DNA from: Candidatus Poribacteria bacterium
GTDB lineage: Bacteria > Poribacteria > WGA-4E > WGA-3G
DNA: 64,000 bases
Assembly: GCA_963663765.2 (NCBI GenBank)
Contig: CAXXUA010000004.1
Span: 1,056,001 to 1,120,000, forward strand
Direction of reading: 5' to 3'
Shown: in pieces, positions 1 to 64,000 of the stretch
Position numbering within the stretch: the stretch's first letter is position 1
Layout: each line of letters begins with the position of its first letter
Made by a program: the position numbers and the translations under genes
Notes under the pieces: generated by a model
The model's database searches: none
Told to the model about the DNA's origin: nothing
Seen by the model: only the letters and a program-made list of their open reading frames with translations

Positions 1-953
1 CGAATGGTGTCGTCCTCGCTTCCACTTGCGATTGTGTTTCCATCCGAACTGAACGCAACACTATTGACATCCCCTGTATGTCCTTCAAATGTTCTGATAT
101 ATTCTCCTGTATCTGTGTTCCACAACCGGATGGTATCGTCCCAACTTCCACTTGCGATTGTGTTTCCATCCGAACTGAACGCAACGCTATTGACATACCC
201 TGTATGTTCTTCTATTGTCCTGATATGCTCGCCTGTATCTGTGTTCCACAACCGGATGGTTCTGTCATCACTCCCACTTGCGAGTGTGCTGCTATCCGAA
301 CTGAACGCTACGCTATTGACATCCCCTGTATGTTCTTCGATTGTCCTGATATTCTCCCCTGTATCTGTGTTCCACAAGCGGATGGTTTTATCATCACTCC
401 CACTTGCGAGTGTGCTGCTATCCGAACTGAACGCTACACTATTGACCCAATCCGTATGTCCTTCAAGTATTCTAATATGCTCCCCTGTGTTTACGTTCCA
501 TAAACGGATGGTTTTATCATTACTCCCACTTGCGAGTGTGCTGCTATCCGAACTGAACGCTACACTATTGACATACCTTGTATGTCCTTCAAGTGTTCTG
601 ATATACTCTCCTGTATTCGCGTTCCATAAGCGAATGGTTTTATCCTCACTCCCACTTGCGAGGGTGTTTCCATCTGGACTAAATGCTACACATAAGACAT
701 TACTCGTATGTCCAGTTAATACGTTAAGTTCTTCACCTGTTTCTGCATCATAAATCCAAACACCTATGCTGCTTGCTACTGCCAACTTACTGCCATCTGG
801 TGAGTACTTTACCTCTTCGACCATTCCTTTCCCGAGACGTGCTATTGCTCCTTCGGGTAGACCCCACTTTGTGTAGTCTTGGGCGGGGGTGTTGGTGGTA
901 AAGGTTAATGTAATAAAAAGTGTTATCAAGATTGAATACAATATGTTTTTCAT
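1..953 (-). CDS. Secreted WD40-repeat protein (runs off the left edge)
   Basis: Read manually from the reverse strand because it is absent from the ORF track. ATG at 953, signal-peptide-like MKNILYSILITLFITLTFTTNTPAQ, then WGLPEGAIARLGKG and 42-aa repeats GHT..VNSVAFSSDxxTLASGSxDxTIRLWN with a 126-bp period. Confidence 0.9.
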   Translation of the reverse strand, partial: MKNILYSILITLFITLTFTTNTPAQDYTKWGLPEGAIARLGKGMVEEVKYSPDGSKLAVASSIGVWIYDAETGEELNVLTGHTSNVLCVAFSPDGNTLASGSEDKTIRLWNANTGEYIRTLEGHTRYVNSVAFSSDSSTLASGSNDKTIRLWNVNTGEHIRILEGHTDWVNSVAFSSDSSTLASGSDDKTIRLWNTDTGENIRTIEEHTGDVNSVAFSSDSSTLASGSDDRTIRLWNTDTGEHIRTIEEHTGYVNSVAFSSDGNTIASGSWDDTIRLWNTDTGEYIRTFEGHTGDVNSVAFSSDGNTIASGSEDDTI

Positions 954-976
954 TGTTATTTTCCTTATGTTGACTG

Positions 977-3739
977 CTACTTCAGTAGCATCATTTTCCG
1001 AGTAGCAGTAAATTCGCCTGCCGTGAGTGTGTAGAAATACACACCGTTTGCCACAGGTTCACCCTGTTGATTTTTGCCATCCCAATATGCAGCACGATTT
1101 TTGGCTTGGTACAGACCGGCTGGCTGCTGTCCCAAATCCAGTTTCCGAACAACTGTTCCATTAGCAGCATAAATCCTCAGCGTTACATCCGCATGCTTCG
1201 CCAGCTGAAAAGGTATCCATGTCTCTGGGTTAAATGGGTTTGGGTAGTTCGCGAGCAGTGCGTTTTTATCGGGTAAGGTAACCTGGACGGTGGGTGCTGA
1301 TTGTGTTTCGGTTACTTCAAAGCGAGTGATTTCAGTAAAATCATGGTAAACGGTGTTCCTTGCTTTGTCAGTAACACCTATTCCGATAACCCCCCAAACA
1401 CCAGGAAAACTGCCTTCCGGCAAGTAAATAGAACTCGTATATTTTTGATAGACATTTGGGGCATCTTGAAAATAGATTTCCTTTGTCCCGCTATAATTGT
1501 ATGGTCCCGAAATACTATATTCTCGTTCACCCCCCAACGGGTCTCTGATAACGATATGCCCTTTTTCAAACCCACTTATATCGTCTTTCACATAATACTC
1601 TACAGTGACAAACGTTTCACCATTTGGATTAATAGGATTTGTGGGTTCAGCATCAACGGTGATCCTGTTAACATCAAGTGTGGGCGGTGTCGTATCCGGG
1701 TTCTTCGTTTCTATTGTTACTTTATGTATCTGTTCATCAATATCAGGTAGCCAAGCATTCTCGTCATTTATAGCATCCGAAAAGTAGAGCCTTTTTAATT
1801 CATATACCCCTCCGGGCATATAATGTGGGATGAAAAAAGTTGATCTCAATGTCCAAATATCTCCCTCGTGCCTGAGTATATCAGCACGCACTGTCCAAAC
1901 TGAAGAACCACCAAGATCCCAACTCTTGCCGTATGCCAGTAGGTAGTTGTAGACCCCTGGACTAAAGTCCTCTTTTTCTGCTGGTTTTATATAAGTAGAC
2001 CCGCTGAGACGCTTATCCTCTTTTACTTGCCACGTTGCGGTTACGGCGTAGAAATGCTCGTTTTTAGCGGTGTATGCGTCTGATACTGTCAACTTTGCGG
2101 AATTCGGCACATATTCTGGTGGGTATAAGTCTTCGTATATGTTATCAATATATATTTTCAAGCCGAAGCCACCCGAATTATATCTTGTTAGCCTATTCAC
2201 ATCGTACGTTAACATCTGTGTTATTGTGTAGTCCCCTTTAGCATAAGACGAAGGCACATTCGTGCGTCCGCGCAATATATTGCTCTGACTCTGACGATAA
2301 GAAGTTTGCCCCTGGGCATCTACTGGACGTAATCGAACGACAAAGCGGAGAGGCCCCTCTCCACCTCCCTCTAAGTCGCCATCTAACAATTGAAATAGCA
2401 CACTCCCACCTGTTGAGTAATCCAATTCGTTTTCTGTATGGGTTTCTATTTCAATCTCAACGCGTTTAGTCCCTTCTGGTTCACCTGCCACTGTCACATC
2501 CACCCGGACGACTTCTCCGGGGTACACATAATCGGGATATAAGTTATAGACAACAAAGGTGAGGTCTTCACGTATTTGCGAAATATAGCGTGTGCCGTGC
2601 ATAATCCTGTTCTGTACAAACTCATACTTCGCAGGCGATCTTGACCTGAGTTTATCCGGTGTTACGATATAGTAAGCGATACTTTCTGCCATATCTTCAT
2701 TTGGATTTACGCCATGTGCGTAGTCGGACACGAATTCGGTCTGATTGGTTGTCATCCACCTTTCATCTTCATAATACCAACCACCAAGTTCTATCCAGTC
2801 TGCTTTGAGTTGCTCATCAAATAGATAAGTCCACAAGAAGTGTGCTTTTTCATGGAGAATTATCCGTTGTGTTTCGTGTGTGATCCCATCTATAAAAGCT
2901 TTGTCGGTAAACTCTATAAAGCCCTTCTCCGTATCTGCGCGTGCGGTGTATTTAACAAATGGATCGGGTGCCCGTCTGATAAGATATTTCAATCCATGTG
3001 TTACATGCATGCCTGAAGGATATTCTTCAAACATTACCATGATCCCCAGTATTTCTTCATAGGAAAATTTGCTAAACTTATCCGCAGGTTCATCTGTTAA
3101 TGCTTCGTAGTCTGGCACATGCACTGTAACACCATATCTTCTCTGTAGCATCTGATCTATCACAAGGTTTTGAATTCCCTTTCCTGGTATGTATGTAGAA
3201 AATCTGAGGACGGCTCGCCAAAGTCGCTTGGAAAATAATCGTCCTTGAATACCATCTATTTTTGCGACAAACGGATGAGCATAAGTGAATGCCTCTGATG
3301 CAATTGTTATCGTCCGAAGACTCCCACGTTCGACTGCCCCATCGGGCCCCAGGTCAATGTCTTGTACCACATGAGCATCACTTAACATCCAATAACTTGG
3401 GTTCTGCCTCCAAGGTGTAAACGAAACATTCTGTGTCACCTCTTGTAATGCCTGTAGTAGCAGATATGCTTTATCCTCATCCCATTCAGGCGATAAATAC
3501 ACTTCATACCAATCTGCTAATTTCAGACTCGCACTATCTGATATAGATGTTTTTATGTCAGTACCTTCTATTTCTACCTCTATCGGTTGGGGGACAAAAA
3601 CTGTTTCTTGCCCTGAAGGGACTTCATCTGTTGCCCAGTGATATGTTGTAGTTTCCCATTCAGCAATCGCCTGCCCTAATGCGGATACACCGATGAGGAT
3701 GATGAGAGTAACTACACCTCGTATTTTCTTCTTATTCAT
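977..3739 (-). CDS. Secreted zincin metallopeptidase-like protein with C-terminal FlgD-Ig/T9SS-like sorting domain
   Basis: 920 aa with a signal peptide. HExxH (ILHEKAH) plus downstream SDYA...NEDMAES zincin motif. Tail LLANYPNPFNPETWIPF...WDGKN..GEPVANGVYFY..RKMMLLK. Confidence 0.75.
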   Translation of the reverse strand: MNKKKIRGVVTLIILIGVSALGQAIAEWETTTYHWATDEVPSGQETVFVPQPIEVEIEGTDIKTSISDSASLKLADWYEVYLSPEWDEDKAYLLLQALQEVTQNVSFTPWRQNPSYWMLSDAHVVQDIDLGPDGAVERGSLRTITIASEAFTYAHPFVAKIDGIQGRLFSKRLWRAVLRFSTYIPGKGIQNLVIDQMLQRRYGVTVHVPDYEALTDEPADKFSKFSYEEILGIMVMFEEYPSGMHVTHGLKYLIRRAPDPFVKYTARADTEKGFIEFTDKAFIDGITHETQRIILHEKAHFLWTYLFDEQLKADWIELGGWYYEDERWMTTNQTEFVSDYAHGVNPNEDMAESIAYYIVTPDKLRSRSPAKYEFVQNRIMHGTRYISQIREDLTFVVYNLYPDYVYPGEVVRVDVTVAGEPEGTKRVEIEIETHTENELDYSTGGSVLFQLLDGDLEGGGEGPLRFVVRLRPVDAQGQTSYRQSQSNILRGRTNVPSSYAKGDYTITQMLTYDVNRLTRYNSGGFGLKIYIDNIYEDLYPPEYVPNSAKLTVSDAYTAKNEHFYAVTATWQVKEDKRLSGSTYIKPAEKEDFSPGVYNYLLAYGKSWDLGGSSVWTVRADILRHEGDIWTLRSTFFIPHYMPGGVYELKRLYFSDAINDENAWLPDIDEQIHKVTIETKNPDTTPPTLDVNRITVDAEPTNPINPNGETFVTVEYYVKDDISGFEKGHIVIRDPLGGEREYSISGPYNYSGTKEIYFQDAPNVYQKYTSSIYLPEGSFPGVWGVIGIGVTDKARNTVYHDFTEITRFEVTETQSAPTVQVTLPDKNALLANYPNPFNPETWIPFQLAKHADVTLRIYAANGTVVRKLDLGQQPAGLYQAKNRAAYWDGKNQQGEPVANGVYFYTLTAGEFTATRKMMLLK

Positions 3740-3749
3740 GAGTATTCTC

Positions 3750-5942
3750 CTAATCGAAGTTTTGTGCTACAATAATGAGATCTAATATATTGACAAACCC
3801 ATCGCCATTCAAGTCTGGTTCTGCTGCTTCAAAGGCATTTGCGACAATCACTAAGTCTTGTATGTTGACTACGCCATCCATATTGACATCTGGTGTGTTA
3901 TTGTTGGTTTCTATAGTGAGTTGTGGTAGTTTCCACAAAAGTACGGTGCCATCATTACTCCCACTTGCTAGTGTTTGCCCATCTGGACTGAACGATACAC
4001 TATTGACACTGCCAGTATGTCCCTCAAGTATGCCCATGCCCGTCTGCGTAGCTACATCCCACAAACGCACGGTGTTATCCTTACCCCCACTTGCGATTGT
4101 TTTGCCATCTGGATTGAACGATACACTATTAACAGCAGCGGTATGCCCCTCAAGTTTGCCTATTTCTGTCTGTGTATCCACATCCCATAGACGCAACGTA
4201 CGGTCGTTACTCCCACTTACAATAATTTTTTCATCTGGACTGAAAACAACACTATTGACCCATCCGGTATGTCCTCGAAGTATAGCTATTTCTGTCAGCA
4301 TATCCACATCCCACAAACGAACCGTGCCGTCAACACTTCCCGCAGTGGCGAGGGTGCGTCCATCTGGACTAAACGACCCACTTTGGACCTGCCCGATATG
4401 TCCCCAAAGTATACCTATTTCCGTATCCGTATCCACATCCCATAAACGCACATTTGGGCTTCCGTTATAAGGACTGTGATAACCGTGGCTGAGAATTGCA
4501 AGCGTGTGTCCATCCGGACTGAAAACAGCAATACTGACCCAGTGGTTCGGTATCTCTAGCCTGCGTATTTCTGTGTACGTAGCAGCATCTCGCAAACATA
4601 TCACCTGCTGCCCACACCTACTTAAGATTGTTTTTCCATCCGGACTGAACGATACATTTTCGATACCGAGCTCACTGCTGCCTATTTCTGTCATCGTCGC
4701 AACATCCCACATACGAAGGAAGCGAATGTAATTACCTCCATTCGCTGCGATTGTTTTTCCATCCGGACTGAACGATACACTTTGTACCGAATGCCCCCCA
4801 AGGAAGTTCCAGGTATGCTCATCATATATGGTTTCTATATTTTCTTTTTGTGCATCAACAAGTGCATCAACAACCCACAAGATGTCCCATAAATCTATGC
4901 CTGTACCTACTATCAGGTTGTTTGTTGTTACTTTCACATATTGAATATTTTCTTGCGTATTTACATTCAAGATACGGATGAGACTCGAACTATATGCAAA
5001 TGTTTTGCCATCCGGACTGAAAGATACACGCAAGATTGGCGAGAGGTTGCTCCTAAGTATATCTACTTCTGTCTGTCTAGCAACATCCCACAAACGCACC
5101 GTGCCGTCATTACTCGCGCTTACGATATTTTTTCCATCCGGACCAAACGCTACACTATTGACAGCACCAGTATGTCCTTCAAGTATAGCGATTTGTGTCT
5201 GTGTATCCACATCCCACAAACGCACCTTGCGATCAACACTTCCACTTGCGATTGTTTTCCCATCCAGGCTGAACGCGACACTCAAGACAGCATAGGTATG
5301 CCCTTCGAGAGTTCCTATTTCTGTTTGTGTTTCCACATCCCATAAACGCACAATATCGTCCTGACCACCCGTTGCAAGTGTTGTGCCATCCGGACTGAAC
5401 GATACACTCTCTAACGACCCGGTATATCCTTCAAGTGTGTGTATTTGCGTCTGTGTATCCACATCCCATAAACGTAGAGTGTTATCATTGTCCCGACTTG
5501 CAAGAGTGCGTCCATCCGGACTGAAAAATATACTATCTGGTCCCCCAGCATGCCCCTCAAGAGTTCCTATTTCTGTTTGTGTATCCACATCCCACAAACG
5601 CACGGTGTTGTCATTACCTCCACTTGCGAGGGTGCGTCCATCCGGACTGAACGCAACACGATCTACCGCCCCGGTATGCCCGGTCAGCAGGGAAAGTTCT
5701 TCACTTGTCTGTACATTATAAATCCATATACCGATCTGACTCGCCACAGCAAGCAACGTCCCATCTTGTGAACACGTTATATCATTTATCCCGCCTTTGC
5801 CGAGCCGCGCTTTTGCACCTTCGGGTAACACCCACTGTGTGTAGGGTTCATTTTCAGAAATCGTGTCGGATACATATATAAACATTGAAACGATCAAGAA
5901 TATCAGACTGAAAAATCCTGATAAACATCTTTGCATTTTCAC
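3750..5942 (-). CDS. Secreted WD40-repeat protein with C-terminal dockerin-like domain
   Basis: 730 aa with many GH...SFSPDG.TLASG..D.TVRLWD repeats. The C-terminal duplicated DVNMDGVVNIQDL / DLNGDGFVNILDL is dockerin/EF-hand-like. Confidence 0.9.
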   Translation of the reverse strand: MKMQRCLSGFFSLIFLIVSMFIYVSDTISENEPYTQWVLPEGAKARLGKGGINDITCSQDGTLLAVASQIGIWIYNVQTSEELSLLTGHTGAVDRVAFSPDGRTLASGGNDNTVRLWDVDTQTEIGTLEGHAGGPDSIFFSPDGRTLASRDNDNTLRLWDVDTQTQIHTLEGYTGSLESVSFSPDGTTLATGGQDDIVRLWDVETQTEIGTLEGHTYAVLSVAFSLDGKTIASGSVDRKVRLWDVDTQTQIAILEGHTGAVNSVAFGPDGKNIVSASNDGTVRLWDVARQTEVDILRSNLSPILRVSFSPDGKTFAYSSSLIRILNVNTQENIQYVKVTTNNLIVGTGIDLWDILWVVDALVDAQKENIETIYDEHTWNFLGGHSVQSVSFSPDGKTIAANGGNYIRFLRMWDVATMTEIGSSELGIENVSFSPDGKTILSRCGQQVICLRDAATYTEIRRLEIPNHWVSIAVFSPDGHTLAILSHGYHSPYNGSPNVRLWDVDTDTEIGILWGHIGQVQSGSFSPDGRTLATAGSVDGTVRLWDVDMLTEIAILRGHTGWVNSVVFSPDEKIIVSGSNDRTLRLWDVDTQTEIGKLEGHTAAVNSVSFNPDGKTIASGGKDNTVRLWDVATQTGMGILEGHTGSVNSVSFSPDGQTLASGSNDGTVLLWKLPQLTIETNNNTPDVNMDGVVNIQDLVIVANAFEAAEPDLNGDGFVNILDLIIVAQNFD

Positions 5943-6343
5943 AAGTTACCTCAATTCAGGTTATCAAACATAAAGCTTAGACCGAGCCTGTGTCGGTGCT
6001 ACTTCCTATCACCAAATATAAAATACAACAACGACTCAAAGATATATCTATCAATATATCTTTTACCTTACTGAACATTAAACTCTGCGTCTTGCTTCTC
6101 CGCTTCACGAAACGGGTGTGTAAAGTTTTTGTCACAAGAATGTACTGAATACAGATCTTGCTTAGTATTAGGTAAAATGGTATCCTTCTAAAAAACCAAT
6201 TTTTATCTGAGAGGATACCAATGTAAAGTATATCATTAGCAAGTTGTGAAGTCAAAGAGTTTAGAGAAGATGCAATCCATTTTGTAGAAAAGATCAATAA
6301 TGTTTTACACACCCTTAGTTCAGACAATCTTTATGTAGACGTT

Positions 6344-7628
6344 ATGGAGATATTAGCCTTTGAGACGATGCGTTCGTTAGGTCAAATGATGTTAGAAATG
6401 GGTGTTCTCAAACATTCCGTTGAACAAGTTTTTGGATCTGTTGAATGTCCACAATGTCAACAAGCGTGTCGTCCGTATCGTAAAAGAGAACGCCATATTA
6501 CGACGCTATGTGGTGTTATTCGTGTTGACCGTTGGGTGTATCGTTGTGCTTCGGGTCATTATCATTTTCCGTGGGATACGAAAGAAAAGTTGAAAGGTCA
6601 GTACACACATCGTGTAGCTGAAGTGATGTGTCGTCTATCTGCGCGTCTTGACTTCAGGGAGGCATCAGAGGAGTTGTCTCGTCAAGGGATAGAAGTCAGT
6701 CGGACGACCCTCAATCAAAATGTGCGTGAATGGTCAAAAGCGTTGCGGGATTCACAACAAGTGGAAACACAAAAACTTGAGGCAAATCAGCGGTGGTATG
6801 TCAGTTGTGATGGCTGTTATACGAACTCACCGGATGGGTGGACTGAAGTGAAAGTAGGAAGTATTTATAGAGATTACCCGCACTATGGTTCTATTGCGAA
6901 AGCGAGTGTTAGAACGCCAAGTATTCGTTATGTTGCGACCCGTCATAATGCGGAAGACTTTGGTAAGGAGTTGTATGCGTTAGCCACCAACAGCGGTATC
7001 TATCAAGAAGATATAGATACACAAGAGGTTATCTTTATTAGCGATGGTGCTGCGTGGATTTGGAACTTAGCGGATGAATACTTCCCGAATGCCGTTGAGT
7101 TTGTGGATTATACCCAATTAACGTGAGTCGTCTTGCTAAGTGTGCGGTTAGGAAACCGCACCTACCGTTGAAAAAAGATAAATTACATTAATTTGGTATT
7201 ACATGCACGCCACATCTCATCTGTATAATGTTGCGAAACACGCCTTCGGTGAGATGGAAACAGAAGCGATAGAAGCCTGGATCAAAGCAACAGAACCGCT
7301 CCTTAACGATGGCAACATCACAGAAGTCGTTTCAAGCATCCGTGCCTTAGCCACACAGCACCCGGAAGTTTCAGATAGTTTAGAAAGAGAAGCAAGATAT
7401 TTTGAAAAACATGCAAAACGTATGCAATATAAAGTATTTAGAGAAAAAGGGTATCAGATCGGTAGTGGCGTAATTGAGAGTGCCTGTAAACATGTTGTTG
7501 GACAAAGATGTAAACAGGCTTCTATGAGATGGGAGAAACCGGGTATCAATGCTGTTCTAAGTTGGAGATGTCTGTTGAAAAATAATGCCTGGGACAGATA
7601 TTGGTATCCAGACACAAATGCCGCATAA
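6344..7628 (+). pseudogene. ISKra4/UPF0236-type DDE transposase split by an insertion
   Basis: CPQC zinc motif, YVSCDG, FISDGAAWIW and GYQIGSGVIESACKHVV..R.KQASMRW. Removing 7111-7201 rejoins the two ORFs in frame as VEFVDY-MHATSHL. Confidence 0.9.
7111..7198. mobile_element. 88-bp MITE carrying a REP hairpin
   Basis: TIR TACCCAATTAACGTGA / TTACATTAATTTGGTA (13/16 match). TTA duplicated at 7108-7110 and 7199-7201. Internal hairpin TGCGGTTAGGAAACCGCA-CCTAC. Confidence 0.85.
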
Positions 7629-7667
7629 CGCTTAGTGACAAAAACTTTACACACCCAACATGACGGG

Positions 7668-8356
7668 CAGGGTTATTTTGTTTTAAGAGTTTTCTGTTAT
7701 TGAGATTTACTGAAAGTTAATACCCAGGTTTGATTTCCTAACGGAACTTTCAGCAGTTTTAGATTATTGAAACATGAACATCGCTCTTTAGTCCCGCCAA
7801 ATGCCATAAGGGGAATGCCTTAATGGCATTCATACCGTTGATTTGGCGCATTTGGCGTTGATTTGGTAGGGACGATATGTTTATAGAAACCGAATACCCT
7901 ACACAGCTCTTTAGTCCCGTAGGGACGATATGTTTATAGAAAACGAATACCCTCTACAGCTCTTTAGTCCCGTAGGGACGATATGTTTATAGAAAACGAA
8001 TACCCACCACAGCTCTTTAGTCCCGTAGGGACGATATGTTTATAGAAACCGAATACCCACAACAGCTCTTTAGTCCCGTAGGGACGATATGTTTATAGAA
8101 AAAGAATACCTTACACTGCTCTTTAGTCCCGTAGGGACGATATGTTTATAGAAACCGAATACCCACAACAGCTCTTTAGTCCCGCCAAATGCCATACGCG
8201 CATTTGGCGTTGATTTGGTAGGGACGATATGTTTATTCTTCTACGTCGTTCCTACGGAACTCAATTGGGGTGGAAAACATTTTCTATAAACATATCGTCC
8301 CTACGGGACTAAAGAAAACAAAAGTTTGTACCTCTGTGCAAAAACTTTACACACCC
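7668..8356. mobile_element. Hybrid MITE: CAGGG (ISAs1-like) left end and ISKra4-like right end, with REP cargo
   Basis: The left ~120 bp match the elements at 43117 and 58619. The right ~130 bp match the reverse complement of the element at 36290 and end in AAAACTTTACACACCC. Confidence 0.7.
7866..8236. repeat. 53-bp tandem array of a GTAG-REP hairpin (about 6 units)
   Basis: Constant GCTCTTTAGTCCCGTAGGGACGATATGTTTATAGAAA plus 16-bp linkers of the form xxGAATACCxxxxACx. Confidence 0.9.
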
Positions 8357-8379
8357 TGTATAGTGATTAAAGTAATTTC

Positions 8380-8408
8380 TTGACAAGCTTTAAGAAATAT
8401 ATTATCAT
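8380..8408 (+). promoter_or_regulatory. Sigma70-like promoter for brnT-DUF932
   Basis: TTGACA-17 bp-TATCAT, about 70 bp upstream of the GTG at 8479. Confidence 0.55.
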
Positions 8409-8478
8409 AGATTTTACATCACAAAATAGAATATTGGAGATTGCATAAAGCAATTTCCTGCGGGACAGAGATGGGTAC

Positions 8479-8793
8479 GTGGAATTCGATAAGAACCTTA
8501 AATTTGAGTGGGACGAGAACAAGCAAACAAACAATGTAAAAAAACATAAAGTAACTTTCCATGAAGCAATGACAGTATTCTCATCTTCTCTATCATTAAC
8601 AGAAAACGATGATCTACACTCACAAGATAAAAAAAGATATAAAACTACTGGATATTCTGTTAAAAACAGATTGCTGGTTGTTATCCATACTGAAAGAGGA
8701 AATGTAATTCGCATAATCTCAGCTAGAAAAGCTAATAAATTAGAACAGAGAAATTACCATGAACACCTTAAAGAATACATACCGCCTAAATAA
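8479..8793 (+). CDS. BrnT-family (DUF497) ribonuclease toxin
   Basis: FEWDENKQTNNVKKHKVTFHEAMTVF...LLVVIHTERGNVIRIISARKA matches the BrnT signature. Confidence 0.85.
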   Translation: MEFDKNLKFEWDENKQTNNVKKHKVTFHEAMTVFSSSLSLTENDDLHSQDKKRYKTTGYSVKNRLLVVIHTERGNVIRIISARKANKLEQRNYHEHLKEYIPPK

Positions 8794-9733
8794 CTTAAAA
8801 TGGGACAGTAGATTAGTTAATGAACATAAAGGAAATCTTGTAGAAATCGCAGATTATATATCTGTTTTTAGGAAGCAGCCTTTCAAAGTAGGTGGATCAG
8901 AGAATAAACACCTTGATGTAGTCGTAAATACTTCAGATGGTGACACACCTGTCGCAACAGTATCTAAGTCATATTCTCTAGTTCAACATTCTGAGATACT
9001 TGAGATTATTACTAAAGCATTTGAAAATCTGGGATATAACATAGATGAAACCGAGTGCAACCTGTATTTAACAGAATACGGCGAGCGGATGTGGTTGAAA
9101 ATACAATTCTTGAAAGGATATATATTTGATCCAGGGGATGGCCATGTACTAATACCTCAGTTGCATGTTAGGAACTCTGTAGATGGAAATGCTCAATTAG
9201 CCTTTGAGTTATCTTGGTATAGACTTGTTTGTTTGAACGGGCTTATGTGTTTAGACACAGAAAGTAGATTTAGTAAGCGACACACAATGTCTTTAAATCC
9301 TGGATTACTTATTGAATATCTAAATGAAAACATCTCAAAAATTCAACGAGAAAAAGAAGTATATACAAAATGGAAACAGAAAGAACTAAATGCTGATATA
9401 GATGCAGAAATACTACAGAACTGGATTGACACTATAGTCTCTGATAGGTGGGGGCGCAGTAATGCTGAAAGAGTATATAGTATTATAGAAACAGGGCAAG
9501 ATGCAAAGATCACAAGATTCAAAGACAAAAAAACTGAAGAAAATAAAGATACTTATATGGTTAGAATTTCTTTGGAAGGTAATGTGCCTGGAGCACAACC
9601 TGCAGAAAATATCTATGATGTTGCTAATGCCCTTTCTTGGATTTCATCCCATCAGAATTCACTTCAGAAGCAATATAAAATGATGCTACAAGTTCCAAAG
9701 ATGTTAATGGATCTTGAGAAATCTCTTGAATAA
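8759..9733 (+). CDS. DUF932-domain protein
   Basis: VSKSYSLVQHSE...NSVDGN...YRLVCLNGL...H pattern typical of DUF932. Overlaps the 3' end of brnT. Confidence 0.75.
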   Translation: MNTLKNTYRLNNLKWDSRLVNEHKGNLVEIADYISVFRKQPFKVGGSENKHLDVVVNTSDGDTPVATVSKSYSLVQHSEILEIITKAFENLGYNIDETECNLYLTEYGERMWLKIQFLKGYIFDPGDGHVLIPQLHVRNSVDGNAQLAFELSWYRLVCLNGLMCLDTESRFSKRHTMSLNPGLLIEYLNENISKIQREKEVYTKWKQKELNADIDAEILQNWIDTIVSDRWGRSNAERVYSIIETGQDAKITRFKDKKTEENKDTYMVRISLEGNVPGAQPAENIYDVANALSWISSHQNSLQKQYKMMLQVPKMLMDLEKSLE

Positions 9734-9784
9734 AGGACACCCTCCCAATTGTTGAGTCTCGTAGGTAGGGTATTGCACATCCTA

Positions 9785-9931
9785 CCCATAAGTGTCAACT
9801 AAAAAGTTTTATACATTGTTGGCGGGGTTTCTAACCCCGATTTTACAGGTCTTGGATCAAAAAATCGGGGTTAAAAACCCCTCCCACAAGAGAATATGCA
9901 AACACTTTTTTCTTAAGTTGACACCTATGGG
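9785..9931. mobile_element. CCCATAGGTGTCAAC-ended MITE with a REP doublet
   Basis: CCCATAAGTGTCAACT...AGTTGACACCTATGGG with internal GGGGTTTCTAACCCCG / CGGGGTTAAAAACCCCTCCCACA. Confidence 0.75.
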
Positions 9932-9944
9932 GTAGATTCTATAC

Positions 9945-10157
9945 TCACATATACAATACGTTCTGCTTGCCGTCTCCGTTTAATAACCCCAAGGTTCCTC
10001 TGGGTAAGATACCCATTATCCTTTCGATTTCCAATTCCAATGCGTCCAAAAAGGCAACCGTTTTGCTGTTCTTGCCAATTTCTTCATTTGTTATCTCCTT
10101 TGAAATAATAAAGTTCAGAATGTCCTGTAAATGTCGTATACATTCGCACTTGTTCAT
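9945..10157 (-). CDS. Small hypothetical protein
   Basis: 70 aa, starting 3 bp after the stop of the DUF4268 gene. No recognised motif. Confidence 0.4.
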   Translation of the reverse strand: MNKCECIRHLQDILNFIISKEITNEEIGKNSKTVAFLDALELEIERIMGILPRGTLGLLNGDGKQNVLYM

Positions 10158-10160
10158 CTC

Positions 10161-11144
10161 TTATTCTAATTCGTGTAACCGCACCGCCTCTTTAATTATA
10201 GGAGCAAACACTTCTTTGAGTTTAAGTAAATTTTCAATGCACCATTTGTGGATTTCATTCAAGTCATCAGTATCCTCCCAATTAACGTCTCCTTCACGGG
10301 CAATAATAATTTTGGACTCTCGTTTTTCAGGGGATCGAAGCCATTCAAATGAACTTCCAAAAGCTTCTTCAATTGCTGCTTTGTCCTGTTCAAGTGCGTC
10401 AAAGAGGACAAGCCTGTTTCGATTGTCCCTTTCATATATAATTACGTATACAGTCACTTGGGTTCCTCCTCTAAACCAAACATAATAATATACGCCGCTA
10501 TGTCCTGATGAAAAGTAATACCAATTCTCTGGCAGTGCAGCTTTGAGATTGCCAAATTCACCGGTTTCTCGTATTTCATCTATTAGTTTTTGAAAAAAGT
10601 TTCTATAACGTTTCTGTTTCTCTGTCTGTCCAGTAGGTTTGACAGACTTTTTCCATTGATTCGGTGCAATAACAGGTTTAAATTCAAGAGCAACCGGTGC
10701 GTCTTCTAAACCCTCTATTTGTAATAGTTCCACTATGACGGCGAAGAAACCGATGTCTATAGGTGTTTGCTCATTAAGCCATTCTAATACTTGGCGATAT
10801 TCATCTCTAAACTCATCCGCAATCCAAATTATAATTTTCGCATCTAACCCCGCAGCATAGGCAAGAAGTTGTCCAAGATGACTATGATCCGCTCCCCCTA
10901 ACTGATTTTCAATAATGACTGTTTTTGAGCTGGTATCGTCTTTTGCTTTGGCAAGCAAATCAAGTGATAAATTACCAACAGGGTATTCTGTATCTGTTAC
11001 TTCAAGGTCAAGGTCAAGGGCTTCTGATAACCTATCAATATTTTCTGCTAACCACGGGGTGAAATTCCTTGGTTCATTCGGGAAGTGTTCACGTAATGGA
11101 ACTCTTTTTAGTCTACTAAACTTAGGAATGTTCGTATTCGACAT
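10161..11144 (-). CDS. NucS-like PD-(D/E)xK nuclease domain plus DUF4268 protein
   Basis: EPRNFTPWLAEN, LDLLAK...IIENQLGGADHSHLGQLLAYAAGLDA, and C-terminal KAAIEEAFGSSFEW. Confidence 0.8.
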   Translation of the reverse strand: MSNTNIPKFSRLKRVPLREHFPNEPRNFTPWLAENIDRLSEALDLDLEVTDTEYPVGNLSLDLLAKAKDDTSSKTVIIENQLGGADHSHLGQLLAYAAGLDAKIIIWIADEFRDEYRQVLEWLNEQTPIDIGFFAVIVELLQIEGLEDAPVALEFKPVIAPNQWKKSVKPTGQTEKQKRYRNFFQKLIDEIRETGEFGNLKAALPENWYYFSSGHSGVYYYVWFRGGTQVTVYVIIYERDNRNRLVLFDALEQDKAAIEEAFGSSFEWLRSPEKRESKIIIAREGDVNWEDTDDLNEIHKWCIENLLKLKEVFAPIIKEAVRLHELE

Positions 11145-11192
11145 TTGTGTCTCCTGTTCATTCTGATTTTGTAATTCTGATAGATGAACTGT

Positions 11193-11321
11193 CTAATCAT
11201 GGTTTATCTGTAAGGGTAGGTTATCAATGATGCGGGTGGATTCCACGCTGACATGGATGATGCGGGCGATTGCTGGGACGATATCGCGCGGATCTGAAAA
11301 CCAACCGTTTGGATCGTTGAT
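11193..11321 (-). pseudogene. Orphan 3' fragment of a Type ISP (LlaBIII-like) R-M gene, copy 3
   Basis: INDPNGWFSDPRDIVPAIARIIHVSVESTRIIDNLP, homologous to the fragments at 17055 and 19322 and to the C-terminus of 19799..22900. Confidence 0.8.
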
Positions 11322-11338
11322 TACGTGTGATAGAACAA

Positions 11339-12553
11339 CTATACTGTTTCTTGGAGGGATTCTGCGGCGAAGATTGTTAAGCACAATTCTTCGCCAAAAA
11401 GTTTATAAACAGGTGTTTTTCCACTCAATTGTTCGCTTTCGTTCAGGATGATACCGACACCTTCCCCACGCCGTTCTAAAAAGTGTCTCCGCTTCACTTG
11501 GTTTCCTACATCATCGTCTATAGCAATTTCTGATAGTAAGCGCGCTAAGAGTTCATTACGGGTGGCTTGGCTATAGGGTAAGTTTTCAATTGTTACAGTA
11601 TTTGCTAATGCACCGGGAGAATATAGTTCCAGTCGATCAGCAAACATGAACAGACGAATTTTTGACTCGCCTTTAGAATAATCTCGATGCACGACTGCAT
11701 TAACGATTGCCTCAAAAATCGCACGCATGCTGTATTGGGGTTGGTCTATCCTTCCAATTTCCTTACGCGCTGATATCTTGTTGTGTTTTTGAACAAACTT
11801 AAAGGCATCTATAATCTGTTGGTCAAGTGGTCCTCTAAAATCTATTGCGTCAATTTGGTAGTTAGCATCTTTTTGTTTACCGCTATAATAAACAGCCTGA
11901 ATAAAACTGTTATACAGGAATTCATCAGGTGTGTCGTAACACATCAAAACACCCGCTACAGAAGCACGGATCTCCCGACCTTCTTTAACGAGTAACCTTT
12001 TTTTAATGAGTAGGTCTTCTATCTCATCTTCAGCAGCATCTTCTGTTATGAAGCGTTGATATAGTGATTCCCTTAATGTTTTTCTATGTGTGTCTGGAAC
12101 TAACTGTTCATCGAATCTGATAATTCTTGCTTGTGATCGACTTTGCATTAACCTCCCTAACTGTTCCGTGGTCATTTCTCTCTTGCTGCTGCCCTGACGG
12201 ATGAAATAACCGTTAGGTGTTTTGTGGACAAAAAGTCCTTTTAGAATTTCTATTTTCAGTATATTTTTTTCGTCTATCGTTAATTTCTGTGTGTCAATGC
12301 GGACGGTGGGTTTGATACTGTCATTGCATATTTCAACAACATTTTTTTCTATATGATCCAATTTCTGCAGTTCAATTCCAATGATTTCTTTGTTGTCGTC
12401 AATACCGATAAGTATCATTCCTCCTTCAGCGTTCGCAAATGCGGCGATCTCGTCTGCCATGCTGTCTCTGTGAGGCATCTCTCTTTTGAATTCCATCGTT
12501 GAGTCTTCACCAAGTATAATTTTTTCAATGAGTTCTGTTGTACTGTAAAACAT
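11339..12553 (-). CDS. Schlafen/AlbA_2 domain plus HATPase_c_4 (RecG-C-like) protein
   Basis: GEDSTMEFK...IAAFANAEGGMILIGIDD, and AIFEAIVNAVVHRDYS...DRLELYSPG...RNELLA...ERRGEGV. Confidence 0.9.
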   Translation of the reverse strand: MFYSTTELIEKIILGEDSTMEFKREMPHRDSMADEIAAFANAEGGMILIGIDDNKEIIGIELQKLDHIEKNVVEICNDSIKPTVRIDTQKLTIDEKNILKIEILKGLFVHKTPNGYFIRQGSSKREMTTEQLGRLMQSRSQARIIRFDEQLVPDTHRKTLRESLYQRFITEDAAEDEIEDLLIKKRLLVKEGREIRASVAGVLMCYDTPDEFLYNSFIQAVYYSGKQKDANYQIDAIDFRGPLDQQIIDAFKFVQKHNKISARKEIGRIDQPQYSMRAIFEAIVNAVVHRDYSKGESKIRLFMFADRLELYSPGALANTVTIENLPYSQATRNELLARLLSEIAIDDDVGNQVKRRHFLERRGEGVGIILNESEQLSGKTPVYKLFGEELCLTIFAAESLQETV

Positions 12554-12555
12554 AA

Positions 12556-15207
12556 CTAATCTCCAAGATGAATACGTTTATAACGTTGTTCAAAAGCCTT
12601 TTCTCCACCTTCAAGAATGCTGCATATATATTTTCTAACATTTCTTTGTTGGATACTTGCAGGATGTTGCACATAGGTTTGACCTTTTATAACTTCAAGT
12701 GGTAAAACCAGTTCAGCATCGCCGTTGACCACGATATTGGCATTGTGTGTTACAACGATAACCTGGCGTTTGGTTTTTATTTCACGTAACTGTCGCACAA
12801 TGAGGTCAGAAATTAATTCGTTATCCAAATCATCTTCGGGTTGATCCAATAGGAGTGGCTCTTCTCCATAAGATAGGATGAACGTCAACAGTGCAGCTGC
12901 TCTTTCTCCTGGTGATCCTGATTCCAACGGTTTACTGGGTTTATTGTTAGTACTTAACAAGGTGATTTTCAATTTATCCTTGGGAAACCATAGTGAGAGA
13001 TCGATCATTAATTCTGGCGGCAACGATTGTATACGATCAGCAAATGATTTTTTAATTTCGTCAGGCTTTTCTCTCACACGAATTCCTTCAATCGTTTCTT
13101 TGAGTTTTTCAATCTTCTTGTTTCCACTGTTTTGATAGATCTTTTTTAAAACTTCAAAATCCGAGGCAAAATGATCAGGACATTGCAGTATACGTCGAAT
13201 TTCTTGCTCAATGGTGTCCCAACTCTCTCCAAAAGGCTGGACTTCAATGCTGACGAATTGATTGCCTTGTAAAACAGAGATCAAAAATTCCTGCCGTTTT
13301 TCTGAGAGTATTTTTCTCTTCTTTTTAATTTTGTCAAACTCCTCTTTTTTTTCAGTTTCTAATGTTTGCATTCGTGATTTGTGCTCGTGAATTTGATCTA
13401 AATCTTTCTGCATACTTTTCTGCTGGGTTAAAAGCAAATTGTATCTGTTTGGGTCTATATCTTGCTGTTCAAGGTCTAAACGTGATTGTTCGTACCGCTC
13501 AATATCTGACTTAAGTTCCTGCATCCAAGGTGCTGCATTTTTTTCAGTTTGCCATTCAGTGAGAATAGACTCTGCTTCTTGACTCAATTGATTTAATTTT
13601 TTGTGAATGGTCCACCATTTATCATTTGTTTTTTGCAGATCTGACAACATATCACTGTTTTCGCTAAAAATCCCTTTATTAAAATCTGATGGTGTTATCT
13701 TATCCAATGTTTCCAATAAGGAGTGTTGTGCTTCATTCCATTTATTTTCTATGGTATCAATTTCACTTAACTGTTGCTGGCGTTGCCGATATTTTTGCAT
13801 CACGTTCTTATGACCTGATTTTTCGATGTACTCAATTTGTCTCGTCAAATCGTTCAATTCTCCGATTAATCGGTTTTCTTGATCTATCTTTTCTTGCAGC
13901 TCTTGTTGATTGTTTTCAATTTGCTTATATCGGTTGTTACCTTCCTTAATCTTTGTTTTGATATTTTCTGCGTCAACTTCTGGTACCTCATCTATGATTT
14001 TAATCAGTTTACTTGGTTCTTTAGCCAATTCAAAAATCTCCTTTTGACTAAAAACGTGGGCAGGAAGCAACGTTTTAATTTCTCCTTGAAAAGGTTCCCA
14101 CGTGCCATCATCGTTTTTTTGTTCCAAAGAGGGTTTATCTGGATTAGGAGACCAGTTCAAACGGTAACATATATTATTTTTCCAATATAATAATGATATA
14201 TCGGTATTAGGATTCAATAGACTGTCTTTATCTTCTGAAGAATAATATTTATCACTATCTGCTTTGAGAGTTTTGTGAATATCTTTATCGCGTCTCAGAA
14301 CGAGTCTTATGAATTCTAATAAGGTTGACTTACCCGTTCCACGACCACCAATAATTGCATTGAGAAATGGACTGAAATTGCATTCCAATGCTGTTTGATG
14401 TCCGATATATTTTGCATCGCTAATTTCCAATTTTTCTATAAAATAGGGCGGTAGATTGTTCGGAGTGTCATTCATATTGCGATTTACCGAAACATCACCG
14501 TCTCGTAGCGCAATTTTTAAACCTGCTAAAGAAGGTTTATCCATTTTGATCCAAGTAAAATTTCCGAAATCATCGGCACTGAAATCGTGGGTATCGGATC
14601 CAGTGACTTGAGTCCATCCGACTTTTTCTTCAGTGTATACTTGCGGTTTCATTGAACAACTGTCATGCAGTTCCATCGCATAAATCTTTTTATTTTTTAG
14701 TACCTTCTTCAGTCTTTTAGGTTGAAGTTGAAATAGTCCCTTTGTTTTATTAACGTGTGCTGGAATGGGAATCCCATCGCGTTTTGCAATTTCATTAATG
14801 ACTTCTGCAATGTTTTTAGAGGTCACATCATCACTGTCTCCTTTTGTTCCTGGATAATCAATCGCACCAAGTAACTTATCAATATGGCTCTCATCCTTAT
14901 CGTACCCAAAGATCGCCAATACATGAACATCGTCATATGTTGAAATTTCTACACCCGGAAATAGATATATAGGTCTGAACCATGGAGGTTCGTTTTCTTG
15001 TAATTCCTTTAACGTATGCTTCAAACGATCGACCCACTCACCACTGTTATGGTCGGTAATTGCTACACAATCAATTTCCTTTTCCATGAATGCTTTTAAC
15101 CAATCTTCAGGTTCCAATTCTCTATCACTGAAGTCTACTGACGCAGGTGTATGTGTGTGAAAATCGAATTTCCACCACCCTGCACCCGCAAATTGAAACT
15201 CATTCAT
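12556..15207 (-). CDS. PHP phosphoesterase plus ABC/SMC-like ATPase fusion (Ppl/TrlF-like defence protein)
   Basis: PHP motifs KFDFHTHTPAS, AITDHN, PGVEIS, IPAH and GSDTH. Walker A GGRGTGKST, coiled coil, SPGE signature, Walker B LLLDQPEDDLDN and VVTHN. Confidence 0.9.
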   Translation of the reverse strand: MNEFQFAGAGWWKFDFHTHTPASVDFSDRELEPEDWLKAFMEKEIDCVAITDHNSGEWVDRLKHTLKELQENEPPWFRPIYLFPGVEISTYDDVHVLAIFGYDKDESHIDKLLGAIDYPGTKGDSDDVTSKNIAEVINEIAKRDGIPIPAHVNKTKGLFQLQPKRLKKVLKNKKIYAMELHDSCSMKPQVYTEEKVGWTQVTGSDTHDFSADDFGNFTWIKMDKPSLAGLKIALRDGDVSVNRNMNDTPNNLPPYFIEKLEISDAKYIGHQTALECNFSPFLNAIIGGRGTGKSTLLEFIRLVLRRDKDIHKTLKADSDKYYSSEDKDSLLNPNTDISLLYWKNNICYRLNWSPNPDKPSLEQKNDDGTWEPFQGEIKTLLPAHVFSQKEIFELAKEPSKLIKIIDEVPEVDAENIKTKIKEGNNRYKQIENNQQELQEKIDQENRLIGELNDLTRQIEYIEKSGHKNVMQKYRQRQQQLSEIDTIENKWNEAQHSLLETLDKITPSDFNKGIFSENSDMLSDLQKTNDKWWTIHKKLNQLSQEAESILTEWQTEKNAAPWMQELKSDIERYEQSRLDLEQQDIDPNRYNLLLTQQKSMQKDLDQIHEHKSRMQTLETEKKEEFDKIKKKRKILSEKRQEFLISVLQGNQFVSIEVQPFGESWDTIEQEIRRILQCPDHFASDFEVLKKIYQNSGNKKIEKLKETIEGIRVREKPDEIKKSFADRIQSLPPELMIDLSLWFPKDKLKITLLSTNNKPSKPLESGSPGERAAALLTFILSYGEEPLLLDQPEDDLDNELISDLIVRQLREIKTKRQVIVVTHNANIVVNGDAELVLPLEVIKGQTYVQHPASIQQRNVRKYICSILEGGEKAFEQRYKRIHLGD

Positions 15208-15258
15208 AACAGATACCTCCTAATTTTGTGAATTTGTGTTATCCGAATCTTTTATACC

Positions 15259-15882
15259 TCAGGACCGAGGTGTTGGTTTCAAAAGTCGGCTATTCCTCTC
15301 ATAGATGTCTCGGATTCCGAGGTCGTCTTGGATGCGTTTTGCTTCATAGAGCGGGACACGTTGGTGTTTTTTCTGCAAGATGTCAGCAACACTATTTGTC
15401 CACTTCTCAACTTCTGCAGGAGTAGTAAGGGGTATCCCTAGTGAGACGAAAGCAGGAACCTTACGGATATCTACTTCATGGATCAGGTGCGCTATCAGTG
15501 GGTGTGGCTGATCTAATGGTGGAGCTTCTTTAAAGGGTTTCGCATATCGTTGTCGTCCTCGGGCACCACCAATTTCATAAGGGATCCATGGTGATGTAAA
15601 CGTTCCTGGTCCGATGATACCTAATAAAGCAGAAGATGCATCTAATCCCTGTTCAATACACAAGGCAGTTTTGATGTCATCATTTTGGGCTTGTGCGTCC
15701 TGCATACATTTATTGTCTTCATCTAACCAATAGTCAAGTCCAATTTGCTTTAATATCTCACTACACTTACGTGCCATGATCTTATCACAAACAGTGCGTC
15801 TGTAAGAGATGAACACAATTGATTCCATGTCGGGTTTAAAACTGCGAACTTGGCCAGTTTCAAAAAAGTTTTTGGCAGGCAT
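15259..15882 (-). CDS. TIR-domain protein
   Basis: IVFISYRR...GLDYWLD...IEQGLDASSALLGII...SPWIPYEIG, with the catalytic Glu retained. AGGAG RBS. Confidence 0.85.
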   Translation of the reverse strand: MPAKNFFETGQVRSFKPDMESIVFISYRRTVCDKIMARKCSEILKQIGLDYWLDEDNKCMQDAQAQNDDIKTALCIEQGLDASSALLGIIGPGTFTSPWIPYEIGGARGRQRYAKPFKEAPPLDQPHPLIAHLIHEVDIRKVPAFVSLGIPLTTPAEVEKWTNSVADILQKKHQRVPLYEAKRIQDDLGIRDIYERNSRLLKPTPRS

Positions 15883-15893
15883 TGCTTTTACTC

Positions 15894-16370
15894 CTATTCT
15901 ATATCTTCTAAATTGGTTAAATCTTCTACACCAGCAAGATCTGATAGAGCTCGTGAATATTTACACAATTCCACCTGAAGCAACTTAAGCTCTTCACGAA
16001 AAGCGTTGCATTCAGACTCTTTCTCAAAGTCACCGGCGATACTTTTTGGATGCCACCTGGCCGTAAATGGACGAACCACTTGGTTAAGAACTACGACTGC
16101 AATTTTCGTAAACTCAATGCAGTCCTGCCCTTGTTCTTTAAGGATTCTTCTCGTAGTTTTAAACAGCGAATAAATGCTTTCTAACGCTGTTTTTTCATCA
16201 CCAGATTCGGTGGGCAATGCCTGCGTGGTAATTCTTGTAAGTAACTCAATGTATAGTTTCCAAGCAGCTTCTCTGTCGCCTGCTTTGGGAGACCATTCTG
16301 CCTCCACAATGCTTGCGTTAATTTTCAGACTATCCAACCCCCATTGTTTCAACCATTTTCTCAAATTCAT
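15894..16370 (-). CDS. Hypothetical all-helical protein between two TIR genes (158 aa)
   Basis: ATG at 16370 overlaps the upstream TGA (ATGA). Sequence AAWKLYIELLTRITTQ...ALESIYSLF...LNQVVRPFTARWH, with no known catalytic motif. Confidence 0.8.
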   Translation of the reverse strand: MNLRKWLKQWGLDSLKINASIVEAEWSPKAGDREAAWKLYIELLTRITTQALPTESGDEKTALESIYSLFKTTRRILKEQGQDCIEFTKIAVVVLNQVVRPFTARWHPKSIAGDFEKESECNAFREELKLLQVELCKYSRALSDLAGVEDLTNLEDIE

Positions 16371-16996
16371 TTCGACCACCTTTCGCCCGAACGGTTATTT
16401 TTGAACGAATCATGAGAATTGTCGGGCAGTATCTCTGCGCTTCGTCTTCGTTGGAAAGCGTCATGTATCCAAGACTGCACAGTACGTGGATTTTCGCTCC
16501 AATTGTAGATTTTAGCATATCCACGTTCAATATTATCGTGGAGTCTTGGAGGTATTGTCTTATAGTCATAATAAACGGATCTTCCATTGCAATAGATTGT
16601 TTTGATGTCGTTATAAGGTGTACCAAGAGGATTATTAAGTGCTCCAAAAAGCCCAGAAGGATTGGGGTACGTCGGCAACAAAATCCCTAAAAGACCGGAA
16701 CGAGAACTAGCTTTTGTCTGTCGTATACTGGATCCAATTTCCCAATCCACAAATTTTCGTTGCCACGTATGAGCACCGACGAGAACAACTGTCACTGTGG
16801 AATCTTGGAGATAGTTCTCCCGTATGATTTGAAAAATTCGATCTGTAGAGAGTCTGGTATCATCAATATCTCCAATTTCAACAGATTCTGACACCATGAT
16901 GTCATGGATGTCTGAAAACATGCGTTCAAACCAGTCCCGGTAATATTGGTCTTCATCATGGTAATAACTGACAAAAACTCGATGCTTGTCATTCAT
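16367..16996 (-). CDS. ThsB-like TIR protein (MTH538/DUF1863 type)
   Basis: KHRVFVSYYH..DQ...IRENYLQDSTVTVVLVG..TWQRKFVDWEIGSS...GLLGI...PPRL. AGGAGG RBS. Confidence 0.9.
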   Translation of the reverse strand: MNDKHRVFVSYYHDEDQYYRDWFERMFSDIHDIMVSESVEIGDIDDTRLSTDRIFQIIRENYLQDSTVTVVLVGAHTWQRKFVDWEIGSSIRQTKASSRSGLLGILLPTYPNPSGLFGALNNPLGTPYNDIKTIYCNGRSVYYDYKTIPPRLHDNIERGYAKIYNWSENPRTVQSWIHDAFQRRRSAEILPDNSHDSFKNNRSGERWSK

Positions 16997-17054
16997 TAGA
17001 CTCCTCCTTTGTAGTTTATGTTAAAAATACTTTTGGTCTCTCAATATTTATTCA

Positions 17055-17150
17055 TTACCCATCTGTTATCTCAGCAGAGAGGTTGTCAATAATCCGCGCC
17101 GATTCCACACTCACATAAACAATACGCTTAATTGCTGGAACTAAATCACG
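17055..17150 (-). pseudogene. Orphan 3' fragment of a Type ISP R-M gene, copy 2
   Basis: RDLVPAIKRIVYVSVESARIIDNLSAEITDG-stop. Confidence 0.8.
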
Positions 17151-17153
17151 CTG

Positions 17154-17324
17154 AATAGTCTCAAATTCAACATCGGTTGGATTGCGTTGCAGTGTTGCAA
17201 AATGGGACTGAATTGTCAGCATCTCGTTTAGATTTAGAGATAGAGTGCCTTCTTGGCTGATACTCATTAATTCGGCATCATCTGCATTTAGAACTTGAAA
17301 TTCATTGACCTGATAGGGCATCAC
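17154..17324 (-). pseudogene. purL-like internal fragment fused in frame to the ISP fragment
   Basis: DDAELMSISQEGTLSLNLNEMLTIQSHFATLQRNPTDVEFETI resembles the PurL linker that normally continues AQTWSEHC. Confidence 0.65.
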
Positions 17325-17356
17325 TTTCTTCGCTATTGAATCTGAACCATGATTAT

Positions 17357-17400
17357 GTAAAGTTTGGACAATTTGTGTCTATTTATTGTCCAAACTTTAC
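17357..17400. terminator. 16-bp inverted-repeat hairpin downstream of the protease gene
   Basis: GTAAAGTTTGGACAAT-N12-ATTGTCCAAACTTTAC. No long U tract, so it could be a REP relic. Confidence 0.4.
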
Positions 17401-17451
17401 TAAAAGTTAAGCATTAAGTCCATTATAATCTTAACGTGATGATAAGTGTTA

Positions 17452-19029
17452 TCATTCTACTATGTCAAAACTAATTATTTTGACATACATGTATCTTGTT
17501 TGTTTTTGATTGACTATACCAAGGTCAATTGTGCCATTTACTTGCTTAGTCATTTTAGAGGGTATAGTACCCACAAAGTTTACAACATCTGAATCAATCG
17601 GTACGTGCTTATCATTAAAGAAGAAAACATGACAACAAATATTTTTCACGTCTCTATCAAGCTCGTTTCGTAGTGAAAATGTATAAACTGCATATTCTGA
17701 CCAACGTATATTTTCGTAGGTGATTCCTTCCTCCACGAGGTTTTGACCGCTCTCAGGATCCAGCAGTTTAATATCTTGCTTTAGATTTAGCTGTCTGATA
17801 TTAGGATCAATATCAAAATTTATTAATTTCGCCCTCCTAGCACATATTTGTCCTGAAGATACTCTATCCATGCGGATTTGTTTGTCGTTTTTATCTTTGA
17901 AAGTTATCTGACAATGAACGTTTTCAATGTCCTCACTGCATCGGTTCCGCAGGGAAAAGCCAAAAGCGGTGGCAGGTATCCATTTCCATTTCCCAAACCA
18001 TGTTATTCCCTCTAAATTTTGACTATTAGAATCATCTTGTTCAGAGTGTTTCACTCTATCGAAACTAACAATTTCTATCTCATGTCTTATAGATTTGCTG
18101 ACTCTTGCGTCAACATCAAAACTTATCAACTTTGCGGCTCCAGCTGGTAGCAAACCGGGAAATACCACATCATCCCGATAGATTTTATGGTCCGTCGCAT
18201 CAAAGAACGTCACGTAACAACGAATATTCTCTATATCTTCAAGACACTGATTTCGCAGGGAAAATCTATAAGAATACTCAAAGTCCCAAGGGGCATCTAC
18301 GGGGATATCGTTAGTTCGGATTGGAAATCTTTCCACCGAGGAAGATCCCTGGTTTGGACCAGTCCGCGATATCCAATGATAGGTTTCTGATTCCTCCCAC
18401 GTTAATTCCCCAATAGTTACGGCTTCCAACAAAGGATTTGTAGGTCTATCTTCAATGAGCAGCGTTTCAAGGCATTTTGAGGGGACGGCGAAATTGAGCA
18501 ATTGTCCTTCATCTAAACTTCCTACAGAAACACCTACAACTGTTCCTTCGTTATTTAGAACAGGACCGCCACTGCTGCCTCTGGAAATCGGAGCAGTCAT
18601 CTGTATGTGTTTATCACCGGAACTTCGTTCTCGGAAACCGCTAATTATACCTTGTGAAACTGTACCTTCCAAAAATCCTTGTGGATTGCCTACCACGTAA
18701 ACAGGATCGCTAACCTGAACGACTTCACTATCAGCCAGATTGAGCGGTGGTGCTTCAAAATCATCAGGTACATCAAGTAAAACCAGATCATTTTCGCGAT
18801 CAATTGCAATAATGCCTTTAATGTCGAATAACGTATCCTTGCCTACCAACTTTGCATAAACTTTTGCTGCATCTTCAACAACGTGGAAATTGCTAACAAT
18901 TTGCGTGCCCTGAACAACGAATCCACTTCCTCTTCCTATTGTTTTATTCTTAGCATCTTCTGCGACTAATAGAACAGTAGAAGCTAAGGCTTTTTGGGTA
19001 ATTTCTCGAACAGTTTTTTGATTATTCAC
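17452..19029 (-). CDS. Trypsin-like (S1C) serine protease with repeated C-terminal beta domains
   Basis: GSGF, SNFHVV (His), NDLVLL (Asp), ISRGSSGGPV (Ser). Three C-terminal repeats FSLRN..DI.NI.C...F.D (FxLYD-like). Confidence 0.85.
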   Translation of the reverse strand: MNNQKTVREITQKALASTVLLVAEDAKNKTIGRGSGFVVQGTQIVSNFHVVEDAAKVYAKLVGKDTLFDIKGIIAIDRENDLVLLDVPDDFEAPPLNLADSEVVQVSDPVYVVGNPQGFLEGTVSQGIISGFRERSSGDKHIQMTAPISRGSSGGPVLNNEGTVVGVSVGSLDEGQLLNFAVPSKCLETLLIEDRPTNPLLEAVTIGELTWEESETYHWISRTGPNQGSSSVERFPIRTNDIPVDAPWDFEYSYRFSLRNQCLEDIENIRCYVTFFDATDHKIYRDDVVFPGLLPAGAAKLISFDVDARVSKSIRHEIEIVSFDRVKHSEQDDSNSQNLEGITWFGKWKWIPATAFGFSLRNRCSEDIENVHCQITFKDKNDKQIRMDRVSSGQICARRAKLINFDIDPNIRQLNLKQDIKLLDPESGQNLVEEGITYENIRWSEYAVYTFSLRNELDRDVKNICCHVFFFNDKHVPIDSDVVNFVGTIPSKMTKQVNGTIDLGIVNQKQTRYMYVKIISFDIVE

Positions 19030-19243
19030 AGTTGGTCCTCATAAAAATAAAACTCTGTATTGTAAGCCAAATTTATTATAGTCATAATACTCCCATGGAA
19101 TGCGGCCACTTAAATACAACTTTCTATTCTTCATTAATACACCTTTCTATTCTTTATTGCAATGCAATATTACCTTATAAGGTAAGGAAAATGCTTGAAC
19201 AACGTCGTGGGAACGTCCAATATTGTCAATAACAACACGGATT

Positions 19244-19273
19244 ATTTTAACACAGCATCTTATGCTTTGTCAA
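19244..19273 (-). promoter_or_regulatory. Sigma70-like promoter upstream of the protease
   Basis: Reverse strand TTGACA-18 bp-TAAAAT with a TG extension. Confidence 0.45.
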
Positions 19274-19321
19274 AAATGATGTATTTACCCACTCAATAAA
19301 CCATAAACGAAACGCAGCACA

Positions 19322-19522
19322 TTAGCCATCAATTATCTCCCCAGGCAACCCATCAACAATCCGAGCAGACTCCACACTTACATAAACAATCCGCCGAATA
19401 GCACCAACAATATCCCGCGGATCAGCAAACCAACCGTTTGGGTCGTTGACGATGCCGCTATCTGTGTCGGTCTTAATCTTGTAGCGGTCAATAAACCACT
19501 CCAGCGGCGATCTACCGTTGAC
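19322..19522 (-). pseudogene. Orphan 3' fragment of a Type ISP R-M gene, copy 1
   Basis: Manual translation VNGRSPLEWFIDRYKIKTDTDSGIVNDPNGWFADPRDIVGAIRRIVYVSVESARIVDGLPGEIIDG-stop, with no start codon. Confidence 0.85.
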
Positions 19523-19552
19523 GAACGAATCTAACGAGATTTCAATACATAA

Positions 19553-19747
19553 CTATTCAGTTGTTATAGCACGCCAAACCTGATCATATTTCTTATAAAT
19601 GTTTTCAAGTTTTGATTTTTGATCGCTAAGGGCTCCGATTTCAGTCTCAAGATTTTGGTTCTCTGCTTTAATAACCCCCAGCAAACTTACTGTCATCTGT
19701 TCAAGCGTGCCGGTTTTATCATCAAGATTCACGTCGTTGAGGTCCAC
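19553..19747 (-). CDS. Small coiled-coil hypothetical protein
   Basis: 64 aa, GTG start with AAGGAG RBS, downstream of the R-M gene. Confidence 0.45.
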   Translation of the reverse strand: MDLNDVNLDDKTGTLEQMTVSLLGVIKAENQNLETEIGALSDQKSKLENIYKKYDQVWRAITTE

Positions 19748-19798
19748 AGTTATACTCCTTATAGTTCATAGTATATTCAAGTGTCCGTGTTGTATTCA

Positions 19799-22700
19799 TT
19801 AGTTTTCTCCTTCAGGATATAATGCGGGAAAACTGTTGATAATTTTTACCGTCTCAAGACTGACTGTTATAACACGCGCTATTAAGTCCACAATATACTT
19901 GGGGTTTTCCTCACTATTTGGGTCTCTCACAATATAACTTCCTTTACGTTTTTTTGTATCTTTATCCACCTTGATTTCGTACTGATTAACTATCCACTTC
20001 AAGGCGGACCAACTACCTAACTTATAGTCGTGTACTTCAGGGGGGATGCCTTCAATAGTTAAGAAATCGTTGTATTTAATCTGTGTATTATTGTTCTCAA
20101 AGGTCATCTTCTCAACAGACCAATTTAGCTTTGTGTTTGATTTTTCCTTAAGCGTCAATCCTTCGTATTTTGGAACTGACTCATAGTTGACATGGAGAGG
20201 CGCCAACTGCTTACCAGCATCTGCAAATGTCCAAAAGTCTTCAGCAAAAGGGATATGAGGAAGACTATCTTTGAGGTCCTCCCGGTACTTATTACGATAC
20301 TCCTTGTGATGTAACAGTCCATAGATATAGTAGAATATGTCCCACTTGGATATATTATCATCGTCGTACTGGTTTTGGAACTCTGCTAATGCCCAGTCAG
20401 TTATATTTTCACGGCGATTCGTCCCATCTTCACCGTAGGTGTAGAAAGGAAAACATTGGACCTTTTCAAATGCCAAATCTATACTCGGAATCCTATTAGT
20501 AGCAAGACAACCAAAACCTTTTCTATCACCAATACCAGCGACACAAATCACTTGATTTTCCGTTTCTGCTTCAAAAGTCGGAAATATGGAAGGAAACTGT
20601 CCGGGGCTGTCAATCAGAATTTTGTCAAGAAGTAGATTTGTTTTCGTAAAGGGTCTGTAAAGGGATTCCCTTACTTTGTGATTTACATATTCAGTGCTTA
20701 TCCCCCGCCTTAACTTGCTTTTTAAGTCACGACTCCATTTTATTTTGGTAGCATCGTTTAAAACAAAATCATTAACTTTAGGTTTAGGAGGTGCTTGACG
20801 CATATAACGATCCACTTCTGCATTGTAAGTTTCTATCATACGTTCAACATTATCACGCAGTGAGTCTTGATTAAAATTGTAAACCCAGGGATCTCTATTA
20901 GTTGACACACCGAGACTAAAGTTTTTAAAAATTACATCTTCTGCGGTCTTTGCAGTGATTACTTTGTCTGTTTTCACCTCTTTAGTTCCCAATGGAATAA
21001 GGTTATCATAATCTTCTTGGAGTCCTTCAGTGAGCCATCTATGCTTTGCGTCAGGTTGAATCTCTTGCCATGTAACGTTGTCTACATGTTGGTGTTTGTT
21101 AAGAAAATCAAACGTCTGTACCTTGTTCTGTAATTTTGCTTCATCGTTGTAAAAGATACATGGCGAGTCAACTGGTTCACCTGTTTTCACGAGCAGCGCG
21201 ATACTTACACCGACCGTAATGCCGAACACATTGGAGTCAGTTTGTCCTTCTCGCATACCTCCCCCTAAATTCAGTAGATATAGTGCGTTGAATCCTTCTG
21301 CCAAATGTTTGCGCATTCCATCAAACGTCCGTTTCATGATAAAACTGTTGTTCGTAACAAACGCAACGATACCGGTGTCTCCAATTCGTTCTGATGCCCA
21401 GAAAAACGCTCTCACATAAGGGTCATAAAGATATTTACTATATTGTGCATTGGAATCTTTTGAATATGTATCTTTAATCTGTTTGTCAAGGGGTGGATAT
21501 TCACGTTTTTTATTATTTTGGTTTTCATCGTCCTGACCTGCATAATATGGAGGGTTGCCGATAACGACAAACATATCTTTTTCTTCTTGCTGTTTAACCC
21601 GTTTCGTGTTTTCTTCAGAAAGGAGTGTCATCTGTACTTGATCGAACAATTCAAATGTATCTGCAAATGCGATACCATCAAAACGGAGATATTCCCCTAT
21701 AATATCTTTGTATTCTTGCTCAATGTTCAGGTTGGCGATATAGTAGGGTAATAACTCGTTTTCGTTGCAATGCAATTCGTTTTGATATTTTTTCTCTAAT
21801 GCAATTTTAGGGATGTCCTGCATCAGTCGGACGATGAAATTACCCGTGCCGACAAATGGATCTATGATATGAACACCTGTGTCGGAAAGCGAACGCTTAA
21901 ACTCTCTTTGTAGGAGATACTCAACGCTGTTGACCATAAAATCTACTATCGGTTGCGGCGTATAGTAAGTACCTTGTGTAGCTGCTTTTTTTTCACAGTA
22001 CTCTCTAAAAAATGTCTCATAGACGGTGTTGAGAAAGTGTTGTTTTTCTGAGAAGTCTTTACATTGGGTTGCAGCGTTTTCAATGGCAACATAGAACGGG
22101 TCAAGAGGTTTGAGAAAATCGTCACGACTCATCGCTTGTTGCATAAGTGCTGCGCTCACCTTTTCAATCTCAACGGCAATGATATTTCGGTTTGCAAAAT
22201 CCGATAGATTAAAAACTTTTCTGAAAATACGTTCAGTGAGAATATGCTGGATGAGCATCTCTTCAACGGTATCTTGTAAAAGTTTCGGGTCAATTGAGTT
22301 AAGACAGACTTGGTAGAAAGCAGCGAATGCTGCCTTATAGGAGGCATTTGTTTTATGTTGTTCGGTAATAAGTTCTTTCAATTTGTCTGCAAGTGCTGGA
22401 ATCCGATCACTGAATTTTTCAACTGCCTCATACCAATCGCTGAAAGTGGTATCTGAATATGAGAAAAGTCGTTGAAGTGCCTCCACAAGATTTTTGGAGT
22501 CGGTGATGTCTGTGTTTAGCACTTCCTGTTCGTCCTGAAACAATATAGCGCGCTCAGGAGTTTGAAACAGGATATTGTCAAATGGATAACCGTTTTGACG
22601 TTTCTCCTGAATCGCTATCGGGAGATCGTCATCTATGTCTTTCGCTTCCCAGTAAACGATAGGGAGTCCGTATTCATCTATAACCGCTCCGTCAATGAAG

Positions 22701-22900
22701 ATATTGTTTCCTGCTGTGGTGCGCATCGGATATTGTGGGACAAAGGTTGCTTTTACCTTTTTTGCACAAATATCAAGTAAGATAGCAAAAGGGTTACTCA
22801 CTGTGCCTTCGTGTGTAAGGTTATGCTGCTCGTATTGCTCCAATGCTTTGTAATAGTCTTTTATAGACTTGTGTGTGTGTTTAAGATTCAGTTTTTCCAT
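19799..22900 (-). CDS. Single-chain R-M enzyme (Type IIG/ISP-like): PD-(D/E)xK nuclease, N6-adenine MTase and LlaBIII-type specificity domain
   Basis: IDG...WEAKD nuclease motif, YYTPQPIV, IIDPFVGTGNF (motif I), VIGNPPY (motif IV), T.RD.WVYN, LYRPF and YYIYGLLH..YR.KY. No SF2 helicase motifs. Confidence 0.9.
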   Translation of the reverse strand: MEKLNLKHTHKSIKDYYKALEQYEQHNLTHEGTVSNPFAILLDICAKKVKATFVPQYPMRTTAGNNIFIDGAVIDEYGLPIVYWEAKDIDDDLPIAIQEKRQNGYPFDNILFQTPERAILFQDEQEVLNTDITDSKNLVEALQRLFSYSDTTFSDWYEAVEKFSDRIPALADKLKELITEQHKTNASYKAAFAAFYQVCLNSIDPKLLQDTVEEMLIQHILTERIFRKVFNLSDFANRNIIAVEIEKVSAALMQQAMSRDDFLKPLDPFYVAIENAATQCKDFSEKQHFLNTVYETFFREYCEKKAATQGTYYTPQPIVDFMVNSVEYLLQREFKRSLSDTGVHIIDPFVGTGNFIVRLMQDIPKIALEKKYQNELHCNENELLPYYIANLNIEQEYKDIIGEYLRFDGIAFADTFELFDQVQMTLLSEENTKRVKQQEEKDMFVVIGNPPYYAGQDDENQNNKKREYPPLDKQIKDTYSKDSNAQYSKYLYDPYVRAFFWASERIGDTGIVAFVTNNSFIMKRTFDGMRKHLAEGFNALYLLNLGGGMREGQTDSNVFGITVGVSIALLVKTGEPVDSPCIFYNDEAKLQNKVQTFDFLNKHQHVDNVTWQEIQPDAKHRWLTEGLQEDYDNLIPLGTKEVKTDKVITAKTAEDVIFKNFSLGVSTNRDPWVYNFNQDSLRDNVERMIETYNAEVDRYMRQAPPKPKVNDFVLNDATKIKWSRDLKSKLRRGISTEYVNHKVRESLYRPFTKTNLLLDKILIDSPGQFPSIFPTFEAETENQVICVAGIGDRKGFGCLATNRIPSIDLAFEKVQCFPFYTYGEDGTNRRENITDWALAEFQNQYDDDNISKWDIFYYIYGLLHHKEYRNKYREDLKDSLPHIPFAEDFWTFADAGKQLAPLHVNYESVPKYEGLTLKEKSNTKLNWSVEKMTFENNNTQIKYNDFLTIEGIPPEVHDYKLGSWSALKWIVNQYEIKVDKDTKKRKGSYIVRDPNSEENPKYIVDLIARVITVSLETVKIINSFPALYPEGEN

Positions 22901-22916
22901 AAGGTTACCATTGGTG

Positions 22917-23720
22917 TTAAGTTAATTCTGATTGATTACAAGAGTCAACGATGCGAAGTAGATGACTCGCGAAGATTATCACTTCAGCTGCTTCTTCACC
23001 GGAAATTTCAACTTCTCGGTGGCTACCGGGATTTTTATAGGACCCAATCGCACCAGCAAACAGATCTGAGCGCGCTTGCTTTTCAGCTTGCTGTTGATTT
23101 TGGTCAGTCAGATTACCATTGTCAACATTAAACGCCTTACGCATTAAAGCAACTCCTATATCTGTATCGTTATAGTTTCCTGCTTTACGGACAGCGATTT
23201 CAACTTGTTTGAATGCTTCCAACACGGCTGTATCATAAGACCCTTGTAAGAAAAGAGACCAAACTTTTTGTACGATTATAGGATGAAGTCGCCCTTTAGG
23301 TAGGAGTTCTACCTTGCGATAAGTTTCTAAATCTTCAGATGTCCCGACCCTTTGTCCGCGTCTAGTAACAAAGTATGTAGTACTTGTACCCGCAGAACTA
23401 ATGTTTGACAAGCTTGTTGGACTTGGTGCGACAAAACCTTCTCGCTGCAACCACTGCCAAGCTTCCATGAGTGCATAGAGGACCTTGTCATGACATTCTG
23501 GTGGATAATTTAGGTTCAGTTCTTTTTTCTTGGAATCTGACATGCGATTCAAATCACTTGACATAGCTTGATATGAGATAATGCCTTCCGGTCTGATAGA
23601 TTGGGTGCCCTTTAGAGATAGTAAAGACAATAGAAGCGGTCCGGCGAGTTCTTCTGGTTCAAGGCTTAATAAATGCTCTGCATTTGGAAGTAGTTCAAAT
23701 AGTTTATAGAAGATTGGCAT
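22917..23720 (-). CDS. TIGR02391-family protein
   Basis: LHPII...F..GSYDTAVLEAFKQVEIAVR...GVALMRKAF...LFAGAIGSYKNPGSH. Confidence 0.85.
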   Translation of the reverse strand: MPIFYKLFELLPNAEHLLSLEPEELAGPLLLSLLSLKGTQSIRPEGIISYQAMSSDLNRMSDSKKKELNLNYPPECHDKVLYALMEAWQWLQREGFVAPSPTSLSNISSAGTSTTYFVTRRGQRVGTSEDLETYRKVELLPKGRLHPIIVQKVWSLFLQGSYDTAVLEAFKQVEIAVRKAGNYNDTDIGVALMRKAFNVDNGNLTDQNQQQAEKQARSDLFAGAIGSYKNPGSHREVEISGEEAAEVIIFASHLLRIVDSCNQSELT

Positions 23721-23929
23721 GAATTGTTATCCTGTTTAGAAATATAGTGTCTTTGTGGGTTTCCTGTGCTGCACACGATAAACATTTGCTGCAGACAGAA
23801 TCTTTATATGACTCTTCGTTTCCAAATGGTAAAGGCATTTGTGTTGCTTGTGACAAATCTATTTATCGCTTTCTTGCATAGGCAATGTAACATAATTTGT
23901 TTAAAATGAATGCTTCGTATTTATACGGG

Positions 23930-23958
23930 ATTATACTACAACATTTCTATGAAGTCAA
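23930..23958 (-). promoter_or_regulatory. Sigma70-like promoter for the TIGR02391/R-M unit
   Basis: Reverse strand TTGACT-17 bp-TATAAT. Confidence 0.6.
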
Positions 23959-23976
23959 TCAGATACTTTCTGGATT

Positions 23977-24097
23977 CAGGGTTATTCAGTTTTCCTAATT
24001 CTTGGATTTTTCCAAAAAGAACCCCGCGGTAGGAGCGACCTCCCGGTCGCGATTATCTCACAAAAATGTGAAAAATGGTTAAAACTGAATAACCCTA
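23977..24097. mobile_element. CAGGG-ended (ISAs1-like) MITE with a REP
   Basis: TIR CAGGGTTATTCAGTTTT / AAAACTGAATAACCCTA. Perfect 9-bp TSD TTCTGGATT. Internal GTAGGAGCGACCTCCCGGTCGC. Confidence 0.85.
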
Positions 24098-24243
24098 TTC
24101 TGGATTCAATTATTCAATTCAATTACTAATTTCACCATTCAAACAAAAATGTACATCTAATTTGACTGAAATAATGATATAATAATCTTTAGAAATTATA
24201 TTTGAGAAATTTTTAACCGCACCCAACAAGGAGAAAATCAACT

Positions 24244-25341
24244 ATGGCTCAAGAAAACAATCAAGATTATTATATATACATCGGCACTTATACACGCGGA
24301 GATAGTGAAGGCATCTATGTCTATCGTTTAGATAATGACACTGGCGCATTAGAATATTCCAGTAAGATAACAGGTGTTGAAAACCCTTCGTTTCTGGACA
24401 TTCACCCAACGGGACGTTATCTATTCGCTGTCAATGAAATCGGGCAATATGAAGGCAAAGCAAGCGGTGCTGTCACAGCATTTTTCATTCATCAAAGCAC
24501 TGGTGAGATTAGTTACCTAAACCAACGTGCGACCGGGGGTGGCGCACCATGCCATGTTAGCGTTGACGCAACAAGGAAGTATCTTCTTGTCGCAAATTAC
24601 GGAGGCGGAAACGTAGCAGCATTTCCAATCGGAAAAGATGGAAGACTGGGTGAAGCATCTGATTTCGTTCAGCACCAAGGGTCCAGTGTCAACCCAAGAA
24701 GGCAATCAGAACCCCATGCACATGCAATCATGATAGATCCAGACAACCGTTTTGCATTCTCACCTGACCTCGGACTTGACAAAATACTCATCTACCAACT
24801 GGACTTAGAAAATGGAAAACTCGTCCCTAACACACAACCATGGGTAAGAGTTCACCCAGGTGCAGGTCCACGACATCTTGATTTCCATCCAAACAGGAAA
24901 TTCGCCTATGTCATAAACGAATTGGATTCTACTTTCACAGCATTTCAGTATGACGCAAGTGCGGGAACCCTTACTGAAATACAAACAATTTCCACTCTTC
25001 CAGAAGACTTTGATGGAACAAGTCACTGTGCTGATGTTCACGTCCATCCTTCAGGCAAGTTCCTTTACGGATCCAACCGCGGACATGACAGCATCGTTAT
25101 CTGTGCAATTGACCAACAAACTGGCATGCTCAGCTACATCGATTGCGAATCAACGCAGGGACAATCACCACGCAACTTCGGACTAAATCCTGATGGCACA
25201 CTCCTCTTAGCAGCAAATCAGCAAACGAACAACATCGTTACATTCTCTGTTGATACAGACACAGGTAAATTAACACCAACTGGAAGCGTTACGGAAGTAC
25301 CAACACCAGTCTGTTTAAAAATGCTTGCCTGCAGTGTATAA
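24244..25341 (+). CDS. pgl: 6-phosphogluconolactonase (lactonase beta-propeller)
   Basis: YIGTYT, NPSFL, GAPCHV, ANYGGG, RQSEPHAH, GAGPRH, YGSNRGHDSI and PRNF. Confidence 0.9.
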   Translation: MAQENNQDYYIYIGTYTRGDSEGIYVYRLDNDTGALEYSSKITGVENPSFLDIHPTGRYLFAVNEIGQYEGKASGAVTAFFIHQSTGEISYLNQRATGGGAPCHVSVDATRKYLLVANYGGGNVAAFPIGKDGRLGEASDFVQHQGSSVNPRRQSEPHAHAIMIDPDNRFAFSPDLGLDKILIYQLDLENGKLVPNTQPWVRVHPGAGPRHLDFHPNRKFAYVINELDSTFTAFQYDASAGTLTEIQTISTLPEDFDGTSHCADVHVHPSGKFLYGSNRGHDSIVICAIDQQTGMLSYIDCESTQGQSPRNFGLNPDGTLLLAANQQTNNIVTFSVDTDTGKLTPTGSVTEVPTPVCLKMLACSV

Positions 25342-25415
25342 CTGAAAATATATGTAGATTTTAGTATAGTTTGGTCACTTCCCATCTCGTAATCGTAGGG
25401 AAGAGGTCACCTCGT

Positions 25416-25629
25416 CCCATAGGCGTCAATTTAAGGGTTTTGACCTCTTGTGGGAGGGGTTTTCAACCCCGACAGAAGCCAAACGCGCTTCTGACGTTGA
25501 TTTGGATTTTATGTGCATTTGCTCTCAAATCGGGGTTGAAAACCCGCCAAATGCCATACGCACATTTGGCGTTGTTTCACTCCAACAAGAGAAATGCCAA
25601 CACTTTTTTCTTAAATTGACGCTTATGGG
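25416..25629. mobile_element. CCCATAGG-ended MITE inserted in a REP with a 15-bp TSD
   Basis: TIR CCCATAGGCGTCAATTTAAG / CTTAAATTGACGCTTATGGG. AAGAGGTCACCTCGT duplicated at 25401-25415 and 25630-25644. Confidence 0.85.
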
Positions 25630-25650
25630 AAGAGGTCACCTCGTCACTAT

Positions 25651-25775
25651 TATAGTGAAATCCATAAATATGTTGACACTCCCTGGTAGGTGCGGTTTCT
25701 AACCGCACGATTTATACAGGTTCGGTTAGGAAACCGAACTACCGTCGTGTATAAGTAATTATGGATTTTACTATA
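25651..25775. mobile_element. TATAGT-ended MITE (TA-target, IS630-like) with a REP doublet
   Basis: TATAGTGAAATCCATAA / TTATGGATTTTACTATA enclosing GGTAGGTGCGGTTTCTAACCGCAC..GGTTCGGTTAGGAAACCGAACTACC. Confidence 0.75.
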
Positions 25776-25779
25776 ATTG

Positions 25780-26212
25780 GGTAATAAAACATTTCCCCAA
25801 CGGTAGGCGCGCTTTGTAAGCGCGCTGTTGCGACTTGATGTGCCAGCGCGCTTACAAAGCGCGCCTACCAGGGAGGTAGATAAAATTACCTGATTTATTT
25901 ATTAATCTTCATAACCCAATCCCTACGCGTTCAACTACCGATTTTGATTGTCAAAGTTCATTAGGTGTCAACTTAAGGAATTTATTCTCTTGTGGGAGGG
26001 GTTTTCAACCCCGACAGAAGCCAAACGCGCTTCTGACGTTGATTTGGATTTTATGTTCATTTCCACTCAAATCGGGGTTGCAAACCCGCCAAATGCCATA
26101 CGCGCATTTGGCGTTGATTCACTCCCACAAGAGAATATGCCAACACTTTTTTCTTAAGTTGACACCTATGGGGCGGGGAGACCCCGCCCCTACGATTTAG
26201 GTTAATTTGGTA
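25780..26212. repeat. Cluster of further REP-bearing MITE relics
   Basis: REP doublet GGTAGGCGCGCTTTGTAAGCGCGC..GCGCGCTTACAAAGCGCGCCTACC ending TTAATCTTCATA, a second GTGTCAACTTAAG MITE, and a TTAATTTGGTA end like that at 7198. Confidence 0.7.
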
Positions 26213-26713
26213 TTACTCCTTTGACGCATCCGCTAACACTTTCTGTATCTGTTCAATCTCCATACCAAGTTCCGCGTGAAGTGCTTTCACCCGTTGAAAC
26301 CGGTCCATAAGTCCAGATATCCCCGATGCATAAACTGCTTGTTCTACACCAATATTACGTTGAGGAGCAGCTTTTTTTCTGGTATCAGATTTTGATTGAG
26401 TCTTATCCGCTTCGGTTTCTTTCACCCATCCTGAAACACACTTTTTCATACTGAAAGTGTCCTCAATACCATCAGCACGCACAATACAGAACGCACGTGC
26501 ACCCACTTGTGGATGAAGTCCAACCTTAAAATGTTTAACTTCCTGTCCATCCAATTTCTCATCAGCCTCTGGATGGTATAAAAAGAGTTCATGCATTATT
26601 TCACCATCTGTTCCCGATATTGGTTCATCCAAAGGGGTATCAGTTAACAAGTGGTGAACATGCTGTCGTACATCCGCAATTGAAGCGAATGTTTGACCAC
26701 CTATTTCAAACAT
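26213..26713 (-). CDS. DUF3223/DCL-domain protein with a C-terminal coiled coil
   Basis: LFLYHPEADEKL..EVKHFKVGLHP..GARAFCIVRADGIEDTFSMKKCV fits the DCL pattern HP...K.G.....V..HP...RCF..R.DG...DFSY.KC. Confidence 0.75.
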   Translation of the reverse strand: MFEIGGQTFASIADVRQHVHHLLTDTPLDEPISGTDGEIMHELFLYHPEADEKLDGQEVKHFKVGLHPQVGARAFCIVRADGIEDTFSMKKCVSGWVKETEADKTQSKSDTRKKAAPQRNIGVEQAVYASGISGLMDRFQRVKALHAELGMEIEQIQKVLADASKE

Positions 26714-26900
26714 CGTTTCTCTCCTATTTCATTTTATGATCTTACAATCCTTTTTGGCTTACATACTCTGTGTTACTATAAGTGTTAATCTGAACATAGA
26801 CATTCTTGTAGGAGGGTTTTCAGTTCCAATATAACAACTTTACACTAAAAAAATTGGTTTACAATATGACCCTCCCACAAGAGAATACTCAAAATTCAAT

Positions 26901-27524
26901 TATAGTGGATTTTAAAATAAATTTACACTTTCAGGTGTAGGAGGGAACTCCGATTCCCGACTATCAAGACCGTCAGTCGCGATTCGGAGATCGCTCCTAC
27001 AGAAAACTTGTAAAAATAATTGTATATTTCACTATATAATAAATTTACACTTTCAGGTGTAGGAGGGAACTCCAATTCCCGACTATCAAGGTGTTCAGTC
27101 GCGATTCGGAGATCGCTCCTACAGAAAACGTGTAAAAATAATTGTATATTTCACTAAAAAATAAATTTACTCTTTCAGGTGTAGGAGGGAACTCCGATTC
27201 CCGACTATCAAGGTGTTCAGTCGCGATTCGGAGATCGCTCCTACAGAAAACGTGTAAAAATAATTGTATATTTCACTAAAAAATAAATTTACTCTTTCAG
27301 GTGTAGGAGGGAACTCCGATTCCCGACTATCAAGGTGTTCAGTCGCGATTCGGAGATCGCTCCTACAGAAAACGTGTAAAAATAATTGTATATTTCACTA
27401 AAAAATAAATTTACTCTTTCAGGTGTAGGAGGGAACTCCGATTCCCGACTATCAAGGTGTTCAGTCGCGATTCGGAGATCGCTCCTACAGAAAACGTGTA
27501 AAAATAATTGTATATTTCACTATA
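26901..27524. repeat. 122-bp tandem repeat x5 of a TATAGT-MITE carrying a REP doublet
   Basis: GTAGGAGGGAACTCCGATTCCCGACT...AGTCGCGATTCGGAGATCGCTCCTAC starts at 26937, 27059, 27181, 27303 and 27425. Confidence 0.95.
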
Positions 27525-27539
27525 TAAACCATAACCTGC

Positions 27540-29144
27540 TCACCTTCGTTGGCGACGTTTACGTCGATGTTCTCTAAGTTTGTCCCACGGATAGATGAAA
27601 CAGCGATTAGCCCAATCTTGATACAGTTCATCCAACGCCTTCACCTTTTGCGGATGTTTGTCAGCGATATTGTCTATCTCTGACCGCTCTGCTTCCAGAT
27701 CGTAGAGTTCCCAATCACCAGGAAATCTACAGACAAGTTTCATATCCCCTTGACGCACAGCACAGTTCCCTTCGTGTTCCCAATACAGGATCTCTTTACC
27801 GTTATCCTTATCATCAAAAATCGGAACTAAGCTTGTTCCTTCTAACGGCAAAATCGGTTTGCCATCATGTTCTTCGGGATAGGACGCACCAGAAATCTCT
27901 AAACATGTCGGCATAATATCCGTAAGTTGTCCGGGTTGATGCCGTAATTCACCGGTGGATTTTATTCCTTCAGGCCAATGTGCAATCAGCGGTGTAGAAA
28001 TGCCACCCTCATGCACCCAGTGTTTGTAAAGACGGAACGGCGTATTAGATAGATTTGCCCACGGAACACCATAACTCTGATATGTCGTCTCAGGTCCGGG
28101 CATAATACTCGGATCGTTACCACGATACACAGGTTTGCCATCAGATGTTGTTTGCGTACTAATGTGTGTGTCTCTATCGCGTTTCGCTCGCTGACCACCG
28201 AGTTCTTCTGCACAGCCACCATTGTCGGCTAAAAATAGAATGAGTGTGTTTTCGTATTCTCCTGTCTCTTTCAACGTATCAATGATACGTCCGATTCCAG
28301 CATCCATACGTGTAATTTGTGCAGCATAAACCTCCATCCGACGTTGGTTCCACTCCTTATATTGCGCTTCAGTCCACGGACGTTGTGATCTATCCCGATC
28401 TGTCAATCGCCACGCTTCATCCAACAATTTCATCTCACGCATCCGCGACAACCGCTCTTCTCGAAGTTCATCCCATCCCGCTGCGAAACGTCCGTTGTAC
28501 TTCGCAATGTCCTCTTCGTGCGCATGAAGTGGCCAGTGTGGCGCAGTATACGCAACATAAGTAAAGAACGGACTCTCAGTTTTTCTAAAATGATGATCAT
28601 GGATGTACTTCACCGCTTCATCGCTGACAGCATCGGTGAAGAAATAACCTTCAGGAAGGTCGTCACTATCAAGCCGTGTGTTATTCCGTGTAAGCGTCTT
28701 CGGTTTCCAGAAATGAGCTGCCCCAGAGATAATGCCATAGTATTCGTCAAAACCACGTTGACATGGCCAACTGTGCTTAGGACCATCTGCACCAATGTGA
28801 CGCGATATATGCCATTTACCACTCATATATGTGCTATATCCTTCTGAACGTACCGCATCTGCGATCGTAATACAGCGGTCATGCAGGTCACCACGATAGC
28901 CTTCCAATCCATCGTCATTCATCATGTGTCCCACACCTGTTTGGTGCGCATGAAGTCCCGTAAGCATAGAAGCACGTGATGGACAACACCGCGCAGTGTT
29001 ATAAAACTGCGTGAACCGAAGACCATCAGAAGCAAGTCCATCAAGATTTGGGGTCTGAACTTCTCCACCATAACACCCCAAATCTGAAAAACCCATATCA
29101 TCATTTAGGATAAGAACTATATTTGGTTTTTTGTTCTCTGACAT
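27540..29144 (-). CDS. Arylsulfatase (Cys-type), copy 2
   Basis: KPNIVLILNDDMG, CCPSRASMLTG (CxPxR), GKWH, APHWP and ADNG. Confidence 0.95.
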   Translation of the reverse strand: MSENKKPNIVLILNDDMGFSDLGCYGGEVQTPNLDGLASDGLRFTQFYNTARCCPSRASMLTGLHAHQTGVGHMMNDDGLEGYRGDLHDRCITIADAVRSEGYSTYMSGKWHISRHIGADGPKHSWPCQRGFDEYYGIISGAAHFWKPKTLTRNNTRLDSDDLPEGYFFTDAVSDEAVKYIHDHHFRKTESPFFTYVAYTAPHWPLHAHEEDIAKYNGRFAAGWDELREERLSRMREMKLLDEAWRLTDRDRSQRPWTEAQYKEWNQRRMEVYAAQITRMDAGIGRIIDTLKETGEYENTLILFLADNGGCAEELGGQRAKRDRDTHISTQTTSDGKPVYRGNDPSIMPGPETTYQSYGVPWANLSNTPFRLYKHWVHEGGISTPLIAHWPEGIKSTGELRHQPGQLTDIMPTCLEISGASYPEEHDGKPILPLEGTSLVPIFDDKDNGKEILYWEHEGNCAVRQGDMKLVCRFPGDWELYDLEAERSEIDNIADKHPQKVKALDELYQDWANRCFIYPWDKLREHRRKRRQRR

Positions 29145-29198
29145 AATATACTCCTTTTGTGGTTTATTTCACACGAAATAATATTGTTTTTCCGACAA

Positions 29199-30803
29199 TT
29201 AACGTTTCTGATGACTTAATCTACGATGCTCTCTAAGTTTGTCCCACGGATAGATGAAACAGCGGTTAGCCCAATCTTGATACAGATCATCCAACGCCTT
29301 CACCTTTTGTGGATGTTTGTCAGCGATATTGTCTATCTCTGACCGTTCTGCTTCCAGATCGTAGAGTTCCCAATCACCTGGAAATCTACAGACAAGTTTC
29401 ATATCCCCTTGCCGAATAGCACAGTTCCCTTCGTGTTCCCAATACAGGATCTCTTTACCGTTATCCTTATCATCAAAAATCGGAACTAAGCTTGTACCTT
29501 CAAACGGCAAAATCGGTTTGCCATCATGTTCTTCGGGATAGGATGCACCAGAAATCTCCAAACATGTCGGCATAATATCCGTAAGTTGTCCGGGTTGATG
29601 CCGTAATTCACCGGTGGATTTTATTCCTTCAGGCCAATGTGCAATCAGGGGTGTAGAAATGCCACCTTCATGCACCCAGTGTTTGTAAAGACGGAACGGC
29701 GTATTAGATAGATTTGCCCACGGAACACCATAACTCTGATAGGTCGTCTCAGGTCCGGGCATAATACTCGGATCGTTACCACGATACACAGGTTTACCAT
29801 CAGATGTTGTTTGCGTACTAATGTGTGTGTCTCTATCGCGTTTCGCTGGCGGACCACCGAGTTCTTCTGCACAACCACCATTGTCTGCTAAAAACAGAAT
29901 GAGTGTGTTTTCGTATTCTTCTGTCTCTTTCAACGCATCAATGATACGTCCGATTCCAGCATCCATACGTGTAATTTGTGCAGCATAAACCTCCATCCGA
30001 CGTTGGTTCCACTCCTTATATTGTGCTTCAGTCCACGGACGTTGTGATCCATCCCGATCTGTCAATCGCCACGCTTCATCCAACAATTTCATCTCACGCA
30101 TCCGCGACAACCGCTCTTCTCGAAGTTCATCCCATCCCGAAGCGAAACGTCCGTTGTACTTCGCAATGTCCTCTTCGTGCGCATGAAGTGGCCAGTGTGG
30201 CGCAGTATACGCAACATAAGTAAAGAACGGACTCTCAGATTTTCTAAAATGATGATCATGAATGTACTTCACCGCTTCATCGCTGACAGCATCGGTGAAG
30301 AAATAACCTTCAGGAAGATCGTCACTATCAAGCCGTGTGTTATTCCGTGTAAGCGTATTCGGTTTCCAGAAATTAGCTGCCCCAGTGATAATGCCATAGT
30401 ATTCGTCAAAACCACGTTGACAAGGCCAACTGTGCTTAGGACCATCTGCACCAATGTGACGCGATATATGCCATTTGCCACTCATATATGTGCTATATCC
30501 TTCTGAACGTACCGCATCTGCGATCGTAATACAGCGGTCATTCAGGTCACCACGATAGCCTTCCAACCCATCGTCACCCATCATGTGTCCCACACCTGTT
30601 TGGTGCGGATGAAGTCCCGTAAGCATAGAAGCACGTGATGGACAACACCGAGCCGTGTTATAAAACTGTGTGAACCGAAGCCCACCAGAAGCAAGTCCAT
30701 CAAGATTTGGGGTCTGAACTTCTCCACCATAACACCCCAAATCTGAAAAACCCATATCATCATTAAGGATAAGAACTATATTTGGTTTTTTGTTCTCTGA
30801 CAT
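29199..30803 (-). CDS. Arylsulfatase (Cys-type), copy 1
   Basis: Same motifs as 27540..29144. Both are 534 aa and nearly identical. Confidence 0.95.
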   Translation of the reverse strand: MSENKKPNIVLILNDDMGFSDLGCYGGEVQTPNLDGLASGGLRFTQFYNTARCCPSRASMLTGLHPHQTGVGHMMGDDGLEGYRGDLNDRCITIADAVRSEGYSTYMSGKWHISRHIGADGPKHSWPCQRGFDEYYGIITGAANFWKPNTLTRNNTRLDSDDLPEGYFFTDAVSDEAVKYIHDHHFRKSESPFFTYVAYTAPHWPLHAHEEDIAKYNGRFASGWDELREERLSRMREMKLLDEAWRLTDRDGSQRPWTEAQYKEWNQRRMEVYAAQITRMDAGIGRIIDALKETEEYENTLILFLADNGGCAEELGGPPAKRDRDTHISTQTTSDGKPVYRGNDPSIMPGPETTYQSYGVPWANLSNTPFRLYKHWVHEGGISTPLIAHWPEGIKSTGELRHQPGQLTDIMPTCLEISGASYPEEHDGKPILPFEGTSLVPIFDDKDNGKEILYWEHEGNCAIRQGDMKLVCRFPGDWELYDLEAERSEIDNIADKHPQKVKALDDLYQDWANRCFIYPWDKLREHRRLSHQKR

Positions 30804-30843
30804 AATATATACTCCTTTTGTGGTTTTATACCATTTCTAATTA

Positions 30844-31727
30844 CAGGACTTAAGCATTATAGTAGATTTTAGAATTATTTTTACACTTTCAGGTGTAGGA
30901 GGGAACTCCGATTCCCGACTATCAAGACGTTCAGTCGCGATTCGGAGATCGTTCCTACAGAACAAGTGTAAACCTAATTGTATATTTCACTATAAATGGT
31001 ATACGTGCTTTGTAAGCGCGCCGGAAGCCAAAAAATACTGAAATTACATCATTCTTGCCATAATTCTTGATTGGATCATGAAAACTGCGTAAGTCCTGCT
31101 TAATTGTATATTTCACTATAAATCGTAGACGTGCTTTGTAAGCGCGCCGGAAACCTAAAAAATACTGAAATTACATCATTCTTGCCATAATTCTTGATTA
31201 TTTATGAAAATTGCGTAAGTCCTGCTTAATTGTATATTTCACTATAAATCGTAGACGTGCTTTGTAAGCGCGCTGGAAGCCGAAAAAATACTGAAATTAC
31301 ATCATTCTTGCCATAATTCTTGATTATTTATGAAAACTGCGTAAGTCCTGCTTAATTGTATATTCACTATAAATGGTAGGCGTGCTTTGTAAGCGCGCCG
31401 GAAACTGAAAAAATACTGAAATTACATCATTCTTGCAATAATTCTTGATTGGATCATGAAAACTGCGTAAGTCCTGCTTAATTGTATATTTAACTATAAA
31501 TGGTAGGCGTGCTTTGTAAGCGCGCTGGAAGCCAAAAAAATACTGAAATTACATCATTCTTGCAATAATTCTTAATTATTTATGAAAACTGCGTAAGTCC
31601 TGCTTAATTGTATATTCACTATAAATGGTAGGCGTGCTTTGTAAGCGCGCTGGAAGCCAAAAAAATACTAAAATTACATCATTCTTGCAATAATTCTTGA
31701 TTATTTATGAAAATTGCGTAAGTCCTG
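30844..31727. repeat. CAGGACTT-ended MITE with a nested TATAGT MITE (30858-30994) and about 126-bp x6 amplification of its right arm
   Basis: GTGCTTTGTAAGCGCGC at 31005, 31131, 31257, 31382, 31509 and 31634. Each unit ends TGCGTAAGTCCTG. Confidence 0.9.
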
Positions 31728-32031
31728 CTTATAATAAATACTTAGCAAGAAAACCATTTAGTCCCGTAGGGACGATATGTTTATAGAAAAACGCCATAGG
31801 ACATACTCTTTAGTCCCGTAGGGACGATATGTGTGCATTATAAACCTAATATATGTAAAAACTTTGAAAACAATGGGTTAACTGGCACAAGTAGTTAATT
31901 GTATATTTCACTATAAAAGAAGTATCTAAAGTATCTATCAAAGCTTGCTTGACGTTAGTGAACTGTGGACATCGTAGGGGCGCGGTTTCCTCGCCTGTGT
32001 CCAACCTCTGTTCAGGCGGGGAGACCCCCGC

Positions 32032-32339
32032 CCCATAAGCGTCAATTTAAGGATTTTGACCTCTTGTGGGAGGGGTTTTCAACCCCGATTTTACGCGCTT
32101 TTCCTCTCAAATCGGGGTTGAAAACCCCTCCCACAAGAGAAACACCAACACTTTTTTCTTAAATTGACGCCTATGGGACGGGGAGACCCCCGCCCCATAA
32201 GCGTCAATTTAAGGATTTTGACCTCTTGTGGGAGGGGTTTTCAACCCCGATTCTACGCGCTTTTCCTCTCAAATCGGGGTTGAAAACCCCTCCCACAAGA
32301 GAAACACCAACACTTTTTTCTTAAATTGACGCCTATGGG
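32032..32339. mobile_element. Tandem dimer of the CCCATAGG MITE inside a REP
   Basis: Copies at 32032-32177 and 32194-32339, flanked and separated by (G/A)CGGGGAGACC(C)CCGC. Confidence 0.85.
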
Positions 32340-32387
32340 GCGGGGAGACCCCGCCCCTACGCACAGTAACCAAAACTTTACACACCC

Positions 32388-32489
32388 GGGAATTCGGGGT
32401 ATGAACTTCTCCACCATAACACCCCAAATCTGAAAAACCCATATCATCGTATAGGATAAGACGATATTTGGTTTTTTGTTCTCAAGCAT
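32388..32489 (-). pseudogene. Truncated, frameshifted third arylsulfatase 5' end
   Basis: MLENKKPNI(V), a -1 frameshift, then LILYDDMGFSDLGCYGGEVHTPN. It is cut at an ISKra4-type end (AAAACTTTACACACCC ending at 32387). Confidence 0.85.
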
Positions 32490-32536
32490 ATTGTAGATAC
32501 CTGCTTAAAATGTTTTGGTCACTAAAATTCAGCTTT

Positions 32537-35266
32537 TCAATGAACCTTAATAGGTGAATCGTTATCGTTTACAGTGTTTAGTAGTAAGTGACTACTGTCT
32601 TCAGTAGCAAGCATATTGAAAAATGTCTTCGCTTCTGCATAAGCTGCTACAGGAATTGTACGTTGTTTTAGGATAAATATTAGACGATAAGTAACCAAGT
32701 TATCATGTTGGCGATACTCTCTCTGCATTGCAGCAAAACCTATATCGGACTGAACGTCTTTGGGCAACACAGCACGCAAACCATCAGGTAGGTGTATCTG
32801 GATACTTTTCTCAAGTTTCATAGGATAACTGAGATCAAGCGGATAGATCCGTTCCACTGAGGCAACAATTTCAGCATAACCACTGAATTCATCAATCGGC
32901 AATGGAAGAAGTAACTTATTTTCTAAGTGCTTCATATAATCATCTACTTCAAAATCAATTTCAATCTCCAAGGGTATATCAAGATTTCCTACATCAGAAA
33001 GGTATGAGGAAGCAATACGGATATTTGGGAATTGACCACTTAACTCAGTTGCAAAAGTCTTCTTCCATTCAGTTCTATGAACCTGTTGATATTTCCAGCG
33101 CGCATCCAAACTATATTGTCCCGTCATGCGAAGACGAATCTTGCCAGTTGCACTACCGTTACGACTAACCCATAATTCTGTTTCTGACACAAGGTGATTG
33201 GATTCTGGGGGAAAAATAGGTATGTCAACAAATGTACCGTGTGTATCCCCAATCAGTAATCCTGTTCGACCTTGGTTTGTGTAAGGTAAATCCCCATAAC
33301 TACAAGTTGTTGATGTCGGATCCAACCATATATAGTTATTAGCGTCAGTCGGAATTGCTGCAATCATATGGTTAAACTGACTTAGGGTAGGTAAAGATGT
33401 GTCAACTCTCTGATATGGTGATACGCTCAACATAACAGGATACGCCTTTATACCAAACAGGTCCAGCATAGAAATCAGCAAAGTGGTTTTGTCCTTGCAA
33501 TCACCATACTGTTTCTGGAGCACTTCGGCTGCAGGTGAGGGTTGGTATGCACCTTCTCCAAGTTCAATCCCAACATAACGAATCTGCTTGGATACAAAGT
33601 AGTATAAAGTCCGTATTATATCCTCCTCTGTTGTGAGCCTTTCTGTCAGTTCTTCCACAGTTTTCTGTAGATGCACATCAGGTGCATAACGTCCTTTTGC
33701 AAGGCTTTTATACCAAGTATACACATCGTTCCATGTTCCAATAGATGAAAAACTCAAACGTGGTACGATGTCGTTTATATGCGGCATACCCTCTTCTAAC
33801 TTCAGTGCTGATGTCTCTCCATTCCGCCATATATACAAAACAATTCCGTCTTCATTGTAAGATATTTCCGGTTCAATTTCAAAGTTGTCAGTTTTCCATT
33901 GAAAATGATAGTCTTGTGGTAACCTGAGTGCAAAAGCAGTCTCAAGCGTTATTTCTGTTGACTGAAAGTTGTAACCACCTGTAACCCATGTTTTTTGTCC
34001 AGTAACACGTTCTATTTTATCCTCAAGTGTAACCTTATATTCAATACAGACCCCTGGTGCAAGTCCTACCATTGAGATGACACGCCACATCGTATCTGAA
34101 TAGAGATTTCGGGATAGTAAACCTGGTGGTGTAACATCGTTGAACGCTTCATCGGGAGGGAGACGCACCGTACCATCAAGTGCAATTGTCCGTGCAATGT
34201 TAACACCAATATTTTGCGAATTCGGTTGATATGGGATGGCAATATCACCATATTTTTGTATACCCCGTTCATTCAAAATCTTTACAACTTGATGTGTTGT
34301 ATAACGGGACTGCCCTGTCGGTAGTACATCATGGCTAAAATGATTAAAGAGTATAACAACATCCGCGTCTGGATATTCTTTCAAGGTAGGCGCATTGGCA
34401 ATTATATGGGATACATCCGTCTCAAATATTGCAACAGGAGGGACAGATAGAACCTGGACTGACGTAGTTTGCAAACTTGCAAGTGCTTGCAACCGAGAAA
34501 CTGCCAATAGATTGTCTGGGTCAACCTCCAAAAGTTGCTGGTATTGCAGTTGTGCTTCAAAGTAACGTTGATTATCTTCATAGAGTGATGCAAGCTGCTG
34601 TCGCACCCACACATCATTCGGAAACAACCGTATTGATTCCCGATATTCTGCAATCGCTTCACCGACTTCCCCTCGCTGTAGAAAAATCAATCCTAAGTAA
34701 TTATGTAAATTTACAGAATCAGGATGTTCACAGGCAGGATCAAGTTTCAAGACTTTACGAAGTTGTGCTTCTGCCTCATCAAGTCTGTTCAACTGTTTAT
34801 AGACTAAACCGAGATGATTCAACGCATAGAGATTATCTTTAGAAATGCTAAGTACGCGTTCATAATACTGCGCTGATTTTTCATAATGTCTTAATTTCTC
34901 ATTGATATAACCAACATAGTTGAGTGCAGTAATGTTACTTGGTTCAAGGTTCAAAAATGCTAAAAAAGCAGCCTCTGCTTCTTCATATTCCTCAAGATGA
35001 AAGTAAATTTCCGCAATCTTATATTGGGGTTCACTGGATTTCGGACGAATCTTTACTGCTGCTTGGAAAGCCTCAAGCGCGTCTGAAAACAGCCCCTGTT
35101 TTAGTGCTTCATTACCGACTCTAATTTGTTCGCGCCACTGCTTATTGCGTTCAATCAACGGATCAACAATCACCGGAGAAACAGGTTGTGACTTTTCAAA
35201 TAAAGCACATCCGAAAACTGCCACAAGCAGGATTAACACCATACATTGAAAACATCGACGTAACAT
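32537..35266 (-). CDS. Lipoprotein with TPRs, DUF3857 and a transglutaminase-like domain
   Basis: Lipobox VAVFGC, TPR array, and IRYVGIELG...YGDCKDK, FNHMI, WLDPT catalytic triad. Confidence 0.9.
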   Translation of the reverse strand: MLRRCFQCMVLILLVAVFGCALFEKSQPVSPVIVDPLIERNKQWREQIRVGNEALKQGLFSDALEAFQAAVKIRPKSSEPQYKIAEIYFHLEEYEEAEAAFLAFLNLEPSNITALNYVGYINEKLRHYEKSAQYYERVLSISKDNLYALNHLGLVYKQLNRLDEAEAQLRKVLKLDPACEHPDSVNLHNYLGLIFLQRGEVGEAIAEYRESIRLFPNDVWVRQQLASLYEDNQRYFEAQLQYQQLLEVDPDNLLAVSRLQALASLQTTSVQVLSVPPVAIFETDVSHIIANAPTLKEYPDADVVILFNHFSHDVLPTGQSRYTTHQVVKILNERGIQKYGDIAIPYQPNSQNIGVNIARTIALDGTVRLPPDEAFNDVTPPGLLSRNLYSDTMWRVISMVGLAPGVCIEYKVTLEDKIERVTGQKTWVTGGYNFQSTEITLETAFALRLPQDYHFQWKTDNFEIEPEISYNEDGIVLYIWRNGETSALKLEEGMPHINDIVPRLSFSSIGTWNDVYTWYKSLAKGRYAPDVHLQKTVEELTERLTTEEDIIRTLYYFVSKQIRYVGIELGEGAYQPSPAAEVLQKQYGDCKDKTTLLISMLDLFGIKAYPVMLSVSPYQRVDTSLPTLSQFNHMIAAIPTDANNYIWLDPTSTTCSYGDLPYTNQGRTGLLIGDTHGTFVDIPIFPPESNHLVSETELWVSRNGSATGKIRLRMTGQYSLDARWKYQQVHRTEWKKTFATELSGQFPNIRIASSYLSDVGNLDIPLEIEIDFEVDDYMKHLENKLLLPLPIDEFSGYAEIVASVERIYPLDLSYPMKLEKSIQIHLPDGLRAVLPKDVQSDIGFAAMQREYRQHDNLVTYRLIFILKQRTIPVAAYAEAKTFFNMLATEDSSHLLLNTVNDNDSPIKVH

Positions 35267-35634
35267 TATTCCTTGTCTCCACTATCAACAATAAGTTTCG
35301 TGTTTTTTGCATGCCTCTCTTTATCACGATCTGTTCTCTTTAACATAGATTTTTTAAACGCATCTTCAAGTTGAACACCGGTCTGATTTGCCAAACATAG
35401 CAAGACGAACAGAATATCTGCCATTTCATCTGCAAGATTACTATCTTTTTCATTTTCCTTGTAACTTTGTTCCCCATATTCGCGTGCCATTATCCGTGCC
35501 AACTCACCAACCTCCTCCATGAGGATAGTAGTATTGGTCAATTCCGAAAAATAACGCACTCCTACGGAGTTAATCCAGTCATCAACTATTTTTTGGCAGT
35601 TTTCAAGCGTATAATCCATCAGTCGCAATTCCAT
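35266..35634 (-). CDS. MazG-like nucleotide pyrophosphohydrolase (YpjD family)
   Basis: YFSELTN...LMEEVGELAR...YGEQS.K...LADEMADILFVLLCLANQ. Confidence 0.9.
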   Translation of the reverse strand: MELRLMDYTLENCQKIVDDWINSVGVRYFSELTNTTILMEEVGELARIMAREYGEQSYKENEKDSNLADEMADILFVLLCLANQTGVQLEDAFKKSMLKRTDRDKERHAKNTKLIVDSGDKE

Positions 35635-35654
35635 TTAATTTAGCGTATATAAAG

Positions 35655-35854
35655 CAGGACATACGCACCTAACGGTAGACGTGCTTTGTAAGCGGGGAAT
35701 GCCAAAAGGCATTCATACCGTTGATTTGGGGGAATACCATAAGGTATTCATACCGTTGATTTCTTGATTTGGCGCTGGAAACACAAATAATGTTGAAAAT
35801 TACATCTTTTTCATCACAATTCTTGATTAAATCATGAAAACTGCGTAAGTCCTG
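35655..35854. mobile_element. CAGGACTT-ended MITE with two tiny hairpin inserts
   Basis: CAGGACATACGCA / TGCGTAAGTCCTG ends. Relative to the empty copy at 41108 it has extra sequence at 35694-35771. Confidence 0.8.
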
Positions 35855-36104
35855 CAAAGATTGTAGCAGCAATCATTGCAGAAGTAAACCTAATTTCACA
35901 GTGTGGGTGTGTAAAGTTTTTGCACAAAGGTACAAACTTTTGTTCTCTTTAGTCCCGTAGGGACGCAATGTTTATAGAAAGACGTTATCACCCCTCTCTT
36001 TAGTTCCGTAGGAACGACATAAAAGGTTAAACATATCGTCCCTACGGGACTGTATATAAGACAATCCCAATAACATTAGGTATTGACACAGGGAGTCATA
36101 GTAA

Positions 36105-36833
36105 CAGGACTTACGCACCTAACGGTAGGCGCGCTTTGTAGACGGGGAATGCTAAAAGGCATTCATACCCGGGGAATGCCTAATGGAGATTAATAAATAA
36201 ATTAGGTGATTCTATCTAACCCACCCTGGTAGGCGTGTTGGCACATCAAGTCCCAATAGCGCGCTTACAAAGCACCAAATCAACGGTATGGGTGTGTAAA
36301 GTTTTTGCACAGAGGTACAAACTTTTGTTCTCTTTAGTCCCGTAGGGACGCAATGTTTATAGATAGGTGTAATCACCCTCTCTTGAGTTCCGTAGGAACG
36401 ACATAGAAGAATAAACATATCGTCCCTACGGGACTAAAGAACTGGGAAGGGTACTTGTTTTCTATAAACATATCGTCCCTACGGGACTGAAGAGTATAGT
36501 TGATATTAACAATATTTCCTTATATTGACACCTATGGGTCTCTGTGCCCGCAATCTCTCATTTAATCAGTTGCGGCGGTGCACAGAGACCCCGCTCTACA
36601 ATGGAGAATGTGCAGTTTGTGCAAAAACTTTACACACCCCAACGGTATGAATGCCAAAAGGCATTCCCCGCCTACCGTGAGAGAAATATTTATTACCGAA
36701 TTAATAAATTAATCTTCATATGGCATTCATACCGTTGATTTCTTGATTTGGCGCTGGAAACCGAAAAAATGCTGAAAATTACACCATTTTCGTCATAATT
36801 CTTCATCAAATCATGAAAACTGCATAAGTCCTG
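36105..36833. mobile_element. Five-level nested MITE complex
   Basis: Outer CAGGACTTACGCA...TAAGTCCTG ends. The internal layers are described in the findings. Confidence 0.75.
36290..36639. mobile_element. 350-bp non-autonomous ISKra4 derivative (MITE)
   Basis: TIR GGGTGTGTAAAGTTTTTGCAC at both ends, sharing its first 18 bp with the IS at 6114. Perfect 9-bp TSD CAACGGTAT. A second left end lies at 35905. Confidence 0.9.
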
Positions 36834-37290
36834 TTAAGAAAAAAGTGTTAGCATTTCTCTTGTGGGAGGGGTTTTCAACCCCGATTTGAGTGGAAATGAA
36901 CATAAAATCGGGGTTGAAAACCCCTCCCACAAGAGGTCAAATTCCTTAAATTGACGCTTATGGGTGCTTTGTAAGCACACCCCATAGGTGTCAACTTAAG
37001 AAAAAAGTGTTGGCATATTCTCTTGTGGGAGGGGTTTTTAACCCCGATTTGAGTAGAAATGAACATAAAATCGGGGTTGAAAACCCCTCCCACAAGAGGT
37101 CAAATTCCTTAAATTGACGCTTATGGGTGCTTTGTAAGCACACCCCATAGGTGTCAACTTAAGAAAAAAGTGTTGGCATATTCTCTTGTGGGAGGGGTTT
37201 TCAACCCCGATTTGAGTGGAAATGAACATAAAATCGGGGTTGAAAACCCCTCCCACAAGAGGTCAAATTCCTTAAATTGACGCTTATGGG
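36834..37290. repeat. Tandem trimer (163-bp period) of the CCCATAGG MITE
   Basis: Copies are separated by the REP core TGCTTTGTAAGCACAC (16 bp). The first copy is truncated. Confidence 0.85.
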
Positions 37291-37694
37291 TGCTTTGTAA
37301 GCGCACCCCCGATGGTAGGCGGGGAATGCCTAAATGGCATTCATACCGTTGATTTCTTGATTTGGTGCTTTGTAAGCGCACCCCGATGGTAGGCGGGGAA
37401 TGCCTAAATGGCATTCATACCCGGGGAATGCCAAAAGGCATTCATACCCGGGGAATGCCAAAAGGCATTCATACCGTTGATTTCTTGATTTGGTGCTTTG
37501 TAAGCGCGCTGGAAACCGAACAAATGCTGAAAATTACACCATTTTCGTCATAATTCTTCATCAAACATGAAAACTGATTAAGTCCTGAATATATTATAAT
37601 CAGTTGAATCTTGTTTAGATTGCAAATTAGGTTTGATTTCAAAAAGTCTTCAAATGTACAATATCAATCAGAAGAGGGGATTTACGATTAACTT

Positions 37695-37887
37695 CAGGGT
37701 TATTCATTTTTAAGAACCTATCGTTATGCCAGTTAACTTTGGGTTAAGATTAGTAATTATAGAGGATTTTTATGGTATTCTTGATTTTGGTCTGAAAAAG
37801 AATGGGGTAACTCCCAAGAATAAGCTAACTCAAGGATTAACAACTCTGATAGAATTTACTCAATAAATTGAAAACTAAATAACCCTG
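37695..37887. mobile_element. CAGGG-ended (ISAs1-like) MITE
   Basis: CAGGGTTATT / AATAACCCTG ends with a 10-bp TSD CGATT(A/C)ACTT. Confidence 0.8.
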
Positions 37888-37972
37888 CGATTCACTTACA
37901 CACCTCTTGATATTATTAGGAATAAATTGTATACTTAACAGCATATTTTTACATTATCAAAAGGAACTATAC

Positions 37973-38716
37973 ATGGGAATTACAGATAAAGAATTACAAT
38001 CTTATGAAGCGAATGGGTTTCTACTTAAAAAAGGTATCGTTTCATCAGAAGACATTGAAAACATTATGACGGAAATTGATGATATTCATAACCGTATGGC
38101 AGAAAATCCCACCCCAGGTATTGGTATCTCATGGGAGGTCTACGAAGACGACCCAGACCACCCACCTCTTATAAAGCAGCTCATGCATAGTGAGTTAGTC
38201 AGTCCGACCCTTAACCGCCTTCTTCGCTCAGATGCTGTGCTTGATGTCCTTGAAGCTATGATGGGACCTGACATCTCTTTATTCCATAGCAAACTGCTCC
38301 CCAAAGCAGGTGGTGACGGTACTGCTATCCCTTGGCACCAAGATTATGCTTACTGGAAAAACGATAGCAACAAACCTGTAATGATAAACTGCCAACTCGC
38401 AATTAATGAAGCAACACTTGAGAAAGGATGTATCCAATTTATACCAGGAAGCCATAACTGGGGTTTGCAAGAGCATGAACGAAAACATCAGACCTTTGGA
38501 GTTTTTCTACCCGGTCACTATCAGGAACGTGAGGACGCAGTCGCTGTAGAAATGGAGGCAGGAGACGCAGTCTTTTTTAATGCTCTCGTAATACACGGTT
38601 CTGCCCCTAATGTATCTAAAAAGGATAGATTGATGAATACCTTCGCCTATAATGTTACAGGTAACGGCACATCTCGGTCACGTGAAATATTACGCGGTAA
38701 GGAGATTGTTTCTTGA
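37973..38716 (+). CDS. Phytanoyl-CoA dioxygenase (PhyH) family Fe(II)/2OG oxygenase
   Basis: PWHQD (HxD), IPGSH and IHGS.PN.S..DR. ATG at 37973 follows AAGGA. Confidence 0.9.
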   Translation: MGITDKELQSYEANGFLLKKGIVSSEDIENIMTEIDDIHNRMAENPTPGIGISWEVYEDDPDHPPLIKQLMHSELVSPTLNRLLRSDAVLDVLEAMMGPDISLFHSKLLPKAGGDGTAIPWHQDYAYWKNDSNKPVMINCQLAINEATLEKGCIQFIPGSHNWGLQEHERKHQTFGVFLPGHYQEREDAVAVEMEAGDAVFFNALVIHGSAPNVSKKDRLMNTFAYNVTGNGTSRSREILRGKEIVS

Positions 38717-39723
38717 AAACGCCAAAACCCTTTTGGATATTCTTTAGTATCTTACTTTTTGCCACTGTGTTAGGTTGTGGAAACGACGAAACAACAAGGG
38801 GCAACGATGCACCAATCATCGCTGTGTTTGAAGCAGAATCGGAAGTCGTTCTTCCAGGCACACAGGTACCTATTCAACTAAAAGCCATAGATTACAATAA
38901 CGATGTGTTGACATATTCATGGTCTGCAAACTATGGTGATATTGAAGGAGACGCAAACGGTGCTTTATGGACTGCACCTGAAACCGAACAGAAATATCAT
39001 ATACAGGTCACTGTAAACGACGGTGATAAATCGACCACAAGCACTTTGGATATCGTCGTTTGGCTCGGAAGAGAAGGCAACTATTACCCCTTAGCAGAAG
39101 GTAACATCTGGAGATACCAAAATACTAAAGGGACAATTATTACGTTTGAAGTCATAGATACTATACAGATACATCTTGAAAATGGTGAGACTTTAGACAG
39201 TTTTGTACTGCAGAAATCAAGTAATGAACAGGGAACAGAAAACATTGTAAACTATTCATATCTCGGACACAGCTATGATGAAAACGGTGAAGTGTCAGGC
39301 ATTATTCAGCATGCGCAGAACATCACTTCTGGTACTGAGGATACAATGACATTCACCCCATATTTGCCGCTGTATCAGTTTCCACTCTACCCATGTAAAA
39401 AATGGGAAGTCAGATTTCAAGCAGAATTAGTGCCAGAACTTTTTCCATTGGGAAGAGGTACAGACAAATTTGAAGTACTGTCCATTGAAACGGTTACTGT
39501 TCCAGCGGGAACCTATGAGGATGTGTTTCAGGTTCAAGAGTCGTTTACATGGGGAATGGACTTTGATACTGCTAAATTCACTCTTGACACTACCGTAACA
39601 AAAAAGTGGCTTGCACCTAATATCGGCCTGATAAAATTTACGCAAACGCAAATCAGGAACGATGTTCCAGTTGAATCAGAATTTGAACTTGAATCTTACG
39701 AACTTGTAAGCGATTCAAAGTAA
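38713..39723 (+). CDS. Lipoprotein with an Ig/PKD-like domain and a beta-rich C-terminal domain
   Basis: Lipobox TVLGC, LTYSWSA..G...WTAP, YYPLAEGNIWRY, ETVTVPAGTY and WLAPNIGLIK. Confidence 0.75.
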   Translation: MKTPKPFWIFFSILLFATVLGCGNDETTRGNDAPIIAVFEAESEVVLPGTQVPIQLKAIDYNNDVLTYSWSANYGDIEGDANGALWTAPETEQKYHIQVTVNDGDKSTTSTLDIVVWLGREGNYYPLAEGNIWRYQNTKGTIITFEVIDTIQIHLENGETLDSFVLQKSSNEQGTENIVNYSYLGHSYDENGEVSGIIQHAQNITSGTEDTMTFTPYLPLYQFPLYPCKKWEVRFQAELVPELFPLGRGTDKFEVLSIETVTVPAGTYEDVFQVQESFTWGMDFDTAKFTLDTTVTKKWLAPNIGLIKFTQTQIRNDVPVESEFELESYELVSDSK

Positions 39724-39741
39724 CACATAAGGATTTATGCA

Positions 39742-40761
39742 TTGAAAGATACGACAAATAATTTGGATATACTCACCACTACAGTCGGTTCGTATCCAGT
39801 CCCGATGTGGCTACACTCTATGCCTACAGAACAAGCATTAATTGATGCAACACGAGTTGTTGTTGATATACAAAAACAACTCGGAATTGACCTACCTACA
39901 GACGGCGAACTTTATCGTTTTGACGTCAACCACCCCGAAACAAATGGAATGATTGACTATTTTATACGTCCTTTATCAGGTGTCAGAGCTGAAATTGGAC
40001 GGAGGGAATGGTATGAATTTCGACAGAAACAGACAATGTCATTCCGAGCAAAACCCGCTGGTGTTGTTGAGAACGACATAGGTGAAGGCACATTAAATCT
40101 TGTTTCAGATTGCTCACGTGCTGTGGAAGTAGCAGGTAAACATATCAAATTTACTGTGACAAGTCCATATATGCTTGCACGTACCCTGTTAGACAAACAC
40201 TATGATGACTTTGACACGTTACTCGCTGACTTGGCTAAAGTGTTAGCTGCACAAGTGAAGGATTTAGATTGTGCTTGTCTGCAAATAGATGAAGCGAATA
40301 TACCCGGTAATCCTGATGATGGACCGCGTGCAGCAGCTGCAATTAATGTCGTGCTTGATGCATTTGATGGTGAGAAAGCAGTTCATTTTTGCTTCGGTAA
40401 TTATGGAGGTCAGGTCATCCAAAGAGGTAGTTGGAAAGCGTTAATCGATTTTCTAAATATGCTCAGATGTGACCATCTCGTGTTAGAGTTGAAACACCGT
40501 CCGGATGCGGATCTACAAGCTTTGAAGGATGTATCTTCAAACATTCGTCTCGGAATCGGTGTGATTGATGTGAAGCTCAACCCCATTGAAACCCCTGATG
40601 ATGTTGCAGCAAGTATTGAAAGAGCAGAGCATGAATTGGGACCAGGTCGAGTGGGATGGGTACATCCCGATTGCGGTTTTTGGATGTTACAACGGTCTGT
40701 TGTTGATCGTAAGATAGAATCTCTTGTAAAAGGTAGAAATAAGTATCTGGGTATTACTTAA
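39742..40761 (+). CDS. Cobalamin-independent methionine synthase II family (MetE C-terminal-only)
   Basis: TTTVGSYP, TDGE, QIDE, HFCFGN (HxC), E, GVIDVK and HPDCG. Confidence 0.85.
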   Translation: MKDTTNNLDILTTTVGSYPVPMWLHSMPTEQALIDATRVVVDIQKQLGIDLPTDGELYRFDVNHPETNGMIDYFIRPLSGVRAEIGRREWYEFRQKQTMSFRAKPAGVVENDIGEGTLNLVSDCSRAVEVAGKHIKFTVTSPYMLARTLLDKHYDDFDTLLADLAKVLAAQVKDLDCACLQIDEANIPGNPDDGPRAAAAINVVLDAFDGEKAVHFCFGNYGGQVIQRGSWKALIDFLNMLRCDHLVLELKHRPDADLQALKDVSSNIRLGIGVIDVKLNPIETPDDVAASIERAEHELGPGRVGWVHPDCGFWMLQRSVVDRKIESLVKGRNKYLGIT

Positions 40762-40842
40762 AAAAATATATAATTACGAGAACAAGCAATCAAGAAGCCA
40801 ACAATTGCATTATCTTCATAATAGGTGTGCATATCTTCAATG

Positions 40843-40876
40843 GTGGTGTGTGCTTTAGACATACACCACCTTTTTC
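40843..40876 (+). terminator. Rho-independent terminator
   Basis: GTGGTGTGTG-loop-CATACACCAC hairpin followed by CTTTTT, downstream of the metE-like gene. Confidence 0.6.
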
Positions 40877-40885
40877 ATTATAGTA

Positions 40886-41100
40886 ACTCAAGTTGCTACC
40901 TATAAAGTTTAGACGAATCAACACCGTTTTTTATAGAGTATAAAACACTTTTCGGCAGTATTTGTAGCACAAACTTTTAGTTTGTGCATCTTTATGACGC
41001 AAACTAAAAGTTTGCGCTACAAAATATAGGCTATTTATCAACACTTTTTTGATAATAGATGATGTTTCTAGGTCTAATTATTCTAGGTAGCAACTTGGGT
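40886..41100. mobile_element. ACCC-ended (IS982-like) MITE with a REP doublet
   Basis: TIR ACTCAAGTTGCTACCTA / TAGGTAGCAACTTGGGT. 7-bp TSD TATAGTA. Internal GTAGCACAAACTTTTAGTTTGTGC..GCAAACTAAAAGTTTGCGCTAC. Confidence 0.85.
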
Positions 41101-41107
41101 TATAGTA

Positions 41108-41229
41108 CAGGACTTACGCACCCGACGGTAGGCGCGCTTTGTAAGCGCGCTGGAAACACAAAAAATGTTGAAAATTACATCATTTTCAACACAATTCTTG
41201 ATTAAATCAAGAAAACTACGTAAGTCCTG
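41108..41229. mobile_element. CAGGACTT-ended MITE, empty reference copy (122 bp)
   Basis: CAGGACTTACG / CGTAAGTCCTG ends with an intact REP GGTAGGCGCGCTTTGTAAGCGCGC. Confidence 0.85.
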
Positions 41230-41262
41230 TAATAAAAGAAGACATTTCTTTCAAGGAGAATA

Positions 41263-41556
41263 ATGTTTCAAATTCACCTACCACTACTGAAAAAGTACCA
41301 GACCATTGCTGGTGTTGCTGGGGGGATAGGATTCTGTCTTGGAATAGTTATTCCGATAATCGGCATGTTAATGTGGAATTGGCAATGTCCATTTGGAATT
41401 GGCAACTTACAAACTGTAGCTTTCTTAGTACTCACAGGATTGATCAGCGCAATGGTCTTAGGCAATCTCGTTGCTTTTATATTAGTCCGAATAGCAAAAT
41501 TCCAGCAGGCTTCACAAAATAATTCAAAGAAAACAGGAGACTTAGATGGGAATTGA
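41263..41556 (+). CDS. Small two-TM membrane protein
   Basis: 97 aa with two hydrophobic segments and an AAGGAG RBS. Confidence 0.7.
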   Translation: MFQIHLPLLKKYQTIAGVAGGIGFCLGIVIPIIGMLMWNWQCPFGIGNLQTVAFLVLTGLISAMVLGNLVAFILVRIAKFQQASQNNSKKTGDLDGN

Positions 41557-42367
41557 AATATTTGATCTTGATGTGTTATATCTCTTAATGCTTATGGGGG
41601 TAGGGTTGTGTGCGGGTTTTATAAACGCAATGGCATTTGGAGGATCAATGTTAACTGTTCCTACTCTAATTTTCCTAATACCTTATGCCATTAATATCTC
41701 AACTCTACGCCCTGGAATAGACCCATCAAATATTGCAAATGGTACCAATAGAGTGGCAATTTTATTTCAAAATTTGAGTGCAATTCTTGGATTCCGACGC
41801 AAAGGTGTTTCAAATTTTCGACACGCTATTGTACTTACAATCCCAGCATTTTTAGGCGCAGGTATTGGAGCACTCATTGGAACTGAAACTCCTGACGAGG
41901 CGTTCAAGCCTATTCTTGCAATTGTTATGTTGACTATGCTACTTTTAACATTTTTTAATCCAACTGAGTGGTTACACAAAAAAATTAATCCAAGTAGGAC
42001 AGAATATAGAATCATCACTACCGCCGCACTTTTCCTTGTTGGAATCTATGGTGGATTTATCCAGATAGGAACTGGATTGCTAATTATAGCAACTTTACAG
42101 ATACTTGATGGAGAAGACTTGGTCATTACCAACGCGCACAAGGTATTTATAATTTTCTTCTACACATTTATTGCTTTAGTTATTTTTGTTAGCAAAGGGC
42201 AGGTCAATTGGGTATTGGGTTTAACCCTTGCAATAGGAAACTCTACAGGTGCATGGGTAGGTAGCCATTTTGCTGTGAAGATGGGTGATAAGTGGATTAA
42301 GGTGGTATTAGTAATTGCAGTAATCGCTTCTGTAACAAAACTCATTTGGGACACATTTAATGCCTGA
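41546..42367 (+). CDS. Sulfite exporter TauE/SafE family
   Basis: AGFINAMAFGGSMLTVP, ANGTNR, GIYGGFIQIGTG and about 8 TM segments. Confidence 0.9.
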   Translation: MGIEIFDLDVLYLLMLMGVGLCAGFINAMAFGGSMLTVPTLIFLIPYAINISTLRPGIDPSNIANGTNRVAILFQNLSAILGFRRKGVSNFRHAIVLTIPAFLGAGIGALIGTETPDEAFKPILAIVMLTMLLLTFFNPTEWLHKKINPSRTEYRIITTAALFLVGIYGGFIQIGTGLLIIATLQILDGEDLVITNAHKVFIIFFYTFIALVIFVSKGQVNWVLGLTLAIGNSTGAWVGSHFAVKMGDKWIKVVLVIAVIASVTKLIWDTFNA

Positions 42368-42410
42368 AATCTCAAATTAGAACAGGTTGCCAACATGAGC
42401 AACTTATTCA

Positions 42411-42980
42411 CTAATTAGTTAGACTAAAAGATTGTATACGATTTGAAACTAATTCTGTTCCAGAAGTTTTGGTTAATGCATGTAATAGGTTCAATATTTG
42501 TTCAGTAATGTCTGCTTGTTTTCTAACAGTTTTTAGATTAACTTGTTTTAGTTTCTTCAAGGGTTTTTCGTCTTCTTCAGATATCACTACAACCATACCA
42601 TCCCCCCATCCTAATTCTAAAAAGGCATCGTTGCAATTATACTTTTCATCAAAAACTTTGATTATTGGTTGTTGTAACTTTAATAACTGCATTTTAGCAT
42701 TCTGTATTGCTGTTCCCAGTGGCAACAATGTAGGATTTTCGTTGTTTGCCTTTTTGTATAGAGGAAGGTTCCATAATAGAACAGGTTTTTCAATGCGCTG
42801 AGCAAGTAGGATTAACCTAACAAGCCGTCTCCAATCTGAAGGTTGTTCAAGACTCTCGTCATTTCCTTTCAATACTACAAGCTTTACATCTTGAAGTTCA
42901 GCGAAACCAGCGAATTCAAAATTGCCTTGTCCACCTGACCTGTCACCGTAGAGTTGAATAGTTTTGCTAAATGGATGCAT
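42411..42980 (-). CDS. Degenerate AccA-like carboxyltransferase-alpha paralog
   Basis: LYGDR, AGFAEL, WRRLVRLILLAQRIEKPVL, AIQNA...L..PII and ELVSNR align by eye with AccA. The TPGA and GEGGSGGA motifs are missing. Confidence 0.55.
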   Translation of the reverse strand: MHPFSKTIQLYGDRSGGQGNFEFAGFAELQDVKLVVLKGNDESLEQPSDWRRLVRLILLAQRIEKPVLLWNLPLYKKANNENPTLLPLGTAIQNAKMQLLKLQQPIIKVFDEKYNCNDAFLELGWGDGMVVVISEEDEKPLKKLKQVNLKTVRKQADITEQILNLLHALTKTSGTELVSNRIQSFSLTN

Positions 42981-43116
42981 TTTACAATACCTTCGCCATT
43001 TTTGAGTGCTTCAGTTGAATGAGTATATAGTGTTGATCTACCATTGCTCTGTGATATTGTTAGGATTATATAAATAAAAATAACTTCAGGTTTTCGTTGA
43101 AGTTTTTTTATCATTG

Positions 43117-43457
43117 TAGGGTTATTTAGTTTTAAGAGTTTTCTGTTATTGAGATTTACTGAAAGTTAATACCCAGGTTTGGTTTCCTAACCGAACTTTC
43201 TGCATCAGTTTTAGATTATTGAAAAATGAATATCGCTCTTTAGTCCCGACAAATGCCATACGCGCATTTGGCGTTGATTTGGTAGGGTTGATATGTTTAT
43301 TTTTCTATGTCGTTCCTACGGAACTCAAGAGGGTTAGATAACATGTTTCTATAAACATATCGTCCCTACGGGACTAAAGACATGGACAAGATGGCAACAC
43401 ATAAAATTAACGACATAGCAAAATATTATCAAAAATATTGAAAACTGAATAACCCTG
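43117..43457. mobile_element. CAGGG-ended MITE nested in the element above
   Basis: TAGGGTTATT / AATAACCCTG ends with TSD TTATCAT(T/A)G. Confidence 0.85.
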
Positions 43458-43493
43458 TTATCATAGCCTCTAATTTGACAGAATAATTTATAT

Positions 43494-43961
43494 GCACAAT
43501 CTGGAAGAATGTGCTACAACTGCCCGCACAATCTGGCAAAATGTGCTACAACTGCCCGCACAATCTGGAAGAATGTGCTACAACTGCCCGCACAATCTGG
43601 AAGAATGTGCTACAACTGCCCGCACAATCTGGAAGAATGTGCTACAACTGTCCGCACAATCTGGCAAAATGTGCTACAACTGCCCGCACAATCTGGAAGA
43701 ATGTGCTACAACTGCCCGCACAATCTGGCAAAATGTGCTACAACTGTCCGCACAATCTGGCAAAATGTGCTACAACTGCCCGCACAATCTGGAAGAATGT
43801 GCTACAACTGTCCGCACAATCTGGCAAAATGTGCTACAACTGCCCGCACAATCTGGAAGAATGTGCTACAACTTGCCCGCACAATCTGGCAAAATGTGCT
43901 ACAATTGCCCGCACAATCTGGAAGAATGTGCTACAACTGCCCGCACAATCTGGAAGAATGT
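43494..43961. repeat. 32-bp tandem repeat x~14.5
   Basis: GCACAATCTGG(AAG/CAA)AATGTGCTACAACTG(C/T)CC with no spacers. Confidence 0.95.
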
Positions 43962-44026
43962 CTATTATTGGCGAAGGTATTGATTTTATATATAGAATTT
44001 ATACTTGGCATTTGCCATGTTGTTAT

Positions 44027-44066
44027 AAAAAAAGCAGGGAGGTGATGTTTCACACCTTCCCTGCCT
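44027..44066 (-). terminator. Rho-independent terminator of the giant-protein operon
   Basis: Reverse strand GCAGGGAAGGTG-loop-CACCTCCCTGC followed by TTTTTTT. Confidence 0.75.
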
Positions 44067-44086
44067 GAATGAATGTGTGTAAGAGA

Positions 44087-44959
44087 TTACTCTCCGCTAC
44101 GACCACCGATTGCGTTTAAAACAAACCATCCAATACCTGCAGCGACTGTAGTGATAACAACGAGTGAACGCTTAACTGTGGAAACCTCTTCATGCACACC
44201 TTGAGCGTCCTTTATCATCATCTTAATTTCACTGATAGCATTTTGATTCGTCTCAATATTCGCCAATGCAGTTTTCACGTCTCCTTGAAGAGCATTAATA
44301 CTATTTTGGGCAGCTTTCAAATCCTTTTGTAGAGTACCAAGCATCTCATTTGACTTGTCAAGTTGCCCCTTAACTCCTTCTATATTTTTCTGGAGTGTGT
44401 TTCTGGTATTTCTAATAACTTTTGTGACGTCTGTAGTTGATTTGCTATTTGCTTCCTTGATTGCTTCAAGAGTCTCATCTTGGGATTTCAAACTTTTTTC
44501 AAGTTCTTTAATTTGATCTTGAAGTTTCTTTGCACTCCCTTTCAGTTCCTCAATTTGAGTCATCAACTTTTTCTGTGCACCTTTAGACTCCTCAAGTTCA
44601 GTCTGCAATTTCTCCAATTCTTCCTGATCAATCTTGACTTTGTCTTCCATTTCATCCTTTATTTCTTTCATCATATGTATTGGAATACGCAGCTTTTCGC
44701 CAGGATAGATTAGGTGAGGATTTGTGAAGTCATTATACTTGCTCAACTCACGCCAACGTAGCGGATCTTTCAAATGTTCTTGGCAAAGATCCCAAAGCGT
44801 ATCACCTTTATTAATGGTGATCAACGAGGTCTCGGTATCATCATCTGCTGTGTCCTTTGGTGTAATTCTTGCTGAAGCAGTAAGGACATAAACACCACTT
44901 AGGGCGACACAGAGATAAAGAATGAATGTTAATTTTAGTGTGGCTTTTATCATATTCAT
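44087..44959 (-). CDS. LysM plus long coiled-coil protein with a C-terminal TM anchor
   Basis: Signal peptide, INKGDTLWDL...NPHLIYPGEKLRIP, heptad repeats and a C-terminal hydrophobic helix. Confidence 0.9.
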   Translation of the reverse strand: MNMIKATLKLTFILYLCVALSGVYVLTASARITPKDTADDDTETSLITINKGDTLWDLCQEHLKDPLRWRELSKYNDFTNPHLIYPGEKLRIPIHMMKEIKDEMEDKVKIDQEELEKLQTELEESKGAQKKLMTQIEELKGSAKKLQDQIKELEKSLKSQDETLEAIKEANSKSTTDVTKVIRNTRNTLQKNIEGVKGQLDKSNEMLGTLQKDLKAAQNSINALQGDVKTALANIETNQNAISEIKMMIKDAQGVHEEVSTVKRSLVVITTVAAGIGWFVLNAIGGRSGE

Positions 44960-44980
44960 CAGTATTCTCCTTATTAAATG

Positions 44981-46018
44981 CTAAAATTCATAAGACACGG
45001 AAACAAATTGCGTTGTTCCTGTGTCATTAATTTCATTTGTCAAGTCGTCCTGTATGGCGTAGTCAACTTGTAAACCGGCAATGTTAACACCAAATCCCCC
45101 GAAAAGGCTCTGAACATCGCGTGATGCTTTGCTCCCTGCACGAAGTGAAAATTCGGTAGATCTGTTTGTCATTATTGTGTATTCAACACCACCACGTATG
45201 CTAAATGCACTTCTGTCAAGGTTGACGAATTCATGTTCTATATCAGCAGCAAACGTAACAACGTTCCCCATGTATAGATCATAAGCAACGCCGGCGTTTA
45301 TTACCATTGGGATGGTGGCTCCATCTTCACCAAATGAAGAACCGAGGTATTTTGCGACGATACCGTAGTGAAATGTTGGTACTTCAATATTACCATCATT
45401 CATTTCATTTGAATGCGCATGGAGTACTTGTCCTTTCATTCTTTCTGCAACATCAATGTGAAGTGCGTGACCCATCAGACCGATATCAACGCCACCGAAA
45501 CCACTCTGGTTGTCAACGTCATCAACACCGAAACTATCCATTAACATACGTCCAGTTAGACCGACATTAAAGTTGCCGAAGGCAATACCATAAGAAAGTG
45601 AATATGCATTTGTACTATAATCTGCTGTACCGCCAAGAACACCGTCTACATCACGTATATCGTAATCAGAAACGCCAAAATTAGTGGCAGCTAATCCGAT
45701 AGAACCGTAATCTCCAAGCCTTTTTGTTATTGCGACAAAATTATGGCTTCTATCAAGTGATAATTTTTGTGTAGAAAAGTTTAGACTGAGGTCTGCCGAA
45801 GAACCGAGTCCTGCGGGGTTCCAGACTGTGGCTGTGGCATCTTCTGCTATTGCTGTGAATGCACCCCCTAAACCAATAGAACGTGCCCCTGCGCCGAGAC
45901 GTAAATGAGGCATAACGTTCACCTGATGCTCATCGGCGAAACAGACAGGTGACACAGCAAGGATAAGAAATAGAGCGGCGATTGAACCGCATAGCAATTT
46001 TTGCTTTGTGAGAGACAT
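44981..46018 (-). CDS. PorV/PorQ (FadL-like) outer-membrane beta-barrel
   Basis: GAGARSIGLGGAFTAIAEDATATVWNPAGL and a C-terminal FVSVSYEF barrel signal. Confidence 0.8.
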   Translation of the reverse strand: MSLTKQKLLCGSIAALFLILAVSPVCFADEHQVNVMPHLRLGAGARSIGLGGAFTAIAEDATATVWNPAGLGSSADLSLNFSTQKLSLDRSHNFVAITKRLGDYGSIGLAATNFGVSDYDIRDVDGVLGGTADYSTNAYSLSYGIAFGNFNVGLTGRMLMDSFGVDDVDNQSGFGGVDIGLMGHALHIDVAERMKGQVLHAHSNEMNDGNIEVPTFHYGIVAKYLGSSFGEDGATIPMVINAGVAYDLYMGNVVTFAADIEHEFVNLDRSAFSIRGGVEYTIMTNRSTEFSLRAGSKASRDVQSLFGGFGVNIAGLQVDYAIQDDLTNEINDTGTTQFVSVSYEF

Positions 46019-46043
46019 TTATCTCCTCCTTCGTAGTCGCGTC

Positions 46044-46073
46044 ATCGGAAATTGGGATATCCCAATTTCCGAT
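46044..46073. promoter_or_regulatory. Perfect 30-bp intergenic palindrome
   Basis: ATCGGAAATTGGGATATCCCAATTTCCGAT between the giant gene stop and the PorV-like RBS. Confidence 0.6.
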
Positions 46074-46091
46074 TCGCGAACGACTGATTAC

Positions 46092-49000
46092 TTAGCGCGT
46101 CAGAGCGAGCTTTAGTATGGCGTATTCGGGCTCGATACCATCTGTCACTACAATTTCGCAGAAATAGATGCCGCGAGCTAAGTTTTCGCCACTGCTGGTT
46201 TTTCCGTCCCATTGAGTTCCGTGTCTACCGATGTAATTACCAGCAGACATAACTTCATTGTCCTTTAGGACTCGAACTGGGCGGAGAGTCACGTCATAGA
46301 TGACAATACTGACAGTGGATGTCCGGTTTAGAGTGAAGGAAATCCGCGTACTATCCTTAAACGGATTAGGATGATTATACGGCTTCACTGCTAATATTGG
46401 AGCGTCCGAATACTCAACAAAGAAACTGAACTGATAAACAGCGGTGTTTGCTTTGCGAGCACCATCGTTATCTTCAGGGACGTTACCCTGTTGATGCGCA
46501 TTGTCAGAAACTTCTAACTTGACCACATATTCTCCTGGTTCAAGATATTCATCAGGGAATACAGGTGAAGAAAGTGTATATAGAACTTGCGTTGCTGATT
46601 TTTGATCATCAGTAAGATCAATTGGAGCAACCAACGTTCCCCCACCTTTCTTCGGTGCTTCTATAACAAGTTTGATGGAACCGACATTCACGCCAGTTTC
46701 TGCATCGCCATAAGTTAGCGATATAGTGGGTCTGGCATTTTCTTTATCGTCGTTCCCAGTTTGCTTATTGAACGTTTGCTTATAGGTCAAACGTGCACCG
46801 TCTTGAGGTGCTGACGATGTGATGATGGGTGCAGCGGTATCAAAGTCAACCGTAAATACACCTTTCGCTGATGAAGAGTTACCATTTGTATCAGTTGCAC
46901 GAACTTCAATTGTATAAGAGCCTTCATCAAGAGGGTTCTCTGGCATGAAATCTGCGCGAGTGATACCTGTAACATCTGCTTCAGCATCGTCCATTGTACC
47001 ACCTGTAACTTCTTCGCCATTATCATCCATCACGGTGATAATGATTTCAGCTACTCCGGATTCATCATTGGCACTTGCCGAAACAGTCGGAAGTCCTCTG
47101 TGAATAGTTCCCGAAGGAGTGATAGAAGAGATAATAGGTGCGGTGGTGTCAATAACTACAGTAAATGACCAAGTGTGAACCGTTGTGCCACCCAAACTCT
47201 CTGCAATAACTTGCATAGTATGTGTGCCTGGTTCAAAACTATCTGAAATCTCAATTTGTCCATTCTTAATCTTGTCAGCTGTAATCCTATGATTTGCTGG
47301 TCCAGGATCAACACTGCTAACAAACGGAACAAACCCTTTATTCACGTCATTTTCATCGCGAATATAGAATTCAACACTCAAGATATCAGATTGTTCGTCG
47401 GTAATTACAGCAGAAATGTTTACCCAACTATCTTTGACGATACCAGATGGTCCTACTTCTGAAATGACAGGTGGTGTTGTGTCTAACATCACATTGAAAA
47501 CAACAGTTGCTTGCGCAGTCTTTTCGTTTTCATCGGTGACTTCAACCATTACAATATACTCACCAGTAGCCAAATCATCTGAAGGTGTATAAGTGAATTG
47601 ATTTTCTTCAACTTCTACAGGTGCATCTTCGCCGTTGATGGTAAATGTTGTCAACTCTACCTCTGTCATACCAGTGAAATGACCTCTGAAAATCGGTTTA
47701 CCTTGATAGTAGGTCTGACCTGCAGCAGGTGAAAGAATCGCAACACTTGGTCCTGGTATATCTACAATGAAATCAACAGAAGTCGTTGCAGACTCACCGT
47801 TTGAATCTGTCACTTTTGCAGTTGCTCTATATTGCCCATGTAATAATTCAATCTCACCTGTGAATTGATTACCGTCATGTTTAGACACATCAACATTTTC
47901 GCCACCAACTGTAAGAACTACTGCGACATCACCAACTCCTGTATACTCGCCATTGACAATTATTGAACCATTGTCATAAGAGGTGCCAGCTACAGGTGAT
48001 TGAATTGTTACTGTCGCTTCAGGATATACAATTGAGAACGTCGTTGACGCATCAGCTGTTTCGCCATTGGCATCCATCACTGAAACGGATACTGTATGAC
48101 TACCTTCACCCAACTTGTCAGATAAGTTATAAGTAAACTCATTACCATCTGGTTCAAGTACTATCACATCACCACTATCAACCGTTAGCATAACGGATAC
48201 AGGTGCGACACCAATAAACGAACCTGAAATATGACGATAGGTGTGATCATAAGTGTCGCCTGCTTCAGGAGAGGATATAGAAACTGAAGCATCAGGATAG
48301 ACAACTGAGAATGTCGTTGTCGCATCAGCTGTTTCGCCATTGGCATCCATCACTGAAACGGATACGGTATGGCTACCTTCATCCAACTTATCAGATAAGT
48401 TATGAGTAAACTCATTACCATCTGGTTCAAGTGCTATCGCATCACCACCATCAACCGTTAGCATAACGGATACGGGTGCGACACCATTGAACGAACCTGA
48501 AATATGACGGAACGTGTGATCATTAGTTCCACCCTCTGTCGGTGAAGATATGGATACTGACGCATCAGGATACATAACTGTGAAAGTTGTTGATGCTTCC
48601 GCTGTTTCGCCATTGGCATCCATCACTGAAACGGATACTTTATGACTACCTTCACCCAACTTATCAGCAAGGTCATGGGAGAATTCGTTACCTTCGGTTT
48701 TCACATCATCGGGATCTACAGCTTCACCATCTACCATCAAAGTCACAGAGACTTCACCGACACCGGTAAACTCACCTGAAATATGACGATACATGTGATC
48801 ATAAGTGTCACCTGCTACTGGTGAAGATATAGAAACTGATGCTTCAGGATAAACAACTGAGAACGTTGTTGATGCCTGAGCAGTTTCACCATTGGCATCC
48901 ATCACTGAAACGGATACTGTGTGGTTACCTTCATCCAACTTGTCAGATAATGTATGAGTAAACTCATTACCATCTGGTTCAAGTGCTATCGCATCACCAT

Positions 49001-52000
49001 CATCAACCGTTAGCATAACGGATACGGGTGCGACACCAATAAACGAACCTGAAATATGACGGAACGTGTGATCATTAGTTCCACCCTCTACAGGTGATGA
49101 TATGGATACTGACGCATCAGGATACATAACTGAGAAAGTTGTTGACGCATCAGCTGTTTCGCCATTCTCATCCATCACTGAAACGGATACTGTATGGCTA
49201 CCTTCATCCAACTTATCAGCAAGGTTATGCGAGAATTCGTTACCTTCGGTTTTCACATCATCGGGATCTACGGCTTCACCATCTACCATCAATGTCACAG
49301 AGACTTCACCGACACCGGTAAACTCACCTGAAATATGACGGAACGTGTGATCATAAGTGTCACCTGCTACTGGAGAAGATATAGAAACTGATGCTTCAGG
49401 ATAAACAACTGAGAAAGTTGTTGATGCCTGGGCAGTTTCACCATTGACATCCATCACTGAAACGGATACTGTATGACTACCTTCACCCAACTTGTCAGAT
49501 AATGTATGAGTAAACTCATTACCATCTGGTTCAAGTGCTATCGCATCACCATCATCAACCGTTAGCATAACGGATACGGGTGCGACACCAATAAACGAAC
49601 CTGAAATATGACGATAGGTGTGATCATAAGTGTCGCCCGCTTCAGGAGAGGATATAGAAACTGATGCTTCAGGATAAACAACTGAGAAAGTTGTTGATGC
49701 CTGAGCAGTTTCACCATTCGCATCCATCACTGAAACGGATACTTTATGACTACCTTCACCCAACTTGTCAGATAATGTATGAGTAAACTCATTACCATCT
49801 GGTTCAAGTGCTATCGCATCACCACTATCAACCGTTAACATAACGGATACAGGTGCGACACCAATAAATGAACCTGAAATATGACGGAATGTGTGATCAT
49901 TAGTTCCACCCTCTGTAGGTGATGATATGGATACTGACGCATCAGGATACATAACTGAGAAAGTTGTTGATGCTTCCGCTGTTTCGCCATTCTCATCCAT
50001 CACTGAAACGGATACTGTATGGCTACCTTCATCCAACTTATCAGCAAGGTCATGAGAGAATTCGTTACCTTCGGGTTTCACATCTACGGCTTCACCATCT
50101 ACCATCAAAGTCACAGAGACTTCACCGACACCGGTAAACTCACCTGAAATATGACGATAGGTGTGATCATAAGTGTCGCCTGCTTCAGGAGAAGATATAG
50201 AAACTGATGCTTCAGGATAAACAACTGAGAAAGTTGTTGACGCATCAGCTGTTTCACCATTGGCATCCATCACTGTAACGGATACTGTATGACTACCTTC
50301 ACCCAACTTATCAGATAATGTATGAGTAAACTCATTACCATCTGGTTCAAGTGCTATCGCATCACCATCATCAACCGTTAGCATAACGGATACGGGTGCG
50401 ACACCATTGAACGAACCTGAAATATGACGGAATGTGTGATCATTAGTTCCACCCTCTGTAGGTGATGATATGGATACTGAAGCATCAGGATAAACAACTG
50501 AGAAAGTTGTTGACGCATCAGCTGTTTCACCATTGGCATCCATCACTGTAACGGATACTGTATGACTACCTTCACCCAACTTATCAGATAATGTATGAGT
50601 AAACTCATTACCATCTGGTTCAAGTGCTATCGCATCACCATCATCAACCGTTAGCATAACGGATACGGGTGCGACACCATTGAACGAACCTGAAATATGA
50701 CGGAACGTGTGATCATAAGTGTCACCTGCTACTGGAGAAGATATAGAAACTGATGCTTCAGGATAGGTTACTGAGAAGGATGCTGATGCTTGTGCGGTCT
50801 TACCATTTTCAGAAGTGACCATTACAGTTACCATGTGTTCACCTTCTGACAACTTATCTGAAAGTTCAGCAGTGAACTGGTTACCATCTTTCGTCTCTTC
50901 AACGGCTTCACCATCTAACATCAAATCAATAGTAACTTCACCAACACCAGAGAACTCACCTGCGATATGACTGAATTCATGATCATAGGATCCACCAGCT
51001 GTGGGTGATTGAATAGATACTGTCGGTTCGGGATGGAAGACTGAGAAGACCACCGTTGCTTCGGCTTTCTTTTCGTTTGCATCAGTTGCTGTGACAACTG
51101 CTGTATAATCACCATCAGCTAACACAGAATCTGGAGTATAACTATCAGCATCGTCTACCAATTCAACCGCATCACCATTAATAGTAAGGGTTACAGAGAC
51201 GGGTTCAGCAACGCCAGTTGCTTTCCAAGCTATCTCAGGTGTGCCATGATCATACAATTGACCTCCAGCAGGAGAATGAATCGCTACGGATGGTCCAGGT
51301 ATGTTTACTGTGAATTCAGTAGTTGCTTCAGCAGTATTACCATTCACATCAATAACCATTAGCATGACTGTGTGGTCGCCATCACTCAACGGTTCGGTTG
51401 GTTTATAGGTAAATTCGTTACCACTGACATCCATTACGGCTTCACCATCTATAGAAAGTGTTCCACTAACAGGGTCAGCACCCGAGAACGTACCTGTAAT
51501 AATAGGTACTCCATGGTTATATTCCTGACCTGCAGTCGGTGTTGCAATGGTTGCTGTCGGTACTGGATGTTCAACTATAAATGTCAATGATGTTTGTGCG
51601 GTTAATCCGCTACCATCTGTTACCTCTACAGCGACTGTATGTGTATCTTCACCGAAACCTTCCTCAGGTGTATAAGTGAAGTTACTTCCGTCAACTGAAA
51701 TAGATTCAGAAACATCTACATCATTTACGGTAAACTTGGTTATACCTACATCACCGCCACCAGCAAAGAACCCAGTAACACTACCAGGATTTGCATCAAA
51801 TTCTTGTCCTGAAGCAGGTGCAGTAACGACAACTGTTGGGTCTATACCTTCAACAGCAAAGTTCACTGATGCTTCACCAACATTACCAAGGCTATCTGTA
51901 ACCATGACTGTGAATTGGTATGCACCACCAGCGAGTTTGTCTATGCGGGTATAAACTACAGAGTCTATATCCTGTTCAACCATTTCCGGATCAACAGCGA

Positions 52001-55000
52001 TTGGCACTGCGTCCTGTACGACCTCTTCTGGACGGAGCCGATCTAACGACACAACTGCTGTATTGTCAGCACTGATGCCAACACCTAAATCTCCATCGTT
52101 GTATTCTGCGTGGAGCGTTGGTAGGTCATTGATTGTAACCCCTTCAGTAGGCGTTACAAAAGTGATAACCGGTGCAGTATTATCCAAGTTGATATTCGCC
52201 AAGGCGAAGTCCACAAAACGTTCACGTATTTCTACGCGTCCATGTGGCGTGGTATGTTGACTTGGCAATTCCATCAGATTATTTGCAGACAGCATGAACG
52301 CATACTCGCCATCGCTTCCTGCAGTATAATCATCACCATCCCTGAACTGTCCACCAACGACAACACCGATAAGATCATCTTCAAACAAAGTACCGTTATT
52401 GACGTTGAAACTTACAGCGATTGAATCGCGAAGTGGAATTGGATCAGGAAGTTCGCCTTCAACTAGCACATCATCAACTTCAGTGACCATCAATTCCATA
52501 ATATCACTAACTCGGAAGTTTAGGACATGAACTGTGATAATAGGTGAAGCAACTTCATTTTCATGATCTTGCCAGTTTATGTGATTACCTTCATCATCAA
52601 CTTCACGATCTGCAACAAGGGCATAATAAGTGTAAGCACCGTTTTCCAGCAACCCTATATCAACAGTAATCTGTCCATCATCAAGGCTACCTTCAACATG
52701 TGATACAGAACCATCAGGTGCAGTTTGAACTAAACCGATCTTACCACCTTCATAAGTGATAGGTTCAGCAGTTGGTTCAATGGTAAATGTAAGTTCTGTT
52801 GACTCAACAGCATCATCTACAATACCACGAGCAGTGAAGCTGCCATCTTCGTTTGCTGCCAGCGAACCAACATGATCAGCAACATCCGTGATATTTGTCG
52901 GACCGAGTGGAGGCACATCATCAACATTGTCTAATGAGAATGACGCTTCTACACCATCACGTTGCATGTATTCGGTGTGTGCCTTATTCTGGGGTGTGAG
53001 AGAAATTGCTCGCACCACATACTTGTTTGTATCTAATGAGACATCACGTTGAGAATCATCACCGCGAGAGATCGTATCTTCAAGTCTGTTGATAGGTTCA
53101 TCATCTGCAGTGAATGTATCTTCCAATGCTAACTCGCGTGTATCAACAATAAACTGCCATTTCATGTAGCGTCCGGGAATTGCAACTACAGATTCGCCAT
53201 CAGCTTCGGTTCCCGCTTGGGTAATTCCGATAAGACCACCAGTTATATCGTCTAAATCATCAATACCTGGTAATTCGGATACATCCACTTCAACAGGATC
53301 AACGGCTGTACCTGTGATACGTTCCCATGTGTCATCAACGGGACGTGCTACCTCAACACGGATACCATCGGTAGGTGCTGAAGTTATATAATACGTATAC
53401 ACATTGAAAGTGAGTTCACCTTGTGGAGCACCACTATCAGGATTCACTGCACCATCTGAATTGTCAACAGTGACTGCGATCACACCTGGATCAGGTCGGT
53501 AGGTGTTCTCAACATTTATTGTGATTTCGTCACCTTCATAATCATCTGCTTGAATGTTTCCGTATTCAAGGAATACTTCATCTGAAGCAGTGTCATCATC
53601 ATAAGGTTCCGCATTGTCATACGCTAACGCATGAACTGTGAACGAATAAACGTCGTCTTCTGTCGGATTATACATCAAGTCGTACGGATCTTTGGAATGA
53701 TTTTGGAGATACTTGTCATTGTAGACCTCCTCGTCATCATCCGCCAGAGTGCCGACATCAATCGTTACAGTAAATACACCACTACCTTCAGCTGTTTCGG
53801 TAACTTCACCGATAATAGCACCTTCAGGTAACGTTGTTAGCAACTTCACGCCGCCATCTTTGTAAGTATGACGGTCTGCGGTTGGTGTAAGTGTTAATGT
53901 AACTACCGGAGATTTGACGGTGGGATCGTATTTGTCAACGAGTGCACTTACTGTGTAAGTTCCGTCACCGTTGTCAATTAACATTGCATCAGCAGGTTCA
54001 ATGCTTGTTACAACGACACCTATTGGTCCGAGTGGTGCAACATCATCATCGTTATCTACTGAGAACTGTTCTGTATAATCTTCACCCATTAGGATCGGTG
54101 AGATGTCAGTACCATCTGCACCAACAGCATAGGCACGCACCATATAACGATTCTCATCAAGTGAGGCGTCACGGGCAGCAGGACTATCCACAGTTATGGT
54201 ATCATCCAGTAGCGTTGTATCCACAGTAATTATCCATTTGAGGTAACTACTGGTAGAATCTATATGGAGAGTATCGTCTACATAGACTTCTGCTAATGTT
54301 TTACCTTTAAACATAATCGCTTCTGTCACGCCACCGTCCATACCAGCAGAATCGTCAACAGCAACTTCACCAATCTTAATTGGCGTATCATCACCTGGAC
54401 GCATAACTTCAATGCGGATAGATTCTGTTGCTGGAACAGTACGTCGTGGTGTATATCCCTCAAGCATTATTGTGCCTTGCGGTGCACCACTATCCTGGTT
54501 TTTCATAACAACGGAATCTGTATCAACGTCTACGACTAATACTACAGGATCAACAGGATGTACATCAGCATCAAGATTTATAGTGAATGCATCTGAAATC
54601 CTTAAGTCTTGATCCTCTGTTAACGCATCAAAATCCACACCATTTATGTCTATTGGATGTTGGAGTGCGTTGGTAGTAACCGTGCGAACAAATACCGTAT
54701 CTCCTGCTTGCAACAAATCTTCCAAGGCATTGCCAACTTCCCAAAGGATTGTCCGAGTGTCACCAGCAGCACCTTCGCCTTCAACTAATTCTACTTCATC
54801 AATTGACTGCCAAACACCGTCAGCCTCTAAATCAGAATAATATACTGTAATTGACGCATTAGGATGTTGTGGATCGCGATTGAGTGGATGAACAGTACGT
54901 TCATCAATCGTAACCGTCAATGTTACATCTCTGGCATTGTCATAGATTACACCAAATTCATAGGCATCGTCTTTGCCATTATGGTTAATGTCACCAAGAG

Positions 55001-57884
55001 CTGCCATTGTAACGCTTGAACGATCATATTGATATGGTACAATTCTTATATGTTGCGGTTTAACATGAGAACCGATATTGAGGAGTGGATCAATACCCAT
55101 GGCACGAACACCATAGTCACCGATCAATAGCGGTAATTGATCACCTTGAATGGGGAACTTATAGATACGTTCAGGTTCAAAGGTAAATGGAATCAGGTCA
55201 ATGTCATCTACGACAGCACCTAATAGATCCGTCAACAATGTGTATTGGTTATTAGTGAGCTCAATACCTAAGAATCCTCTAAGTTGATCTACAACCAATG
55301 CTTGTAAATCCTGTGCTTCTATTACCCCTGGAACTCCAGTCTCTAAGAGCCCTAAGAGTGATCTTAGTGCAAAATCGCGAATATCAATTTCTATGTCGGA
55401 TCCAGGCACACTCACTTTGAAACTATCATCTAATGAAGATGGAAATCTTTCGTTGATGAGATCCCAGATATCAGATGATAGAATAGATGCTTCAATCGTT
55501 AAAGGCAACCAAGTGCCTACTGGCTCTCCATTTTCATTCAGATCAATTATTTGATAAAGAAGAAAACCTTCATCAACTCCGATCTCACCAGGATCTGTTG
55601 TGCCTTTAATAGTCAACAAAGACGAAGTGCCTTCAACAGGAGCAGTAGCAACATACGCACCATTATTGTTCAAGTAACCTGTGGTGTCTGCGTTTGCTGT
55701 ACCGATAGTAAGTTCTGCTTCTGGCGCTGAAGTGTCAGTTTCAAACCCTACAGCAATGTGGTCAACCGCTTCTTCATCAGCATTGTAAACGACCGCTTCT
55801 AAAGTATATGCACCGTCATCCATTGAATCAATATTTGCATACCAGAGCGATTCTATTTCATAATCAATCAAGGGTACGGTGAAAACAGACGCTAACATAG
55901 GATCGTAATTTGATTCAAAATTATTTGTTAACTCATTAGCATTTCGCAACAATAAGTTTTGCAGTTTACGAAGTTCCTGTCCTGGAATGGTTAGATCTGT
56001 GTTTCCAGCAGAAAGAAGCGGAAGAGCTATTCTGACAATTTCCGCTACGACATCATCAGTAAACATCGCATCAAGGATACCTCGATCTGCAATTTGAAGG
56101 TTGCGCGGATCAGGCATCGACCAACTATTGATAGTATACTCCCTATTCGCATCAGCGACTGTCGTGGCATCTCCACTTGGTGAAAGCAAAGCTTCTGCAA
56201 GTGCCTCACGATTAACAATAACTAACTTCACAGGTTCAACCAGAGTGACTTCAAAGTAGTAATTCACATTTCGTCCAGGAATAATACCTACATCACCTTC
56301 CCAAACGACACCTTTATCAGTCGTTACTGGATTCATTTGAAGTGCGATATATTGTTCTTCCAATCCTTCTTGTGAATACCGAAGTACAACCTCAGAAAAA
56401 AGCTGATTCCCTAATGCTGGCCAAGCAGGTAAATTCGCGGCAGCAAGTGTCTCTTCCAATCGGAAGGTATAAGGGATTGTATCTGATTGGAATAAATCTG
56501 GGGCGATCCGCTGACCTTGTTCCGCCTCAACGCCATTGAGCCTAATCTGAACGCTACCACCTTCAAGTGTTGATGGTACGCGCACGTACAAGTTCAAATT
56601 ATCTCTTGTTGAGAATTTTGACGTGTTAGGTGTATCATCGTAAAGAGCTTCAGACAATGTCGGTGTAATTCCGTTACCAAAGTTCTCAAAATCTAACCCC
56701 GGTGGTTCATCAGCGAAAATAGAGAACGCTTGACGCGAAGTTAAATTTTGTCGAATCGTTTCTTCAGGAATAATTCCAGCTGGGATTTGTGCTATAAGAA
56801 ACTCAACCGCAGGTTCAACTAAAGCGTCGGCCGCGGCAGAATCAAGTCCGGCAGCTGCAATAAGATCACGAATAAACGCTCTACCATGAATCCTATTCAA
56901 TGAAAGCCCACCAAGTCTTGACTCACCATTTAGGTTTGAAGTAACAAGATCAACTGAGGGCAATTCTCCATCTGTCGGAGGTTCCGGCTTATCTGGAGGA
57001 TCTGGGGGTTCTGTTGGAAACTCCGCAGTTGCAAATCTAATCACAACGGTTGCAGGGGTTGAATCCGCAGTTCCATCATTGGCTATTAGCGTTAATGTTA
57101 CAGTGGCACCAGCGATGGTAGGCATCGCTGCCGTGGGAGCAGTCTGCGTAATCGTCACACTGCCACCGGTAAGCGTCCCACTCGGAATACTATAGTATCC
57201 CGCTGCGCTTGCTGGGTCCACCGAAATAGAACCTGTTACAGTAACAGCATCTCCGTTAACATCCGCAGTAGCAAAAGCAACATCAAACGAACCGCTTTGA
57301 GCGGCTGTCGGACTTGAGGTTCTAATAGATACTGTCGGAGGTTCCGGATCTGGGTCCGGACCTGGATCTACACCAAGCACAGTCTGAATTGTTTCTGAAT
57401 TAGTTGGTGTCAGGGATGACTTCCAAGTCTCATCTGCAAAAAGCAAACGTAGAAGTTCTAAAACTGCTACTGTATCCTGCATCAAAGTCCGAACATTTGA
57501 ATCCATTAAAACTGTTCGGATACCTTCGTCATCTGTAAGTAGCCCTATGACCTCGGGAGTTGCGCCTGGTACAACGGCAGTTATTAAGGCTGGATTACTA
57601 AGTATCGCATCAAGTGCCTTTCCAAAATCACCTTCATATAACAAATCAATGAGTGGTTTAGCATCAATTAAAGTTTCAGGATCGCTTAGTTTTGCGAGAA
57701 CTTGAACAGTCAAATCCTGGAGATCAGCGCGCAAAAGCGTTTCATTAAAATCATCATACACCATTTGGGCGAGTTCTTCAGAAGTTGGATCCGCATCTTG
57801 CCCAAACACAGTGTCTGAAATAATTGTACTGTGAAAAACACACAATATAAAAATCAAAAAACAAACGAGTGTTCGTTTTTTCAT
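46092..57884 (-). CDS. Giant (3930 aa) acidic Ig-like-repeat surface protein with a FlgD-Ig/T9SS-like tail
   Basis: ATG at 57884 after GAGGAGG, signal peptide MKKRTLVCFLIF, many Big-like domains, and tail YNHPNPF..TRISFTL...IYD...WDGKT..GENLARGIYF. Confidence 0.9.
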   Translation of the reverse strand: MKKRTLVCFLIFILCVFHSTIISDTVFGQDADPTSEELAQMVYDDFNETLLRADLQDLTVQVLAKLSDPETLIDAKPLIDLLYEGDFGKALDAILSNPALITAVVPGATPEVIGLLTDDEGIRTVLMDSNVRTLMQDTVAVLELLRLLFADETWKSSLTPTNSETIQTVLGVDPGPDPDPEPPTVSIRTSSPTAAQSGSFDVAFATADVNGDAVTVTGSISVDPASAAGYYSIPSGTLTGGSVTITQTAPTAAMPTIAGATVTLTLIANDGTADSTPATVVIRFATAEFPTEPPDPPDKPEPPTDGELPSVDLVTSNLNGESRLGGLSLNRIHGRAFIRDLIAAAGLDSAAADALVEPAVEFLIAQIPAGIIPEETIRQNLTSRQAFSIFADEPPGLDFENFGNGITPTLSEALYDDTPNTSKFSTRDNLNLYVRVPSTLEGGSVQIRLNGVEAEQGQRIAPDLFQSDTIPYTFRLEETLAAANLPAWPALGNQLFSEVVLRYSQEGLEEQYIALQMNPVTTDKGVVWEGDVGIIPGRNVNYYFEVTLVEPVKLVIVNREALAEALLSPSGDATTVADANREYTINSWSMPDPRNLQIADRGILDAMFTDDVVAEIVRIALPLLSAGNTDLTIPGQELRKLQNLLLRNANELTNNFESNYDPMLASVFTVPLIDYEIESLWYANIDSMDDGAYTLEAVVYNADEEAVDHIAVGFETDTSAPEAELTIGTANADTTGYLNNNGAYVATAPVEGTSSLLTIKGTTDPGEIGVDEGFLLYQIIDLNENGEPVGTWLPLTIEASILSSDIWDLINERFPSSLDDSFKVSVPGSDIEIDIRDFALRSLLGLLETGVPGVIEAQDLQALVVDQLRGFLGIELTNNQYTLLTDLLGAVVDDIDLIPFTFEPERIYKFPIQGDQLPLLIGDYGVRAMGIDPLLNIGSHVKPQHIRIVPYQYDRSSVTMAALGDINHNGKDDAYEFGVIYDNARDVTLTVTIDERTVHPLNRDPQHPNASITVYYSDLEADGVWQSIDEVELVEGEGAAGDTRTILWEVGNALEDLLQAGDTVFVRTVTTNALQHPIDINGVDFDALTEDQDLRISDAFTINLDADVHPVDPVVLVVDVDTDSVVMKNQDSGAPQGTIMLEGYTPRRTVPATESIRIEVMRPGDDTPIKIGEVAVDDSAGMDGGVTEAIMFKGKTLAEVYVDDTLHIDSTSSYLKWIITVDTTLLDDTITVDSPAARDASLDENRYMVRAYAVGADGTDISPILMGEDYTEQFSVDNDDDVAPLGPIGVVVTSIEPADAMLIDNGDGTYTVSALVDKYDPTVKSPVVTLTLTPTADRHTYKDGGVKLLTTLPEGAIIGEVTETAEGSGVFTVTIDVGTLADDDEEVYNDKYLQNHSKDPYDLMYNPTEDDVYSFTVHALAYDNAEPYDDDTASDEVFLEYGNIQADDYEGDEITINVENTYRPDPGVIAVTVDNSDGAVNPDSGAPQGELTFNVYTYYITSAPTDGIRVEVARPVDDTWERITGTAVDPVEVDVSELPGIDDLDDITGGLIGITQAGTEADGESVVAIPGRYMKWQFIVDTRELALEDTFTADDEPINRLEDTISRGDDSQRDVSLDTNKYVVRAISLTPQNKAHTEYMQRDGVEASFSLDNVDDVPPLGPTNITDVADHVGSLAANEDGSFTARGIVDDAVESTELTFTIEPTAEPITYEGGKIGLVQTAPDGSVSHVEGSLDDGQITVDIGLLENGAYTYYALVADREVDDEGNHINWQDHENEVASPIITVHVLNFRVSDIMELMVTEVDDVLVEGELPDPIPLRDSIAVSFNVNNGTLFEDDLIGVVVGGQFRDGDDYTAGSDGEYAFMLSANNLMELPSQHTTPHGRVEIRERFVDFALANINLDNTAPVITFVTPTEGVTINDLPTLHAEYNDGDLGVGISADNTAVVSLDRLRPEEVVQDAVPIAVDPEMVEQDIDSVVYTRIDKLAGGAYQFTVMVTDSLGNVGEASVNFAVEGIDPTVVVTAPASGQEFDANPGSVTGFFAGGGDVGITKFTVNDVDVSESISVDGSNFTYTPEEGFGEDTHTVAVEVTDGSGLTAQTSLTFIVEHPVPTATIATPTAGQEYNHGVPIITGTFSGADPVSGTLSIDGEAVMDVSGNEFTYKPTEPLSDGDHTVMLMVIDVNGNTAEATTEFTVNIPGPSVAIHSPAGGQLYDHGTPEIAWKATGVAEPVSVTLTINGDAVELVDDADSYTPDSVLADGDYTAVVTATDANEKKAEATVVFSVFHPEPTVSIQSPTAGGSYDHEFSHIAGEFSGVGEVTIDLMLDGEAVEETKDGNQFTAELSDKLSEGEHMVTVMVTSENGKTAQASASFSVTYPEASVSISSPVAGDTYDHTFRHISGSFNGVAPVSVMLTVDDGDAIALEPDGNEFTHTLSDKLGEGSHTVSVTVMDANGETADASTTFSVVYPDASVSISSPTEGGTNDHTFRHISGSFNGVAPVSVMLTVDDGDAIALEPDGNEFTHTLSDKLGEGSHTVSVTVMDANGETADASTTFSVVYPEASVSISSPEAGDTYDHTYRHISGEFTGVGEVSVTLMVDGEAVDVKPEGNEFSHDLADKLDEGSHTVSVSVMDENGETAEASTTFSVMYPDASVSISSPTEGGTNDHTFRHISGSFIGVAPVSVMLTVDSGDAIALEPDGNEFTHTLSDKLGEGSHKVSVSVMDANGETAQASTTFSVVYPEASVSISSPEAGDTYDHTYRHISGSFIGVAPVSVMLTVDDGDAIALEPDGNEFTHTLSDKLGEGSHTVSVSVMDVNGETAQASTTFSVVYPEASVSISSPVAGDTYDHTFRHISGEFTGVGEVSVTLMVDGEAVDPDDVKTEGNEFSHNLADKLDEGSHTVSVSVMDENGETADASTTFSVMYPDASVSISSPVEGGTNDHTFRHISGSFIGVAPVSVMLTVDDGDAIALEPDGNEFTHTLSDKLDEGNHTVSVSVMDANGETAQASTTFSVVYPEASVSISSPVAGDTYDHMYRHISGEFTGVGEVSVTLMVDGEAVDPDDVKTEGNEFSHDLADKLGEGSHKVSVSVMDANGETAEASTTFTVMYPDASVSISSPTEGGTNDHTFRHISGSFNGVAPVSVMLTVDGGDAIALEPDGNEFTHNLSDKLDEGSHTVSVSVMDANGETADATTTFSVVYPDASVSISSPEAGDTYDHTYRHISGSFIGVAPVSVMLTVDSGDVIVLEPDGNEFTYNLSDKLGEGSHTVSVSVMDANGETADASTTFSIVYPEATVTIQSPVAGTSYDNGSIIVNGEYTGVGDVAVVLTVGGENVDVSKHDGNQFTGEIELLHGQYRATAKVTDSNGESATTSVDFIVDIPGPSVAILSPAAGQTYYQGKPIFRGHFTGMTEVELTTFTINGEDAPVEVEENQFTYTPSDDLATGEYIVMVEVTDENEKTAQATVVFNVMLDTTPPVISEVGPSGIVKDSWVNISAVITDEQSDILSVEFYIRDENDVNKGFVPFVSSVDPGPANHRITADKIKNGQIEISDSFEPGTHTMQVIAESLGGTTVHTWSFTVVIDTTAPIISSITPSGTIHRGLPTVSASANDESGVAEIIITVMDDNGEEVTGGTMDDAEADVTGITRADFMPENPLDEGSYTIEVRATDTNGNSSSAKGVFTVDFDTAAPIITSSAPQDGARLTYKQTFNKQTGNDDKENARPTISLTYGDAETGVNVGSIKLVIEAPKKGGGTLVAPIDLTDDQKSATQVLYTLSSPVFPDEYLEPGEYVVKLEVSDNAHQQGNVPEDNDGARKANTAVYQFSFFVEYSDAPILAVKPYNHPNPFKDSTRISFTLNRTSTVSIVIYDVTLRPVRVLKDNEVMSAGNYIGRHGTQWDGKTSSGENLARGIYFCEIVVTDGIEPEYAILKLALTR
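48028..50766 (-). repeat. Ten near-identical ~273-bp (91-aa) intragenic Ig repeats
   Basis: YP(E/D)ASVSISSP..G.T.DHT.RHISG.F.GV...GETA.ASTTFSV repeated 10 times. Confidence 0.9.
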
Positions 57885-58334
57885 TAACTCTTCCTCCTCG
57901 TTAAGTCTAAACGAAATATAGACTAAATACTGAAGTTTTAGATGGGCAACCGAGAAACACAACAAAAACGACCGGAGGTAGGTGTTTGCCCATCCAATTC
58001 TAACATCCTACTACCAAGAAGTTAATATTTTCTTCAATGTACGCAAATATACCCCGGCAAAACCTTAATCAAGGCCAAAAGCAAGCAAAATCGGACACCA
58101 TAATTTTGTTCTTGACCCACAAACTTCTATTTCAGTGGTTAACATAACAGGTTCCAGGGTATTTTGCAAATAATATTTATTTAACTAAAAGCAGACTATA
58201 ATATAAGGACATCTGACATTTTAACAATAGTGACTTAATTAAGCAAGCATTTTAATCAGGCGTTTTCTTTTAGAAATTCTGTAAAATCCGCAGCCTATTT
58301 GATTTTAACGATTAAATTGCAATCAATATCTAAT

Positions 58335-58363
58335 ATAATACCATAATTAAGAAAACATGTCAA
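58335..58363 (-). promoter_or_regulatory. Sigma70-like promoter for the giant-protein operon
   Basis: Reverse strand TTGACA-17 bp-TATTAT with a TG extension. Confidence 0.5.
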
Positions 58364-58598
58364 ATCAAAATATCATAATTCTGTTTAATTATTACACGTT
58401 TTTTGACACTACATAATTAATTCTAATTGCTATCTTACAATTATACATTATTATTGTCAACTAATAAATGTATGAGCAATTTTAGTAACATTTTCTATCA
58501 CTCACACTCGCTCAATTTTGAAGGTTTGTTAATATTGAAACGTCAATAACACTTTAGACGTTACGCAATTTTTACAATTAACAAATACTTATCATTAA

Positions 58599-59154
58599 CA
58601 ATACCTTCGCGAATAATACAGGGTTATTTAGTTTTAAGAGTTTTCTGTTATTGAGATTTACTGAAAGTTAATACCCATGTTCGATTTCCTAACCGAACTT
58701 TCTGCATCAGTTTTAGATTATTGAAACATGAACATCGCTCTTTAGTCTCGCCAAATGCCATACGGGGAATGCCTTAATGGCATTCATACCGTTGATTTGG
58801 CGCATTTGGCGTTGATTTGGTAGGGACTAAAGAACTGGACAAGATGGCACCCTATAAAATTAACGACATAGCAAAATAATATCAAAAATATTGAAAATTA
58901 AATAACCCTGGCCAATAATAGACATTCTGTCAGATTGTGCGGGCAGTTGTAGCACATTCTGCCAGATTGTGCGGGCAGTTGTAGCACATTCTGTCAGATT
59001 CTATCGTCAAATTAGACGCTATGATAAATAAAAATACTTCAACGAAAACCTGAAGTTATTTTTATTTATGCAATCCTAACAATATCACAGAGCAATGGTA
59101 GATCAACACTATATACTCATTCAATTGAAACACTCAAAAATCGCGAAGGTATTG
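58599..59154. mobile_element. CAATACCTTCGC-ended element, copy 2 (inverted, ~2.5 VNTR units)
   Basis: Reverse complement of 42985-43982, with VNTR units at about 58921-59000. Confidence 0.85.
58619..58910. mobile_element. CAGGG-ended MITE nested in copy 2
   Basis: CAGGGTTATTTA / TAAATAACCCTG ends with a 10-bp TSD GC(G/C)AATAATA. Confidence 0.85.
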
Positions 59155-59180
59155 AGTTAATATACATTGTTGTTTTTTAG

Positions 59181-59370
59181 CAGGATTTACGCAAAAACGG
59201 TAGGCGGGGAATGCCTAAAGAAGCATGCGCGTGTGGCATGCTCCATGATTCATACCGTTGATTTCTTGATTTGGTGCTTTGTAAGCGCGCTGGAAACCCA
59301 TAAAAAAGCTGATAATTGCATCATTTTCATAATAATATTTGATAAAATCAAGAAAACTGCGTAAGTCCTG
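59181..59370. mobile_element. CAGGACTT-ended MITE with a nested hairpin insert
   Basis: CAGGATTTACGCA / TGCGTAAGTCCTG ends, perfect 5-bp TSD TTTAG, and an insert at 59206-59273. Confidence 0.85.
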
Positions 59371-59402
59371 TTTAGATGAAAGTTTCATCTCTTCATTCTG
59401 TT

Positions 59403-60824
59403 TTAGGCATCAAGCAATTTCAATGCTGCCCGATCTCCACTATGTATGCAATCAGGTATTCCAATGCCATGATAAGCATTACCAGCAATTGTTAGGTTGG
59501 TTGACACTTTTGCAGCTTCTTCAATCTCACTGACGAGAGCTTGGTGTCCAACTTCATATTGTGCCATCGCTTGAGTATGTTGACTAAGAATTGACATAGT
59601 TGGTTTCGCAGTAATTCCAAGTAACTTCGTTACCTCTTTAAGTACAGTAGTAATGATACTTTTTTCTTCAACTTGTTTCTTAATTTCATTTGCTGTTCTA
59701 CTCACAAAGGCTCGCAATAGCACATATTCTTCTGGTGCGCGGTTTTCAAACTTTATGCTGCTAAACGAACAGCCTATCAGGTTAAGATGTTCCGTAATAG
59801 GTACTACAAAACCCATTCCGTTGAGTGGATGTGCAATATCTTTACGCCGAAACGCAAAATTCACTGTTGCAGAAGAAGTATAGGGTACTGCAGCGAGTTT
59901 CTTTGCCAAAGTAGGTGAAACTACCTGCAAGATTTTACTTGTTTGTGGTGCGGGGAGAGCAATACAGAGCAGATCGGCATCCAAGACTTCATCATTCTGC
60001 AAGCTAACATGCCAACCTTCTCCATGTTCTTTTTGTTGAATAGATGTAACACAGGAATGAAGACGAATACATCGAACGAGTTTTTCTGCAAGTGCATCTA
60101 CTAACGTCTGCATACCTGCTGCAAAAGACAGAAACAGGCTATAACGAGGCCCACTCGTGTCACGACTTGTCTGTTTAGCATTCCGTTTTTGTGCTAAGAG
60201 TGCCTTGATGATGCTGCCGTGTTCACGTTCCATCTCTAAGAACCTTGGAAAAGTTGCTTTCAAGCTCAAGTTTTCTGCATCTGAAGTGTAGATGCCACCA
60301 ATCATCGGTTGTGCCATCCGTTCAAACGCTTCGTTTCCGAGTCTCCGTCTGACAAAATCTGCAACAGATTCATCATCAATATCAGTATTTCTTGAAATAA
60401 ATATATCGCAAGTAATTCGAAGTTTACCCATCAGACTAAAGATAGGACTTTTCAAAAAAGGCATAAACGAACCCGGTGCCATCATGTAAAAGCCTTCTGG
60501 TACAGGCAGCAATTTGCCTTTGCGAACAACAAAACTACGTCTCACCTTTCGGTTGGTGCCTATCAATTTATCGGTGATACTGAGTTCTTCGCAAAGTGCT
60601 TTCCCCCAAGGTTTTGTTGAAATAAACGCATCAGGACCGTGTTCTATAATAAATCCGTCTCTATGTTCAGTCCGAATTACACCTCCAACTCTGTCACTCG
60701 CTTCAAGAAGAATTACTTCAAGCGGAATACCCCGTATTTCCGATTCGCGTTTTAAGCGATAGGCAGCCGATAAACCGGTGATACCGCCGCCGATAACAAT
60801 GGCGCGTTTCTGGGCATGAGTCAT
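59403..60824 (-). CDS. hemY: Protoporphyrinogen/coproporphyrinogen III oxidase (HemY type)
   Basis: VIGGGITGLSAA, LEA.DRVGG, EHGPDAF, QYEVGH and GNAYHGIGIPDCI. Confidence 0.95.
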   Translation of the reverse strand: MTHAQKRAIVIGGGITGLSAAYRLKRESEIRGIPLEVILLEASDRVGGVIRTEHRDGFIIEHGPDAFISTKPWGKALCEELSITDKLIGTNRKVRRSFVVRKGKLLPVPEGFYMMAPGSFMPFLKSPIFSLMGKLRITCDIFISRNTDIDDESVADFVRRRLGNEAFERMAQPMIGGIYTSDAENLSLKATFPRFLEMEREHGSIIKALLAQKRNAKQTSRDTSGPRYSLFLSFAAGMQTLVDALAEKLVRCIRLHSCVTSIQQKEHGEGWHVSLQNDEVLDADLLCIALPAPQTSKILQVVSPTLAKKLAAVPYTSSATVNFAFRRKDIAHPLNGMGFVVPITEHLNLIGCSFSSIKFENRAPEEYVLLRAFVSRTANEIKKQVEEKSIITTVLKEVTKLLGITAKPTMSILSQHTQAMAQYEVGHQALVSEIEEAAKVSTNLTIAGNAYHGIGIPDCIHSGDRAALKLLDA

Positions 60825-60857
60825 GATTATTTCCTAAAACCATGTAGAAAAATTCTG

Positions 60858-61802
60858 CTATTGCTCAAACTTCTCACACACAGAATCTGCCAACATACCG
60901 ATAAATCTTGGGTGGTCGCCAACTGTCCCTGCACGAATAAAATCAATCCCGAGGTTCTCCGCTGTTTCCTTTGCCTCAATGTCAAGGTCGTATAATACCT
61001 CAACGTGATCACAAAGGAAACCGATGGGTGACACAACAACGGTGTCAATACCCTCCTCTTTTTTCGCTTTAAGCCAATCGTTGATATCCGGTTGCGTCCA
61101 GGGGATTGGACTATTCTCTACTTCACTTTGATATGCAAAACTGTACTGTCTTTTTCGCAGCACTCGAGCAACTGCTTCACCCGTTGCCTCAAACTGTTGT
61201 GAATAAGGCGAAGTATCTGCTGCTACTTGTGGAATTGCATGTGCACTGAAAACAATTTCAGCATGTTCTAATTTATTCCCACAAGCGATTTTGATATTCT
61301 CCGCAATAGCACCCACATATCCTTCATGTGTGTACCAAGGGTCAAGATAGTCTATTGTCGGTTGTTCACCTTTGACTGCTTCAATTCCTTTCTTTACAGT
61401 GTTTAGATACCATTCATAACTGACTTTTGCTCTGTGAGGTGCCATGATAATACCAAGAATTCTTCGATGTCCTTTACCTGCCATTTCCGCAATGATGTCT
61501 TTTAAGTAAGGTGTCCAATGCCGAAATCCCACAAAGACTGGTAGCGCCAAATCTCGTAGTTGCAATGCGTTTTGTAATGCTGTACCTTGTTTTAATGTCA
61601 AGTCATTGAACGGTGAAAATCCGCCTAATTTAATGTAATGTGTAGAAATGTCTTGCACGCGTTCTTTTTGAGACTCTGATTCGCCAGCAATTCCTTCTAC
61701 AAAACAATATGCTTCACCAGGACACTTGTTAGCATCGTACTTTTTACAACATCCAGGCGTAGGTCCTCCAAACGCTACGAGCAAAACGCTATCATATTTC
61801 AT
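60858..61802 (-). CDS. hemH: Ferrochelatase (coproporphyrin type likely)
   Basis: VLLVAFGGP, HY..GGFSP, GFRHWTPY, FSAHAIP, YQS, PWTQPD and PIGFLCDHVEVLYDLDIE. ATG at 61802 follows AGGAG. Confidence 0.95.
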   Translation of the reverse strand: MKYDSVLLVAFGGPTPGCCKKYDANKCPGEAYCFVEGIAGESESQKERVQDISTHYIKLGGFSPFNDLTLKQGTALQNALQLRDLALPVFVGFRHWTPYLKDIIAEMAGKGHRRILGIIMAPHRAKVSYEWYLNTVKKGIEAVKGEQPTIDYLDPWYTHEGYVGAIAENIKIACGNKLEHAEIVFSAHAIPQVAADTSPYSQQFEATGEAVARVLRKRQYSFAYQSEVENSPIPWTQPDINDWLKAKKEEGIDTVVVSPIGFLCDHVEVLYDLDIEAKETAENLGIDFIRAGTVGDHPRFIGMLADSVCEKFEQ

Positions 61803-61812
61803 AATTCTCTCC

Positions 61813-63270
61813 TTATGCCATATTCGCAAATTGGGCAGGCATGAAACCAGGATCAACTTCTATCGCTTGTGCAAATGCTTCCTTTGCGTTCTTTTCATCA
61901 CCATTCGTGCGATGTGCAAGTCCGATAGAGAAGTACGCTTGTGCAAGTTGTGTTCCTTCAAGTCCACTCACTAATCCCTTATAGATTGATTCCAAACCGA
62001 GCGCAGGGTCATCGCCATTTCGGAATGCAGATAGAATGTGATTGTACCCGCGCAACAAATGTGCTGGCGCATAATCAGGATCTATTTCAAGCGCCGAATT
62101 CAATGCAATTGTTGCTTCATAGAAATAATCCCCTTTCTCAAGCACACTCGACACGGATCGGGATGCCGTTGTCAATAGATTCGCGTATTCTATCCATGCA
62201 TTTGGAAGGTTACAGAATTTTTCGGTTGCAGTTTTCAAAATAGCAATTGCCAATCCGATATCGTTCCCCTCCGCAACCTCTTCAGCCGTTTCGCGATATG
62301 CTTCAAAGTCTTTCAGTTCCTGTGTCTGTTGGCTAAGAGCATTTACATCTGCCATTGGAATAGAAGATGGTTTGAAGTGCTGCCAACCCGGTTCGGGGTC
62401 GTCAATCAACCCCCGATAAACACGCAGAATAGCATAGCGGGGAGTTCCCCAAACTTCTGCAATATCGCGAATCCAAATCGGATAGTTCGACTCCAAGTCA
62501 GACAGTAATTCCATGAGCGACATACCTTCTTCAACACGTTTTCGAACTTCCGTTAAGAAGTAATCCTCAATTTTGAGTAAAAGATCAATTTCGGGATCGT
62601 GTGCCAAAGGTCCGTGACCGGGAAGCACATGCTCTGGGTTGTATGTGCGCAGCTCCTGGATCGTGTTAATCCAATCATGGTTCGCCATAAGACCTTCATT
62701 CATAACGGGTTGTCCAAAGATTGGAAAACTACCGGTCATCACTGTATCACCAGATACGATGCAGCCTTCTCCAGGAATCCGTATGGCAGTTGCATCGTCT
62801 GTTTCCGCTTTTCCTAAGTGGACAAGGTGTAAAGGTTGGTTTCCTAAATTAAGTTCAGTCTCATGTGTAAACGTCCGCTGTGGTAAAAATGGCGGATCAC
62901 CAAGTGAGAACCCGCGAGAACGTAGGAAATCCTCTTGCCGCGGCGCTCTGTTCACCATAAAATCCTTTGTCATCTCGCGAGCGACAACTGTCGCGCCTTC
63001 TTGACGAAATATTATGTTCCCATTCGTATGATCCCAGTGATAGTGCGTGTTAATTGCATATAATATCGGTTTATCCGTAATAGAACGAATAGCTTTCAGT
63101 AACCGTTTACCCATCATTTGATTGACCTGTGTATCAATTACTGCAACACCATTATCACCGATTATGATAGAAGAGTTGACGATATTGCGGAACAGATACA
63201 CACGGTCTGTTACCTGAACGAGTTGCCCATATTGTCGTGGAGCGAATGGATTTTCTGGTATGTTTTGCAT
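61813..63270 (-). CDS. Metallo-beta-lactamase-fold hydrolase with C-terminal TPRs
   Basis: NTHYHWDHTNGN (HxHxDH), SGD and PGHGP, then TPR helices. ATG overlaps the hemE stop. Confidence 0.85.
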   Translation of the reverse strand: MQNIPENPFAPRQYGQLVQVTDRVYLFRNIVNSSIIIGDNGVAVIDTQVNQMMGKRLLKAIRSITDKPILYAINTHYHWDHTNGNIIFRQEGATVVAREMTKDFMVNRAPRQEDFLRSRGFSLGDPPFLPQRTFTHETELNLGNQPLHLVHLGKAETDDATAIRIPGEGCIVSGDTVMTGSFPIFGQPVMNEGLMANHDWINTIQELRTYNPEHVLPGHGPLAHDPEIDLLLKIEDYFLTEVRKRVEEGMSLMELLSDLESNYPIWIRDIAEVWGTPRYAILRVYRGLIDDPEPGWQHFKPSSIPMADVNALSQQTQELKDFEAYRETAEEVAEGNDIGLAIAILKTATEKFCNLPNAWIEYANLLTTASRSVSSVLEKGDYFYEATIALNSALEIDPDYAPAHLLRGYNHILSAFRNGDDPALGLESIYKGLVSGLEGTQLAQAYFSIGLAHRTNGDEKNAKEAFAQAIEVDPGFMPAQFANMA

Positions 63271-64000
63271 CAATTTTCCTGAAGTTTTTTTGAGATATTT
63301 ACAAAGTGTTTAACGTTTTCAAAGGGTGTGTCTCTATGAAGTCCATGACTGAGATTTAGGATGTGACCTGTTTGTTGTCCCTGTTTCAGACACGTGTGAA
63401 CGGCTTCAGTAATGTCAGAGAATGCACCGTCGCGTAGAATATCGTTATCAACGTTCCCCTGAAATGCAACTGATTCCCCTAAATCCGTTTTGGTTTCCCT
63501 TATATCTACGCATTTTCCAACACTCAGTACATCTGCGCCACTTTGGTGCATTAAATTAACGTAAGGACACTCCTTTGCAAAAATGATACTTGGTACTTCT
63601 GAATTGAGTTCAGCAAAAATCCGTTGATGATATGGAAGCGCGAATTCTTCATACTTATGTTGAGACAACACATCGGCTACTGACTCGAATAGTTGGACTA
63701 TCTGAACACCTTGACTGATTTGGTAATTCAAATATTGTATTGTCATGTCAGTCAATTTATCTAACAGATGGTGCATAAGTTGCGGTGCTTCATTCATAAT
63801 TTCAAAAACAGGTGTTGCTTTATCTGAAATACCAGCACCCCTTTTCATCGGACTTTCTCCTGCTATCATAAAAAAAGCAAGCGTTAAGGGTGCACCAGCA
63901 AAACCGATCAACGGTAGTTCCGAATTCAATGTTTCGCGTAATGTACGTATCACGCAACCCGTGAACTCTAATTGCACATGCGGTTTGTCCAACGGGCAAA
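63270..64000 (-). CDS. hemE: Uroporphyrinogen decarboxylase (5' part outside the window)
   Basis: PLIGFAGAPLTLA, QLFES, FQGNVD and HILNLSHG...TP.ENV. Confidence 0.9.
   Translation of the reverse strand, partial: CPLDKPHVQLEFTGCVIRTLRETLNSELPLIGFAGAPLTLAFFMIAGESPMKRGAGISDKATPVFEIMNEAPQLMHHLLDKLTDMTIQYLNYQISQGVQIVQLFESVADVLSQHKYEEFALPYHQRIFAELNSEVPSIIFAKECPYVNLMHQSGADVLSVGKCVDIRETKTDLGESVAFQGNVDNDILRDGAFSDITEAVHTCLKQGQQTGHILNLSHGLHRDTPFENVKHFVNISKKLQEN

Follow-up and report, generated by a model that had tools for sequence, protein, structure and literature searches.

How very short repeats such as REP singlets, BIME mosaics and the SDRs of cyanobacteria disperse is a long-standing question, and their insertions are rarely visible. 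The stretch of Poribacterial DNA analysed here (the window, 64,000 nucleotides) raises it anew, an earlier note having claimed that it contains mobile hairpin elements, A and B, which enter REP stems without terminal inverted repeats or target duplication. What are these elements, how do they come to lie within their hosts, and which activity puts them there? The A/B elements are an ultra-small kind of mobile DNA, precisely slotted into other repeats. Together with a C type they constitute one lineage-specific superfamily of non-coding modules, and these modules appear to be related to the REP repeats that house them. Every place cited in the earlier note holds what was described for it, at accurate coordinates (Table 1).

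Table 1. Mini-elements, their host repeats and empty sites in the window
Position	Strand	Feature	Flanks or junction
7796..7865	+	Unit A, 70 nt with cargo, in first unit of tandem H1 array	TAGTCCC / GTAGGGAC
7810..7845	+	Unit B, 36 nt, within loop of A at 7796..7865	CCATAA^GCGC
7866..8183	+	Five empty H1 units, period ~61 nt; array pattern FeeeeeF	TAGTCCC joined straight to GTAGGGAC
8184..8217	+	Unit A, 34 nt, in final unit of the H1 array of 7796..7865	TAGTCCC / GTAGGGAC
25471..25504	+	C-type unit (GACAGAAGCC...GCTTCTGAC + GTTGATTTG) inside MITE	CAACCCC / GATTTT
25546..25579	+	Unit A variant, ...TTCA end, tail GTTGTTTCA, in MITE copy of 25471..25504	AAACCC / CTCC
26013..26046	+	C-type unit inside second MITE copy	
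26088..26121	+	Unit A, ...TTCA end, tail GTTGATTCA, in second MITE copy	AAACCC / CTCC
35694..35771	+	Head-to-tail pair of full B elements	TTGTAAGC / GCGCTGGA (GTAAGC / GCGC)
35694-35728	+	First B of this pair, short tail	
35729-35771	+	Second B of this pair, GAATACC/GGTATTC stem, long tail	
36144..36184	+	Hairpin-only B unit and 5' half of another B, loop interrupted by 535-nt insertion	
36720..36750	+	3' half of B split by 535-nt insertion, long tail	
36276..36669	-	Reversed B in reversed H2 REP, split by MITE	
36290-36639		MITE splitting reversed B of 36276..36669	Direct repeat CAACGGTAT on both sides
37321..37364	+	Unit B, 44 nt, long tail, in H2 REP	GGTAGGC / GTGCTTTGTAAGC (GTGCTT)
37395..37492	+	Three B hairpin units, single-C joints, one long tail	H2 position as 37321
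43248..43281	+	Unit A, GACAAATGCC form	TAGTCCC / GTAGGG (GTAGGGAC)
58750..58819	+	Unit A carrying B in loop (B 58764-58799)	3' of TAGTCTC
59206..59273	+	B variant, long tail, in H2 REP	GGTAGGC / GTGCTT
59221-59244		Reversed A-like hairpin standing in for loop and 3' arm of B at 59206..59273	

The superfamily has the layout G + hairpin + tail GTTGATT(TG): a G is followed by a hairpin of 7-10 bp and then by a single-stranded tail made of GTTGATT and 0-2 further bases. Hairpin-plus-tail modules range from 27 to 44 bases, and the size of 34-44 nt originally given for the units applies to full elements, but the hairpin alone (27-28 nt) is a module as well. The GTTGATT tail is obligatory on full elements: among 906 sites of ATTCATAC the sequence continues with CGTTGATT in 488 and with CCGGGGAAT in 118, and hardly any listed continuation passes straight into the host. 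A census of the 6.35 Mb genome found 661 clusters, which make up 0.51% of its DNA and begin with G in 635 cases. The motifs are commoner than chance predicts. Unit A has four matches with none expected, the window holds CGTTGATT 20 times (3.2 expected; shuffle maximum 7) and the genome 1043 times (~244 expected by composition), and a hairpin adjoins 26.8% of GTTGATT sites as opposed to 5-6% for four scrambled control motifs. Four of the 20 CGTTGATT sites in the window were not called as elements (11315, 25148-, 34566 and 35153-), and 11315, the one of these that was inspected, has no hairpin. Long ORFs contain only 20 of the 321 B loci. At gathering score Rfam had no match in the window, its only hits being sub-threshold long hairpins on MITEs. 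The B form that includes a reversed A-like hairpin, as at 59206..59273, recurs elsewhere.

How the elements enter their hosts can be read from empty sites. For 394 of the 661 clusters the exact 21-mer empty site exists elsewhere in the genome, and in 357 of these G...GATTTG is the sole possible junction. TAGTCCC...GTAGGGAC pairs are joined directly in 489 of 587 cases and GGTAGGC...GTGCTTTGTAAGC pairs in 261 of 380; filled and empty sites of identical repeats thus coexist, as had been proposed. Neither target-base duplication nor terminal inverted repeats were found at element junctions. Position -1 is a C in 612 of the 661 clusters and, counted by distinct context, in 200 of 242, which agrees with the asserted insertion almost always after C. 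REP stems, the targets originally named, are among those found, but so are loops, hairpin feet, a MITE and short tandem arrays; their common feature is a C before the cut, mostly SSC. The target sites are independent: at least 12 unrelated classes have empty sites, and the elements of other Poribacteria species occupy different hosts. These comparisons establish many separate insertions, exactly after C and with target bases neither duplicated nor deleted. At least 12 unrelated sequence contexts have received elements, and so have the elements themselves, 61 A units carrying a cluster (B in A) in their loop. The junctions have some play. The 3' junction wavers by 1-2 nt (TG, T, C or CA), an extra C is sometimes present at the 5' junction, and some junctions have no base common to both ends.

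It might be argued that ancestral insertions were few and that almost every copy was carried along passively, by mobile host REPs and MITEs or by gene conversion among host copies. For the MITE, the one host class tested in this respect, the pattern appears compatible with such carriage: both MITE copies in the window hold the identical pair of inserts, which were probably copied along with the MITE, and 11 filled sites among 265 MITE copies require 8 changes on the tree, where an AU test fails to reject a single clade (p = 0.23). Loop subtypes also follow the host in part, TTAAT for example occurring mostly in A loops. In 29 syntenic intergenic comparisons the mini-element alone never differs, the whole host repeat block being present or absent, and the comparison of orthologous sites suggested in the earlier note could not demonstrate that strains or species are polymorphic for filled and empty sites. 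A passive origin of nearly all copies is nevertheless quite improbable given the at least 12 host classes here and more in other species, the presence of single subtypes in several hosts and nesting in several directions. Moreover, single tandem arrays mix filled and empty units (filled are 10/43 first, 11/123 inner and 9/43 last units), and the loops are unlike each other in 70 of 96 two-unit clusters.

In the source genome 11 doubly compensated cells were counted in the stems as against 2.9 in shuffles (none of 1000 reaches 11), and in other genomes 10 as against 0.5 (0/1000), across 6 of 7 pairs, so that the reported covariation is real. Folding gives stem z-scores of -3.1 to -3.8 and leaves the tail single-stranded. 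For A and the C type the target C is taken into the stem, as the earlier note had described for A, with the tail's first G as its partner. Selection maintains both the pairing of the stem and a sequence that hardly changes across the genus, although genes there diverge by 10-35%. Of 18 congeners tested, 17 carry B, which is absent from all 12 genomes examined from other families of the order, and 79 of 80 loci with the exact B 19-mer among the matches listed are Poribacterial. As to the assemblies, short-read ones are broken by A/B elements, and public contigs end at every such region.

The concatemers follow a simple grammar, in which a unit plus C is repeated, then comes a final unit and then a single tail; 137 such C joints link units. 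Tails are short in 282 and long in 87 one-unit clusters, short in 12 and long in 96 two-unit clusters, and long in all 27 counted in clusters of three or more units. The number of extra tail octamers varies from 0 to 5, and the gain of a hairpin is accompanied by the gain of a tail octamer, both via a C joint (the counting rule). The common tail, the B-in-A nesting and the head-to-tail concatemers of the earlier note are all confirmed. That hairpin units and tail octamers grow in step would suit a process without any dedicated enzyme, in which a replicative or repair polymerase that stalls at a hairpin of the host jumps to a donor template and back; the donor would be another copy or a small discrete strand, entered by 1-3 nt of microhomology (a C run), and hairpin and tail would be copied. 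The targets are indeed C runs at hairpins, the junction base fits either side (C/G...G/G), the ends vary by 1-2 nt among host classes, and neither a known transposase nor a known reverse transcriptase is present throughout. We still regard template switching as unlikely: one pair of ends (+/-2 nt) is met again and again, in other species as well as in at least 12 unrelated contexts, where random switching predicts ragged ends, the joints are always a C, which neither tandem duplication nor simple nesting predicts, and the near-invariance of the sequence despite the divergence of genes in the genus implies a specific recognition step.

The modules also show an apparent kinship with the host REPs. 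On the opposite strand B reads as a leader and then a hairpin tagged with GTAT, and the 8-mer CAACGGTA is common to reversed B and the leader of its main host REP, H2. In a consensus built from 963 empty H2 copies the leader terminates in CAACGGTAGGC or CAACTGCAGGC, and reversed B has ...ATCAACGGTATG... Host REPs bear a GTAG tag where reversed B has GTAT; A and the C type are tagless.

Our tentative preference is for REP-related single-hairpin modules that a trans-acting nuclease-ligase inserts in single-stranded form. The module would travel as a folded single strand; a structure-specific enzyme would cut at the foot of the hairpin and ~9 nt beyond it and would join the strand after a C, which would then lengthen the stem by one base pair. 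The census, the empty sites, the at least 12 host classes, nesting, mixed arrays, covariation and folding count in favour, as do REP kinship, REP-flanked RAYTs and the fact that Y1 HUH enzymes are encoded without reverse transcriptase or IS110. Pfam models run on the source genome (97.8% complete) gave 6 hits to Y1 HUH, comprising IS200/IS605 TnpA and RAYT, and none to reverse transcriptase (PF00078) or the IS110 DEDD domain (PF01548). Among the machineries put forward at the outset the latter two are therefore not encoded, and HUH/RAYT is encoded but not beside A/B. A Y2 HUH search had no matches, nor did it in control genomes, and is uninformative. Y1 HUH would be the only structure-specific nuclease-ligase class encoded here, and the data speak in part against its candidate role. 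The ends of the four IS200/IS605-family copies are unlike A and B. Both RAYT genes are flanked by REP arrays, one by H2 and neither by A; the H2-flanked gene, which is frameshifted and cut by the contig end, has one B-like unit upstream. No Y1 gene of the source genome was found to be flanked by A/B, and across the genus only 5 of 30 RAYT loci lie within 1.5 kb of the 9-mer from the 3' arm of B. Contrary to a role of HUH/RAYT in all carriers, three fairly complete congeners with ~80-100 copies have no PF01797 match: G001 (97% complete, 82 exact B 19-mers), G010 (94%, 94 copies) and G044 (92%, one contig, 95 tail 11-mers). Conversely, G009 has 21 PF01797 matches and only 3 B copies. The single hairpin, the lack of inverted doublets and a strand bias that is not reproducible (long same-strand domains in the source genome, 34+/34- in the first 1.92 Mb of the complete G017 chromosome) also count against the single-strand reading, and 3' ends varying by 1-2 nt with an occasional 5' C fit a conservative cut-and-join enzyme poorly.

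An RNA route, in which a hairpin RNA with a U-rich tail is reverse-transcribed at a nick in the manner of SINEs, would account for the variable octamer number and the ragged 3' ends; ragged, variable 3' tails are seen in retroposons. It is highly improbable, since PF00078 has no match in the source genome, G001, G044 or G017, the 5' ends are exact and without truncation, and orientation does not follow that of adjacent genes (132 upstream genes point the same way as the element and 169 the opposite way). The Y1-less genomes lend themselves to another explanation, that an enzyme outside the recognised transposase families, or a housekeeping nuclease, topoisomerase or ligase, reads the hairpin and GTTGATT tail and pastes them after SSC. 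G044 matches neither Y1 HUH nor reverse transcriptase nor serine recombinase models and yet has its ~95 tail 11-mers, G001 has just one serine recombinase, and both the conservation of B in 17 of 18 congeners and the obligatory tail count in its favour. No candidate gene was found, however, copies in enzyme-less genomes could be relics, and the absences depend on Pfam models and metagenome assemblies; this explanation, too, is an unlikely one. Rather unlikely as well is a wider proposal, that hairpin units of 27-28 nt and tail units of 8 nt, each led by a C, are added by a single-strand cut-and-join or copy activity outside recognised transposase families, possibly a conserved host enzyme, and are the smallest self-contained mobile DNA modules seen outside cyanobacteria. 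If true, such an activity would explain how the elements thrive without reverse transcriptase, Y1 HUH or IS110, and it would offer a general route for building REP/BIME-like mosaics.

Whichever activity is responsible, insertion events are unusually readable here, with exact filled and empty sites, nesting at several levels, a constant base ahead of the cut, an obligatory tail and a counting rule. These features constrain the chemistry and thereby provide concrete in vitro substrates for RAYT and TnpA proteins. The present case also extends the phenomenon to an uncultured phylum of sponge symbionts, the Poribacteria, for which a literature search found no description of such repeats.

Several known systems share some of these properties. 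IS200/IS605 elements have no terminal inverted repeats or target duplication, insert 3' of a short specific sequence and carry subterminal hairpins, one at each end, with the right cut some 10 nt past the hairpin. A/B likewise have neither inverted repeats nor duplication, but they have one hairpin, their target is little more than a single C, and the ends of the resident IS elements are dissimilar. Both-end hairpins and, in the carriers G001, G010 and G044, a Y1 gene are lacking for a miniature IS200/IS605 element. IS91 and Helitrons are also without inverted repeats and target duplication, have a hairpin ~10 nt before the 3' end and can form head-to-tail arrays; neighbours in A/B concatemers, in contrast, usually differ (70/96 loops) and have one tail between them. 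The absence of terminal inverted repeats and target-site duplication sets A/B apart from MITEs, that of PF01548 hits and of a common base at some junctions from mini-elements mobilised by IS110, and that of PF00078 hits from retroposon-like elements. Mitochondrial genomes contain small hairpin-forming repeats, among them the repetitive hairpin-forming elements of sponge mitochondria (PMC2800124). Mitochondrial repeats of this kind are likewise short modules that repeatedly invade intergenic DNA with no known enzyme, but they belong to organelle genomes and their sequences are unrelated to A/B.

REPs are described as extragenic palindromes of 20-40 nt with a short 5' tag, GTAG or CGTC (PMC3733652), and are thought to be moved by RAYTs as single strands (PMC3116915). 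A/B resemble REPs and BIMEs in forming mosaics and in being extragenic imperfect palindromes of high copy number (661 clusters), and their hosts are GTAG-tagged REPs with adjoining RAYT genes. A REPIN, however, is an inverted REP doublet, whereas A/B units are single hairpins or direct concatemers and, unlike REPs and REPINs, sit within the stems and loops of other REPs; a cognate RAYT was not found, those of the source genome being flanked by other REPs and Y1-less genomes carrying A/B. The SDRs (SDR1-8) of Nostoc punctiforme and its relatives are reportedly non-coding, 21-27 nt long, and judged to be mobile from their precise position within other repeats. In A/B the hairpin-only unit has 27-28 nt and full elements have 34-44 nt, the latter with an obligatory GTTGATT tail as a difference from SDRs. 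SDR5 has a fixed insertion point inside the HIP1 octamer, GCGATCGC (PMC4390886), and HIP1 is none of the A/B host classes with empty sites. In the passages of PMC5861425 that concern them, SDRs are reported only from Nostocaceae, while A/B belong to another phylum; the organism being a Poribacterium and not a cyanobacterium, SDRs are an analogue only. Compared by description, both are very small non-coding repeats that are slotted precisely into other repeats.

With high confidence, the A, B and C types, hairpins that end in a GTTGATT tail, belong to one superfamily of very small modules, each a hairpin with a tail, that extends through the genus and has repeatedly and precisely inserted after a C, leaving no footprints; its hosts are REPs, MITEs, short arrays and the modules themselves. 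All window places at which the earlier note had described such elements match those descriptions. Unit A occurs four times in the window against none expected from shuffles, and the tail core CGTTGATT at 20 sites against 3.2 expected (shuffle maximum 7), 16 of which lie in elements. Across the genome (6.35 Mb in 15 contigs, 97.8% complete, with the window at C4:1056001-1120000) CGTTGATT has 1043 sites, compared with about 244 expected from composition, and about 640 of these lie directly 3' of six recurring 10-mers that are hairpin 3' arms. A hairpin adjoins 26.8% of the GTTGATT sites of the genome, as opposed to 5–6% for four scrambled motifs. A pattern search that tolerated a few substitutions, repeated once inner elements had been excised, yielded 661 clusters of one or more joined or nested units, which occupy 32,444 nt (0.51% of all DNA here): 370 single B units, 107 pairs of B units, 135 single A units (61 detected only after excision of an inner loop cluster) and 16 of C type (GACAGAAGCC...GCTTCTGAC), the rest being longer or mixed. 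The window elements have no match in Rfam.

All three types share a common plan, namely a G, a hairpin of 7–10 bp, a linker (ATACC in B, absent in A) and the GTTGATT tail. In folds as single-stranded DNA the tail is unpaired and the stems beat shuffled sequences, with z between -3.1 and -3.8; in the A and C types the target C base-pairs with the first G of the tail. A and B are linked because hybrids combine their parts: 37 copies join a B stem to an A loop, and in a second hybrid (43 sites with TGATTCATAC) a reversed A-like hairpin substitutes for the loop and 3' arm of B. The structure of the B hairpin is under selection. For the covariation analysis the 5' arm was located without regard to the 3' arm, by similarity to its own consensus. 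Of 518 anchors in this genome, 73 whose 5' half is not B-like were left out; the remaining 445 B copies, which are related and comprise 75 distinct ones, contain 11 doubly compensated cells, where shuffles give 2.9 and none of 1000 reaches 11. Of 112 copies from other Poribacteria 16 were dropped, and the 96 kept (40 distinct) contain 10 such cells against 0.5 (0 of 1000) at six of the seven pairs; these copies too are related, and the 19-mer by which their loci were found fixes the 3' arm of the seed copy. A reading as integron attC sites was rejected from the sequence, the tail having no complementary 5' partner and no GTT standing between units.

Empty sites, in which the 11 bases before and the 10 after a cluster are directly joined elsewhere in the genome, exist for 394 of the 661 clusters. 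G...GATTTG is the sole possible insert in 357 of them, and the insert is C+G...GATT in 13 and G...GATTT (or ...GATTC) in 9; the body of the insert is therefore constant and its ends vary by 1–2 nt. In this comparison target bases are neither duplicated nor lost. Of the 661 clusters, 612 have a C directly 5' of the insert, as do 200 of 242 distinct contexts, and in 635 clusters the insert begins with G. Verified empty sites place A in TYAGTCCC^GTAGGGAC (the caret marks the insertion point) and in AAACCC^CTCC, which lies in the same MITE as the C-type target CAACCCC^GATTTT. B enters GGTAGGC or TGCAGGC ^ GYGCTTTG in several variants, the A loop (CCAYAC^GCGCATTT), TTGTARGC^GCGCTGGA, AGAGACCC^CGCCCTAC, two forms of GCGACC(C)^, CTCTACCC^GACCTACG, the loop of another A-like hairpin (TACCAWAC^GCGTATTC) and the short tandem arrays AATCC^TGNAAATC. 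At 80 loci of other Poribacteria B occupies further hosts, typically directly 3' of a C run in a C/G-rich hairpin. Filled copies of H2, the GTAG-tagged REP that is the main host of B, favour the GGTAGGC leader (about 125 filled, against about 38 with TGCAGGC, in the commonest contexts added by hand), yet GCAG is found in 62% of the empty copies.

Tandem arrays of H1, the GTAG-tagged host REP that carries A, mix filled (F) and empty (e) units, and the array in the window reads FeeeeeF. There are 43 H1 arrays in the genome, of 3 to 11 units; filled units make up 10 of the 43 first positions, 9 of the 43 last ones and 11 of the 123 in between. The window array bears a superficial likeness to a CRISPR array, which its spacing is too short to be. 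Descent of all copies from one or two ancestral events, which the earlier note had set against its own reading, is ruled out by the many host classes together with these mixed arrays. Purely passive spread, in which host repeats would carry the elements along, is unlikely as an explanation of the whole. It does not follow from these observations that most copies arose independently, and some copies share inserts: two MITE copies of the window carry both inserts alike, and of 265 MITE copies the C type fills 11, whose tree needs 8 changes while the AU test fails to reject a single clade (p = 0.23). Among the 20 listed of 29 intergenic regions syntenic with other Poribacteria, the nearest genomes being about 85–89% identical, no host repeat is filled in one genome and empty in another, and whole repeat blocks are present or absent, never the mini-element alone. 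Contigs of four public runs are short and stop at repeat blocks, none bridging an element.

The joints within clusters are equally regular. At 906 sites of ATTCATAC the sequence continues into CGTTGATT 488 times and into CCGGGGAAT, that is C plus the next unit, 118 times, and host DNA almost never lies directly 3' of a hairpin unit; a cluster thus consists of (unit + C) repeated, a last unit and one tail. Tails are longer where there are more units: one or more additional octamers (mostly CTTGATTT) are present in 87 clusters of one B unit and absent from 282, the corresponding figures being 96 and 12 for two units, 27 and 0 for three or more, and 0 and 135 for A clusters. Between units there is a lone C at 137 joints and a full tail at 23. 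The loops differ in 70 of 96 pairs, so tandem duplication does not account for the pairs. The observed letters of the clusters follow neither from slippage nor from one full element simply nesting in another; the hairpin module and the tail octamer each seem to have been added with a leading C. Polymerase template switching, by which a replicating strand would pick up the module, is a serious rival to enzymatic insertion at a rather low probability. Elements form long same-strand domains in this genome, in regions drawn from the feature itself, and within 100-kb half-windows the C-rich strand carries B 136 times and the G-rich strand 90 times, a weak bias (p = 0.003). B strand has no link with the local gene majority (104 versus 126), and the complete chromosome of another poribacterium (G017) has 34 elements on each strand in the initial 1.92 Mb, its dnaA gene lying at 4.52 Mb. 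A terminator role found no support, and the orientation is unlike that of terminators.

It is tentatively proposed that the module moves as a folded single strand through a trans-acting nuclease-ligase, for which RAYT or IS200-type Y1 HUH enzymes would be the only encoded candidate class. Reverse transcriptase and IS110 recombinase, both put forward in the earlier note, have no match (PF00078 and PF01548) in this 97.8% complete genome, and reverse transcriptase is likewise absent from three other Poribacteria genomes (G001, G044 and G017); RNA-mediated insertion is very improbable. Y2 HUH (PF04986) has no match either, but the profile also finds nothing in control genomes. Y1 HUH (PF01797) has six matches: four IS200/IS605 copies (tnpA + tnpB) with ends unlike A and B, and two RAYTs. 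Within the genus, 29 of 40 genomes encode RAYT-like proteins and 36 of 40 some Y1 domain. No Y1 domain was found in G001 (97% complete, 4 contigs, 82 B 19-mers), G010 (94% complete, 94 B copies) or G044 (92% complete, one contig, 95 tail 11-mers), G009 has 21 Y1 matches yet only 3 B copies, and the 9-mer of the B 3' arm lies within 1.5 kb of only 5 of 30 genus RAYT loci. An enzyme of unrecognised kind is a serious competitor to the Y1 reading, although we give it a low probability. Tail motifs at two RAYT loci (L140 and L141) were dismissed as chance matches in a gene.

Coordinates of features in the window and on contigs (C2 to C15) of this genome
Feature	Location	Strand	Remarks
H1 tandem array	window 7866-8240		~61-nt units, conserved 45-nt core, ~6 variable bases per unit
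Tail-core site outside elements	window 11315		no hairpin
Repeat-rich stretch, 1.7 kb	window 30715-32401		a 4855-nt contig of run X6 joins 30714 directly to 32402, therefore a related strain without the stretch
Composite block, 535 nt	window 36185-36719		ends GGAGATTAATAAAT.../...AATTAATCTTCAT; splits AT-rich loop of a B unit; block end beside half B recurs elsewhere
MITE, ~350 nt	window 36290-36639		ends GGGTGTGTAAAG.../...CTTTACACACCC; within reversed B; 9-nt direct repeat CAACGGTAT on both sides; same junction at 4 other genome places
GGGGTTTTCAACCCC...GGGGTTGAAAACCCC MITE, three in tandem	window 36850-37290		period ~163 nt; fused to short H2-like palindrome
Spacer	window 42980-43492		orthologues in G036 and G016 (other Poribacteria) lack the entire repeat block
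Open reading frame	window 46092-57965	-	one frame, 3957 codons
Hybrid with reversed A-like hairpin	window 59206-59273		example of the second hybrid
RAYT, intact	C4:621598-622074		amid arrays of its own GTAG-tagged REP
RAYT at contig end	C10:24955-25277		flanked by H2 REP arrays; frameshifted, cut by contig end
RAYT fragment	C5:1704530-1704673		further fragment
Serine recombinase (PF00239), 202 aa, five copies	C5:772366, C4:419145, C15:122395, C13:489946, C2:138565		possibly an IS607-like element

The superfamily is a poribacterial one. The exact B 19-mer lies in at least 93 stretches of a species-representative genome collection, and 79 of the 80 loci listed belong to Candidatus or uncultured Poribacteria; it has 351 copies in this genome, 3–164 in 17 of 18 congeners and none in 12 genomes from other families of the order. 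The tail 11-mer has 277 copies here, 4–203 in 37 congeners and 2–22 in the family's five other genera (controls 0–4), its strong enrichment being limited to this genus. B is almost invariant across species whose neighbouring genes are 65–90% identical to those of this genome. Neither A nor B matches PLSDB plasmids, and viral contigs contain no A and one chance match of B inside a gene. No description of such elements was found in the full texts searched for Poribacteria and repeats, REPs, MITEs or insertion sequences.

Both hosts, H1 and H2, are palindromes with a GTAG tag, such as PMC3733652 catalogues as REPs. The leader of H2 has the consensus CCCCAAC(T/G)G(C/T)AGGCG in 963 empty copies, the GTAG subtype being CAACGGTAGGC. 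The complementary strand of B has the sequence ...AAATCAACGGTATGAATGCC-loop-GGCATTCCCC; thus reversed, it has the leader CAACGGTA in common with H2, GTAT replaces GTAG, and a hairpin and a C run follow. At a filled H2 site the host leader is complementary to the linker and tail of B. Judging from the common leader, tag position, hairpin and C run, B would best be seen as a REP relative inverted within another REP, and of all the observations this likeness, a resemblance and no more, points most strongly to a RAYT-like process. The modules fail the defining tests of REPINs, IS200/IS605 miniatures, MITEs, IS110 cargo and retroposons. The cyanobacterial frame implicit in the earlier note was wrong: the carriers of B are Poribacteria, and the small dispersed repeats (SDRs) of cyanobacteria are therefore an analogue only. 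To judge by what is reported of the SDRs (Elhai et al. 2008, as cited in two later papers), the poribacterial modules work like these repeats of another phylum, and they likewise work like REP/BIME mosaics.
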